From NCBI RefSeq assembly GCF_006345805.1, contig NC_043019.1, positions 12,275,360 through 12,339,359 on the forward strand: DNA of 64,000 nt, in the 5' to 3' direction. A model generated the notes under the pieces. It saw only the letters and a list, made by a program, of their open reading frames with translations. It made no database searches and was not told where the DNA came from. Positions 1 to 64,000 of this stretch are shown here, one piece after another. This DNA comes from Octopus sinensis (taxonomy: Eukaryota). Positions within the stretch are counted from its first letter, which is position 1. Each line of letters opens with the position of its first letter. The position numbers were made by a program, and so were the translations under genes.

Positions 1-407
1 ATACTCTTGTTTCGGTCATTTGACTGTGGCCATGCTGGAGCACCGCCTTTAATTGAGCAAATCGACCCCAGGACTTATTCTTTGTAAGCCTAGTACTTAT
101 TCTATCGGTCTCTTTTGCTGAACTGCTAAGTTACAGGGACGTAAACACACCGGTATCGGTTGTCAAGCAATGTTGGGGGGGGGGCACAAACACAGACATA
201 CAAACATATACACACACACACATAAATATATATACATATATACGACAGGCCTCTTTCAGTTTCTGTCTACCAAATCCACTCACAAGGCTTTGGTCAGCCC
301 AAGGCTATAGTAGAAGACACTTGCCCAAGGTGCCATGCAGTGGAACTGAACCCGGAACCATGTGGCTAGTTAGCAAGCTACTTACCACACAGCCACTCCT
401 ATGCCTA
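1..407 (-). mobile_element. tRNA-derived SINE family A
   Basis: Head with Pol III A/B-box-like TGGCTGTGTGG/GGTTCAGTCCC, a CCTTGGGCAAGT core-like motif, central TA/TG tract and CCAGCATGGCC...GAAACAAG tail. More than 20 full or partial copies in the window. Confidence 0.85.
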
Positions 408-3400
408 TATATATATGTGTATGAAACATCATGTTAATTGTCCACTCTTGCATAGTCTGGACAGGTGTTCTCTATCATAGCATCTCCTCATTTGTTGCAG
501 TACTTTATCATCTCATTTGTAGGGTTTAACCCCTCTTGAGATCAGCCATCATATTATCTTCCAGTCTTCCTTTTCCACAGGTTCTTCTCATTTATGTTGT
601 TCAGTATTTCTTCCCCCTAACTTGTCAACCTTTCACAGGGGTCACCTGTCTGCAGAATATGATAATTGGTACAGCAGTATGGATGCTGATGGTTTCACAT
701 GGCTCACTGGACTTTCAGCCTGTTTTGGTGATGGTACTTCTTGGAACTGGAGGCAAATGACCCACACCCACACATTCACGCACACGCAGAAATATAGACA
801 GACATACAGACAGAAAGAGCAAGCGAGCATGACATTACAATTTATTAACTGAACCTGATTGATATAAACGCTTTTCCACTCCTCATACAGAGAGAGAGAG
901 AGAGAGTGAAGAGGAGGAGGTGGAGGAGGAGGAGGGAGTCACATTACACATAGAAACATAACTAGGTTCTTACACACACACAAACAGAGGAAAGAGAGAG
1001 AAAGAGTGATTACAATTTTTTAAATAGGACATGGTTGACACAAATACTTTCCAGCTACTTCTACACATAGACTGAGAGAGGAGGAGAGAGACGCTCATAT
1101 ACACATTATACATGCAAGCACAATTAGTCCCTCACACAGAGACAGAGGGAGGGCAAGTGAGAGAGAGACGTTCCAATTTATTAATTTAACATTGTTGACA
1201 TATTTTCCCTTTTCGTACACATAAAGAGAAATATATCGACACACAGAAACAGAGAGAGTGAGAAAAATGAAACATTGAAACGTCTGGTGTCAAATAAGTC
1301 ATCATCAACTCAGCAATAGCTAAGAGGCAGTGCCGAAACGGCTGTGCTGAAATGGCTGTGCTGGAATGTCTTGCACCCACCTATCTGTATTAGTGCAGTT
1401 TTCTCTCTTTTACTTTACATCTGATTTCTTTTCTGTCCAGTTTCCTGCTTAACTCATTTCTGCTGTCATTAATGCACATTAACTCTTTTGACACCCGGCT
1501 GAAACTGCCTCTAGCTCTGTAGTACAAAATGTCTCGTTTTCAAGAGTTCTGAATTAAAATCTTCCACCAAACCTCAGTCACAATTTATGTTCCTAACACT
1601 AGCTTAATGATAACTAGGTTATTTTACTAAATTCTTTGTTATATTTAAAATGAATCGAAAGAAACACAGAACATCTCAACAGAAATATGGTAACAAAAGG
1701 GCTGACCATTTAGCATTTAAGCTGGCCATATCCGGTCTAAATACCCCACCTGCTTTGTGTTCAAACTGACCAGATCCAGCCTCTCACACCTACCCCACAA
1801 TGTCATTCTAAAAGCATGTAACCACACCATCCAAATCTCAAGCTATGGGGTAATGCATGATTAATTCAAAACACTGTGGATAAAGGAGGATTATATTTGA
1901 TAGAGTAATTCAAATTTTAAAAGATTGAATATTACAAATCCTGCAGAATTTTTTTTCCAAACTTTGCAGGTCATTCTCATCCAGTGCCCATGTTTCACTA
2001 CCATGTAACACCACACTTCATACCCAAATCATGTGCAATCTGCCTTTCTCTTGGAAAGAGAGCCCCTTTCTGGCCACCTGAGATTACAGGGGCTTCTTGA
2101 ACTTTTTCCATCCAGTTCTTATTAGGCCTATATTCAGTCGGTCATCATCATTGTCATTTTAATTTCTCCCTTTTCCATGTTTGCAAGGGTAAAATGGAAT
2201 TTGTTGAGGTGGATTTTTCTATAGCCAGATGCACTTCCTGTCACAAACTCTCGTCTGTTTCCAAACAAAGTGATATTTCCCCATAACCAGAAAATGTTTT
2301 TCACAGAAGACTGGAAACGAACAACAGTACTTATAAGATGATTAACGCTCATTTACAACCCTCATGTAATGTCAAGATAAGGGTACACACGTGTACATGT
2401 ATGTGTGGCAGGTTTTTTTTTTCAGTTTTTTAGTTTCTGCCTGTAAAGCCCACTCGCAAGGCTTTGGTCATCCAAGGCCACAGTTGATAACACTTGCACA
2501 GAGTACTGGACAGTGGAATTGAACCTGAGGTCACATTTTTAAAAGCAAGCTTTGTAATTACACAGCCACGTCTGTGTCTATTATCACTTTTTTATTAATA
2601 GTGGTTGCATAAATAAGTGAAGGCACAAGTCCTGGGGTCAATAAAATCCTTCAAAGTGGTACCCCAGCATGACTGTAGTTAAATGACTGAAACAAGTAAA
2701 AAGTAAAAAAAGATATTTTTATAATTGATTAATTAGGAATTTTATAAAACAAATTAAAATATTTCGAGTATTGTAGAAGGACAACCAAATTTTAACAAGA
2801 AAATCTTATATGGACTATTATGGGCCATATACACCCCAGTTACGAATCATTGGTCCACGCCCTGTCCCTGTCTTCTAGGAAAAACCTTTGTTGTTATTTA
2901 CCTCATGTCTGTGTCCCATTTTCCCTCTCATTTCATATGAGATAGTTTCCAGCTGAATTACTGCCTTCATATCAAATATTGACTTATCATTCAGCAAACT
3001 TTGTGATATGCTCTGTTTATCTCGGTGGGTGGTAGGTGCATGTCTTACAAATTCATTGTTGAGCCATAAGTAGTTGGCAATTGTTACACTCTTAACTCTT
3101 TACACCAAACAATCACAGCCATAGTCATTCCTACTACCTACACGTAGCTGACTTTCTATACCTTAACTTCTAGAGATCTGTTCTCCTAGTCTTTAATATT
3201 TTACTGGTTTCAGTCATCAGACTGTGGCCATGCTGGGGCACCACCTTCAAGAATTTTTAGTCGAACAAATCAACCCCACTCCTTATTTTTATTCTAAGCC
3301 TTGTACTTATTCTGTTGGTCTCTTTTAGCTGAATCACCTAGTTCCTGGGTCACACTGACACTGGGTGTTGTGTGTATATATAAACACAAGCTTCTTTCGG

Positions 3401-3978
3401 TGTCTGCCTACCAAATCCACTCACAAGGCTTTGGTTGGCCCAAGGTGCTATGCAGTGGAACTGAACCTGGGACCTTGTGGTTGGGAAGCAAGCTTCTTAC
3501 CACACAGCCATGCCTGCATCTATAGTTATTTTTATGTTGTTTTTTTTTAATCTTTTATGTGTGGGTGTGGGTGTGTGGTTAAAAAGCTTGCTTCCCAACT
3601 CTGTGATCTTGGGTTCAATCCCACTATGTGGCACTTTGAGCAAATGTCTACTATTATAGATCTGGGCTGAACAAAGCCTTATGAATGGATTTGGTAGATG
3701 GAAACTAAAAGAAGCCTGTGTTTATCTGTGTGTGTATGTGTGTGCGTGTGTGTGTGATTTGTGTGTGTGTACCCTTGTCTTAACATTATGTGATGGTTAT
3801 AGCCAAACTTCATTCAGGCAATGTTGATTGTTTCTAGTCTTTTGTGAAAAACATGTCAGGCTGTGGAAAAACAGTTGAAGGTTGGCAACTGGAAAGGCAT
3901 CTAATCTCAATAAATTCCATCTGACCCAGTGATGCATGAAAAAGTGGAAATTAAAATGATGTTAATTGCTGTATCATT

Positions 3979-4310
3979 GCATGGCTCAGTGGTTAGAGCG
4001 TCAGGCTCCCAACCATGAGGTAGTGAGTTCAATTCCTGGACCGGGCTGTGTGTTGCATTCTTGAGCAAGACCCTCTATTTCATGATGCTCCAGTTAACTC
4101 AGCTGTAGAAATGAGTTGTGACATCACTGGTGCCATGCTGTATCGGCCCCTTTGCCTTTCCCTGGGATGACATCGGTGGTATGAAGAAGGGAGGATGGTA
4201 TGTGTGTGCGTCTAATAGTCTCCCATAAACAACCTTGCCCAGAACTGTGCCTCGGAGGGTATCTTTTTAGATGCATCCCTTTTGTCATTCGAGACCGAAA
4301 GGGGTCTATA
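3979..4310 (+). mobile_element. tRNA-derived SINE family D
   Basis: TGGCTCAGTGGTTAGAGC...GAGTTCAATTCC head. Homologs at 43613-43960 (+) and 48170-48680 (-). Confidence 0.75.
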
Positions 4311-5887
4311 TATAGTGACTCTTTCTGGACTGTGGTCATACCCTGCCCGTAACACACTAAATTTCTCATTTTATTTTTTGGAATGGGGTATGTTTAATTG
4401 TTGTTTAACCCTGAGTTAGTCATGACCATGCAGACTCTGATCACAAACAGTCTAGACATAGTGCATCTAAGACTATACAACCCAGTGTGCCAAGTTTTAC
4501 AAAGACTGCAATGATTGTAAAATATGATATGAGGAGAAATTTGGTTGCTACTTCTTGCAGGTTGAGCTACCACTGAAAGGCTCCTCTACTGTCCACACTC
4601 TCTCCCCCCGCCCCCTCTCTGTCTTCTTTTACTTGTTTCCGTCATTCTGCCGTGGCCATGCTGAAGCACTGCCTCAAAAGGATTTAGTTGAACAAATCAA
4701 CCTCAGTCCTTTTTTTTTTTCTTTTCTTCTTTTTGAAGTTTGGAATTTACTATATCGGTGTCTTTTGCTGAACTGCCAAGTTACTGGGATGTAAATAGCA
4801 AAACTGGTTGTGGTTGTCAAGTAGTGGAGAGTCAAGGACATAGACAGATATGTGTACGTGTGTGTGTATATATGTTTGTATATATTCCAAACCAGTCTAT
4901 CAAATAACTTTCCCCCATGCACATACTTTGTTGTGAGGGCCTTCCTCTCTTTGTTCTTTCCTGTCCTGCATGTTACTTGGCAACCCCTCTAGTGCTGGTG
5001 TCACGAAAAAAGAACCCTACACACACAGTAAAGTGGTTGGTGTTTGAAGGGCATCCAGCTATAGGAACTATGCCGTTAATGACGACATGGAACCTGATGC
5101 TTCCATGTGGCCTACTGGATCCTGTTCAAACCATCCCACACATGCCAGCATAGAAGTCAGATTTAAAACGATGATGATGATGAACAGCCATAACATTATA
5201 AGTATTTTTAGGAAAGCTCCAAAGTTGACAGAGAATACAGCATCGGCACACTTGTAGGCAACAAGCCTACTAGTTGTTGACCCAATGTAGAAGCTTCCAG
5301 ATTGTGTCACGTCTATTGGATACAGCTTCTAAAACAAAAAAAAACATACTGGAAGACAACAATAACACAACATATATAAACTTGCTATAATTTAGAATAT
5401 TTTTCTACGGAGAAACATTTGCCAAAATACTCTATGATGTCTCTCTGAGAGGAAAGGAAAAAATATATATAATAAAACTAACATCAGACCATGATAGACT
5501 ACACAGGACTTTGACATTCCGTTTACTATCAGTGCCAATTGACCTGATGTATGTTACAATAGTTCTTTCTTTCTTTCGTTTTTTGCGTATCAGCTATTAT
5601 TATTAATGACAGAATAGCCAATTTTTTTATAGGCTGGTAACCTCTTCAGCTTTGTTGTCGCTGATTATACTGTGTATCTATTAATTAGGTTGCTCCTTTA
5701 TCAGAATGTCGTATTTGCTATGTTTATAAATGAGTGCTCCAGCTGGGATTCTCGATTTTGCGAGTGTTCTTGCAATACAGTTTATCTTATATGTCATGCA
5801 TTCATTCAGTCAGTCGGTCGGTGGGTGGATCTGACAGGAATATGAGCATTGGGACGTTGTTTGAAAGAGATGGGTACTAGTTTATAG

Positions 5888-6486
5888 GCTTACCAACCAC
5901 ATGGTTCCAGGTTCAGTCCCACTGCGTGGCACCTTGGACAAGTATCTTCTACCTATAGCCTTGGGCCGACCAAAGCCTTGTGGGTGGATTTGGTAGACGG
6001 AAACTGAAAAAGAAGCCCGTCATATATATATATATATATATATATATTCAAAATGTGACTGCGTGTGTACTGTTGGCGAATATTTTTTCCTCTGTCTTCC
6101 CTTCTCTGGATCTTTCCTTCTATGTTTCCGACGAAGAGCTCCGCTCGAAACATTAAACCCTCCTTCTTTCCTGAGCATCCAATAATACTATATTTGTTCC
6201 ACGTCCTCGCGTTGTTGTGTTTTTTTGTGCTTTCTTGTTTGGATTAACTTTATATATATATATGTGTATATGTGTGTGTTTGTGTGTCTGTGTTTGTCCC
6301 CCCAACATCGCTTGACAACCAATGCTGGTGTGTTTACGTCTCCGTAACTTAGCGGCTCGGCTAAAGAGACTGATAGAATAAGTACTAGGCTTACAAAGAA
6401 TAAGTCCTGGGGTCGATTTGCTTGACTAAAGGCGAAGCTCCAGCATGGCCACAGTCAAATGACTGAAACAAGTAAAAGAGTAAAAG
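5888..6486 (+). mobile_element. SINE family A carrying the 200-bp hammerhead element
   Basis: Family A sequence on both sides of 6053-6249. Confidence 0.8.
6053..6249 (+). mobile_element. ~200-bp TA-tract-inserted element with minimal hammerhead motif (6124-6158)
   Basis: GTTT-CCGACGA-A-GAGC-tcc-GCTC-GAAAC-ATT-AAAC. Same element and boundaries at 52119-52319. Confidence 0.65.
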
Positions 6487-6853
6487 TTCAATCTCCATCT
6501 AGTAGAACTGTGTATCACCATGTTATATAATGCACCTGATGATGAAGAGAGATTAAAATGGTTTAACATTTAGTGTTTGTACAGAACAAGAGAGAGAGAG
6601 AGAGAGAGAGGTATGGCTGTGTGGTTGAGAATCTCATTTTGCAACACTGTGGTTTTGGGTTCCGTCCCACTGTATAGCACCTTGGGCAAGTGTCGGCCAA
6701 GCCTCAGACTGACCAATGCTGTGTAAATTTAATTTGGTAGATGGAAACTGTGCAGAAGACTTTCATGTTTGTGTGAGTATATGTGTATGAGTGTACGTGT
6801 GTGTGTATATATATATTCACACATACACATGTGATGGGCTTCTTTCAGTTTCT

Positions 6854-7247
6854 TATTTCTTTATTGCCCACAAGGGGCTACAGACAAAGGGATTAAGTTG
6901 ATTACATCGACCCCAGTGCATAACTGGTACTTAATTTATTTATCCCGAAAGGATGAAAGGCAAAGTCGACCTTGGCAGAATTTGAACTCAGAACGTAACG
7001 GCAGATGAAATACCTATTTCTTTACTACCCACAAGGGGCTAAACACAGAGAGGACAAACAAGGACAGACAAAGGGATTAAGTCGATTATATCAACCCCAG
7101 TGCGTAACTGGTACTTAATTAATTGATCCCGAAAGGATGAAAGGCAAAGTCGACCTCGGCGGAATTTGAACTCAGAACGTAGCAGCAGACGAAATACCAC
7201 AAAGCATTTCGCCCGGCGTGCTAACGTTTCTGCCAGCTCTCTGCCTT
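6854..7247 (-). mobile_element. SINE family B dimer
   Basis: Head GGCGAGCTGGCAGAA...GAGTTCAAATTCC, body GCCTTTCATCCTTTCGGGGTCGAT. Two body units. ~15-bp TSD cttctttcagtttct. Confidence 0.8.
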
Positions 7248-8373
7248 CTTTCAGTTTCTGTCAACCAGATTCACAAGGCTTGGTCACCTGGGGCTATTGT
7301 AGAAGAGACTTGTCCAAGGTGCCATGCAGTTGAATTGAACCCAAAACAATGTGGTTGGGAAGCAAACTTCTTAACCACGCAGTGATGCCTGCACCTAGCC
7401 ATGCCTCTAGTTTCTGTTACTTAATTATCGCTTTGTATTTTACTATTACTCCTACTCCTTCCCAAATTCTAACTTCCTGGTGGACATTGTTATTGGTTCA
7501 TTATCCTGATGATGATGGCGTTGGTAGTGGTTATGGTGTTGACCTAATTAGTAAATGGAGTGAGGTGGGGCCAAAGATAGAGCAACAGAGGAAAATATTT
7601 AACATTTGAGTGAAAGAGCATTTTTTTTTTATCTACAAATGTTGTTGTTGCTGTTAGAGGAAGAGGAGGATGAAGAAGTGTGAGGGAGTAGGAGTGGTGA
7701 TTATCATCTTATGTGAAATCACAGAGCACTGGCAAACAGCAGGGAATCTGACCAGCTGAAAGACTGACCATCTGACTAACAAACCCTGGGAAATATTCAA
7801 CAGTGTAAAAACCATGAATAATCACCATATTTAATGGTGTAAGAAAGACACTGACACATTAGACACACCCCCAATTTCAGTAGCTCATATTCTGGAAAAA
7901 AATGTTTTTTAACATATCAATGCATTGTAATTATTAGCTTATCTATAGAAGTATAGAAGGCTCAAATTGCATATAGGATCTGGGTGAGTGGAGTGGAGTG
8001 GTGGTGGTGGTGGTGGTGTTGGGGACGTTGGACATTGTTTTCTTTGTAAAAAAAAAAATGTCTTTTATGCTATCAAATACTGTAAAACTGGTTTGTATAT
8101 GCAAGTTAGATATTACTTCTCGGTATTGATACTGCCACTGTTAACAATATATATATATTTTTAGAGTTTCTCTCATGGTTGTATACTGTTTGTTCTAACA
8201 GCACATCTCTCATGGTAACCACCACAGTATAGTCTGTTCTAACAGAACATCTGCATTTAAGTGGGGTAAATATTACTGCTCAATATTAATGCCACCTCTG
8301 GGGCTAATATGTATTTTTTAAGAAGCTCTCTGGCTAATTGCAACACCAGCACCTGTTCTGGTACTATTTTCCT

Positions 8374-8519
8374 ATATATCGCTGGTGGGGAGACGAATCA
8401 CTGGTATCTCTAGTAGTCAAGCATCCATCACCGATGAGACCAAGGAAGGTCGAAATCATGTGATCTGGTGGTCTTGGCGATAGAGATGGCAATGATTTAT
8501 CTCTCGATTAGCGATGTAA
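8374..8519 (+). ncRNA. Long hairpin capped by a degenerate hammerhead-like core
   Basis: CCGATGA-GACC-aaggaa-GGTC-GAAA at 8431-8455. The flanking arms pair (atatcgctgg...atctcta with tagagatgg...tagcgatgt). The cleavage-site region is degenerate. Confidence 0.55.
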
Positions 8520-9777
8520 ACAAGTGCACATTTTGCACCAAAAGCCCATATGAGAAGTTCTCCTGTGATAAATAATGCAGTATTTTGTGTTTTAAAACAT
8601 CTATTTTTTAAGTGAGAATAAATATTACTTTTTGGTATTAACCCTTAAAGTGCTGGGATTTGCACTTACATAGCATGGACTGCTGAGCACATTTTATGAA
8701 AATGAGACAACCATGCATACTTGAAAAACAAAAAATAGTTAAAATATATTCTTAGTATATAATGGTGGCAAGTTTTATATCATCTGAAAAGTCATTAGTT
8801 GAACTATTAGTGATTTTGTACATGACAGCACATGTTGTCAAGTATAAACAAATGAAATATAGGTACAGGAGTGGCTGTGTGGTAAGTAGCTGGCTTACCA
8901 ACCACATGGTCCCCGGTTCAGTCCCACTGTATGGCACCTTGGGCAAGTGTCTTCTACTATAGCCTTGAGCTGACCAAAGCCTTGTGAGTGGATTTGGTAG
9001 ATGGAAACTGGAAGAAGCCATTCTGGTGGGTATTGGAGCGTTTGAGTGATGTCAGACCCCAACAAACGCCCATAAAATAAATGCATCTCTCTGGGCCACG
9101 ATCGTAGCCTGTTGGCCTGTACTTGACGGCCATGATCATGGGCCATCATGCTTTATATGTTGACACTGCTTTTGTTGCTGATATATGAGGGTTAACAGTA
9201 TCTAACGTGGAGCAACAGCTCTCTATATTGTGTGTGTATGTGTGTGCGCGTGCGGGCATGTGTGTGCATGCGCATGTGTGCGTGTTTTGGTGGCATGTAT
9301 AGCACTAATAATACTATTATTGGATGAAGGATGGTCAAGGCTTTCCATGATTTTGGAGGAAGGATACACTCATTGATACTCTTGTGTGCACACACTCCCA
9401 TCCATCCATACATACATACATACATGCACGCACTTACAAACATACATATACACACGCATTCACATACATTCTCTGACAGAGGCAAACACACTCTGATATA
9501 CTTGAAACTGTTTTAATTATTTAAGTTGACATAGTTTTGAAGAGGCTTGTGTATCAGAAATTTTGATTTCTTGAATGGTGTAGTTAAAACTCTTCATGTG
9601 TACTCACGCATGCACTCTCTCAACTTTTTTCTGTTACCCTATTTCTATAGAAATACATTGACTGTATTCTTTCTTCTATTCTTTCTCTTCTTTCAGTCGT
9701 TAGACTGCGGCCATGCTGGGGCACCACCTTGAATTTTTAATCGAATGAATCGACCCTAGTACTTTTATTCTAGTTTC

Positions 9778-9975
9778 ATCATCATCATCATCATCGTTTA
9801 ACGTCCGTTCTCCATGCTAGCATGGGTTGGACGGTTCGACCAGAGGATCTGGGAAGCCAGGGGGCTGCACCAGGCTCCAGTCTGATCTGGCAATGTTTCT
9901 ACAGCTGGATGCCCTTCCTAACGCCAACCACTCCGTGAGTGTAGTGGATGCTTTTTACGTGCCACCGGCACAGGT
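9778..9975 (-). mobile_element. (ATG)n-tailed retroposon (RTE-type tail), family E
   Basis: GGAAGGGCATCCAGCTGTAGAAAC...CCAACCCATGCTAGCATGGA...GTTAAACGATGATG. Other copies at ~4985-5182, 18597-19040, 20145-20875, 38360-38580 and 59957-60205. Confidence 0.7.
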
Positions 9976-10308
9976 GTCAGGTGAGGCTTATTTCTTTAAA
10001 AGCCTGGTACTTATTCTATCGTTCTCTTTTGCTGAACTGCTATGTCATGGGGATGTAAACACCACAGCACAAGTCGTCAAGTGGTGGTGGGACACATGGC
10101 AGGCTTCTTTCAGTTTCCGTCTACCAAATCCACTAACAAGGCTTTGGTTAGCCTGTTGCTATCATAGAAGACACTTACCCAAAGTGCTACATAGTGTGAC
10201 TGAACCCAGAACCATGTGGTTGGGAAGCAAACTTTTTACCACACAGCCACTCCTGCGCAATTAATTTGTTATTAATTAATTATGAAAGTAATGATTAATT
10301 TTGTAAAA

Positions 10309-10710
10309 TAGGCACAGGAGTGGCTGTGTGGTAAGTAGCTTGTTTACCAACCACATGGTTCTGGGTTCAGTCCCACTGCATGGCACCTTGGGCAAGTGTC
10401 TTCTACTATAGCCTTGGGCCGACCAAAGCCTTGTGAGTGGATTTGGTAGATGGAAACTGAAAGAAGCCCATCGTAAATGTTTGGTGTGTGTGTTTGTGTA
10501 TGTTTGTGTGTCTATGTTTGTCCCCCCCAACATTGCTTGACAACCCATGCTGGTGTGTTTACGTCCCCCGTGACTTAGCAGTTCGGCAAAAGAGACCGAT
10601 AGAATAAGTACTATGCTCACAAAGAATAAGTCCTGGGGTCGATTTGCTCAACTAAAGGCGGTGCTCCAGCACGGGCACAGTCAAATGACTGAAACAAGTA
10701 AAAGAGCAAA
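10309..10710 (+). mobile_element. SINE family A, full length
   Basis: Matches the family consensus head to tail. Confidence 0.85.
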
Positions 10711-11026
10711 TTAATGCCCACATTCCATGCTGGCATGAGTTGGACAATTTTGCCAGGATTTGATTGGCCCAAGAATTACGCCATGCTCCAGTATCTGCTT
10801 TGGCATGGTTTCTACAGCTGGATGCCTTTCCTTGTTCTAGTTAGTGTTTGGAACGTGAATTGCTGTGAACTTTTGATGGAAGAATGTCTTCCTTTAGATC
10901 AGTTTAAAACAGGAAAATTACATCATGGAAGCAGGGGGTGTTCTCAGACAGTTTAGTATTAAAAGGGTTAATGACATACACTCCCATACAGGCAATTAAT
11001 CACATGCTTTCACATCCACCTTTCTC

Positions 11027-11058
<32 letters not shown>

Positions 11059-11353
11059 CCCCACACACACACACACACACACACACCACACACACACAGA
11101 GGAAATGGAGTATAATATTTCAGATGATTAAAAGTACTTGATAATTTCAAACTTGTTTTGTTTGTGTGTGTGTGAGAGAGAGAAAGAGAGAGAAGCACTG
11201 TAAGGTCAGGAAGTCGAAACTTCGAAGTCCCTGTCAACTTTATCCTTGTGAAAATCAATAAATTGTGTGCATTCTATGAAAAAGTACTGAGTAACTTTTC
11301 AGTTTCATGTGGACTTTTTTTATACATAACTTGTCATAAAAACAGCATATATA

Positions 11354-11394
<41 letters not shown>

Positions 11395-11576
11395 CACACA
11401 CACACAGACAGACACACACACACACATATGCATGCTTCCCAACCATGTGATCCTGGGTTCAGTTCCACTGTGTACCACTTTGGGTATTTTCTACTATTGC
11501 CATGGGCCAACCAAAGCCTTCTCGGTGGATTTGATAGATGGAAACTGAAAGAAACCTTTCGTTATATATATTCTTT

Positions 11577-11984
11577 TTAATTCTTTTACTTTTTCAGTCA
11601 TTTGTCTGCGACCATGCTGGAGCACTGCTTTGAAGGGTTTTTGTCGAATAGTTTGACCCCAGGACTTATTTTCAAGCATAGTACTTATTCTTTTGGTTTC
11701 TTTTGCCAAACTGCTAAGTCACAGGGACATAAACACACCGACAGCAGTTGTCAAGTGACGATGGAGGTAGGAACACATGCAAAGACACACACACATATGT
11801 ATATATACTCACACATATACGACGGGCTTCTTCCAGTTTCCATCTACCAAATCCACTCACAAGGCTTTGGTCGGCCCGAGGCTATAGTAGAAGACACTTG
11901 CCCAAGGTGCCATGCAGTGGAACTGAACCTGGACCATGTGGTTGGTAAGCAAGCTACTTACCACACAGCCACTCCTGTGCCTAT
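11577..11984 (-). mobile_element. SINE family A, full length
   Basis: Matches the family consensus. Confidence 0.8.
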
Positions 11985-12264
11985 AATTCATTTGTTTACA
12001 CTGACAACATGTGCTGTCATGTACAAAATGACATCTTCCAAATCTTGTTTTCTGACTGGGTATAAAATGATCAAACTTTAAGCCACTCTAACTTTTTGAA
12101 ATAAAAAAAAAATTCTGGAAAAAAGTGAATTATCTCCTGAGATCCAGCAAGGAAAATTTACCTCAATACACCAAATTGTAAAATTTTCACTAAACTTTAA
12201 CATTTTCACAGGTGCAACCAAACAGAAAAGATTCACAAAGTTCACTCACAGGGCATTTATCAAC

Positions 12265-12491
12265 TTAACCCTTTAGTGTTCTGATTATTCTATCAAACAT
12301 AATGCTTATTGATTCCCATTGATTTGAATTAATCATGCATTATCTCATATCTTCAAGATCTTGATGGTGTAATTACTTAATGTAGAATAACATTGTAGGG
12401 TAGGTGTGAGAGCCTGGATCTGGTCTGTTTGAACATAAAACAGATTAAATATTTTGGCCGGATATGGCCGGTTTAAATACTAAAGGGTTAA
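12265..12491. mobile_element. piggyBac-like MITE family 1
   Basis: TTAA|CCCTTTAG...CTAAAGGG|TTAA termini. Other copies at 37389-37615, 40743-40971, 44301-44528, 54841-55067, ~55905-56111 and ~1705-1925. Confidence 0.85.
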
Positions 12492-12984
12492 ATGATATTG
12501 TAGATGACACTCTCCCCCAAGCTGCTGTCCACTGGGATCAAACATAAAACCAGATTGTTGTAAATGAACTTCTCAGCTGAGTCTGTCCCTATATACATAT
12601 GAATGTGTTTTATACTTTTTGTTCATTGATATTCCATAAACCTGAATAGGTCGTTTAGGTCATTATTGAAGGGTGTTTCTTTGTGTAGTAGATTTAAGGT
12701 GACTCAGCCTGGTTGATCCCACCTCTGCCCCTTTGGGACTATTGATTTCAGATACAGGTACTGAAAATTTAGGGCTTGGGGCTGGATGTGAAATGCAGGC
12801 ATATGTTCTACAGTTAGTGTTGGTGTGTGCTGGTAGTTGTTGTTGATGGTTAGTGCTGTAGTTAGTGTTTGTGTTAGCGTGGTGGTGGTACTGCAGGGCT
12901 TTCATTGCTCTGATTTCTTTACTGGATGACTAGACGTAGAGCCATTAATCTACTGTGTTTACGCATGCACACTAACAGTCATAT

Positions 12985-13825
12985 TCTCTCATACACACAC
13001 AATCTTTCTCTCACTCTCTCTCTCACACACACACTCTCTCACACACACTCTCTCACACACAATCTCTCTCACACACACACACTCTCTCTCACTCTCTCTC
13101 TCACTCTCTCACACTCTCTCACACACTCTCTCTCACTCTCTCTCTCACACTCTCTCTTGCACACTCTCTCTCGCACACTCTCTCTTGCACACTCTCTCTT
13201 GCACACTCTCTCTTGCACACTCTCTCTTGCACACTCTCTCTTGCACACTCTCTCTCGCACACTCTCTCTCTCGCACACACTCTCTCGCACACACTCTCTC
13301 GCACACACTCTCTCGCACACACTCTCTCGCACACACTCTCTCGCACACACTCTCTCGCACACACTCTCTCGCACACACTCTCTCGCACACACTCTCTCGC
13401 ACACACTCTCTCGCACACACTCTCTCGCACACTCTCTCCCACACACTCTCTCCCACACACTCTCTCCCACACACTCTCTCCCACACACTCTCTCCCACCA
13501 CACTCTCTCCCACACACTCTCCCACACACACTCTCTCACACACTCTCTCACACACTCTCTCCCACACACACACTCTCTCTCACACACTCTCTCCCACCAC
13601 ACTCTCTCTCACTCTCTCACACACACTCTCTCTCACACACACTCTCTCTCAAACACTCTCTCAGAAACACTCTCTCACTCTCTCTCTCACACACACCCTC
13701 TCTCTCACTCACTCTCTCTCTCTCTCACACTCTCTCACACTCTCACACACACTCTCACATACATACACACGCTCTCTCTCTCTCTCTCATACACTCAATG
13801 TCACTCACTCACTCACTCAATCACA
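12985..13825. repeat. Compound CA/CT microsatellite with 14-16-bp higher-order units
   Basis: tctctcttgcacac, then tctctcgcacacactc, then tctctcccacacactc blocks. Confidence 0.9.
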
Positions 13826-14808
13826 TGTATGGAATAGGCAACACAGCTTGGCCAAACAGTTAAGAAATTCACTCTGCATTCACAAAGTCCCAAGTTCACT
13901 TCCTCTGAGTGACTCAAAAAAATCAACCCAAACTTTGTGATTGACAATTGAGTTGACAGAGAAATCATGTGGATACCTGATGAATGGAACCATACCCATA
14001 ATTCAAATCTCTAGTCTCACATTGACACACATTGTGTCCTGCTGATTCTGCATGAAAATAACGTTAAGAGTACATGTGTGTCTGTGGAAGCATTCGGCCA
14101 CAATTATGTTAATACAATGAGCGATGCCCACCCCCGACCAATTTCAAAACGAGGTAATTAATCTCCCTGTTTATTGAACAACAAACTGGCTAGGCATAAT
14201 AATGTGAAGAATTGGAAGTAATTGACATTATTCTTTTACTCAGGCGACGAGCTGGCAGAAGCGTTAGCACGCCGGGCGAAATGCTTAGCGGTATTTCGTT
14301 TGTCTTTATGTTCTGAGTTCAAATTTCGCCGAGGTCAACTTTACCTTTCATCCTTTCGGGGTCGATAAATTAAGTACCGGTTGCATACTGGGGTCGATCT
14401 AATTGACTGTCCCCCCCACCTGCCCCAAAATTTCGGGCCTTGTGCCTAGAGTAGAAAAGATTATTCTTTTACTCTTTTATTCTTTTACTTGTTTCAGTCA
14501 TCTTAAAGGATTGTTTAGTCGAAGAAATCGACCCCAGGACTTATTCTTTATAAAGCCTAATACTTATTCTATCGGTTTTCTTTTTGCTGGATCACTAAGC
14601 TACAGGGATATAAACACACCAACATTGGTTGCCAAGCAACGGTGGGGCGATAAACACAAACACACATAAATATATACGTACATGCATACATACATACATA
14701 CATACATACAAACACATACATGTATGTATATATATATATAAAATAAAATACAATGTATGCTGTGATGTGATGTGATGTGGTTTCTACAACACTGGATGCC
14801 ATTTTTAA

Positions 14809-15080
14809 CAGGGCTGTGGAGTCTGAGCCTGAAACAATTAAGGGGTAGCTGGAGTCAGAGTCTGTAAAACTTTACTGACTCTGATTCCAAGTCACAATAT
14901 CTTTATTCTTTAATATAAACCAGTTATAACATATAAGCCTATTCAAAGACATGCATATGCTTTATGAGATATGGAGACCACAATCACTTAATTTCATAAA
15001 GAGGAGTCAGAGTCAAAGGTGCCAATGGTACAGGAGTCAAAATCAGAATCGAAGTTTTTCGTTTCGACTCCACAGCCCTG
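14809..15080. mobile_element. hAT-like MITE
   Basis: TIR CAGGGCTGTGGAGTC / GACTCCACAGCCCTG. Imperfect 8-bp TSD atttttaa / ctttttac. Confidence 0.75.
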
Positions 15081-15431
15081 CTTTTTACGATCAACCGCTT
15101 TACAAAGTGTGCTAGGTGCACTTTTTTTTCTACATGGCTCCACCCCTAGTGATGATCTCCTTCAGCCTCATATGATTCGTTATTGTACATCTGTGTGTGT
15201 GGTGTGGTTTGTAGTTGGGTGACGTAGGGGATAACTGGAAAGACGAATAAGTGGGTCACCCCTCTGGATCGGTCACCCCTCATCGTTCTGCCAACCACCG
15301 ACTTGCTATACATTCAGTCAATCAGGACTGTTGTTTTGGAGCCATCAACCATTATCACCAGCGCCACTACCATCAATGCCATTGCCATGAGAACCATCTT
15401 CATTTGCATTACAACCCCCCTTACCATCATA

Positions 15432-16218
15432 CCTATTTCTTTACTACCCACAAGGGGCTAAACATAGAGGGTACAAACAAGGACAGGCAAACGGATTAAG
15501 TGGATTATATCGACCCCAGTGCGTAACTGGTACTTAATTCATTGACCCCGAAAGGATGAAAGGCAAAGTCGACCTCGACGGAATTTGAACTCACAATGTA
15601 ACGACAGACGAAATACCTATTTCTTTACTACCCACAAGGGGCTAAACATCGAGGGGACAAACAAGGACAGACAAACGGATTAAGTGGATTATATCGACCC
15701 CAGTGCGTAACTGGTACTTAATTCATCGACCCCGAAAGGATGAAAGGCAAAGTCGACCTCGACGGAATTTGAACTCAGAACGTAACGACAGACGAAATAC
15801 CTATTTCTTTACTACCCACAAGGGGCTAAACATCGAGGGGACAAACAAGGACAGGCAAACGGATTAAGTGGATTATATCGACCCCAGTGCGTAACTGGTA
15901 CTTAATTCATTGACCCCGAAGGGATGAAAGGCAAAGTCGACCTCGGCGGAATTTGAATTCAGAACATAAAGACAGATGAAATACCTATTTCTTTACTACC
16001 CACAAGGGGCTAAACATAGAGGGTACAAACAAGGACAGACAAACGGATTAAGTGGATTATATCGACCCCAGTGCGTAACTGGTACTTAATTCATTGACCC
16101 CGAAAGGATGAAAGGCAAAGTCGACCTCGACGGAATTTGAACTCACAATGTAACGACAGACGAAATATGGCTACGCATTTCGCCCGGCGTGCTGACGGTT
16201 CTGCCAGCTTTCCACCTT
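15432..16218 (-). repeat. SINE family B tetramer (4 x 184 bp plus one head)
   Basis: Units start at 15432, 15616, 15800 and 15984. Confidence 0.9.
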
Positions 16219-18690
16219 CACAATCATCTCCACATATTCCTTTTACTTTCTGACTTCCACTGTTTTATATTATCTGCTTCATCTTAGTTAAAACTTGCTC
16301 ACACACACACACACACACACTTTATGTACACTTGTATGCTTTGTCAGATGCTCTTGCAAGTGTACACTGTAGCATGCACCCTATGACATGCTTGCACTCA
16401 GGTACACTTGTACTACATATGCACGCTAGTAGACAAGCACCGTAGGATATACACACTCTATGATGTGTGAGGTCTGGGACACACCCTTGAGTATGCATAA
16501 GCGCATAAGGGACATACACATACACCGCACTCTCTCTAGAACATGTGAGCACTGGAACATATACACACACAAGCATTCACTCCAAGAAACGTGCAGTTGA
16601 GGACGGACACACTCTATTAGAACATGTGAGGTCTGGAGTACACACACACACACACACACAAACACTCTAAGAAATATGCTGTCCAAGACACACACATGCA
16701 GTCGAGTACACACACACCCAACACACACATGCACTCTAGGAAATGTGAAGTCTCGGACACGTGCACACAAGGATGTGTGAGGTCTGGAGTACATGCACAC
16801 CACACACATACAACACATGCATGCATTGTAGGACACACGCACCCAAGGATGTGTGAGGTCTAGCATGTGCGTGCTCTAAGGTGTGAGGTGTGAAGCACAT
16901 GCACTTTAAAAAGCCACGTGCACAATGTTATGCATACATTTTGGTACACCCACACTTGTGCACATACACTATGGTGAGCATACACTATGGTGAGCATACA
17001 GTATGGTTCACGTACACTCTAATACTGTCACACACAGTCTTTCACATGTAGTCTTTCTCTTTCTCACTCATACACACACACACACACCATAGTCTCACAC
17101 ACACACGCACACACTTACAATCTCTCTCTCTCTCTCTCTTCCTCTCTCATACACAATTGTACAGTCTCTCTCTCTTACACCATATAGTGTGTCACACATA
17201 CACACACACACATATACATACACACATGCACACAGTTGTACAGTCTCTCTCTCACACACACTTACCATACAGTCTCTCTCTCACACACTCACACAGTCTC
17301 TCTCTCACATGTACACACACGCACTCACGCATATACCATAGTCTCTCTCACTCACATACACACACTCTCTAACAGTCTCTCTCTCTCTCTCTCTTACACA
17401 CAATTGTACAGTCTCTCTCTCTCTCTCACACATCATACAGTCTGTCACAAACATACACACACACACACACACACAGTTGTTCAGTTTTTCTCTCACACAC
17501 TCACACACACAATACAGTCTCACTCACATGTACACACACACACACACACACACATAACCTTACAGTCTCTATCTCACACACAACTGTATAGTTTCTCTCT
17601 TACTCTCTTCAGCCACCTCACCCTTCCTCTCTATCAGTTGCTCTCCTTACAGTTTGTCCATGGTTTCTGCGTCTTTCAGTTTATTCCTTCACGGTGTCCA
17701 TCTGGTCTTACTTCACACCTCATCTTGTTAGCGTCAGAGACAGGAACCCCTCACAGCCATCCGGTGGCTCTGTGGCATTGCTGTCATTATATGGTTGAGC
17801 TTTTATTCAGATTAACATATTCATATTTATTGTCTCCATAATTTTTCTGTCTTGGATGAGGAGCTGGTGGTGGTGGAGGGGTCTAGAGATATAGAGCAAG
17901 GTATGTCGAGAGAGAGAGAGAGAAAACAATAAGAGTGGTGGAGAGATGATGAGATAAACTGAGAGGAAAGATCATGACAGATAGAGAGATAAATAAAGGA
18001 CAGAGATTGTGAGTGAGAGACAGATAAAGTATAGAGATAATTTGTGTGTATGAGAGAGAGAGAGAAAGGATGTTAGCTGGGTTGATATATAGATAGATAG
18101 ATAGATAGATGGAGGTGTGTGAGAGAGAGCGTGAGACAGGTTGATATATAGGTGAGACAGTGAACGAGTGAGTGAGACAGAGATAATGTGAGATGGGTTG
18201 ATAGGGTGTGTGCGTGTGTGTGTGTGAGGGGAAAGAGAGAAAGGTGGGTTTCGAGAGATAGGTAAGCAGATGATAAGAGAGATAGGTGAACTGGGCTTAT
18301 GAGATTGGTGAGTTAAGTAGATGGGAGGAGTTGGAGGTGGGGTTGGGGGCGGGGGTTGTATGTGTATGTTTGTTGGGGTGGGTTGTTGGTATTGGCGATA
18401 GGTTTTTGATATTTACAAAGTTGATTTGTCTGTCTCTATCCAATAGGCTGTGTGCCAATGTACTGAAATGAGTGTAGCTACACGACTGAGTGTAATACAA
18501 ACATCAACAACAACAGACTGAAAATATAACAAAATGTGTGTGTATGTATGTATATATGTATGTATATATATATATATATATATATTTATATAAAATATCG
18601 TTTAATGTCTGCTTTCCGTGCTAGCATGGGTTGGACGATTTGACTGAAGTCTGGCGAACCAGATGGCTGCACCAGACTCCAATCTGATCT

Positions 18691-18844
18691 CCCTATCGCT
18701 GCTGGAATAGGGAGTGGTTGGAGATGACATGGTCGTTAGCCTCAAATCGCCAGGCCTGGTCGGCGTTTGTGAGAGATGCAGCATTGAGGATGAATGACGC
18801 CAGCTCAACCCACCCCGGGTGAATGCTGTCTCAAGACAAGAAGG
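18691..18844 (+). mobile_element. 5'-truncated copy of the same RTE-like LINE
   Basis: Matches 26290-26420. 9-bp TSD atctgatct (18682-18690, 18845-18853). Nested in an (ATG)n-tail repeat. Confidence 0.75.
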
Positions 18845-19385
18845 ATCTGATCTGGCAGAGTTTCTACAGCTTGATGCCCTTCCTAACGCCAACCACTCCG
18901 AGAGTGTAGTGGGTACTTTTATGTGCCACCGGCATGAGGGCCAGTCAGGCAGTACTGGCAACGGCCACGCTCAAATGGTGCTTTTTACGTGCCACCTGCA
19001 CAGGAGCCAGTCCAGGTGCAATGGACATTGGTGTTTTGCTATTTTTGTGGCTTATCAACATCATGTACCTGAACTGAACCTGAGGTAGATTGAATAGCCA
19101 GTCCATGGGAATATGTAAAATGGTTTCAAATCCATCTTCTGGTAGCCTGAACAATGCACATGTAGGATCAGATTAGAAGCAGAATGAGCATTGTAAACAT
19201 TGTCGAACATGCATACATAATGTATCTACTTTGCTTGTTTGCTTGTCAGCTGTGATTTGATATAGTGGAGATGACCCTCTCAAAGCACTGGGTGTTAAAA
19301 CACCTGAAAGGCAACACTTAATATAAACAGAGGTGACACTTAACAAATATAAACTCTGAGAGCTGCCTAACCCCATCCTGCAGTA

Positions 19386-19613
19386 TTAACCCTTTCGTGA
19401 CCAACCCGGCTGAAACCGGCTCTGGCTCTGAGTACAAATGTCTTGTTTTCATAAATTTTGAATCAAAATCTTCCACCAAACCTTTGTCACAATTTATGTT
19501 CCTAACACCAGCTTAACGATAACTAAGTTATTTTACTAAATTCTTTGTTATATTTAAAGTAATTGAAAGAAGCACAGAGCATCTCAAAATAAATACAGTA
19601 GCGAAAGGGTTAA
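19386..19613. mobile_element. piggyBac-like MITE family 2
   Basis: TTAA|CCCTTTCG...CGAAAGGG|TTAA. Diverged copy at ~1479-1705. Confidence 0.85.
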
Positions 19614-20289
19614 GTCATAAATTTCCACAATTACTGGGTTTAAAGCAATAACTTTTATCATCTTTTTTTAACTGAAGAACTTGAAGTAGGTAATGCTATA
19701 CAAAATAGCATGTAACACGAAAGGGTTTTTTAGCTCATCATTTGCTTGCTGTTTTTTTCATAGCTTTATCTACATTGAGTTCTATGATTAGAAAAAAAAA
19801 CAAAAAAACTTCATGTTCTCAATGTATATATTTTCATGACATATACAATATCTTTTAATTATGAAGCTGTACTTTCCAGGCAAGTAATTTGATCCGAAAT
19901 CATGTGTTGAAAATAAAATGATTGCATGGAGGACATGTATCAGTCATTCAAAAAACCCGCAGAGACTGTTAACTTCTCTTAAACACTGATTGTTTCTGAG
20001 CAACGAAAATTTTAACACTATACTACAAACAATAAGTGCTTAAGTCTTTAACATTCAGATTACACTGTCAAATATTAAGCTTATTTATTCATATTATTTT
20101 GAATTCCTTATTCATTATCTCGTAGCTTTGAGATTTCGATTATATCATCATCGTCGTCATCATTTAACGTCCATTTTCCATTTTGGTATGGGTTTGATGG
20201 TTTGACTGACATCAGGCTCCAGTCAGTTTTCACTGGGATTCTATGAGTGGATGCCCTTCTTATTGTCAGCCACTTTACAGAGTGTACCA

Positions 20290-20875
20290 GGTGCCTTCCA
20301 TGTGTTGCTGGCATGGGTGCCTTCCATGTGTCGCTGGCACGGGTGCCTTCCATGTGTTGCTGGCACGGGTGCCTTCCATGTGTTGCAGGCACGGGTGCCT
20401 TCCATGTGTCGCTGGCACGGGTGCTTTTCATGTGTCACTGGCACGAGTGCCTTTCACGTATCACCAGCATGGGTGCCTGTCACATGTCACTGGCACAGGT
20501 GCTTTTCATGTGTCACCAGCACTGTTGCCGTTCATGTATCACCAGCACAGGTGCCCCTCGTGTTGCGGGTACAGATAGGTGCCTTTCATGTATTACTGGT
20601 ATGCAACATGGCTATGTTTTAGATGTCACCAACACCGGCACCTTTTATGTGTCACTGGCATGGGTGCCTCTCACATGTCACCAGTATAAGTGCCTTTCAT
20701 GTGTCACTAGGCCATGGCATGGTTGCGTTTTACATGTCACTGGTGCTTTTCATGCATCACCGGCACAGGTGCCTTTTACATGTCCCCAGCACAGGCACTG
20801 GTGCTTTTGCACGTCACCAGAACGACTGCCTTTCCTGTGTCACTAGCATTGGTGCCTTTTACGTGTCACTGGCAT
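20290..20875. repeat. 26-bp minisatellite (~22 units)
   Basis: Unit gggtgccttccatgtgtcgctggcac at 20315, 20341, 20367 and on, decaying rightwards. Confidence 0.85.
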
Positions 20876-21854
20876 GTTTATTTGTAATTTGATATTGTAG
20901 GATAGGTATGAGAGGCCAGATCTGGCCAGTCTGAATGTGAAACGGGTAAAATATTTAGGCTGGATATGGCCAAGGGCTAAGTGAAGTGAAGTTAAGTCTG
21001 TGTGTTTCTGAATGGTTAACATGTCTCATTGATGCTGTAGTGTCTTTTATACTTTTCCCTAAAGTATTATTGATAAAACTGTATCGTAACAGATATGTTG
21101 CTGGTTAGTGGGCCCAGGTCAGTTCTATTCAAGCAGACCTTTGAGCAAAGGCATTCCAGTCATGGCCATCATGTTTTTTTTTTTTGTCTTCTTATACATA
21201 GTAAGTAAATTCAGGGCTCTGACATCCAACCTGTACTTCTGATGATTAGAGCATAATTAGAAAGATTTCACTGCTATTTCTAGCATTTTTAGCTGCCATG
21301 TGGAGAATCTCTTGTTGATGCATATTGTGACACAAATTAATGAAATATGTACTTCATTTTTAAGATGATTAGGACATGGTTTGAGGAAGATTTCACTGCT
21401 ATTTCTAGCGTTTGAAGCTACCATGCAGAGAGGCTTATTGCATGTACTTCCTTTTTAAAATGATGAGGGCATGATTTGAAGAAGATTTCATTACTGTTTT
21501 TAGCATTTCAAGCTACCATGTTGAAGGTCTCTTGTTGGTGCGTGTTGTGACTGAAATTCATGAAATGCCATCAATTTAATTTTTGAAGTGATTAGAGCAT
21601 AATTGGCAGACGATTTCACTGCTATTTCTAGCACTTCGAGCTGTTGTGTAGAGGAGGGTCCTTCGTTAGTGCCTGTTATGGTGAAGTTGTGATAGAAATT
21701 AATGAAATTTACTCTATGCTATATTTAGCAATAGTCTTGGACTGACAGACACCTTGAGTGGAATTTCTGCAGAAGTCAATTTGTATGCACACACACACAC
21801 ACACACACACACGTTCTCAAGGCTTTGTGCAACTTCTGCCTGTTATATACATAT

Positions 21855-22088
21855 CTATTTCTTTATTACCCACAAGGGGCTAAACACAGAGGGGACAAAC
21901 AAGAACAGACAAACAGATTAAGTCGATTATATCGACCCCATTGCGTAACTGGTACTTAATTTATCGACCCCGAAAGGATGAAAGGCAAAGTTGACCTCGG
22001 CGGAATTTGAACTCAGTACGTAACGGCAGACAAAATACGGCTACGCATTTCGCCCGGCATGCTAACGTTTCTGCCAGCTCGCTGCCCT
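21855..22088 (-). mobile_element. SINE family B monomer
   Basis: Full copy flanked by tgttatata. Confidence 0.85.
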
Positions 22089-22092
22089 AATG

Positions 22093-22136
<44 letters not shown>

Positions 22137-22498
22137 TCATCATCATCATATATTCTCATCAGTCTGATGGAATTTGTTAAGGCAGATTAAGGCCAGATGC
22201 CCTTTCTGTTGCTGGCCCACTGTTATTTCTGAGCAAGATGTATACCCATGGCTGGACATGTTTTTGTGGAACATTGGTAATGAACAGCATTGCATATATG
22301 ATGATGATGATGCTCATTTTCAACCATTGTGTGATGTCCAAGACAAGGGAGACACACAAATATACATACATATAAAGGTAGGCACAGGTGTGGTTGTGTG
22401 GTAAGAAGTTCGCTTCCCTACCACATGATTCTAGGTTCAGTCCCACTGTCTGGCACTTTGGGCAAGTGTCTACTGTAGCCTAGGGCAACCAAAACCTT

Positions 22499-22890
22499 TA
22501 GGCGTAGGAGTGGCTGTGTGGTAAGTAGCTTGCTTACCGACCACATGGTTCAGGGTTCAGCCCAACTATGTGGCACCTTGGGCAGGTGTCTTCTACTATA
22601 GCCTGGGGCCGACCAAAGCCTTGTGAGTGGATTTGGTAGATGGAAACTGAAAGAAGCCTGTTGTATATATGTATATATATGTATGTGTTTGTGTGTCTGT
22701 TTGTCCTCCCAACATCGCTTGACAACCGATGTTGGTATGTTTACGTCCCCATAACTTAGCGGTTCAGCAAAAGAGACCGATAGAATAAGTACTAGGCTTC
22801 CAAAGAATAAGTCCTGGGGTTGATTTGCTCGACTAAAGGCGGTGCTCCAGCATGGCCACAGTCAAATGACTGAAACAAGTAAAAGAGTAA
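22499..22890 (+). mobile_element. SINE family A nested in an older copy
   Basis: Full copy interrupting a diverged copy (22378-23110). Confidence 0.8.
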
Positions 22891-23701
22891 GCCTGTCATA
22901 TATATATATATTTATGTGTGTTTTTGTGTCTGTTTTAGTTTCCCAATCATTGCTTGACAACCGATGCTCTGTGTGTTTATGTCCCTGTAACTTAGTGGTT
23001 CAGCAAAAGGAACTGATAGGATAAGTACTTGGGTTGGTTTCTACGACTAAAACCCCTGTAAGGTAGTGGTGCTCCAGCATGGCTACAATCAAACGATTGA
23101 AACAAGTAATAGAATATATGTACAGGTTGTCATCAACTAGTTGAAGACACTTGCCTGAGGTACCATGCAATGGGACTGAACCCAAAGCCACATGGTTGGG
23201 AAGTAAACTTCTTAACCACACAGCTGTGCCTGTTCTAGAGTTACAAAAAGCCAGAACGATCTCAGCTTGAAAACCTTTGGTCATAGATCTGCTCAGTAAG
23301 AGTTGACCTAGGGTTAAACAGTAGCCACCTCCGAGTGTGAAGTGAACATTTTGTAGTCCGTCACTGGTGATGTGTCGTGTGTATCTGGTGAAGCACTGAG
23401 AATTGATAAGTGATTCATCGGTTTTGAGTACTTCCTGTAATAGACCAACATCCTAACTGTATCCTCTGATTTGTCTACTTGACATGACGACGGTTACCAG
23501 AGCTGAGCACCATCTTGAGGACAGTGGCAGTGGAAGGGAAATGAAATCATTTCAAACTATGGATTGATATTTGAATTGTAGAACAGGCTTCACCGGGAGC
23601 TTCTTGCTTCGTCTTGCTCTAATTAAATACAATCAGTAACAGAATAAGAAATATGAGAATTTATTGGGGAAAAAAAACAACCTTATAAGCAACAACACAT
23701 T

Positions 23702-24087
23702 CTTTTATTTGTTTCAGTCATTTTGACTGTGGCCATGCTGGAGCACCGCCTTTAGTCGAGCAAATCGACCCCAGGACTTATTCTTTGTAAGCCTAGTACT
23801 TATTCTATCGGACTCTTTTGCCAAACTGCTAAGTTATGGGGATGTAAACACATTGGTTGTCAAGTGGTGTTGCAGGGACAAACACACACATACATACACA
23901 TACACACACACACACCACACACACACACACACACACACCACACACACACACACACACATATGCATATACACGACGGGCTTCTTTCAGTTTCCGTCTACCA
24001 AATCCACTCACAAGGCTTTGGTCGGCCCGAGGCTATAGTAGAAGACACTTGCCCAAGATGCCACGCAGTGGAACTGAACCCGGAACT
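23702..24087 (-). mobile_element. SINE family A, head truncated
   Basis: Matches the consensus up to the B box. Confidence 0.8.
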
Positions 24088-24549
24088 ATTTCAACAAACT
24101 TTTTGTTTTGTTTTTGGACACATCGAATGTATATCGTGTCATAGAGATACAAATTTTTCTTTCATTTAAGTCTTTCTGCTGTTTTCGCGACTATATTGCA
24201 TTCAAAATATTACTTTCTCGTCCTGTAAATTTTTTGTGCTGAATTAATTTTAGGTAGAATTATGAAATATTTTGTCCTGATGTCATGGAAGTAAATCAAA
24301 CATGTTTTCACGGTCTGATAGTTATTGAAGAATTTTGCTGCGTATCACATTTAGTAAATGGTTCAGTACTTCACTGAAGTGCCGGTATGTCTTGGATGAA
24401 AGTATAGAAGCAAGCTGCAACTGCAGCAGTGAAATAGCTGAGTGGTTTAAATATTAAACCTCATTGAAGCATCAGAAAATGTTGATCCTGTTAAAAGATG
24501 ACGGAAGCAGATACTAAACTGGTTACTTGTGTGACTTTTACACTGATAC

Positions 24550-24819
24550 AGTTTTCTATGTTGTTTAGTCCTAGGTTGGTCCTCAGTGAGCAGATTGCTG
24601 ATCAAAGGCATTCCAGTCGTGACCATTCCACATTTTTTTTTATTAAAAAAATTTTTTTTTTTGCTGGCTTTATGCATCAAAGTTTTCTATGTTGTTTAGT
24701 CCTAGGTTGGTCCTCAGTGAGCAGACTGATGATGAAAGGCATTCCAGTCGTGACCATTCCACCTTTTTTTTTATTATTAAAAAAAAAATTTTTTTTTTTG
24801 CTGGCTTTATGCATCAAAG
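24550..24819. repeat. Tandem duplication, period ~131 bp
   Basis: Copies start at 24550 and 24681. Confidence 0.85.
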
Positions 24820-26164
24820 ACTATCCATTGCATTCTTCCCATTTTTGAGACCATTAAATCTGGGTCAAAGGAGGTTTGGATGTTACCTTCTACTTGTTTT
24901 AGTCATTAGACTCTGGCCATGCTGGGGCACTGCCTTGAAGAATTTCTAGTTGCATGAACCAACTCCAGCACTTATTTTTTAAAGCCTGGTGTACTTATTC
25001 TGTCAGTCTCTTTTATCAAACCACATAGTCACAGGGACATAAACACACCAACACCAGTTGTCAGGTTGTGACGGGGGGACAGACACAGAGACATATACAC
25101 TTAGATATATATGATAGGTTTCTTTCAGTTTCCATCTACCAAATCCACTCACAAGGCTTTGGTCAGCTTGAGGCTATAGTAGAAGATATCCAAGGTGCCA
25201 TGTAGTGGGACTGAACCCAGAATCATGTGGTTGGGAAGAAAACTTCTTATCAGACACAGCCATGCCTTCACCTATTATTTAACCCTACAGCATTCAGATC
25301 ATTCTGTCAAATGTAATGCTTATATATTCACAGCAAGATACCTGTACCTCTGTCTGTCTCACTCTAACCTTTTCATCATCACCTCCTCCAGTGCTTCCTC
25401 CCCTCTTAAAAGTTTTTGCCTTGCAAGTATTTAGTGACCCTGTCAGTGCAGGTGCCACTTAAAAGCACCCAGTCCACGCTGTAAAGCGGTTGGTGTTCGG
25501 AAGGGCATCCGACTGTAAAAACCTTGCCAAAACTGACCTCACCTGTGGATGTGCCACTAAAACAGCACTAAGTCCACTCTAAGTGGTTGGTGTTAGGAAG
25601 GGCACCCAGCTGTAAAAATCCTGCCAAAACAGTCACAGATGTGTTTGTTGGTTTGTTGGTTTGTCCTTGGACAAGATATCTCAAGAACCACTGGATGGAT
25701 TCGGATGAAACTTTCAGGGATGTTTGGCCTCAGGACTGGCACGAGCTGATTAGATTTTGACATCGATGGTACCAGACAAGGATTCTGGATTATTTTTCCT
25801 ATTTTTTAAATTTTTGCAAGCAGTCGGGTTCATTTTTAGTATTCTCGTTTGTTAGAGCAGTTGAGTTTATTTCAGACATTCTCGTTTTAAAAGTTATCTC
25901 TGGATAATCATTGAGAGGACATTGGTGTTGCCTTGGCAGAAGTTTGTGCTCTTTCAGTGCTCTTGTTATTATTGTCGTTGTCAGGCGGTGAGCTGGCGAA
26001 ACCATTACTGACCCAGGCAAAATGCTTAGTGGCATTTCATCTGTCTTCATCTGTTCTAAGTTCAAATTCCACTGAGGCCAACTGCTTTTCATCCCCTCAA
26101 GGTTGATAAAATAAGTACCATTTGTGTACTGGGTTGAAGCAATTGCCCCAGTTCCCCTATGAAT

Positions 26165-26433
26165 CAATTGCCCCAGCTCCCCTTCAGGGTTGGCGAAAGC
26201 GATGTGGTGGACAGCAAAAAACCTGGCTGATAACAGTCAAGGCTGATCTGGAACCCAACCTAGGCCCCCATATCTATGGCGTTTGCCACAGGAATAAGGA
26301 GTGGTTGGAGATCACGCGGTCGTTAGCCTCAAATCGCCAGGCCTGGTCGGCGTTTGTAAGAGATGCCGCATTGAGGATGAATGAAGCCAGCTCAACCCAC
26401 CCCGGGTGAATGCTGTCTCAAGTCAAGTCAAGT
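26165..26433 (+). mobile_element. RTE-like LINE 3' fragment
   Basis: GWRKRCGGQQKTWLITVKADLE...LASNRQAWSAFVRDA followed by a (caagt)n tail. Shorter copy at 18691-18844. Confidence 0.75.
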
Positions 26434-27419
26434 CACAGGGGTTGGTGTAATCAACTAGCTCCCTTCCCTAAATTGCTGGCCTTGTGCAAAAATTTGAAGC
26501 CGATATGGACACAGAAGTTATAGGTTGGGGAGTGGGTGGAGAAAACAAAAAACACACTTTCAGTAGTTTTAATATATTCATATTTCAAGTGTTGAAATTA
26601 CTTAGTTGCCCTACTTTATCTATTTATTCCATTCTCTCTCTCTCTCTCCTCTCTCTCTCTCCCTCTTTGTGCCTCTTTCTTTCTCTTTTATGCCTCTCTC
26701 TCTTCCTCATTGCACCTCTCTCTCTCTCTTGTAGTATGCGGTAAGAAATTGAAGCTGAACCTCTGGAGTTATTAGCAACAACCGTAGTGGTATTGGTGTT
26801 GATGTCGGTACTTGTTTAGTAGTGGTGATGACGATGGAAGAGATGAGTGGATATATATTTAAATACATGTATATATATATATATATATATTCCGGTAGTT
26901 TACACACTTAAGCCCCACCCCCTCACCCCACTTCTCGCCCATCCTCAGTAGTGCAGAAACTTTGAGAAACTTTATTTCTATACTCTTATTCTGTGTATGT
27001 GTGTGTGTGTGTGTATGTGTGTGAGTGTATATATTATATATACATGTATGTATATTCTGAATCACGTGTGACTCAAGTTGCCAAAATTCCCAAATACCAT
27101 TACAAAGTTTTTGATGGTTGTGGTATGATGTGTGTGTATATATATATATGTGTGTGTGTGTATATATATATATATGTGTGTGTGTATATATATATATATG
27201 TGTGTGTGTATATATGTGTATATGTGTGTGTGTGTATATATATATGTGTATATATGTGTGTATATATATATGTGTATATATGTATGTATGTATATATGTA
27301 TATATGTATATCACCGTGACTGACCAGACCATCAGATGTTGCAACACATCGCTGGTCACAGTGCGCTTTGCATTGTTTTAGCTTTCAAATGACGCCACCC
27401 CGCTGGCTAAGCGAGCAGG

Positions 27420-27460
<41 letters not shown>

Positions 27461-27516
27461 GTGCATGCTTGTGTGTGTATGTATATATGTATACTTCGAA
27501 ACTAGCTGAGTGGACA

Positions 27517-27600
27517 GTCCCTGAAGAAGATGCACAGAAAATCATTCCTGGTTGCATGTGCAACTGCCTGTATTTTGTGCAGTGGAAACACGTGTAGGCC
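27517..27600 (+). ncRNA. Hammerhead ribozyme motif with extended stem II
   Basis: GTCC-CTGAAGA-(stem tgcacagaa/ttttgtgca with inner gttgca-tg-tgcaac hairpin)-GAA-ACACGTGT-A-GGCC. Canonical core, palindromic stem III, GUA triplet, one mismatch in stem I. Confidence 0.6.
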
Positions 27601-27696
27601 ATAAAAATATGCCGAATGAAATTATAAAATAAGAGGAAATAAATCTTGAGGCTGAACAAGTTTCCATATTCTATATTGTTATAATTATTGTTTATT

Positions 27697-28294
27697 AAGG
27701 TGGCGAGCTGACAGAATTGTTAGCATGCCGGGCGAAATGCTTAGCGGTATTTCGTCTGTCGTTACGTTCTGAGTTCAAATTCCGCCGAGGTTGACTTTGC
27801 CTTTCATCCTTTCGGGGTCGATAAATTTAGTACCAGTTTCACACTGGAGTCTATGTAATCAACTTAATCCCTTTGTCTGTCCTTGTTTGTCCTCTCTGTG
27901 TTTAGCCCCTTGTGGGTAATAAAGAAATAGGTTTTTCGTCTGTCGTTGCATTCTGAGTTCAAATTCCACCGAGGTCGACTTTGCCTTTCATCCTTTCAGG
28001 GTCGATTAAATAAGTACCAGTTACGCACTGGGGTCGATGTAATCGACTTAATCCCTTTGTCTGTCCTTGTTTTTTCCCTCTGTGTTTAGCCCCTTGTGGG
28101 TAATAAAGAAATAGGTATTTCGTCTGCTGTTACGTTCTGAGTTCAAATTCCGCCGAGGTTGACTTTGCCTTTAACCTTTTCGGGGTCGATAAAGTACCAG
28201 TTTCGCACTGGGGTCGATGTAATCGACTTAATCCCTTTGTCTGTCCTTGTTTGTCAACCTCTATGTTTAGCCCCTTGTGGGTAGTAAAGGAATA
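27697..28294 (+). repeat. SINE family B trimer
   Basis: One head plus three body units. 25-bp TSD at 27672-27696 and 28295-28319. Confidence 0.9.
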
Positions 28295-28536
28295 TATATT
28301 GTTATAATTATTGTTTATTTATAAACACACACACACCTACCTATTCAAGCACATACATACTGGACTTCTTTCAGTTTCTCTCTATCAAATCCACTCACAA
28401 AGTGTTTCACTGTGGTATTGAACCTAAAACTATATGGTTGCTACGCAAGTTTCTTAACCATACCTGCACCTATTATGTAACTGAATAATTAAAATTAACT
28501 CAGTAATTAGGATTTTATATTGCAACCATTTAATAT

Positions 28537-28930
28537 TGTGTGGTAAGTAGCTTGCTTACCAACCACATGGTTCCGGATTCAGTCCCACTGCGTAGCACCT
28601 TGGGCAAGTGTCTTTACTATAGTCTCCGGCCAACCAAAGTCTTGTGAGTGGATCTGGTTGACGGAAACTGAAAGAAGCCCGTCGTATATGTGTATATATA
28701 TATGTGTGTGTGTGTGTGTATGTTTGTGTCTGTGTTTGTCCCCCACAACATCGCTTGACAACCGATGGTGGTGTGTTTATGTCCCCCGTGACTTAGCGGT
28801 TCGCCAAAAGACACCGATAGAATAAGTACTAGGCATCCAAAGAATAAGTCCTGAGGTCGCTTTGTTTGACTAAAGGCGGTGCTCCAGCATGGCCACACAG
28901 TCAAATGACTGAAACAAGTAAAAGAGTAAA
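28537..28930 (+). mobile_element. SINE family A
   Basis: Matches the consensus. Confidence 0.8.
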
Positions 28931-29443
28931 GCTTATCTCTCTGATTACAAGTTTTAGGGAATTTGAGGAAAAGCAGGGATCAGCTGACCCCTTGTTTGCA
29001 ACTGCTGCAGTAGGATATGATATGTGGGAGATTTGAATATTTCTAGCATGTTAACCAATTATGAAGCACCTTCCTTGTTTCCATTTTCCACCATATATTT
29101 AATGGCCTTGTGTCTTATTGTTATCTTTTATCTTTTATATGTTTCAGTCATCAGACTGTGGCCATGCTGGGGCACTGTGTTGAAGGGTTTAGTCAAATAA
29201 ATCAACCCTAGTACTTATTTTTGCCAAACCTCTAAGTTGCAGGCTTGTTGTCAAGCTGTAGCAGGGGACACACATGTGCATGTGCACACACACACATACA
29301 GAGTTCCCCCATCTAAGATGCAGAGTGGTTGTCAGCAGTGGTGCCCCAGCATGGCCGCGGCCTTCGGGCTAAAACATTTTAAAGGATTTTAAGGATTTAA
29401 ACCTCTAAGTTATAGGTTAGTTGTCAAACTGTGATGGGAGACA

Positions 29444-29482
<39 letters not shown>

Positions 29483-29791
29483 GCTCACACACACAGAGTT
29501 CCCATCTAACAAATAATTTACTCACAGGGCATCGATTGCAACAGAGGACCACTTGCCTACTTGAACAAAGCTCATGGTCTCTCAGTTTGCCAATGTAGGG
29601 TGTGTTACATGAGAAATTTGGCTTCTATTTCTAGCAAGTTGAGTAATCAAGAAGCAACTTCTTCCTTACCCTTCTCCACCACATATATCTTATATGGCTT
29701 TGTATCCTATGGTGTATCTTTTATATCTTGGACTGTGGCCATGATGCAATTTCACCTTGAAGGATTTGGCCAAATCTTTTGCTGAATAGCT

Positions 29792-30172
29792 ATAGGCGTA
29801 GAAGTGGCTGTGTGGTAAGTGGCTTGCTTACTAACCACATGGTTCCGGGTTCAGTCCCACTGCATGGCATCTTGGGCAAGTGTCTTCTACTATAGCCTCG
29901 AGCCGACCAAAGCCTTGTGAGTGGATTTGGTAGACGGAAACTGAAAGAAGCCCGTCGTATATATATGTGTGTGTATGTTTGTGTGTCTGTGTTTGTCCCC
30001 TCCAACATCGCTTGACAACTGATGCTGGTATGTTTATGACCCCATAACTTAGTGGTTCAGCAAAAGAGACCGGTAAAATAAGTACTAGGCTTACAAGGAA
30101 TAAGTCCTGGGATCGATTTGCTTGACTAAAGGCGGTGCTCCAGCATGACTGAAACAAGCAAAAGAGTAAAGA
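29792..30172 (+). mobile_element. SINE family A
   Basis: Matches the consensus. Confidence 0.8.
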
Positions 30173-31235
30173 ATATAGTAAAGGACACTTGAACAGAGCC
30201 CATCCATGGTTTCTCAACTGCTGCAGTAGGGTATGATATGTGAAGGATTTGGCTGGTATTTCTAGCAAGTTGAGCAATCACAAAGAAATTTCTTCCTCAC
30301 CATTTACCCAAATATATTATTGAATGATGGCCTTATATCCTGTTGTATTTTTGACTTGTCTCAGTCATTGAGCTGCACCTTAAAGGGTTTGGCCTAGTAT
30401 ATTGACCCCAGGACTGACTTTCAAGTGTAGTGGTCATTTCCCCCCAGTATCTTTTGCCGACTCGCTATAATGAAAGACACTTGTCCACTTGAACAAAGCT
30501 CATGGTCTTTCTACATCCAAATTTTTGAGGAATTTTGGGGAACAATAAGAGAAGGTTTATTAACCCTGTATAGGCAACCTCTGCAGTCAGGTGTGATACA
30601 AGTGAGATTTAGCTGCTATTTCTAGCAAGTTGAGTCTTCACAGAGAAACTTCTTTCTTACCATTCTCCACCAGATTACATGGCCTTGTAGTCTAATGTTG
30701 GCGACATCATATTTCATAAGGCAGTGCTTGGCCTAGAAAATGCCTACAGTCTTAACAAAGAATTCTAATTCAAGTTTAGAACAAAAGACTTCAATGAGTT
30801 GGTTCTGGTCAGTGAGGTCTGTAGGGTTTTTTTTTGGTTTTTTTCTGAGTTTTTTTTGTGGTTTTTGACTTGCCTGCCACACCATTTCACTTCCACTGAC
30901 CCTATGACTAGCTTCCTTTTTTAAGTGTAGGTTAATGATGCTCGCTGAGGGCTGGGGGGTAGGCAGGCGGTGGTGCTGGTGGGCTCTGTGAAAGTGGCCT
31001 GACTCTAGTGCTTAGACCACACAAAATCTCTCAACTGTTCCTCATTAAATATTCTCTCTTTCAGCTTGTCTTTCTCTCTCTCTCTCTCCTCTATGTCTCT
31101 TCCTCTTTGTATCTCTCTTTCCATCTCTTATTTCTTCTCTCTTTCTTTTTCTCCCTATCTTATGTCTATCTCACTCACTCTCTCTTCCTCTTTCTGTCTG
31201 CCTGTCCCTCCCCTCTCTTTGTATCTCTCTCTCTC

Positions 31236-31266
<31 letters not shown>

Positions 31267-31347
31267 GCACATATATCTTTTTCCGTCTTTTTCTTCTCTC
31301 CCCTCTTTCTTTCTGCCTGTCTCTCATCTCTCTTTGTCTCTCTCTCC

Positions 31348-31426
<79 letters not shown>

Positions 31427-31537
31427 GTATATATATATATATACACACACACACACGCACATATATCTTTTTCCGTCTTTTTCTTCTCTCCCCTCTTTCT
31501 TTCTGCCTGTCTCTCATCTCTCTTTGTCTCTCTCTCC

Positions 31538-31608
<71 letters not shown>

Positions 31609-32119
31609 TCTTTCCTGTCTTTTTTCTTCTCTCTCTCTATCCCCGATTTTCTCTTTGTGTCTGCCTGGCTATCTCTTTCTCTCTCTCTCTCTCTGACTCT
31701 CTCTTCGTATCTCTCTCTTTCTATATCTCTCTTTCATCATCTTTTTTCTCCTCCGTACTCCCCCTCTCTCAGTATGACTGCAAAATATCTTTTTCTGCGC
31801 AATAATTAAAATGTCCACAACCCTCCTTACAGAAACATATTATTTCAAATAGTAGGTAAAAGGCTGAGGCTGCATAGAAGAGGTGAGTTATGTATGCTAA
31901 CTGTAATTGTAGACTGATATGAATTATCTTCGATGTGGAGTGTCGAGGGTGAAAGGTAAGGCCAAGCTTGTGGAATTTGAACCAGGAACGTGAAGGAATG
32001 AAATTAAATGCCACAAAAGTATCTACTGTAAATTTAAATCAGAACAATATATATATGTACACACACATACACACACACATATATATATGTATGTGTATGT
32101 GTGTGTGTGTATATATATA

Positions 32120-32500
32120 TAGGAGTGGCTGTGTGGTAAGTAGCTTGCTTACCAACTACATGGTTCCGGGTTCAGTCCCACTGCGTGGCATCTTGGGCAA
32201 GTGTCTTCTGCTATAGCCTCGGGCCGACTAAAGCCTTGTGAGTGGATTTGGTAGACGGAAACTGAAAGAAGCTCGTCATATATATGTATATATATATATA
32301 TGTGTGTGTGTGTGTCTGTGTTTGTCCCCCTAGCATTGTGTTTACGTCGCTGTCACTTAGTGGTTCAGCAAAAAGAGACCGATAGAATAAGTACTGGGCT
32401 TACAAAGAATAAGTCCTGGGGTCAATTTGCTCTACTAAAGGCGATGCTCCAGCATGGCCGCAGTCAAATGACTGAAACAAGTAAAAGAGTAAAAAAGAGT
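32120..32500 (+). mobile_element. SINE family A
   Basis: Matches the consensus with a short internal deletion. Confidence 0.8.
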
Positions 32501-32679
32501 ATATATATATATGTATGTATGTATGTGTGTGTATATATACATGTATGTGTATTTTGAAATTAGATAATGAGGGTAGAAATTGATATCAATCAACATCAAT
32601 TTAAACCAGTGGTCAAGCATATAAAAAAAAAATCCAAAGATTTAAAAATAATATTACAATAAATAAGAGGAATGACCCC

Positions 32680-32871
32680 TAAAGTGGATTCCTAATATGC
32701 TAAAGATAGATGTCAAATCGCTCTTTCCACGAAGAGTGTGTTCTCAAGAATTTTCATTTGTTTTGCTCATTTTTACATTCTGGCGTTTTTGCTGAAATTT
32801 TTCTTGAGAATTCACTCTTCATGGTAAAGGCAATTTGATGTCTATCTTTAGCATATTAGGAATCCACTTTA
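32680..32871. mobile_element. Foldback MITE
   Basis: Arms of ~75 bp with a perfect outer part taaagtggattcctaatatgctaaagataga. Right end ctttaa. Confidence 0.75.
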
Positions 32872-33138
32872 ATATATGTATTTATGTGTGTCTCTGTGTC
32901 TATGTTTGTCCCTCCGCCAAGGCTTGACAACCAATGTTGGTGTGTTTATGTCCCCGAAATTTAGTGGTTTGGCAAAAAGGACTGATAGAATAAGTACTAG
33001 GCTTACAAAGAATAAGTCCTGGGGTTGATTTCTTCAACTCAAGGTGATGCTCCAGCATGGCTGCAGTCAAATGACTGAAATTGTAAAAGAGTAAAAGAGA
33101 CATATAAAAATTCACACATACACACACCCATACTTACA

Positions 33139-33522
33139 TCTCTCTCTATATAAACGGCAGTTTGTCTGTGTGTGTTTCTGTGTGTCTGTTTGGTTGTACC
33201 CTCACTCTGACCACGGCTTTCAACCGATTCTGATGAAACTTGACACACACATAGCCCAATGTCATAATTCAAAACTAACGCAGCGAAAATTTTGAAAAGT
33301 TCCCCCAGTTCTGAAAAAAATAGATAAATTCGACATGGGGTCGAGAATTAGAAACACAAACCACAGACTGTCTAGGGGACGCAACTCGACCTTTTTAACT
33401 CTCAAAAAAAATTTACCATCATTTTTCCCCATTTTTTTTGCTATATTTTGGCTATAACTATCTAAAAATGCTTTATAGTTATTTCCCTTACAAACCCGAG
33501 CAACGCCGGGCGATACTGCTAG
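33139..33522 (+). mobile_element. Non-autonomous Helitron
   Basis: 5' TC, 3' CCCGAGCAACGCCGGG hairpin then CTAG, inserted between A and T, no TSD. Near-identical copy at 56815-57192. Confidence 0.85.
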
Positions 33523-33554
33523 TATATAAATATATATATATATATACACACTCT

Positions 33555-33857
33555 GTTTTTTGTTTTGTTCCTTCTCGAGCTACGCCTGGCTTATAAGGGC
33601 TGGTTTCCCAGTTTCCTTGGTGTATAGATTCCCCGTTTGGACAGGAGACCGATCCATCTCAGGTGAGCTGCAAGATGCAGGAGGAAAGAGAGAAAGTTGT
33701 GGCGAAAAAGTCAGAAGTTTGCCATTACCTTCTGCCGGAGCCACGTGGAGCTTAGGTGTTTTGCTCATAAACACTCACACTGCCCGGTCTGAGATTCGAA
33801 CATGCAGTCCCTCAACCGCAAGTCTGCTGCTCTAACCACTTGGCCATGTGCCTCCAC
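33555..33857 (-). mobile_element. tRNA-derived SINE family C
   Basis: Head GGAGGCACATGGCCAAGTGGTTAGAGCAGC...GTTCGAATCTC. Inverted copy at 34579-34891. Confidence 0.75.
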
Positions 33858-34578
33858 ATATATAGATAAGTACTAGGTTTAAAAAAAAAAAACTTCTGAC
33901 TTTGATTTGTTCTGCTAAAACCCTTCGAGGAGGTGCTCCAACATGGTCATAGTCCACTGACTGAAACTTATAAAGGATAATATTCCTTTAGTTGATTTAG
34001 TTGAGAAATCTCCACTCTTTAAAATGAAATTGATTTTGAAGAGTTCGTTATGGTGTTAGAAGCGGTGGAGCATCCTTTACCTATTATGTCCCGTGACATT
34101 GAAATGGTATAGGTATTCAAATTTCATCAGGGTTGGTTTGTGTATTTCCTAAAAAATCAATAAAATGAGACCCAGTCATGTGCAGGTATTGATTCGTTAG
34201 TCACCACCATCTCCACCACTGCCACCACCACCACCGGCAAGATCAAATTTATTATGCTATTTTAAGAAACATTATTCTGTTTGTCAAGGGATGGCTGTGT
34301 GGTTAAGAATGGGTGCAGGTATACCTGTATGGTTAAAAAGCTTGCTTTGCAACTCCACGGTTCTGGGTTCAGTCCCACTGTGCATCCGTCCCAGGGCTAT
34401 AGTACGAAAGTAAAAGACACTTGGCAAGTGTCTTCCACAATAGCCCTTGTGAGTGGATTTGGTAAATAGAACCTCCACGGAAACCTATCATATATATGGT
34501 ACCATGCAGTGGATCCCGTCCCACTGTGTGGCACCTTGAGCAAATGTCTTCTGTAGCCTCAGGCCAACCAAATCTATA

Positions 34579-34891
34579 GTGGAGGCACATGACCTAGTGG
34601 TTAAAGCAGCAGACTCGCGGTCGAGGGTTTGCGGGTTTGAATCTCAGATCGAGTGATGTGTGTGTTTATGAGCGAAACACCTAAGCTCCACGCGGATCCG
34701 GCAGAAGGTAATGGTGAACTTCTGCTGACTCTTTCGCCACAACTTTCTCTCTCTCTTTCCTCCTGCATCTTGCAGCTCACCTGCGACGGACTGGCATCCC
34801 GTCCAGGTGGGGAACCTATACGCCAAGGAAACCGGGAAACCAGTCCTTATGAGCCAGGGATGGCTCGAAAAGGAACAAACAAACAACAACA
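34579..34891 (+). mobile_element. tRNA-derived SINE family C
   Basis: Homologous to 33555-33857, (AAAC)n tail, flanked by caaatcta repeats. Confidence 0.75.
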
Positions 34892-35442
34892 AATCTAAAG
34901 TGAATTTAGTAGGTAGACACTGTATGGCAACTTGGGCAAGTGTCTTCTTCTATAGCCTCAGGCCGACTAAAGCCTTGTGAGTGGATTTGGTAGATGGAAA
35001 CTGAAAGAAGCCCATTGTGTATATATGTGGATCAGATTGGAGCCTGGTGTAGCCGCTGGCTCTCCAGACCTCAGTCAAACTGTCCAACCCGTGCCAGCAT
35101 GGAAAATGGATGTTAAATGATAATGATGATGTGTCTATTTGTCCCCCACCACTACCATCACTTGACAACTGATGTTGGTTTGTTTACACCCTCATCACTT
35201 AGCAGTTCGGCAAAAGGGACTGATAGAATAAGTACTTGGCTTACAAAGAATAAGTCTTGGGATCAATTTGTTTGACTAAAAGCAGTGCTCCAGCATGGCC
35301 ACAGTCAAATGACCAAAACAAGTAAAAGAATAAAAGAATACATGTTAAGAACAAAAGCCAGAGTTGACTTTAATGGGATTTGAACTCGGAGCATAATGTG
35401 CTCAAACAAATTTCACAGGGCATTTTGTCTGCTGCTCCAACA

Positions 35443-35784
35443 GAGTAGTTCTCAACCATTTTTTTGCTTACAGACCCCTTTAATTACTATTTTATTCTGG
35501 TGGACCCCTATAGCCATTTGATGTTTAAAAACTAGTTTTACAGACACTTGTTTCAGAATTCCTATTTTGTTTGTTACACATTAACTTATATAAGTTGAAT
35601 TATGTAAAACATCAGAGGAAGAAACCGAACTGTTTCTTGCAATAAATATGTCTAAAGTGAAAATCTTTTCATGAACTTTTGAAATGCTACTGTGGACCCT
35701 CAATCTACTGTTTTGCTTGCGTGGACCCCCAGAAATCTTACATAGACCTCCAGAGGTCAAATGGATCCTGGTTGAGAACTATTG
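35443..35784. mobile_element. hAT-like MITE
   Basis: TIRs tagttctcaacca / tggttgagaacta, with internal GGACCC repeats. Confidence 0.65.
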
Positions 35785-36047
35785 CCTGTGTCATCTCTTG
35801 TGAAAGGTAGGAGAGTCCAGTTTGCTGGATATTGTTGTAGAGCTGAAAACGAGGTAACTTCTACTCTTCTCCTCTGGAAGCCATCTACTCGCAATACCAG
35901 AGGGCGCACACTCTCCTACCCTGATGTAATCTCCAGGGATACAGGCATCAGCAACAGGACCTCCGTAATGCCATGATGGACCGTGAAGTCTGGCGTAGCA
36001 TGGTAAATTCCATTGTCTCGACCACAGTCGAACAATGATGATGATGA
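35785..36047 (+). mobile_element. RTE-like LINE 3' fragment (third family)
   Basis: RRVQFAGYCCRA...LLLWKP...RGRTLSYPDVISRDTG...AMMDREVWRSMV then an (ATG)n tail. The same tail recurs at ~58028-58064. Confidence 0.7.
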
Positions 36048-39000
36048 TTGCTCTATTGACCCAACAAACAGTGGATTCAAAATCATGTGGATTTCTGTGC
36101 ATTTCTAGATGAAAGGGTAAAATGAAATTATGTGACAATCACTCCTCATTCACTTTTCTTTTTTGTTAAAGGAATTAGTGATTTCACCGAACTAGTTTAG
36201 CTTACACCTGGGATTAAAAACCAGATATGCTAACTTGAGCTCGCTGGTTCTTCTCACTCCTACTGTGTGTAGTGCCAGTGCCGTTTGCCAAAGTAAATGG
36301 TAAACTATAAGAAGATGTAATATCGCTGTTTTTGTTGGCTTTTTTTGTTTGTTTGTGTTTTGGGTAAATTTACTACTGCCAAAAACGATCTGTCAAAACA
36401 GAAGCATACATACACACACACTACTAGAGGCAGGCTCACACGTACACGCTTATCTGGGATGGATGGTGGTTTGATAAGCTTATCTATTGAGAGCAAGGTT
36501 TTCTACAAAAAGACTATGAACCACCAGCAGCAATGATTCAACCTTGACTGATACAATATTATCCCTCCTCCTTCTGTTACTCCCTTCTTTACTCCCACTC
36601 TTTCTTTTGCTTCATACAACCTGTGCGCGCACACACACACATACTGTTACTGACTTGCACATAATCTTCATTGGTGGTGGTCCATCAAGGATTGCTTTAT
36701 GCATTGTGCTGTGACCAACTGTGCCAACAGTCTCAACCAATCAATGCAGCTATCATATATATTTCTTTATTACCCACAAGGGGCTAAACACAGAGGGGAC
36801 AAGCGAGGACAGACAAAGGGATTAAGTCGATTACATCAACCCCAGTGCGAAACTGGTACTTATTTAATCGACCCCAAAAGGATGAAAGGCAAAGTCGACC
36901 TCGGTGGAATTTGAACTCGGTACGTAACGACAGACGAAATACGGCTACGCATTTCGCCCGGCATGCTAACGTTCTGTTCGTGGAGACCCAAATTAAGACA
37001 GTCCTAACAAGCGCAGTACCAAACTGGATGAGAAAAGTGGACATATAACTTCTTGAATGGCTCACTGCAACAAGTTGAAACCCTTACTGTAGTCCATATG
37101 TTGTTACTTAGCAGCAGGTCAATCCTGATCAAGCAAACTCATGGTCAAATGGTCTCCAGCCATGACCATCCCTTTGTTTCACAAAGTATATCTAAAACCC
37201 TTTTCAGCCTTTCAAAAACACAGAAAGTGTTAACTTAATTATTTATTACTTGGTTTTGGTGACCGGGATATGGACAGTGTGATGAAAATTTAGGCCCCAA
37301 GTAATAAATGATTAAATGAAACTAAAACTAACAATTTCTGTGTACTTTCCATCCATCCATCCATCCGACTTCTTCCACCCACTACTCCTTAACCCTTTAG
37401 CATTCAGATTAATCTGTCAAATGTACAGCCTGTTTAATCACTTGTTTTAAATAAATTGTACAGCATCTTGTAACTCTGAGATTTTGATGATGTCCCTGTT
37501 TAGTTTTAGAATGACTTTGTAGGGTAGGTGTGAGAGGTCAGAGCTGGCTGGTTCGAGCATATAACAGGAAGACAATTTTGGCCTGGTATGGCCGGTTTAA
37601 ACACTAAAGGGTTAATCTCTTTTTCTTTCAAAGTTCTTAGAAAAAGTTCTAGGGGTGATGTAATTGATTTCTATCATAGAAGGCTGTAGTCCAGTAAGTG
37701 AAAAAAAAAAAAAAATTAACAGAGAAAAGAAGTCATCTTAATAATTAAGTACTTAATATTTTCCTTTATTTATTAATCTAATTGAAATGGTTTATTTATT
37801 CTCTTTTGGTCGTTTCGAAAGTTTTCATTTCACGTTTTCATTTCATCAGAGAAGAAATTTCACCAACATCTAATTTCTGATTTTTATCGGATTGCTTACG
37901 TCAGAAGCAAGTCCGTTATCAGTTCGTTATCAGCACTAATAGACCTTAAACTTTTTGGAACCAATTAGATGTTTGTGACTTCTTTCAATCATTATGCATC
38001 AAGCAACCACCACCACCACCACCACCATTTACATCCTGAAATATCTTTAATGAGCTGCAAACCCATAAACCTGAAGTTGTTAAGAAAATCCCTAACTGAG
38101 AAGAAGAGATTAAAAATGGTGTGTGTGTGTGTTTGTTTGTTTGTTTTTCTCCTCTTTAAATTCGAGTTGTCTCGGTCCTAAGTTAAACATGTGGATTGGA
38201 GGGTTTATTGCTGGGTTACATAGAAGTGGTTTAATTATCTGTATCTGGGATGGGGTGTATACATGGAAAAGTGCTGTGATTTGTTTTTGGGACACACACA
38301 CGCACGCACGTGCGTGCACATACATGTGCCAGTGTCAGGTATTTTGCACCCAAAGCGACGCCATGTAAAAGGCACCCATGCCGGTGCCACGTGAAAAGCA
38401 GTGGTGCTGGTGCTGCATAAAAATCTCCCAGCACACTCTGTAAAGGGGTTAGCATTAGGAAGGGTATCTGGCTGTAGAAACCAAAGCAGGTAATTGGAGC
38501 TTGGCACACCTGTCTGGCTGACCAGTCCTGTCAAACTGTGCAACCCATGCCAGTTGGGAAATGGACATTAAATGATGATGTATGTGTGTGTAGATATATA
38601 ATTTGTTAAACACGGGATTTAAATGTGAGTAGCCCATCCTGCTTGAAAGGTCCCTGAATAAGGGTTGTTTAAAGATGTTGAACAAAACACCTATGTTTCC
38701 AGAGACGAATTATTCAAATGCCAAAAAATTCCTTTCAACACATGGCTATGATGCTCCCTCAGTACTTCTCTTTGTGGTCGGATGTGGACATATCGTCAGC
38801 CACTAAGGGACATGCTCAGCTGTTTAAGATCAAACAACTGACAAGCAAATCTGTGGTATTGAGCAGAATATTTGCTGTAGCCCATCTGCTCAGTGCCAAG
38901 ACAAAACAATGTACATGATAACACTTCCAATCAGTTAAAATCAGAAGCCATGAGACCCAATGCCTGATACTGCATCAGGGCATTTATTATTATTTGTTCT

Positions 39001-39329
39001 AGTTGAGCATTGGGCTTGATGTAATCCACCAAAAGTTTGGGCCTTATGCTTAGAACAGAAAGAATTATTGTAGAGGCAGCAAGCTGGCAGAATCATTGGC
39101 GCATTGGACAAGGTGCTTTGTGGTATTTCTTCCCTGTCTTTGTGTTCTGAGTTCAAATCCTGCTGACATCAATTTTGCCTCTCGTCCTTTCAGGATCAAT
39201 AAAATGAAGTACCTGTCAAGTACTGGGGTACCCCTTTCACCAAATTTCATGCCTTGTGCTAAAATTAGAAATTATTATTATTATTTCGGTATTCTTATTG
39301 TAATAATCATCCCTAACAGTTACCAATGC

Positions 39330-39508
39330 TATCATCATTGTCATCATCATCATCATCACTTTTAGCATCATCATCATTAGCACTTTCATCATTATCTTCA
39401 TCATCATCATTGCTTTCATTATCATTTTCATCATCATTATCACTTTCATCATCATCACCATTATTGCTTTCATTATCATCATTTTCATCATCATCATCAT
39501 CATCATGA
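39330..39508. repeat. Degenerate (CAT)n trinucleotide tract
   Basis: Direct observation. Confidence 0.9.
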
Positions 39509-39771
39509 TTCAAGTGCCTGTGTATTAAAATAGGTCTTGTCAGTTTGTGTGAGTGTGTAATGTATTGACACACATTTTAATGAAACACATCCCTCACCAC
39601 ACACACTAACACACACACACACACACACACACACATTAAACTTCATGTATGTGTGTTTGTATGTGTGTGTGTGTGTGTGTGTGTAGACCTAATATGATGA
39701 ATCTGGGTCTGAGCACACTCACACACGTGCGCTTACAAATGCACTTTCATTACACGTGCTTAGAAGCATGG

Positions 39772-39803
<32 letters not shown>

Positions 39804-42398
39804 TGACCAATATGGTCAGTAATGTGCCACATTTACTCTTGATGCTTCTTGAAGTATGACAAACATTGTCTTTGTACCCCCACCCACCCTGTGTGTAATT
39901 CTCTATTTTTTTGTTGCTGTCTCTCTCTTTCTCTTTGTCTCTATCTCTCACACACACACACACACACCACACAGTCACTTGCACATAAACACTCACCCAC
40001 ACACTGACTTATACACACATACACGGGATTAGAGCAAACTTTGGTCATTGGTCTACTCAATCATGTTTGACCTAGGGTTAAAATAGCAACAAGCAAGAAC
40101 CACAAATGCACTGATTCCTGACCACCACCCACATACATATTCTTCTAGGTGAAGGATGGGTTTCTGCAAAGTAGAGGGTAACAAATGTTATGAGGAGTCG
40201 GAACTGACCAGTGAATCACCTTTTTGTACTAGGGAGCAGCCCCAGTGGGAAGCTAGTTTTCTTGTGGGCCTTTGAAAATCATGTGCTCACTGACAAGAGG
40301 GTACCAGTCAAGATCTGAAAATAGGATACTAGGGCCTATAGCCCTGGCCACTCGCACAGTATCTGATGCCAGGTCTCCCCTAGGCAACCCCTTTTCCATC
40401 AATGCTTTTTGTGGCAATGAATCGTGTGTCAATGATGGAACTTCTACCTGATTGTCCAACCTGTCAGTAATAACCCTTTCTTCTATAGGCAAAAGGCCTG
40501 AAATTTTCAGGGAAGGGGGCTAGTTAGCTACATCAACCCCAGTACTCAACTGGTACTTATTTTATCGACCCAGAAAAGATGAAAGGCAAAGCCAACCCCA
40601 GCACCATTTTGTCTCTGAGTGTAATCATGGATGAAATACCGCTAAGCATTTTGCCCTGCATGCTAACAATTCAGCCTGCTTGCTGCCTTCAACCTGTTAG
40701 TAATAATAGCCAAATCTCCCTCAAATTACACCCTACCACTTTTTAACCCTTTAGTTTTCAGATTAATCTGTTAAATGTAATACTTTTTTCACTCAAATTA
40801 TTTTCAATTAATCATACATTATCTTACAGCTCTGAAGTTTCAATGGTGTGATAGTTTATTCTTAGAATGTCAATGTAGGTTAGGTGTGAGGGGCTGGATA
40901 TGGCCAGTCTGAATGTAAAACATGTAGGATATTTGGGCTGGATATGGCCGGCTTAAACACCAAAGGGTTAACCCTTTCATTTCCATAGTTCTGTTGAAAT
41001 ACCCTGTCTTTGTTTCAATTAATTTTTAAAATAATGAAGAATTTAGTAAAATAACCTTGTCATTATTAAGCTTGTGTTTGCAATATAAATTAACCCTAAG
41101 CTACAAGAACATAAACTTGCTGGGACTGCCTGTCAGGGTCGTTTAGAAAAAGTGCGGGCTAAAACTACGCGCCTTCACTAGTCAGTTAAGGTGAGACAGT
41201 GTCACGTGACAACTTGCTGGGGCTGCCTGCTGGAGCCTAGCGGCAGGTATTTAAAGGGAAAAATTTGACAAGACAGTCAGTCATCGGCTGATACTCGCTG
41301 ACGATACATCGAAGAGGCCAGGGAATAGAAGAAAGAAGACATGCACCCAACACCAGATCTGAAGATACCTCCGATAGGATGGGGGGCCACCACGTCAAAA
41401 CGGTAGAAGAGTAGGGGCCGAAACCGGACGTGGTTCCTCCTGATGATGTCTTGAGCTAACTGGATCCTATAAAGGAACTGTTGTGGTAGCAGACCACGAA
41501 AACACGGTTGTAATTCCTTCCTTGGTTGTCAAGCAGTGGTGGGGGACAAAAATAGAGACACACACACACACACTTACACACATGCATGCACATGCATACA
41601 CACACGTAATGGGATTCTACCAAATTCACTCACAAGGCTTTTGTTGGCTCTAGGCTACAGTAGAAGACACTTGCTCAACTGAGACTGAACCCGGAACCAT
41701 GTGTCTGGCAAGCAAGTTTCTTACCACACAGCTACACCTGTCTGTGCCTACGTGAATACTTCCTTGTGAGAAGTTGTTGTAAATGAACAAGAGCAAGCTG
41801 GGGACAGAATGTAGGTTGCAGTGGTGTTGGTGATGGCGGTGGTGCCAGAGATGTCGTTGGTCTCATTGGTTTTTTAAGGATGGTGCCATTGGCTGTTACT
41901 GTGGCAATGATGATGAGGATGATGGACATGGCTCTAGTGACAGAGACAGCTGTGGTGGCAGTAGTTCGTTGACCAGGGCAATTGCGAGACGACGATGTCG
42001 ATGATGGTGGTGGCATTGACAACGGTAGTTTGGTTTCTAGATACAATAATAATAATAATAATATTGCAACAGATTGCAGGGGGGGGGGGAGGAGAAAAGG
42101 AAAGTGAAATGCAAAGTGGCAAGGCTACTGAAGTTTCTAGAACTGAGCTTATGTATGTATATTTTATATGTATGTATGTTTGTATATTTGTATGTAGATT
42201 GAGTGGCTGTGTATATATGTTTGTGTGGATGCGTGTATATATATATACATATGTATGTATGTGTTTGTGTGTATATATATATGTATGTGTTTGTGTGTAT
42301 ATATATATGTATGTGTTGTGTGTATATATATATATGTATGTATGTGTATATATATGTATGTATATGTGTATATACATATGTATATGTATGTTTATGTG

Positions 42399-42429
<31 letters not shown>

Positions 42430-43612
42430 TTATGTGTATATATATATGTATGTATATATATATATGTGTGTGTGTATATATGTATATGGCAGCAGTGATG
42501 GTTGGAGGGGGGGGGGGGTAAGTAGCAAGACAAAAGCAAGTGTGAGCATTTTGAAAATGGCAAGTGAGACCGAGAGAGGTGAAGTGTTTGCTTTTCAAGA
42601 GGAATAACGACAACAGACCAAATTAGTCAACATGTTAGTGAGAAACTGTACACTCCTCAGTTTTTTTTTTTTAGTTATTTTTATTTTCATTTATATTTCT
42701 TTTTTTCATTCTTCTTCAGCTAAAAGGATGTGACTAGGAAGAAGAGGATGAAGTGGTGGGACGAGGAGGAGGAGGGAATGGTGGAGTGGTGGTGATGGTG
42801 AGGGGGTCAGGCTTTGTTTTAAAAGTAACCAGTGTTTAGAATTTCTGATGAAGACAAAAGCAAACCAAAAAAAAAAAAGGATCCCCCCCCAAAAAAATAA
42901 TGCACTCAATTCTGGCGACATGCTTTCTCACTGTGTCTATTTCTTCTCTGATGCTCTCCTTCCGTGTTTGTTTGTTTTTCTCTCTCTCTCCTTCCGTCTC
43001 TTCTATGTGTGTGTCTTCTGCTACTCTCTCTCTTTGTCTTTCCCTCTTGTGCAATTCTCTTCTGTGATTCTCTCTCTCTCTCTCTCTTTCTGTGTCCCCC
43101 ACATCTGTAACTCTTGTTCCCCCCTCCCCTTTAACTCTTGTTTCCTCCACAACTATCTTCTCTTCCTTCCTCCTTCATCCTCTCTCTTCCCTTCTCTCTC
43201 TTCCCCTCTCTCCCATCTCTCTCTTCCCTCTCTCTCTCTCTATCCCCCTCTCTCTCTCTGTCCCCTCTCTTTCTTCCCCTCTCTCTTCCCCTATCTCTTC
43301 CCCTATCTCTTCCGTCTCTCTTTCCTCCTCTCTCTACCCCTCTCTTTCTTCCCCTTCCTTTCTCTTTCTTCCCCCTCTTTCTCCCCCATCTTTCTTCCCC
43401 CTCTCCCCCCCGCTCCCCCTCTCTCTTTCCTTCTCTCTTCTCCCTTCTGCCCCCCCCCCCAATTCTCTGGCTCAGTCTCTTGGAGTAAGTAGTATGCTGT
43501 CTGCACATATTCTCATTTCAGTAGCTTTTTATCCTTGAGTGGTAAAAATGGTCAAGTATTCGACAAAAAGCTTTCTGGCATTTAGTCATTTTTACTATAT
43601 CTACCACATCTG

Positions 43613-43960
43613 AAGACACATGGCTCAGTGGTTAGAGCATTGGGCTCATAATCATGAGGTAGTGAGTTTGATTCCTGAACCGGGCTGTGTGTTGCGTTCT
43701 TGAGCAAGACACTTCATTTCACATTGCTCCAGTTCACTCAGCTGTAGAAATGAGTTGTAATGTAATATCACTGGTTCCAAGCTGTGTCAGCCTTTTCCTT
43801 TCCCTTGGACAACATCAGTGGTGTGGAGAGGGGACGCTGGTATGTGTGGGTGACTGCTGGTCTTCCATAAACAACCTTGCCCAGAACTTGGGCCTCGGGG
43901 AGTAACTGTCTAGGTGCAATCCCATGGTCCTTCATGACCGAAAGGGGTCTTTACCCTTTA
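43613..43960 (+). mobile_element. tRNA-derived SINE family D
   Basis: Homologous to 3979-4310. Confidence 0.75.
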
Positions 43961-44884
43961 CCATGTGTGTATTTTGCAGAAACACTTACTTGCCATCTAG
44001 TTAGCTGAATATTGAGTACAAATATACTTATGTTCAACTCTCCATGTATATATTTATGTGTGCTATAACTATATCATTACCATCATCATTTAGTGTCCAT
44101 TTTCCTTGCTGGCCTGGGTTGGATGGTTTGACAGGGATTGCCAAGCCATGTGAGTGGATTTTGTAGACAGAAACTGAAAGAAGCTGGCGAGCTGGCAGAA
44201 ACGTTAGCACGCTGGGCAAAATGCTTAGCGGTATTTCATCTGCTGTTCTGAGTTCAAATTCCACCAAGGTCGACTTTGCGTTTCATCCTTTCAGGGTCGA
44301 TTTACCCTTTAGTGTTCAGATTACTCTGTTAGATGTAATACTTTTTCACTCAAATTGTTTTGAATTAATCATGCATTATCTTACAGCTTTGAGGTTTCAA
44401 TGATGTGATTGTTTATTTTTAGAATGTCAATGTAGGTTTGGTGTGAGAGGTTAGATATCACCAGTTTGAATATAAAACATGTAGAATATCTGGGCCAGAT
44501 ATGGCCGGTTTAAACACTAAACGGTTAAATAAGTACCAGTTACGCACTGTGGTCGATATAATCAACGTAATCCATTTGTCTGTCCTTGTTTGTCCCCTCT
44601 GTGTTTAGCCCCTTGTGGGCAATAAAGAAATAAGAAACTGAAAGAAGCTTGCCATGTGTGTATCTTTGTTTCTGTGTTTGTCCCTCACCACTGCTTGCCA
44701 AGTGGTATTGGTGTGTTTACGCCCCTATAACTTAGCAGTTTGGCAAAAGAAACTGATAGAATAAGTATCAGGCTAAGAAAAGGATTAAGTACTGAGGTTG
44801 ATTTGACCAACTAAAAATTCTTCAGAGCAGTGCCCCAGCATGGCCGCAGTCTAATGACCGAAGCAAACAAAAAAAAAAATTAAT

Positions 44885-45276
44885 CTTACTCTTTTATTCT
44901 TTTACTTGTTTCAGTCATTTGACTGCGGCCATGCTGGAGCACCACATTTAGTCGAGCAAATCGACCCCGGGACTTATTCTTTTGTAAGCCCAGTACTTAT
45001 TCTATCGGTCTCTTTTGCCGAACCACTAAGTAACGGGGACATAAACACACCAGCATTGGTTGTCAAGCAATGCTAGGGAGACAAACATAGACACACAAAC
45101 ACACACACGCATATATATACATATATACGACGGGCTTCTTTCAGTTTCCGTCTACCAAATCCACTCACAAGGCTTTGGTCGGCCCGAGGCTATAGTAGAA
45201 GACACGCAGTGGGATTGAACCTGGTACCATGTGGTTGGTAAACAAGCTACTTACCACACAGCCACTCCTGCGCCTA
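44885..45276 (-). mobile_element. SINE family A
   Basis: Matches the consensus. Confidence 0.8.
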
Positions 45277-46010
45277 TTTTGTTTTGCAAGTTCAAATACT
45301 GTTTCGTTGGACTGTGTCATTTACAGTTCTGGCTTTTTTTGGGTAACATAGGCACCAAACAAAGAATGTAAAGAAAAGACCCAATCTTGCACATTGACTG
45401 GAATATTTTAAACTTATTTCATTCTAATTTCTGATCTCACATTTTGCTGGCTTGCAGCATAACTCTATATGACTCACCACACTTGTCTCGACTATTCTCC
45501 TGCTGTCTGCCCTTTACAAGATCCGTCTCCGTTCTCTCTCTCTTTAGTTCTACTTCAATGAAAAATAGTTAGCATTTCTAAGAGTTTCTTGACAAAGTCT
45601 TTGAACCAGTTTTCACCAAAACTTTCTCTCAAGAAGGCAATGAACTCTAGACTGACAGATCTAATTATGATGGTGAATTCCTTCCATCAAGGAAGACAAC
45701 TGTTAGGTTTTCTTGAAATCTGAAGTTTTTTTTGAGCAGCTGCTTCTGGTGTTTGTTTATACACACATACAAATGTAAATATACATATACACACACACAA
45801 ACAAACATACATATATATATACATACACACACACACACACACACGTTTAAATAATGGCTAAACTAGCAATATGACCATTCCGAAATATAACAATATATAT
45901 ATATTATATCATATATTATATACATATCTATATATATATATCACACACACACACACACACCACACACACACACACACACACACCACGCCACACACACACA
46001 GAACACACAC

Positions 46011-46076
46011 ACACAACGCGAGGACATGGAGCAAGTATAGTATTATTTTATTGGACGCTCAGGAAAGAAGGAGGGT
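46011..46076 (-). mobile_element. Truncated copy of the 200-bp hammerhead element (3' part only)
   Basis: acaacgcgaggacatggagcaagtatagtatt...ggacgctcaggaaagaaggagggt is the reverse complement of the region downstream of the motif in the 6053 and 52119 copies. Confidence 0.7.
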
Positions 46077-46118
46077 ATACACACATACATGTATATATAC
46101 ACACATACATACATGTAT

Positions 46119-46167
<49 letters not shown>

Positions 46168-46229
46168 CTTATATATATGCTTTTGTAAATTTTATTTTTG
46201 CTTCTCTTTACTTATTTTAGTCATTTATT

Positions 46230-46906
46230 TATCTATTAGCTCTCAAGACAAAATGCGTGGCAACATTTCTTCTGGCTTTATATTCTGAGTTCAAATTCTG
46301 CCGAGGTCAACTTTGCCTTTCATCCTTTTAGGGATCAGTAAAATAAGTACCAGTTATGCACCAGGGTCAATGTAAACCACTAGCCGTCCACTACCCTATT
46401 TCATGCCTTATGGTAGAAAGAAGCATCATTATTATTATTATTATTATTTTTGAGGTAGAAAGCTGGCAGAATTGTTGTCATGCAAGACAAAATACTAGTG
46501 GCATTTTATCCATCTTTACATTCTGAGTTCAAATTCCACCAAGGTTGACTTTGCCTTTCATCCTTTCGGGGTCGATAAATTAAATACCAGTGAAACACTG
46601 GGGTCACATAATTGACTCATCCCCTCCCCCCAAAATGGCTGCCCTTGTGGCAAAATTTGAAACCATTATTATTATTATTATTATTATTTAAGGCAAGCTG
46701 GCAGAATTGTTAGCGTGCTGGTTGAAATGCTTTGCAGTATTTCATCCGTCTTCACGTTCTGAGTTCAAATTCCGCTAAGGTTGACTTTGCCATGCATCCT
46801 TTTGGGGTCGATAAATTAGGTACCAGTGAAACACTGGGATTGATGTAATGTAATCGACTAGACCCCTTCCCCTGAAATTGCTGGCCTTATGCCTTTAGTA
46901 GAAAGG

Positions 46907-46944
<38 letters not shown>

Positions 46945-47593
46945 GGTGGTTAGCTGGCAGAATCGTTAGCATGCCGGGCGAAATGCTTAGCGGTATTTTG
47001 TCTGCCGCTACGTTCTGAGTTCAAATTCCGCCGAGGTCGACTTTGCTTTTCATCCTTTTGGGGTCGATTAAATAAATACCAGTTATGCACTGGGGTCGAT
47101 ATATCGACTTAATCCGTTTGTCCTTGTTTGTCCTCTCTGTGTGTAGCCCCTGTGGGTAATAAAGAAATAGGTATTTCGTCTCCGCTATGTCTGAGTTCAA
47201 ATTCTGCCAAGTCAACCTTGCTTTCATCCTTTCGGAGGAGTCGATTAAATAAGACCAGTTACGCACTGGGGGGTCGAAGGTATATCACTATCCCTCGCCC
47301 AAATTTCAGACCTTGTGCCTATCGTAGAAAGGATTATTATTAAGGTTGGGGGGGCTGCAGGTTCATTAGCATGTGGACAAACTGCTCTGTGGAATTTTGT
47401 CGTTTTATGCTCTCATTCAAAAGCTTATTTATTCGAGGTTGACTTTACCTTTGATTCTTGGGGGTCGATAAAAATTAACCAGTTGAAACTGGGGTTGATA
47501 TAATCAACTATTCCCCTTCTTTCGAAAGTGCTGGCCTTGTGCCAAAGTCTGAAAACCAATAATTATAGGCGGTGAGCTGGCAGAATCGTTAGC
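46230..47593 (+). repeat. Head-to-tail cluster of family B-related SINEs separated by (ATT)n, ending at the gap
   Basis: About seven GAGTTCAAATTC...GGGGTCGAT units. Confidence 0.8.
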
Positions 47594-47693
47594 NNNNNNN
47601 NNNNNNNNNNNNNNNNNNNNNNNNNNNNNNNNNNNNNNNNNNNNNNNNNNNNNNNNNNNNNNNNNNNNNNNNNNNNNNNNNNNNNNNNNNNNN
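47594..47693. other. Assembly gap (100 N)
   Basis: Run of 100 n, so contiguity across it is not guaranteed. Confidence 0.99.
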
Positions 47694-48417
47694 CTTAAAT
47701 TTATCCACCCTTCTCAATTCATTTTCTCTTACGCTCATCTTCTTGTCCCTTGACAGAACACTCTGGCATCTTGTCTCCAGCATCATTGTCTCCTCTCCAG
47801 CTATTCCTACCCACCCTTATATAATACAGTGGAGGTTAGGGTCGCCTTGTATCTCTTCTCTGGCAAGACACCTGTGTCTGTCCATCTTTCATATCTTTGC
47901 CTTTCAACACCTGGCATAAAACTACCTACCATTCTGGGTGAATTATGCCAGGTGTTGAGAAGCTGAGATATGAATAAGGGACAGCCACAAGTATCTTGTT
48001 ATAGTAAAGACTGTAACCTTACTCAGTTAAAGGGACTTTTTACTCTTCTCTTTGTCTTGCAAGTTGTTTGTCAGCCTCACTAGTATTGTGATAAAAAAGC
48101 ACCCAGTATACTTTGTAAAGTGGTCGATGATAGGAAGGGTATCCAGCCATAGAAACTATAGGGTAAAGACTCCCTTATTTATGAATGACCATGGGATTGC
48201 ACCTAGAAAGTTCCCCCTCCATGGTACAAGTTGAGGCAAGGTTGTTTATGGAAGACCAGCAGTCGCCCATGCATACCAGCCTCCCCTCTCCACGCCACCA
48301 GTGTTATCCAAGGGAAAGACAAAGGTCGATACAGCTTGGCACCAGTAACATCATCATCATCATCATTGTTTAACGTCCGTTTTCCGCGCTAGCACGGGTT
48401 GGACGGAACATTGTCCT

Positions 48418-48537
48418 ATGCTTACTGCACCTAGGTTTCCCAAGCGGTCACCCATCTAAGTACTGACTAGGCTCAACGTTGCTTAACTTCGGTGATCAGA
48501 CGAGAACCGGTGCTTTCAACGTGATATGCTTGTTGCA
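48418..48537 (-). rRNA. 5S rRNA copy, probably a dispersed pseudogene/retrocopy
   Basis: Reverse complement reads CATATCACGTTGAAAGCACCGGTTCTCGTCTGATCACCGAAGTTAAGCAACGTTGAGCCTAGTCAGTACTTAGATGGGTGACCGCTTGGGAAACCTAGGTGCAGTAAGCAT, matching metazoan 5S with internal A/C boxes. First ~9 nt are divergent, there is no oligo-T terminator, and it is a single copy inside a SINE. Confidence 0.9.
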
Positions 48538-49070
48538 ACTAATTTCTACTGCTGAGGGAATTGGAGGAATGTGAAATAAAGTGTCTTGCTCAAGAACACA
48601 ACATGCAATCTGGTCTGGGAATTGAACTCACTACCTCATGATTGTGAGCCTGATGCACTAACCATGGAAACATGCACCTTTGTAGAAACTATACCGAGGC
48701 AGGTATTGGAACTTGATGCTGTCTTGATCAAAAAGATATTTGATTAACGGCAATACAACCATGACCATCTACAAAAATAGTTTCTAACCCCATCCTCTCA
48801 AATTCATTAGCCTTGTTTCTAACTCAGAAACAACAACAACAACAATAATAATAATAAATTTCGAATTATGGCACAAAGCCAGCAATTTTTAGGGAATTAG
48901 CTCAGTCCTAGAAAGACGAAAAGTAAAGTTGACATCAGCAGGATTTGCCCTCAGAAGCATACAGAGCTGGTAGAAATGCCACGAAGCATTTTATCACCTA
49001 TGTTAACGAGTCTACCAGTTCACTGCCCCAAATAATGATAATAATAATAATTGTTTCAAATTTTGACACA

Positions 49071-49234
49071 AGGCACAGGAGTGGCTGTGTGGTAAGTAGC
49101 TTGTTTACCAACCACAAGGTTCCGGGTTCAGTCCCACTGCGTGGCACTTTGGGCAAGTGTCTTCTACTATAGCCTCGGGCCGACCAAAGCCTTGTGAGTG
49201 GATTTGGTAGACGGAAACTGAAAGAAGCCCGTTG

Positions 49235-49267
<33 letters not shown>

Positions 49268-49470
49268 CTGTGTTTGTCTCCCTAGCATTGCTTGACAACC
49301 GATGCTGGTGTGTTTATGTCCCCGTAACTTAGCGGTTCGGCAAAAGAGACCGATAGAATAAGTACTGGGCTTACAAAAAGAATAAGTCCCGGGGTCGAGT
49401 TGCTCGACTAAAGGCGGTGCTCCAGCATGGCCGCAGTCAACTGACTGAAACAAGTAAGAGAGTAAAAGAG
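49071..49470 (+). mobile_element. SINE family A, full length
   Basis: Matches the consensus. Confidence 0.85.
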
Positions 49471-49713
49471 AGGGAGAGAGAGAGAGAATATCCGGGTAGC
49501 CTTTTTTTTTTTTTCAAATTTTTTTTCCCCAATTTTTTTTTTTTTGTTAATTTTCTTTTCTCTCTCCTTGTGAACCAAGACTACTTAGTAGGGCCCTAGC
49601 AACTCTTCTTCTTCTTGGTTGGTGATGACCAGCTAGTAGGTCGTGAGTAATTTGCTTTTAGAACTAAAGACCTTCCTCCACACCACCACCACTATTCTGC
49701 TCTTCTCTCTTCG

Positions 49714-49777
<64 letters not shown>

Positions 49778-49947
49778 TCTCTGTCTCTCTCTCTCTCTCT
49801 GTCTCTCTCTCTCTCTTCTCCATTGACAAGTTATTTGCAGTTTGTCAAAGAGCAGTAATTTCCTGAAAAACTTAAAACACTGCCAAACCAGGTCATTGTT
49901 TGCTAAGTGGCCTCTGTGTGTGGTGTGTGTGTGTGTGTGTGTATGCG

Positions 49948-50035
49948 TATATACATATATATATATATACATATATTACATACATATATATATATATACA
50001 TATATATATATACATATATATATTATACATATTAC

Positions 50036-50066
<31 letters not shown>

Positions 50067-50233
50067 CATACATTATATATAATATATACATATATATATA
50101 CATATATATATATATATACATATATATATACATATATATATATATACATATATATATATACATATATATATACATATATATATATATTATACATATATAT
50201 ATAATATATTATATATATAATATATATATATAC

Positions 50234-50264
<31 letters not shown>

Positions 50265-50329
50265 CATATTATATATATATACATATATATATATATATAC
50301 ATCTATATATATATACATATATATATAAC

Positions 50330-50382
<53 letters not shown>

Positions 50383-50480
50383 CATATATATATACATACA
50401 TATATATATACACACACACATATATATATATATACATGCATATATATATATATATATATATACATATATGCATACATACA
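49948..50480. repeat. Long (TA)n/(TACA) microsatellite
   Basis: Direct observation. Similar tracts at 27130-27310 and 42150-42487. Confidence 0.9.
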
Positions 50481-51350
50481 TCTTGTTCATTTTCTCATTC
50501 TTGCCCCCTTTCTCTCTTCTCGTTCTCTTCATTTCTTTGTCTTTATTTTCAGTTATATGCATGTAATTTTTTTTTTCTGTGTCCTTTTTTTCAAAAAAAA
50601 AAAGAAAGAGAAGTATTTGTGTGTGTGTGTCTATAGGTAAATGACTGTGTGTTTGTGATGCATTCGTGAATATTTTGCTGTGCAAGTATTTGATAACGTG
50701 TGTGCGAGCGAGTCGTTGTTTTCCATTTTATTGTCGTATACGGATATCATTCATCCATCAATTTGAATCCGACTGTTCCTTACTTTCGTCTTATCTCCCA
50801 TAGAAAACACAAAAAAAAAAAAATTAAGTCTTAGAATGTGTCCATACTCCTTCGCCATTCTGACTCCTAAAAGCAGAGAGAGAGAGAGAGAATGAGTGTC
50901 GGTGGGGCAGAGTGGGAGAGAACTTTGAGTTTTGTTTTGCGTAGTAGAATTTAAATTTTTCTCTTTTGCTCTCCTCATTTACACAGACACACACTCTCTC
51001 TCTCTCTCTCTCTCTCTCATTTATTCCTGCCTTGTTTGCATGAAGACGCAACAGTCACGACTGGAATGGATGTCTTCAATTCTAGCCTACGTTGCTCAGG
51101 AATGACCTGGTGCTAAATGGCAGCACCTTCCTGGTAAACATTGGTTGCGAGTACCAGACTATTTGATGGTAATTTAAGATGCACCCCTATCCCCCACCCA
51201 ATCTCTCAAAACAATCACTCCTGGTCCTATATGCAAAGTTGGGCTCTCATAAGCCTTGAAACACTAACAATTTTTTCACTGCATATGCACTGCTGAAATA
51301 AGGGTGCATCTAATATGCTATCATATGGTTGTAAGGGTTCACAACATATA

Positions 51351-51583
51351 TATTTCTTTACTACCCACAAGGGGCTAAACATAGAGGGGACAAACAAGGA
51401 CAGACATAGGTATTAAGTCGATTACATCGACCCCAGTGCGAAACTGGTACTTAATTTATCGACCCCAAAAGGATGAAAGGCAAAGTCGACCTCGGCGGAA
51501 TTTGAACTCAGAACGTAATTACAGACGAAATACCACGAAGCATTTCGCCTGGTGTGCTAACGTTTCTGCCAGCTCGCTGCCCT
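51351..51583 (-). mobile_element. SINE family B monomer
   Basis: 18-bp TSD agggttcacaacatatat (51334-51351, 51584-51601). Confidence 0.9.
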
Positions 51584-51927
51584 AGGGTTCACAACATATA
51601 TCTGACTTCTCACCATATAGCTGTGAAGTTGAGCTTCGCCATATCCTACTATTCAGCATTTTTCTTTGCGGTCTCTCAGCCGTACAGAATTTGTTGTGAG
51701 TCACCACACTTGTGTGCTTTAACTGTCAGTTCTAGTGATTCCTTGAACATGGTCTCTCATAAGTGCACAAATTTTTGTTCAAATTTGAAATGTAAATTGT
51801 TCCGTCGAGCCAAGTTACTCGCTTTTATTTCAAGGTATATATACAGCTTAACCCTTTAGTGTTCAGTTTTCTGTCAAATGTAAATGTTTGTTTATTTACA
51901 TAATCTTGAATTAATCATGCATTATCA

Positions 51928-52328
51928 TAGGCACGGGAGTGGCTGTGTGGTAAGTGGCTTGCTTACCAACCACATGGTTTTGGGTTCAGTCCCACTGCAT
52001 GGCACTTTGGGCAAGTGTCTTCTGCTATAGCCTCAGGCCGACCAAAGCCTTGTTGTGAGTGGATTTGGTAGACGGAAATTGAAAGAATCCTATCGTATAT
52101 ATGTGTATGTATGTATGTATGTGACTGCATGTGTACCGTTGGCGATTTTTTTCCTCTGTCTTCCCTTCTCTGGATCTTTCCTTCTCCCATGTTTCCGACG
52201 AAGAGTTCCGCTCGAAACGTTAAACCCTCCTCCTTCTTTCCTGAGCATCCAATAATACTCTATTTGTTCCATGTCCTCGCGTTGTTGTGTTTTTTTGTGC
52301 TCTCTTGTTTGGATTAACTGTATATATA

Positions 52329-52366
<38 letters not shown>

Positions 52367-52545
52367 TTGTCCCCCCAACATTGCTTGACAACCAATGCTG
52401 GTATGTTTACATCCCCGTAACTTCACTGTTCGGCAAAAGAGACCGATAGAATAAGTACTAGGCTTACAAAGAATAAGTCCTGGGGTCGATAAAGGCGGTG
52501 CTCCAGCATGGCCGCAGTCAAATGTCTGAAACGAGTAAAAGAGTA
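51928..52545 (+). mobile_element. SINE family A carrying the 200-bp hammerhead element, nested in a piggyBac-like MITE (51849-52658)
   Basis: Three-level nesting visible from the flanking MITE halves. Confidence 0.8.
52119..52319 (+). mobile_element. ~200-bp TA-tract-inserted element with minimal hammerhead motif (52191-52225)
   Basis: GTTT-CCGACGA-A-GAGT-tcc-GCTC-GAA-ACGT-T-AAAC with palindromic ACGT stem III. Homologous to 6053-6249. Confidence 0.65.
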
Positions 52546-53460
52546 TCTAGTAGTTTAGAGATTTCGATAATGTGATTGTTTAGTTTTTGCAGCTTTCAAC
52601 ATCAAAATAGGTTAAATATTTGGGCTGGATATGATCTCTTTGAATGTTAAAGGGTTAAATAAAAAATCTGAAATATCCTACAGTTGTAGACACATTTCAA
52701 AATGCTTAATTCTTAACAATGCATCACCAAGTAGACACCTTCAAGGGTATTTTCAGTATTTGGAGTATCTTAATGCTTCCATTTTTGGAGAACTAAGAAC
52801 AAATAGATTTTTTTATATATATATATATACCCATGCAATATTTTTCTATTTCATATTTTTGCACATTATAGATGTTACAGGCACAGATGTGCCCTTGTAG
52901 TTAAGAAATTTGCTTCTCAAGTATATGGTTTCAAGTTCAGTTCCATTATGGGTAGGTGTCTTCTATTGTAGCCCTTGACCAACCAAAGCTTTGTGACTGG
53001 ATTTGGTAGATGGTACACCGATGAGAGTGTCATACTTTTATGGATAATATAACAATTGCAAACAAATTTAACAATTACATTAGGTAGGGGAGCTCTGAAA
53101 GGGGCCTCAGGAAGTAGTGTCCTTACCTTCCTGAGCTAGTTTTCCACCATATTACTTAAAAATCGTGGTAGAGGCCTTGGTCCTCGGGACCACTTATGTC
53201 TAGAAACTGAGGTTGGGGGTAATAAGGGCATGCTACCCGTAGAAAATCCAGCTCCAAAACAGCCTCATGATAACAAAGGAGAATGGGCACCAGCCAGCCC
53301 AAAAGGTGAGGTGGCATTCAGGTAGATCATTGCTATGGCATTGAGGTAGATCTGGCTACCCCCATTAACAGGGACAAAACCTGAATTTAAAACACTGGAT
53401 GATGATGATGATGATGATGATTGGTTGTTAGTAGCTTATTTTCAGTTTTATATACCTGTA

Positions 53461-53493
<33 letters not shown>

Positions 53494-54840
53494 TTAACAT
53501 CCAGTTTCCATTTTGGAATGGGTTGGATGGTAATGTTAATGATAAAGATTTTCTAATTTTAGTTGTTTTTGTAGTGTATGGTTAGAGTTAGGGTTTGTAT
53601 TTTTTTTCTCCCTTCACTGAGTTGACCTGTGTCCTCACTATTTACCAAGATTGTGTGCAGGTAAAAATAAAGGGTTGTTGGGTTGTTGTTGTTCTACCTG
53701 GTATTAGCTCTGATTGAGCATTTATGACCAAAATCATTCCAGCCATGACCATCGTGTCTTATAGTTTTGGTCATAATGTTATTACATCTAGGTTTGCATT
53801 ATTCAATGCATGCTTTTATTTTTTAGACAGTCAGCTGTGATTTGAGAGATACTTGGCTGCTGTTTTCAGCAGAACAAACTACCATTTAGGGAGCTTCTTG
53901 TTGACATAGTAACCTAGTTTGCTTCTTCAGGTTTCTAGGTTAAAAAAAAATAGAAATAAATAAAATTGATTTTTCAAGTCTTCAGGTATCAATGTATAAG
54001 GTTTTGAATTAATCAGTCCCGGACCTTGAATATAGATACTTAGAAGTTTATGGTATTGCTTCTTATATTATCTATAAATAGTTGCTCTTTCTTTCTTCCT
54101 TCCTTTCTCTTGCTCTCCTTTCCTTGCTCTCCTCTCCTTGCTCTCCTCTCCTTGCTCCCTTTCTTGCTTTCTCTTATTCTCTCCCCTCACATTGTCTCTC
54201 CTCTCATTCTCTCAAAGTAGACACCATGAGACATCATACAAGAAATGCGACACTCTTTGTAAGTTAATACATGGGATGTGAATGTGTATAGATATTCTGA
54301 AGTAACTGAAGACAGACAAATCCACAGGGCTCCGTTGGATTAACTTACCTTAAATATAACAGAATGATTGGATTGAAATCAGCTGGTGATGTGTGACAAG
54401 GAATAGCCTGAAAGACAACTTTGGTGGTGGTTACAGTGGCAGCATTGTTCTGTTGTTATGTTAGTCCCAAGTCGGTTTTGATTTAGAAAACTCATGATTA
54501 AAGAATGTCCAAGATGTGACCATCAAATTTTTTATTTTTGCTTTCAGTTTACCCAAGAAAAAGTAATGCCTATTTATTCACATTGTTTTGAATTTGTGTC
54601 AAAAATCTGAAACCATTATTTACAACTTTACCTATTTTTATTAAGATCATTTATTTCATGTCTCTTGAAGTTTCTAAGTTCTTATGATGTAAACAACATA
54701 CAATTCTCACTAGAACAGATGGAGAAAATCGAAAGTCTAGCTTTGGTGTAATGGTAGAACATCTGTCATGTTTTCAGTAGATGTGGGTTTGAGTCCCATG
54801 AGCACCCATGAGTTTTACTCTTTCCATTTAAAGATTTCTT

Positions 54841-55067
54841 TTAACCATTTAGTGTTCAGATTATTCTATCAAACATAATGCTTATTGATTCCCATTGATT
54901 TGAATTAATCATGCATTATCTCATATCTTCAAGATCTTGATGGTGTAATTACTTAATGTAGAATAACATTGTAGGGTAGGTGTGAGAGCCTGGATCTGGT
55001 CAGTTTGAACATAAAACAGATTAAATATTTTGGTCGGATATGGCCGGTTTAAATACTAAAGGGTTAA
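54841..55067. mobile_element. piggyBac-like MITE family 1
   Basis: Nearly identical to 12265-12491. Confidence 0.85.
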
Positions 55068-55170
55068 ACCGGCCATATCCGGCCTAAATATTCTACATGT
55101 CTTATATTCAAATAAACAATCATTGAAACCTCAAAGCTGTAAGATAATGCATGATTAATTAAAAACAATT

Positions 55171-55511
55171 AATAAATCTCCGAACGAGATGTAAACAGTA
55201 ACCACTCGACAACGTAAAGTGTACTAGCCATCTGAATGTGGCTAGCCACTGGGGGTGGGTGTTACTGAAGCTTTTAGCCCCAGGAGATCATCGTCTCCAG
55301 CTGGCTTTAGACACACTTTCTGTGCCCTTCTGATATTCGCTGGGAAAAACATTAGATATTCGCAAACAGGTCTTTTCAATCGAAAACCGGTGATTACCGT
55401 ACGTTGACGAGAGGCAAAAACCTCGAAACTATAGTCCGTATGTATCACTTAGGTTTTCGAGAGGGGATGACCTCCCTTTGCGAATATCAGAAGGGCACAG
55501 AAAGTGTGTCA
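55171..55511 (+). mobile_element. Hammerhead-containing structured insertion (Penelope-like/retrozyme-type candidate)
   Basis: 14-bp TSD aattaaaaacaatt at 55157-55170 and 55512-55525. Perfect 31-bp inverted repeat 55310-55340/55480-55510 encloses the ribozyme motif. Inserted in a piggyBac-like MITE. Confidence 0.7.
55400..55440 (+). ncRNA. Type I hammerhead ribozyme motif
   Basis: TACG-TTGACGA-GAGG-caaaaa-CCTC-GAA-ACTATAGT-C-CGTA: stems I, II and a palindromic stem III, GUC cleavage triplet, C3U core variant. Confidence 0.8.
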
Positions 55512-56456
55512 AATTAAAAACAATTTGAGTGAAAAATTATTACATTTAACAGAGTAATCTGAACACTAAAGGCGGGGCGAGCTGGCAGAAACGTCAGCAT
55601 GCCGGGCGAAATGCTTAGCGATATTTTGTCTGTCTTTACGTTCTGAGTTCAAATTCCGCCGAGGTTGACTTTGTCTTCCATCCTTTCGGGGTCGATAAAT
55701 TAAGTACCACTTGCGTACTGGGGTCAATCTAATCGACTGGCCCCATATCCAACATTTCGGGCTTTGTGTCTAGAGAAGAAAAGAATCCGAACACTAAAGG
55801 GTTAAACACCAAAATTACACTTCAAGTTTCACTGTTAAAAACACAGGTTTTCTTTCTTATTTTCCAGTCTGTACAATTGAAGTAGCATTTAAACTGGCCA
55901 TAAATATAACTGGGCCCAAATATTTTACTGGGCCCAGTTATATGTTCAGCCCCAGATAAATCTGGCTTCTCACACCTACCATACAATGACATTCTAAAAA
56001 TAAACAAAGGCATCATTAAAATCTTGAAGGTACAAGATAATAAATAATAAACTTAAAGCAATAAGAATAAATATTACATTTGACAGAGTAATCTGTATGC
56101 TAAAGGGTTAAATTAAGATAGCTATTCATGTAGAATACTTAACATATATACACCATTGACAGGCAAGTCACTGCAGTTTTCATCAGAGATAAAATCTCTT
56201 ATGGGCATCTATCTCTATCCGCTCAGTCGAAGTCGACTCTCGGTCACTCGTTGGATCAGTGTCCTCCAGTCAGTTCTATCCTGGGCTGCTTCTTTCAGAC
56301 TGGCTATGTCCATTCTGTTTTTGTTTAAGGTAAAATCTCATTTAAGCATATGGCTGGCTGTGAATATGTCATTGACAAAACCAAACAAGGCTGAAATGAA
56401 TGCATCTAGTATTCCTGTTAGCCATTGTTGTCTCATGATATGTTTTTAAACACAGT

Positions 56457-56790
56457 ATGTGGATTCCATGGACAGCGAGGCTCACCAATGGAGAAGTTCT
56501 TTAGCAGATAAGGCCGAAAATGTCGCTAGAAGCTAGGATCACCAAGCGTAGATTGGCATATTTCGGTCATATTATGCGGAGAAAATCCCTGGAGAAGGAC
56601 ATCATGCTTGGAATGGTCAGTGGCAAGAGAGGAAGAGGCCGACCAAGAACCTGCTGGCTTGACACCATCAAGAGTGATACCGGAATGGACATGGCCAATC
56701 TGAAAGAAGTGGCCAGGATAGAACTGACTGGAGGACACTGATCCAATGAGTGACCGAGAGTTGACTTCGACTGAGCGGATAGAGAGAGAT
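56457..56790 (+). mobile_element. RTE-clade LINE 3' fragment (degenerate ORF C-terminus)
   Basis: IPWTAR..N.EVL...SLEARITKRRLAYFGHIMRRKSLEKDIMLGMVSGKRGRGRPRTCWLDTIK matches the RTE/BovB-type RT C-terminus. It has a stop and a frameshift. Confidence 0.85.
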
Positions 56791-56814
56791 GCCCATAAGA
56801 GATTTTATCTCTGA

Positions 56815-57192
56815 CTAGCAGTATCGCCCGGCGTTGCTCGGGTTTGTAAGGGAAATAACTATAAAGCATTTTTAGAGAGTTATAGCCAAAAAATAGCAAA
56901 AAAATGGAAAAAAAATTATGGTAAATTTTTTTTTGAGAGTTAAAAAGGTCGAGTTGCGTCTCCTAGACAGTCTGTGGTTTGTGTTTCTGATTCTCGACCC
57001 CATGTCGAATTTATCGATTTTTTTTCAGAACTGGGGGAACTTTTCAAAATTTTCGCTGCGTTAGTTTTGAATTATGACATTGGGCTATGTGTGTGTCAAG
57101 TTTCATCAGAATCGGTTGAAAGCCGTGGTCAGGGTGAGGGTACAACCTGACAGACACACAGACAGACAAACTGCCGTTTATATAGAGAGAGA
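56815..57192 (-). mobile_element. Non-autonomous Helitron (same family as 33139)
   Basis: Reverse complement of the 33139 element. It splits ...ctctga|tgaaaac..., whose empty site is seen in the inverted copy at ~56175-56195. Confidence 0.85.
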
Positions 57193-57432
57193 TGAAAACT
57201 GCAGTAACCTGCCTGTGAATGGAGAATATGCATTAAGTATGATATATAGGTGGCTATTTTGAAATAAAATTAGTGAAATAAAATGAATGTGAAATTTTTG
57301 GCAAATGTTTAATGTACATTACTAAATGGTTGTTTTTCTTTCTGTTTTGCTTCTAGATTTAAAGCATATGTCAGTGAGATTTGTGCTTTTGGGCAGCGTG
57401 AATTTAGCGCCGATGTACTTCCCTTCGACAGC

Positions 57433-57727
57433 ATGGAGGAAACCTACATCTACGTAGCAAACTATGAGTACACCCCGGACGTCAACCACAAGGGGGACAT
57501 TGCTATCTCAGTTGGTGACCAGCTGCTGGTCACCACACCAGTCTCTTCCAATTTTAAAGGCAGCCTAGAGAAACCGGAGGGCTGGCTGCGAGGAGTCAAC
57601 GTCAACAAGAATGTTTGTGGGAATTTCCCCGGTAATTATGTGCGGTTTGAGGGGAAACTGCCCCCCAGAGATCCACCACCCCCATACAGACAACCTCAGA
57701 ATACCGAATTACGTCCTTGCACAGAAA
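57433..57727 (+). CDS. PIK3R1: Coding part of exon 57357-57727: SH3 domain plus Pro-rich linker, PI3K class IA regulatory subunit p85-like (partial gene)
   Basis: Translation MEETYIYVANYEYTPD...GDIAISVGDQLLV...EKPEGWLRGVNVNKNVCGNFPGNYVRFEGKLPPRDPPPPYR has SH3 motifs with the long insert and GWLxGxN...GxFPGxYV typical of p85, then a PxxP linker. Acceptor: pyrimidine tract + ttctag ending 57356. Donor: gtgagt at 57728 (phase 1). The PIK3R1/2 paralog assignment cannot be resolved. Confidence 0.8.
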
Positions 57728-58559
57728 GTGAGTATTTTTAACCGACCTTTTTTGCTTTCACCTACTTAAGTGGGATTAACTGTAATACTCAGTGTTTGCT
57801 TGGGGCAGAAAGGGCTCCTTAGCCGTAGTGAAGGCAATCTATCTAGGGAGATAACCTTACAATAAATCACTGGGTCCATAGCTTAGAAATACTGGGTTGA
57901 TGTCCAGCGGGAACAGCTTTGTTTCATGGAGGAGGAAAGATCTTTAGTACTTGGTTGTACAATGCTTTCCGATGTGTGTAGTAGTGGCGCGCGCACACAT
58001 TATTAGCCATTTGAAAAGACTATGAAAGTCTCGACCACGGTCGAACAATGATGATGATGATGATGTTTGCTTTACCTGATCCCTTGAAGTGCAAAAACAT
58101 AGGTATAGGCTCTCTGAGTTTTGGGAAGCTATATAAGGCATTGGTTCTCAAACAGGGTCCAAATAAGATTTTGTTGGGGTCCACACAACAAAATAGTAAA
58201 TCAGGGATCCACAATAGTATTTTAAGGCTCCTTAAAAAAACAGTTTTGCTTTGGATGTGTGGCATGTATTGCAAGGCGCAGCCTTAGAAGCAGGGGAGAC
58301 AACTCCAGTGTTAGTTGCCCATTCGTCTGTGCAGCTCTGTTGCAGAAAAATGGTATCGAAAGTGCTTGTGACTAATAGTGGATGAGGAGGAGTGGGATCT
58401 TGAAGTGAAACTAGGGAGAAATAAGAGTTGTTACAGGTGACCATCACCACTCAAATTTTATTATGATATAAATAGAACAAATTGTTTTAGAGAGAGAATT
58501 CGTTTTTACATCTGGTTTTTCTATACTAGCATAGGTAAGGTGAATACACACACACACAC

Positions 58560-58776
58560 ATGAGGGGGTGCTGTAAAATTTCTGGCTTTAAAGGTATCTT
58601 GAAAGGCCTGGTTAGAGGCCCAAACGTCCAAGTTCTTTTACAGGGCTTAGAAAAACTGAAGGGCCGCTTGCAATAAGTACGTGAATCTGAGAGGGGAATA
58701 TGTTCTATAAAATCATAATTAACAGATCCTCCTGTATTTTCTTTTACGCGAAGCAAGGAATTTTTCAGCACCCCTA
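58560..58776 (+). mobile_element. Mariner-derived deletion element; second partial copy ~58925-59455 split by a Helitron
   Basis: TIR-like GAGGGGGTGCTG...CAGCACCCC. Internal GLEKL..R...VNLRGEYV* resembles a mariner transposase C-terminus. Confidence 0.65.
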
Positions 58777-59006
58777 CTTACAGATTTTCGGCACATTTAG
58801 ATATTTAACAAAAGTTTAAACACTTTATTGCAAATTTTATTCAGATGGCGGTGCCCCAGCATGGCCACAGCTCGTGAACTGAAACTAGATAAAATTAAAT
58901 TATAATACTGACACCCCATTCTGGAGCAACCTTTCGAGTTCTTTTTATAGGGCTTAGAAAAACTGAAGGACAATTGCAATAAGTGTGTGAATCCGACAGA
59001 GGAAAA

Positions 59007-59383
59007 TCTTTATATATAAAAGTGAAGTTGTGTGTCTGTCTCCTACGATTTAGATTCCTAACTACTCCCACATTTTGCGGTGCAGTTTAACCAAAACCGG
59101 GTATCTTATAGTCAGGATTCATATCGAGCCCTTCTGGGTATTAGCGCGCGTCTACGATGAGTCTACGTCTTTTTCCATTTTAATGCATTTTTTTCGCTAT
59201 TATATAAGGGAAGTAACTCTCTAAAATGTCTACGATGAGTCAACGATTTAAAAAAAAATTTACCATAATTTTTTTTTCCATTTTTAATGCATTTTTTTTG
59301 CTATTTTTTGGCTATAACTCTCTAAAAATGCTTATATAGTTATTTCCCTTACAAACCCGAGCAACGCCGGGCGATGCTGCTAG
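59007..59383 (+). mobile_element. Non-autonomous Helitron, second subfamily
   Basis: A|TCTTTATATATAAAA...CCCGAGCAACGCCGGGCGATGCTGCTAG|T. Shares only the 3' ~130 bp with 33139. Confidence 0.85.
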
Positions 59384-60771
59384 TGTTGAATAAAATCTTA
59401 ATTAACTGATCCTCCTGTATTTTCTTTTACCCAAAGCAAGGAACTTTTCAGCAGTATATATTGTTGAAAAATTGCTTTTCCTGCTGGATGTCCTTCTTGT
59501 TTCTAACTCTTAGCTGTTCTTCACTCAATGAGGTTTTTTCTTCTGTTTGTCTGGGGCAGTGGAAATGGCAACAGGGAACACTGACCATAGCTAATGCAAT
59601 CACAGAATATAAACCTACGTGACACCACTTGTAGGGCAGTGACATTCGTTTACAACTACCATATGATGTCAAAACAAAGTGGTGTAAAACACACCAGCAC
59701 ATGCACACCACATATGCAACAGGCATATATGTATGGACACCTGCAATCTCATACATGCACACTTTTGTTCATGTATACATAAACATAAACATGGATGGTA
59801 CAAGTGTCTCTCTGTGGTTTAGAAGCTTGTTTCCTAGCTACATGTTTCCAGGTTCACTTCACCTTCATGGTATCTTGAGCAAGTGTCAGTCTAAGCTGAC
59901 CAAAACTACATGACTGGATTTGGTAGACAGAAACTTAAAGAATTATGTTGCATATATCATCATCATCATCATCATCGTTTAGTGTCCGCTTTCCATGCTG
60001 GCATGGGTTGGACGGTTCAACCAGGTCTGTGAAGCCAGAAGGCTGCATCAGGCCCAGTCTGATCTGGCAATGTTTCTACGGCTGGATGCCCTTCCTAACG
60101 CCAACCACTCCGTGAGTGTAGTGGGTGCTTTTTACGTACCACTGGCACAGGTGCCAGACGAGGCTGGCAGACAGCCATGATCGGATGGTGCTTTTTACAT
60201 GCCATGTTATGAGATGTAATGGTGTCATTGAGACCCAAAGGTGTCAGGGAATGCTGAATAAGTGCTATAGATGGACCGTAGTTAAGTTCCAGGTTCAGTG
60301 ATAATGCGAATAAGGGGTTCAACGTTGGTCATATGTTAGCATGTGTATACAAAAATTTTTTTCGTGATCAGATAAAAAATCCAAGGCTTTGTAGATTTTA
60401 GAACATTTATATCTATAAATGTTCTAAAATCTACACACCCTTGGTTTTTTATCTCATTACAAAAAAAATTTATATATATATATATATATTGTTCTTTTAC
60501 TTGTTTCAGTAACTTAATTGTGGCCTTGCTAGAGCACCATTCTAAAGGGTTTTAGTCAAAGAAATTGACACCAGGACTTATTCTTTGTAAGCCTAGTACT
60601 TATTCAATCAGTCTCTTTTGTTGAATCACTAATTTACGGGAACATGGTTGTCAAACAATGGCAGATGGACAGACACACACACACACGCATAAATAAATGA
60701 ATATATATATAATATATATATATATATAATATATATATATATACTTTATTTAAAAGCAGCAGAAATTCAAC

Positions 60772-60819
60772 AAAACCTGTTACTCTTAGTTTCATGTTCC
60801 CGTTCGTTGGACAGTTTTT
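60772..60819 (-). ncRNA. Degenerate hammerhead-like motif in a TA-tract-inserted element (~60743-60888)
   Basis: Reverse complement: aaaaCTGT-CCAACGA-ACG-ggaa-CAT-GAA-ACT-aag-AGT-A-ACAGgtttt. The deviations are consistent with CpG decay. Confidence 0.5.
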
Positions 60820-60886
60820 GTTAACTCTACCCCTGGTATTTGAGTACTCTTTTTTCCACCTTGTTTCACATTTATGTATTTACTCC

Positions 60887-60932
<46 letters not shown>

Positions 60933-61301
60933 ACACACACACACACGATGGGCTTTTTTCCGTTTCCATCTACCAAATTAACTCACAAGGCTTTGGTCGG
61001 CCTGATGCTATGGTAGAAGACACTTGCCCAAGGTGCCATGCAATGGGACTGAACCCCAGAACCATGTGGTTGCAAAGCAAGCTTCTTACCACACAGCCAC
61101 ACCATCCTTTACTTGTTTCAGTCATTAGACTGCAGCCATGCTTAGGTAGGACCTTGAAGAATTTTTAGCTGGATGAATTTATGCTGTGGCTTATTCATTT
61201 TAAGCCAGGCACTTAATTTATCCATCTCTTTTGCTGAGCAGCTAAGTTATGTGGACATAAACTAACACCAGTTGTCAAGCAGTGTCGGAGGACAAACACA
61301 G

Positions 61302-61342
<41 letters not shown>

Positions 61343-61587
61343 TGACAATCTTTTTTGGTTTCCATCTATGAAATCTACTCACTGAGGATATAGAAGACAC
61401 TTGCCCAAAGTGCCACGCAGTGGAACTGAACCTAGAACCATGTGGTTGGGAAGAAAGCTTTCTTACCATGGGAGTGTGTTTTCGTGCCTTTTCGTTTTGA
61501 CATTATTTGATTGTTGTAAACGAGTGTCACTGTTATACAAGTGGTGTCGTTCATTTCCTATTTCTTTAAAAATCATGTCCAGTCATG

Positions 61588-61990
61588 TAGGCGCAGGAGT
61601 GGCTGTGTGGTAAGTAGCTTGTTTACCAACCACATGGTTCCGGGTTCAGTCCCACTACGTGGCACCTTGGCAAGTGTCTTTTACTATAGCCTCGGGCCGA
61701 CCAAAGCCTTGTGAGTGGATTTGGTAGACGGAAACTGAAAGAAGCCTGTCGTATATATGTATATATATATAATATGTGTGTGTGTATATGTTTGTGTGTC
61801 TGTGTTTGTCCCCCTAGCATTGCTTGACAACCAATGCTGGTGTGTTTACGTCCCCGTCACTTAGCGGTTCGGCAAAAGGGTCCGATAGAATAAGTACTGG
61901 GCTTACAAAGAATAAGTCCCGAGTTGCTCGATTAAAGGCGGTGCTCCAGCATGGCCGCAGTCAAAATGACTGAAACAAGTAAAAAAGAGA
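61588..61990 (+). mobile_element. SINE family A, full length
   Basis: Matches the consensus. Confidence 0.85.
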
Positions 61991-62503
61991 AAAAGAGAGA
62001 GTCATAGTGAACTATTACCTTGTTTGGAAATAGGTGAGGGTTGGCAACGGGAAGAGCATCTGGCTGTAGAATATCTGCCTTTAGAATATCCGTCTAACTC
62101 GTGCAAATATGGAAAAGTAGATGTTAAATCTGATGGTACTCATAAGCCAATGAATTGGACTACTATGTGTACACAGAATCTGCTAGAAACAGCAACTAAA
62201 TCTCCCTTAAATTTTACCATACCACAAAAAAAAAAAAAAGACCCCAGTGTAAAACCCATTTTATACTGTCATCTCAGATATGCTATGTTTGAAATTGTAA
62301 TAGGATGGTCATGGTTGGATTTTCTTCGCTAGTTTGGCTGAATCAAGGCTGATCTCAGAGAAAACGTGTTCACACATTTTGCTGGGTAACGTACTAGCTC
62401 AAGGGACGTAACTTTAGGTGAATTGTATGGTAGCCTGGAGATTATTTCCCCTTTGTTTGTTTTCATCAATGTTCAACAGCTTTCATAATTTCAACGCCAT
62501 TGC

Positions 62504-62541
<38 letters not shown>

Positions 62542-62971
62542 CCTTTCTACTAAAGGCACAATGCCTGAAATTTGTGGGGAGGGGACAAGTCAATTACATC
62601 GACCACAGTGTTTCACTGGTACTTAATTTATTGACCCTGAAAGGATAAAAGGCAAAGTTGGCCTCGGCAGAATTTGAACTCAGAACGTAGTAATTGGATG
62701 AAATGCTGCTAAGCATTTTTGTCTAGCACACTTAATGATTGTGCCAGCTTGCCGGCTTCTGGTGGAACTTCTTAATCACACAACCATGCTGATGTCTGTT
62801 TTTAAAAAAAGTGTGTCTGTTCTTTTATTATTGTTTCTTTTACTTGTTTCAGTCATTAGACTGTGGCCATGCTGGAGCACCGCCTTGGAAGATTTTAGTT
62901 GAATGAATTGATCCTAGTACTTGTTTTTAAACATGATACTTATTCTATTAGAGCCTTTTTGCCGAACCACT

Positions 62972-63219
62972 AGATCTAGCCACTTTCCTCGCAGGTCTAG
63001 CCCCTTTCCTCGCAGGTCTAGCCCCTTTCCTCGCGGGTCTAGCCACTTTCCTCATAGGTCTAGTCACTTTCCTCGCAGATCTAACCCCTATCCTTGCAGG
63101 TCTAACCCCTTTCCTTGCAGATCTAGCCCTTTTCTTGCAAGTCTAGCCCCTTTCATCGCAGGTCTAGCCCCTTTCCTCGCAGATCTAGCACCTTTCCTCG
63201 CAGGTCTAACCCCTTTCCT
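62972..63219. repeat. 21-bp minisatellite (~12 units)
   Basis: Unit aggtctagcccctttcctcgc. Confidence 0.9.
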
Positions 63220-63271
63220 ATATATATACTTGGAAATGGATGCGTCACGTTCAGTTAAATGACAAATAATG

Positions 63272-63302
<31 letters not shown>

Positions 63303-63309
<7 letters not shown>

Positions 63310-63550
63310 GCATATATGGGTACAGGATGTCACCAACTGTGCAAATAACAAGAAATACACAAACAAACGAGTTAAATATGTAAACAAGGAGAAGAAATAG
63401 ACAACCGACAACTGATGAAGGGTCCTTTCTCTGTGTTTACTTGTCCTGTTTTCCATTTTTTCTCGTTGTATACGAATTTTACTCAATTCTTTATGTATTT
63501 CATGTTATTTGCACTGTTGGTGATGTCCTGTACCCATACATGCATGTATA
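63303..63550. mobile_element. Foldback MITE in a TA tract
   Basis: Imperfect arms of ~105 bp starting atacatgcat.tatgggtacagga. Confidence 0.75.
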
Positions 63551-63598
63551 TATATGTGTGTGTGTGTGTGTGTATGTATATATATATATATATATATA

Positions 63599-63800
63599 TA
63601 GTATAGGACAATTAGTAAGTTGTCATAATAGAACTCAGAGTTTCAAATGCCAGAGCTAAAAGCTTTGATGCATTTTCATTGGCTATTTGGACGGTTTTAT
63701 CATAGCATCTATCGTCCAAATAGCCAATGGAAATGCCTCGAAGCTTTTAGTCCAGCATTTGAAACTCTGAGTCCTATTATGATAACTTACTGATTGCCTT

Positions 63801-63805
<5 letters not shown>
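63599..63805. mobile_element. Foldback MITE in a TA tract
   Basis: Near-perfect arms of ~95 bp around a spacer of under 20 nt. Confidence 0.8.
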
Positions 63806-63836
<31 letters not shown>

Positions 63837-63956
63837 GCCATGATAGATTGTTAGCCACTACACACATTTTTTTTCTCTCCTTGTTTTTTTTCTCTCTTTT
63901 TTCTTCTCTCCTTTTTTTTTCTCTCCTTGTTTCTCTCCTCGTTTTTTTCTGTGTCC

Positions 63957-63992
63957 CTTTCTGTAGAAGAGTGTAGGCTCAAAACGTAAAAG
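63957..63992 (+). ncRNA. Degenerate minimal hammerhead-like motif in a TA-tract-inserted element (63833-64000, runs off window)
   Basis: CTTT-CTGTAGA-A-GAGT-gtag-GCTC-AAA-ACGT-A-AAAG. Same architecture as 52191, with two core deviations. Confidence 0.45.
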
Positions 63993-64000
63993 ACTTTTTC

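Follow-up and report, generated by a model that had tools for sequence, protein, structure and literature searches.

Do the seven hammerhead-like motifs in this 64-kb window (the whole stretch of Octopus sinensis DNA analysed) belong to a new class of ribozyme-bearing retroelements, to known elements or to chance? All seven sequences are present where the original prediction placed them, beginning at positions 6124, 8427, 27517, 52191, 55400, 60772 and 63957, and each is a member of a high-copy repeat family. Three helices surround the core in the right order, and the stems vary with compensatory changes between subfamilies, which upholds the claim that stem sequences differ with pairing kept. 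The features are listed below by position, strand and family (A to G).

6054..6249, plus strand: family A short copy between TA/TG tracts, with a minimal type-I hammerhead at 6124-6158 and core C4
8205..8630, plus strand (ends approximate): family B, ~1.2 units of a 351-bp repeat, with a canonical-layout type-I hammerhead at 8425-8471
27494..27690, plus strand: family D, PLE (Penelope-like element) 3' end with a CxCx5C linker and a hammerhead at 27517-27600
45997..46074, minus strand: family A 3' part fragment without a hammerhead
52120..52319, plus strand: family A short copy, with a hammerhead at 52191-52225 and core C4
55169..55340, minus strand: family C inverted 5' piece
55340..55511, plus strand: direct piece of family C, covering part of a 354-bp unit, with a canonical-layout type-I hammerhead at 55398-55442
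60744..60888, minus strand: family F insertion in (TA)n, an inverted 3' tail joined to a direct piece, with a hammerhead at 60772-60819
63318..63535, no strand assigned: element with inverted repeats, lying in TA tracts; half of a hammerhead core is present at 63412 (plus strand)
63601..63803, no strand assigned: family G inverted pair in (TA)n, PLE 3' end, with hammerheads at 63627-63687 (minus strand) and ~63719-63778 (plus strand)
63834..64000, plus strand (on to ~64082 in locus L081): family E copy, with a minimal hammerhead at 63957-63992

We counted descriptor matches in the window and in locally dinucleotide-shuffled versions of it. A strict descriptor with C4 allowed gave 2 real matches against 0 in each of 20 shuffles, and 4 against a mean of 0.5 (8 shuffles) with one further mismatch; a second descriptor gave 5 against 1.6 with one mismatch and 33 against 27.8 with two (10 shuffles each). 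The motif density therefore exceeded that of the shuffled controls at the strict and one-mismatch settings, and was at chance level with two mismatches. The motifs at 6124, 8427, 52191 and 55400 exceed chance by motif alone. The 63957 motif was recovered only at the setting equal to chance level, and those at 27517 and 60772 by none of the descriptors run on the window; these three were accepted because other copies of their families carry better-kept motifs. An Rfam search of the window returned no match above threshold, with Hammerhead_HH9 at 8413-8487 reaching 28.7 bits against a gathering threshold of 52. A weak HH9 match at 19002-19076 (minus strand), with no recognisable core on inspection, was dropped.

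The claimed proximity of five motifs to TA microsatellites was borne out: 5 of the 7 lie within 150 nt of a (TA)5+ tract, compared with 19% of random positions (P = 0.003). Families B and C, at 267 nt and 2569 nt from such a tract, are not TA-associated. Among sampled copies, a TA run adjoins the 3' end in 19/20 for A, 14/20 for E and 14/19 for F and, within the Hydra clade (see below), strongly in G (12/20) and weakly in D (5/18); these and the other family tallies are drawn from the best 20-30 of hundreds to thousands of candidate copies, picked by similarity to the window queries, and are not genome-wide. The suggested strand bias is noise: the 6:1 ratio gives P = 0.125, further copies bring it to 8:3 (P = 0.23), neither being significant, and three SINE queries gave 21:14, 15:12 and 15:15.

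No long ORF of these elements lies within the 64-kb window, and an initial tblastn screen was dominated by SINE translations. The original prediction counted about six unrelated elements. Several distinct families are indeed present, but A and E are not unrelated, sharing 68% identity over ~123 nt and a similar RT and endonuclease. Judged by linker motifs, on which the clade names of A, D, E and G are based in place of an RT tree, A and E are sister PLEs whose endonuclease linker is of the Neptune type. Two of 5 extended long copies of A (L303/L304), which have 3.2 kb in common at 75%, carry RT and endonuclease remnants ~2-3 kb upstream of the hammerhead and on its strand; the RT piece is 41% identical (E = 2e-34) to an intact PLE ORF found in this genome, an ORF that itself matches Pfam RVT_1 (just under the cut-off) and GIY-YIG. 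For E, RT and/or endonuclease is found upstream of the hammerhead in 5/5 extended copies. These remnants fit the PLE order of RT, then C-terminal GIY-YIG, upstream of the 3' repeat. The linker CX4CxxC in A (L304) and E (L307), and the paired cysteines (CCHH) inside the GIY-YIG of A, were read by eye across frameshifts. The 5' ends of long A and E are variable; short A copies have a fixed 5' end, occur as TA/TG-spaced tandems and nest inside the long, PLE-linked A. C4 is found in 30/38 short copies versus 0/27 long copies and, by this distribution, marks a young short clade derived within A. Within the window, the 6124-6158 hammerhead has a bulged A after A9 and an ACGU palindrome decayed to ACAU. 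Family E, among the most abundant families, has the core CUGUNGA (U6), to which the window copy adds G12A. The co-occurrence of A, E and F in 30 GIY-YIG loci was left unused, as it reflects independent insertions in mixed orientation.

By the same reading, the PLEs whose 3' ends D and G represent have a Hydra-type linker (CxCx5C, by eye); their coding remnants comprise the endonuclease only, and the RT motifs RWK and DKT were not seen. In 5/30 loci, including the query's own, the endonuclease match starts 830-880 nt upstream of the D hammerhead region; the window copy has a canonical CUGAAGA core, a long stem II with A.G at its base and one stem I mismatch. The G pair (63627-63778) was overlooked by the original prediction. 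Among 32 G loci examined, 6 hammerhead-bearing ones carry the endonuclease domain upstream on the same strand, with shared DNA continuous from domain to hammerhead. An earlier tie of G to the GIY-YIG family of L144/L159 via L118 had the appearance of a chance neighbour and was replaced by the CxCx5C link. In A, D, E and G alike, the hammerhead lies in the pLTR at the 3' end of the element. Only broken ORF remnants of these four families, and no full-length pLTR-ORF-pLTR copy, were recovered in the stretches fetched.

Family F consists of an inverted 5' piece with a one-sided tail (~65 nt), and inverted pieces also occur in C and G. This insertion anatomy makes a link of F to PLE enzymes likely. 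F and G have no significant DNA similarity and are probably kin by shared ribozyme features. In both, the 10.1-11.1 pair is mostly A-U or G.U rather than G10.1-C11.1. The core of F is C4, and the window copy is decayed at G5 and in stem II. Neither F nor B nor C could be matched to a coding partner.

B and C are tandem units within the 150-450-bp range of retrozymes, with a canonical-layout type-I hammerhead and no ORF. The B period is 340-360 bp in 5/7 loci tested and different in 2/7; C occurs as four head-to-tail 354-bp units in locus L057, and its unit folded as a circle gives z = -4.7. For the 8427 motif, boundaries of 8425-8471 and the cleavage triplet AUC give the better reading; the 55398-55442 hammerhead has the core pair U3.G8, a palindromic stem III and a GUC site. 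Among 21 distinct C/B-type rows, pairing stands at 94.9%, 8 pairs show two-sided change, and 0/500 shuffles scored as high, in a control that ignores relatedness; position 3:8 is paired in 21/21 as U.G, U-A or C-G. The two families have no significant DNA similarity to each other. The C unit and its head-to-tail joint are present in contigs of three runs presumed to be RNA and of the largest, unlabelled run, and the joint also occurs in genomic tandems; these contigs do not bear on expression or circularity. A DNA-transposon (MITE) reading of the C inverted repeats was rejected, as the inverted arm varies in length and copies the 3' part. Their anatomy suggests that B and C are likely non-LTR retrozymes moved by PLE enzymes.

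At the family level, the consensus core CUGANGA/GAAA/UH is kept only by D and long A. Family-wide deviations are C4 in short A, F and G, U6 in E and U3.G8 in B (mostly) and C; the original prediction overlooked the latter two. Its statement that several motifs share C4 holds for the families of 6124, 52191 and 60772 but not for 8427, where C4 occurs in 2/28 family copies and appears as a private mutation. Nor is C4 a single lineage-wide variant, being derived within A, private at 8427 and old in G, where 40/44 copies across subfamilies carry it and the 10.1-11.1 pair varies among A-U, G.U and G-C. Motifs are better preserved in other family copies than in those of the window; most of the latter look dead, and these single copies are likely inert.

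On the strength of family membership, upstream same-strand RT/GIY-YIG remnants (A, D, E, G), 5' inversions, tandem units, TA flanks and family-wide core changes, we regard it as highly probable that the motifs are decayed type-I hammerheads, forming the 3' ends of 5'-truncated PLE copies (A, D, E, G and likely F) and likely retrozyme tandem units (B, C). Following published PLE biology, a GIY-YIG endonuclease would nick AT-rich or (TA)n DNA, the RT would copy the RNA starting in its 3' part, and most insertions would end early, leaving a 150-250-bp end with one hammerhead. In the source elements, the three-way fold would be kept under selection with the changes C4, U6 and U3.G8 tolerated. Since such changes are tolerated in spreading families, fast unaided self-cleavage is likely not required for spread. 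The sequence does not discriminate between a cleavage requirement that has been relaxed and cleavage that persists in a slow or protein-assisted form. In all, about four lineages account for the families: A/E; D; G, probably together with F; and B and C.

Chance matches in AT-rich repetitive DNA would account for the similar two-mismatch counts and for the Rfam result, and are an extremely improbable explanation given the enrichment at strict settings, the better motifs in other copies with stems that vary and still pair, and a location at PLE 3' ends that is the published one; the family alignments refute this reading. The boldest idea, that these are microsatellite-targeting ribozyme retroelements of a new class with no relation to PLEs, could draw on F, which lacks an identified coding partner, and on the fixed 5' end and spaced tandems of short A. 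It is very unlikely, because four families trace to PLE RT/GIY-YIG remnants, short A is nested in long A and F shows the PLE inversion-plus-tail anatomy, as described for PLEs with an inverted 5' piece and one-sided tail (PMC8557442). What remains of the proposed diverse radiation of TA-targeting ribozyme retroelements is that these are retroelements, several of them (TA)n-associated; they belong to the known PLE/non-LTR retrozyme system rather than to a new radiation, and B and C fall outside the TA association.

A further alternative competes only with the functional step: the altered cores may be fully working ribozymes maintained by selection for their cleavage, whether as dimers or aided by the protein of the element, under a consensus wider than described. 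G retains C4 in nearly all copies although it lies in a CpG that decays straight to the canonical U4, the 3:8 position is invariably paired in the C/B-type rows, a natural viroid U4C variant is infectious despite low in vitro activity (PMC3088659), and a PLE hammerhead from an anole requires added protein to cleave (PMC11167929). Against this, changes at A6 are expected to be of low activity (PMC3088659, section 8), yet E is highly abundant; in A, the change from U4 to C4 is confined to the short non-coding clade, the pattern expected of relaxed selection; and 8/9 frog retrozyme dimers did not cleave (bioRxiv 10.64898/2026.07.22.740005). We hold this alternative to be possible but doubtful. 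With similar reserve, we suggest that source elements may have fixed three core changes (U4C at least twice independently, A6U and U3.G8), with the fold under compensatory selection and thousands of copies made, so that the PLE 'hammerhead' might serve mainly as RNA structure, or else be a ribozyme that depends on protein and has a wider core than described.

The PLE hammerhead is nearly universal, cleaves poorly in vitro and was dispensable in one insertion assay, catalytic mutants leaving PLE insertion in vitro unaffected (PMC11167929). Natural matched pairs occur in this genome: one base of the core was altered in a source element, which went on to spread widely. If the proposal is true, sister pairs would directly test what the PLE hammerhead is for: U4 long A against C4 short A, A against E, and the C3-G8, U3-A8 and U3.G8 relatives of C. 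In addition, short A shows that a PLE end has given rise, inside one genome, to a short family without coding capacity, as proposed for the origin of retrozymes. These families escape standard CUGANGA descriptors and Rfam thresholds, so the number of hammerheads in such genomes is likely to have been underestimated.

PLE hammerheads, (TA)n targeting and retrozymes have already been published; the system is known, and the modestly new part is the core variants. Among the papers listed by our literature searches, we found no description of family-wide C4, U6 or U3.G8 cores in PLEs; Lunse et al., on PLE-associated small hammerhead variants and outside our search, may report some. Among natural hammerhead variants, the available part of Perreault et al. 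2011 (PMC3088659) reports U4C (viroid), A6C (phage) and U3-A8 as rare single examples and does not name A6U or U3.G8, whereas whole high-copy families are altered here. Compared with published PLE hammerheads, as covered by the available part of PMC4209133, ours share the type-I fold with its short stem I, an additional base following A9 and a minimal, palindromic stem III. Each genome likewise holds many families, mostly as single truncated copies with some inverted pairs 100-700 bp apart, and the U3-A8 variant recurs, here in other PLE families. Ours differ in that U3-A8 is the sole core variant named there, compared with family-wide C4 (short A, F, G) and U6 (E) here, and in the predominance of A-U or G.U at G10.1-C11.1 in F/G. 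With the Neptune and Hydra clades (Craig et al. 2021, PMC8557442), they share the C-terminal GIY-YIG, (TA)n insertion bias, inverted 5'-truncated piece with one-sided tail, and linkers CX2-5CxxC (A, E) and CxCX5C (D, G), although the assignment here is by linker motif in broken ORFs and the F tail is ~65 nt versus 30-40. Finally, B and C resemble metazoan non-LTR retrozymes (Cervera and de la Pena 2020, PMC7229834; Li et al. 2026, 10.64898/2026.07.22.740005) in their 150-450-bp tandem units (350-390 bp in mussels), canonical type-I hammerhead, low GC, self-pairing and co-occurrence with PLEs, and differ in the U3.G8 core pair; the pLTR origin proposed for such retrozymes is illustrated within one genome by short A.

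The seven hammerhead-like motifs of the original prediction, grouped here by the repeats that carry them into families A (6124 and 52191), B (8427), C (55400), D (27517), E (63957) and F (60772, reverse strand), were each found at the stated place in the window (G000:C23, 12275360-12339359), which belongs to a 2.72-Gb animal genome with SINEs that seem similar to octopus ones. We compared motif counts in the actual sequence with those in local dinucleotide shuffles. A type-I hammerhead descriptor allowing C at core position 4 (C4, where U4 is canonical) gave two matches against none in any of 20 shuffles; tolerating one extra mismatch raised the count to four, the mean over eight shuffles being 0.5. 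A second descriptor, set against ten shuffles, gave 5 against 1.6 with one mismatch and 33 against 27.8 with two. The expected excess over shuffled sequence thus held for four motifs on their own and not for those at 27517, 60772 and 63957, which were therefore judged on family evidence. The single Rfam match, Hammerhead HH9 at 8413-8487, was below threshold. The proposed adjacency to TA microsatellites was borne out, as five of the seven motifs have a TA tract no more than 150 nt away compared with 19% expected (P = 0.003), families B and C having no TA flank in the window. The suggested 6:1 strand bias did not reach significance (P = 0.125), and the SINEs of the window are split almost evenly between the two orientations.

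Each motif region had at least 40 genomic matches (329 to 3582 first-look candidates per motif, of which 40 were scored; these figures are not copy numbers). Alignments of 20 loci per query showed the motif to be better preserved in other family copies than in those of the window, where private damage affects stem III at 6124, G5 and stem II at 60772, G12 at 63957 and stem I at 27517. Judged from their sequences, the window copies are likely inert. Further elements in the window were as follows:

63627-63687 (reverse strand) and about 63719-63778 (forward strand): inverted pair of an extra family, G, absent from the original prediction
45997-46074: fragment of family A
63318-63535: element of inverted repeats set among TA tracts, carrying half a hammerhead core whose first strand is canonical and breaks off four bases into the stem

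The last is probably another end of a Penelope-like retrotransposon (PLE). Elsewhere in the genome, short family A copies form a tandem of three at 275-286 bp spacing (L002, G000:C3) and family E copies lie 231 bp apart at L141; in both, TA/TG microsatellite separates the units, as if part of the repeating unit. Alignments also reveal a family D subfamily (L064, L066, L067, L069, L074, L077 and L078) whose first core strand is lengthened by one base (CUGAAYGA).

Regarding the surroundings, a forward-strand exon at 57433-57727, with an ATG start and a GT donor end, encodes an SH3 domain closest, in a PDB comparison (E = 4.5e-6), to that of p85, the regulatory subunit of PI3K, and the nearby hammerhead elements probably lie within introns or upstream of that gene. 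A lone 5S rRNA copy (48422-48537, reverse strand, 89 bits), its terminal stem damaged, is likely a pseudogene or 5S-derived repeat. A 184-bp SINE-like repeat forms tandem arrays on opposite strands (15429-16167, four copies; 27746-28294, three copies) besides many dispersed copies. At 20290-20555 and about 47593 there is a minisatellite of 26 bp that stems from a common repeat, and the assembly has a gap of 100 Ns near 47600.

Core bases were tallied with fuzzy anchors over fetched loci, leaving out copies with damaged anchors. Among 65 distinct family A copies, C4 was present in 30 of 38 short copies versus none of 27 long ones. In a tree built without the core, whose bootstrap was incompletely settled, a supported clade (99/86) nested within U4 copies united 27 C4 copies with a single U4 one; three further C4 rows fell outside it, two of them on long branches. 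C4 also characterized family G (40/44, with the CpG decay products CA in 12 and TG in 3), including its endonuclease-linked copies, and family F (18/19 own and 5/7 incidental copies); the 10.1-11.1 pair of family G varies among A-U, G.U and G-C. The C4 at 8427, put forward as a shared feature, proved private to that copy, being found in just 2 of 28 family B copies, 21 of which carry U3. Family C has U3 in 25 of 26 copies, mostly with a G8 partner; its relatives show C3-G8 (L173) and U3-A8 (L190), and contigs aligned to the unit showed no change of at least 10% at positions 3 and 8. In 21 distinct C/B-type rows, two of them misaligned in stem I, 94.9% of cells were paired, 8 of 13 pairs changed on both sides and the 3:8 pair was valid throughout, the shuffle used here ignoring relatedness. 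Family E carries U6 in 24/25 own and 14/15 incidental copies, as do its coding-linked long copies.

The genome contains intact ORFs of 775-781 aa with a GIY-YIG match and an RVT_1 match just under the cut-off, and these are followed by hammerheads of their own, one in the U3-A8 form. Such PLE families (L173, L174, L148-L171), apparently young, also have an upstream ORF; in one, the U3-A8 hammerhead lies 570-820 nt past the stop. To fetch thirty long family A copies, we searched with an older copy that reaches farther on the 5' side, and five were extended to 10 kb; two of these five, which have 3.2 kb in common, carry same-strand RT and endonuclease remnants 2-3 kb upstream, the RT piece being 41% identical to an intact ORF of the same genome. 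RT and/or endonuclease sequence lies upstream in all five extended family E copies. A and E have the CX4CxxC endonuclease linker in common and are 68% identical in DNA near the hammerhead, which makes them sister families, contrary to the view that the elements are unrelated. A GIY-YIG-like domain with a CxCx5C linker starts 830-880 nt upstream of family D in 5 of 30 loci, including the query's own. For family G, six hammerhead-bearing loci (32 examined) have a domain of this type upstream and in the same orientation, with common DNA extending from it to the ribozyme. According to Craig et al. 2021 (PMC8557442), the CX4CxxC type marks Neptune and the CxCx5C type Hydra, two clades associated with insertion at microsatellites or (TA)n; by these linker definitions, A and E would be Neptune and D and G Hydra. 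A search for a coding partner of family F found none; its copies join an inverted 3' tail to a direct piece beginning just before the ribozyme, matching the inversion-plus-tail pattern of PLEs. More hammerhead families, with a stem II of 40-70 nt and some with decayed C4-type cores, lie 3' of endonuclease remnants (L238, L239, L214, L222, L224, L225, L229).

Earlier publications already cover hammerheads in PLEs, the multiplicity of families within one genome, the (TA)n preference, inversions and retrozymes. Active Penelope families are listed in a recent repeat annotation for octopus, ribozymes being unmentioned in its available text (PMC13282606). We found no report of family-wide C4, U6 or U3.G8 in PLEs or retrozymes in the main-text literature searched, including the available text of PMC6765202 and PMC6155905; an earlier report may exist.

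By analogy with published PLE work (PMC11167929, PMC4209133), the endonuclease would nick AT-rich DNA and the RT would then copy element RNA; most copies would stop short on the 5' side, leaving an end of the terminal repeat (pLTR) with one hammerhead, and the palindromic stem III may allow dimers. We infer that the source elements preserved the fold and not the core consensus; fast unaided cleavage was therefore likely unnecessary. That the altered cores (C4, U6, U3.G8) still function as ribozymes seems rather doubtful to us, even though family G has retained C4 where a single CpG deamination would restore U4, and a viroid U4C variant is described as remaining infectious (PMC3088659).

The organization of families B and C matches the tandem units described for non-LTR retrozymes (PMC7229834), for which a 2026 preprint proposes derivation from PLE pLTRs (10.64898/2026.07.22.740005). 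At L057, family C forms four head-to-tail 354-bp units, and family C copies mostly carry a 5' arm in inverted orientation whose length differs among copies; in family B, five of the seven loci tested show a periodicity of 340-360 bp, and the window copy one of 351 bp. Folded as circles, the units gave z = -4.7 against 40 shuffles for C and z = -2.9 for B. As for a preserved fold with dispensable fast cleavage, the anole PLE agrees: as described in PMC11167929, its catalytic mutants inserted normally and cleavage required protein.

Follow-up and report, generated by a model that had tools for sequence, protein, structure and literature searches.

A truncated, back-to-back retrozyme copy in Octopus sinensis, likely inserted by Penelope-type machinery from uncut RNA

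The window analysed here, a 64-kb stretch of the Octopus sinensis genome, contains a 341-bp insertion with a hammerhead ribozyme motif, located upstream of an exon of a p85-like gene. This arrangement raises the question of what the insertion is, how it reached its present site, and whether it could act on the transcript of its neighbor. The original prediction described a single element on one strand, in which a hammerhead crowns a rod-like hairpin of ~200 nt, and regarded it as a young, non-autonomous mobile RNA that could cut the host pre-mRNA. We consider another reading likely: a ~355-nt retrozyme left a truncated copy here, with its two pieces back to back, which Penelope machinery inserted from an RNA that was uncut and probably circular. 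On its own, this copy is predicted to have little activity.

The insertion is flanked by two copies of the 14-bp sequence AATTAAAAACAATT, at 55157-55170 on the left and 55512-55525 on the right, as the original prediction held. It was received by a young, high-copy host repeat with TTAACCCTTTAG-like ends (55064-55809), which lies in a nest of similar high-copy repeats, also with TTAACCCTTTAG-like ends (54840-56112). The 14-mer occurs once in all 11 printed paralogous copies of the host repeat (exactly in 9 of them), and two of the remaining three paralogues align contiguously across the insertion site. Because these paralogous repeats hold the motif once, AATTAAAAACAATT is a true target-site duplication. 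About ten copies of the host composite (55064-55809) are 91-99% identical. Sequence joints without the insertion were seen in two other sequencing runs; since they may stem from paralogous host repeats, an insertion polymorphism is not established. A further fragment nearby (56505-56741) has no Pfam match; we take it to resemble the C-terminus of an RTE-type LINE ORF.

Mapping on the family monomer showed that the insertion consists of two pieces of a ~355-nt tandem unit placed head to head, and not of one element on one strand. The first arm (55171-55340) maps to the minus strand; it represents the 3' part of the monomer (positions ~187-357) and ends at the distal, or 'long', 3' end. Its outer stretch (55171-55210, minus strand), hereafter the tail, lies between the two 3' ends of the family, with the proximal end at 55211. 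The second arm (55339-55510, plus strand) is an inverted piece covering monomer positions ~42-216 and carries the hammerhead; 2 nt, GC, are common to both arms at the junction. The perfect 31-bp pairing of 55310-55340 with 55480-55510 was confirmed as exact. This pairing is the overlap of the two arms, a product of the inversion, and not a cap designed into a ~200-nt RNA rod. Likewise, the hairpins predicted in the 5' part are present in the sequence but are not a structure of the element, being its antisense; both they and the 31-bp arm appear on the plus strand because the two arms were joined in inverted orientation. The inner stems are present as described, and the inner part of the rod, a long bulged hairpin that extends stem I (55355-55488, plus strand), is intrinsic to the element. 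The insertion region folds better than its shuffles (z = -9.4; 0 of 100 equally good).

The window copy is itself sub-monomeric and has a GC content of 45.5%. Compared with the majority of 16 subfamily loci, arm 1 shows one difference in 170 nt, and arm 2 two substitutions plus small indels in 172 nt. The copy is young, and the view of it as a young, non-autonomous and multi-copy retroelement gains support. No second family copy was found in the 64-kb window, and neither was a PLE (Penelope-like element) protein match or the RT + GIY-YIG ORF of an autonomous PLE.

Searching the 2.7-Gb genome for copies and tandem dimers, as had been proposed, revealed thousands of relatives and tandem units. 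Examination of 40 of 2,892 candidates gave 121 matches. The terminal (tail) pattern has 2,925 exact matches genome-wide and the subfamily core pattern of the window copy 314, each with 0 in the control. The monomer measures 352-360 nt, and in tandem arms its end runs directly into its own start. The longest arms reach 1,003 nt, or 2.8 units, without coding sequence between units. The majority monomer has a self-paired circular fold (z -6.0, 60 shuffles). Hence, the family shows the features of non-LTR retrozymes: a non-coding unit of 170-400 nt with one type I hammerhead, arranged in tandem, with GC below 50% and duplications of more than 4 bp. We class it as a non-LTR retrozyme whose core variant is unusual and for which cleavage is predicted. 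A very young sister subfamily (L133:5636-5972 and L151-L170) has copies 95-98% identical, 2,093 candidates and a canonical core, and is our favored candidate for activity assays. At another locus (L090:1070-2692), a retrozyme copy is interrupted by an inserted 1.6-kb element, which contains a zinc-knuckle-like frame of 325 aa and is flanked by a duplication of ~10 bp. Six hammerhead cores on the same strand, in ~350-bp steps (one of them double), were found at G000:C1:105634464-105636604; this array is a longer tandem of a C-G subfamily outside the sampled set.

The insertions were characterized in two sets of 60 loci with 100 arms each, the first picked by the hammerhead pattern and the second, from further loci, by the tail pattern. 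In the hammerhead-selected set, inverted arm pairs occur in 30 of 60 loci and are absent from the other 30, and 31 of 100 arms are longer than one unit. One proximal (monomer 311-320) and one distal (355-13) 3' end were found in 24 of the 32 inverted pairs of this set. The remaining 8, by our own classing, have an aberrant early end like that of the window copy, whose plus arm stops ~100 nt short of the usual proximal end (monomer 216 vs ~317). Among the tail-selected arms, 92 of 100 have 3' ends within two clusters ~45 nt apart. (TA)4 directly follows 53 of 92 ends, as against 6.9% of 2,040 background windows, and duplications outside microsatellites are mostly 11-16 bp. Inversion junctions often fall within the monomer's own internal inverted repeats, as at L005, L012 and L008, which suggests that microhomology guides the joining of two cDNAs.

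Large inverted repeats with duplications, as seen in many copies, would also fit a DNA transposon of the MITE or foldback type, with the arms as terminal repeats and a hammerhead-like motif arising by chance. However, the arms are unequal, with random truncation at the 5' side and tandem repetition, half of the hammerhead-selected loci have no inverted pair, and the core is invariant while the stems covary among subfamilies that are separated by as much as ~1.1 substitutions per site (106 rows). Arm structure, read-through and covariation thus largely refute this explanation, to which we give almost no credence.

The hammerhead motif has the layout of type I. It spans 55399-55441 on the plus strand and comprises stem I (55399-55403/55437-55441), the core U3-UGAC-G8-A (TTGACGA, 55404-55410), stem II (55411-55424), GAAA (55425-55428) and the stem III palindrome ACUAUAGU (55428-55435), all on that strand, with the cut predicted after C 55436. 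The TTGACGA core, stem II, GAAAC-TATA-GTC and the predicted cut were all as originally proposed, and the sequence supports assignment to the type I hammerheads of the Penelope/retrozyme kind with palindromic stem III. The type I core (C3-U4-G5-A6-N7-G8-A9 / G12-A13-A14 / A15.1-U16.1 / H17) is matched except at U3, so that the 3-8 pair of the window copy is a U.G wobble. An Rfam scan, one of the checks suggested, gave no hammerhead match at the window motif nor at canonical-core sisters (4 loci); as the sisters were missed too, this result is uninformative.

Across 15 hand-picked subfamily representatives, U4, G5, A6, A9, GAAAC and GUC are invariant, and three stems, open at stem I, show covariation. 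Paired cells amount to 96.6%, with double changes in 11 of 21 pairs and 0 of 500 shuffles as high, a control that ignores relatedness and is inflated by kinship. The outer helix is paired in 88% of cells in an alignment that is partly mis-registered there. The stem III loop is self-complementary in 95.8% of cells; its variants across subfamilies (ACUAUAGU, ACUGCAGU, ACUCGAGU, ACCCGGGU and ACCGGU) are self-complementary without exception. This suggests a double hammerhead, in line with the dimer model in the part of PMC4209133 consulted. Both core conservation and stem covariation among genomic copies, on which the prediction had been staked, were therefore found, and the sequence comparison indicates that the ribozyme fold is under selection.

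The 3-8 pair is formed in all 15 representatives (C-G in 7, U-A in 4 and U.G in 4). By hand count, the first 100 of 1,663 genome-wide matches include 42 C-G, 30 U.G, 28 U-A and 0 C.A. With a single pattern, C.A accounts for 31 of the 1,663; this group is small, and because some of its members stand in tandem, mismatches can be transmitted. When 131 rows were reduced to 60 for a tree, the subfamilies formed a ladder C-G, U-A, U.G, U-A, C-G, the direction of which is not proven because the tree is midpoint-rooted. The path from the TGCA/U-A to the CG/C-G subfamily measures 0.64 substitutions per site, against terminal branches of 0.005-0.026, with branch lengths taken from ~190-nt segments and small classes poorly sampled. 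The C3U change had been taken as a variant that may weaken this copy; it is instead the state of the whole subfamily and of a large lineage within the covarying C-G/U-A/U.G series, and thus U3.G8 is not decay. U3.G8 may nevertheless be slow, since in the portion of PMC9901934 available, saturation mutagenesis of another hammerhead left single and double mutants at these positions with low activity, except for the C-G to G-C swap. Our literature search on hammerhead C3U or U3-G8 returned no description of a lineage-wide or retrozyme U3.G8, and the PLE variants of Lunse et al. may list it. As far as the accessible part of PMC7151607 goes, a U3...G8 variant is quoted solely for a motif from a halophile, in which two bases are inserted.

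The neighboring gene could be a target. The internal exon at 57357-57727 (plus strand) encodes a PI3K p85-like SH3 domain, and the hammerhead is sense to it, as anticipated; the match, to p85 alpha, came from a PDB search (E 3.9e-6), and a Pfam search missed this exon. The exon has splice sites, including an acceptor, and a 3,166-nt contig from a run guessed to be RNA covers 57355-57727 plus 28 further letters on the 5' side. Given the acceptor and these further letters, the insertion probably lies in the upstream intron, in sense orientation. This position would suit the idea that the insertion is a rod-like RNA complete in itself, and that its single hammerhead affects the gene by cutting the p85-like pre-mRNA. 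Stem II of the hammerhead is closed by a canonical G-C pair, and according to the part of PMC7229834 consulted, an axolotl monomer with 2-bp stem III was cleaved 22% in an hour, while coral and mussel monomers were cleaved well. Several facts argue against such an effect. The outer arm of the rod is the inversion overlap, no partner hammerhead lies nearby, and the core is U3.G8. Moreover, the most stable fold of the window copy pairs the core G5-A6-C7 with the GUC triplet, with a stem III probability of 0.001 and the active monomer fold at +4.6 kcal/mol. The contig joins the exon to other upstream letters, although it comes from another individual or species that may or may not carry the insertion. 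According to these folding models the window copy is probably inert. That it cleaves the host pre-mRNA on its own is possible but unlikely, and as an account of the insertion we hold this explanation to be very improbable.

A further question is which RNA served as template. Of the 100 tail-selected arms, 41 continue across the predicted cut site and none has its 5' end at +1 to +5, the nearest being at +6. With read-through this frequent and no end at the cut, cut linear monomers were not the templates; the read-through implies circles or uncut multimers. Within-insertion and typical median distances between copies (0.028 vs 0.097, 0.0025 vs 0.028, 0.017 vs 0.033) show a homogeneity of units inside insertions that fits circles and multimers alike, in a nearest-neighbour comparison that is biased. 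Folding energies of double and single hammerheads are not decisive either: for two U3 dimers, the double hammerhead equals the monomer-active form, ~10 kcal/mol above the free fold. Contigs from the run guessed to be RNA cover pieces of the family, and strand, ends and level are not readable from them.

The same family could have been mobilized by Penelope from uncut linear multimers without any circles, the hammerhead cutting rarely or at another stage, for instance in releasing RNA from host transcripts. The read-through fits this scenario equally well. In addition, PLE insertion in vitro was unaffected by hammerhead mutants, with unprocessed RNA as the dominant substrate (PMC11167929, in the part available), and of nine dimers of Xenopus retrozymes, eight were not seen to cleave (bioRxiv 10.64898/2026.07.22.740005, likewise in part). 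A multimer cut anywhere would, however, stop reverse transcription at +1, which 0 of 100 arms do, though covariation keeps the active fold. Circles appear favored over uncut multimers because the active fold is selected and yet no cut ends were captured, and because coral, mussel and axolotl retrozymes of similar size accumulate as circles (PMC7229834, in the part consulted). We regard the scenario of uncut multimers as somewhat unlikely.

As for the machinery, the family has what is expected of non-autonomous PLE derivatives: a tail, two 3' ends, inverted and tandem truncated copies, and AT-rich or microsatellite targets. In the portions consulted, PLE copies are described as partial tandems with an inverted truncated 5' copy, a tail at one end and a microsatellite bias (PMC8557442), and in vitro a PLE nicks both strands and starts reverse transcription at two internal sites (PMC11167929). 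The insertion structure of our family matches this PLE structure, which two nicks and two internal starts explain in vitro. The genome holds intact RT + GIY-YIG ORFs of 781 aa, in several near-identical copies, and of 775 aa. The 781-aa family is young (L134:2732-5074, L135-L138 and L140), with an overlapping upstream 479-aa frame; its 3' repeat contains a U3-A8 hammerhead-like motif of its own, its two 3' ends are separated by ~40 nt, and it is flanked by (TA)n. A second PLE family, at L133:2445-4769 (minus), has an intact 775-aa frame, upstream overlapping frames and, downstream, a different, degenerate hammerhead-like motif. It is plausible that the 781-aa family drives the retrozyme; no sequence homology between them was found. 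A likeness of their tails noticed by eye was rejected, as the alignment was no better than shuffles (207-314 of 500). An apparent autonomous partner at L133 was rejected as well: the match belongs to a sister retrozyme that is a separate insertion, located within a TA tract and oriented on the other strand. The proposed link to a Penelope RT/GIY-YIG ORF gains support from the intact ORFs and the insertion signature in the genome. As regards a homologous autonomous partner, no monomer similarity to PLE ends appeared in the 50 PLE loci read from 150 scored of 5,029 GIY-YIG candidates.

This sampling would leave room for the copies to be mere 3'-end fragments, or solo pseudo-LTRs, of an autonomous PLE missed by the sample, and PLE pseudo-LTRs do match Xenopus retrozymes in the part of bioRxiv 10.64898/2026.07.22.740005 consulted. 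Yet the monomer end joins its own start, uninterrupted by coding sequence, in arms that reach 2.8 units, and PLE protein matches lie near 8 of 120 retrozyme loci with no retrozyme-PLE ORF fusion among the 120 (L133 being the one examined base by base). Such an origin seems improbable to us.

Our preferred reading of a retrozyme mobilized by Penelope would work as follows. In tandem transcripts, pairing of the palindromic stem III would create a double hammerhead; the transcripts would be cut to monomers, and these would be ligated into circles. A Penelope protein would nick AT-rich DNA once on each strand, at positions separated by 11-16 bp, and reverse transcription would start internally at two sites ~45 nt apart, one per nick. 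The two cDNAs would run round the template, stop at random and join head to head, giving an inverted pair with the tail on one side. In the window copy, the second arm may have begun, or been cut, at monomer 216 instead of ~317. A bolder model, which we put forward tentatively, extends this scheme to a circular-RNA replicon of dimer-cleaved, ligated monomers on which the Penelope RT rolls from two fixed sites; its source would evolve ~25x faster than copies age, while the 3-8 pair walks from C-G through U-A, U.G and U-A back to C-G, with U.G active enough for hundreds of copies.

The following comparisons draw on the available parts of the cited works. Like animal non-LTR retrozymes (PMC7229834), with mussel repeats of 350-390 bp, the family has a ~355-nt non-coding unit in tandem, long duplications, a self-paired circular fold and a type I hammerhead whose stem III has 2 bp and a palindromic loop. 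Unlike them, it consists mostly of scattered copies that are truncated and inverted, its 3' ends map to two positions, and it includes a large U3.G8 lineage. The words 'inverted', 'tail' and 'TSD' do not occur in the main text of that work as far as it was available, yet larger TSDs are mentioned; our search of the literature on retrozyme mechanism found no report of these insertion signatures. With EN+ Penelope-like elements (PMC8557442; PAc in PMC11167929) it shares the tail, the inverted 5'-truncated copy, partial tandems, AT/microsatellite targets, two internal starts and a hammerhead in the repeat. It differs from them in having no ORF, a tail of ~45 nt rather than 30-40, and no homologous autonomous partner in the 50 loci. 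Retrozymes have already been argued, by homology, to be non-autonomous Penelope derivatives (bioRxiv 10.64898/2026.07.22.740005); the Xenopus retrozymes of that work resemble ours in this respect and in their monomer, dimer and multimer copies and co-occurrence with PLEs. The evidence there is homology and phylogeny, whereas in octopus it is an insertion signature without homology, and the animal group of octopus is not covered in the part consulted. As in the U3-A8 hammerheads of Schistosoma PLEs (PMC4209133) and in natural core variants (PMC3088659), the 3-8 tertiary pair covaries; unlike in Schistosoma, a single series of lineages includes C-G, U-A and U.G.

This analysis adds the evidence from insertion signatures, a count of read-through, the series of states at the 3-8 pair and a fast-evolving source lineage. 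Their weight rests on the family, and the lone window copy matters little by itself. The family bears on the way in which retrozymes of animals are mobilized and on the role of the hammerhead in Penelope elements. The published links are by homology, and in vitro the Penelope ribozyme is dispensable for insertion. One octopus family now combines mapped reverse transcription starts, read-through statistics, fold selection, a C-G/U-A/U.G series and intact candidate Penelope ORFs, and these combined features make the form of the template and the activity of the wobble directly testable.
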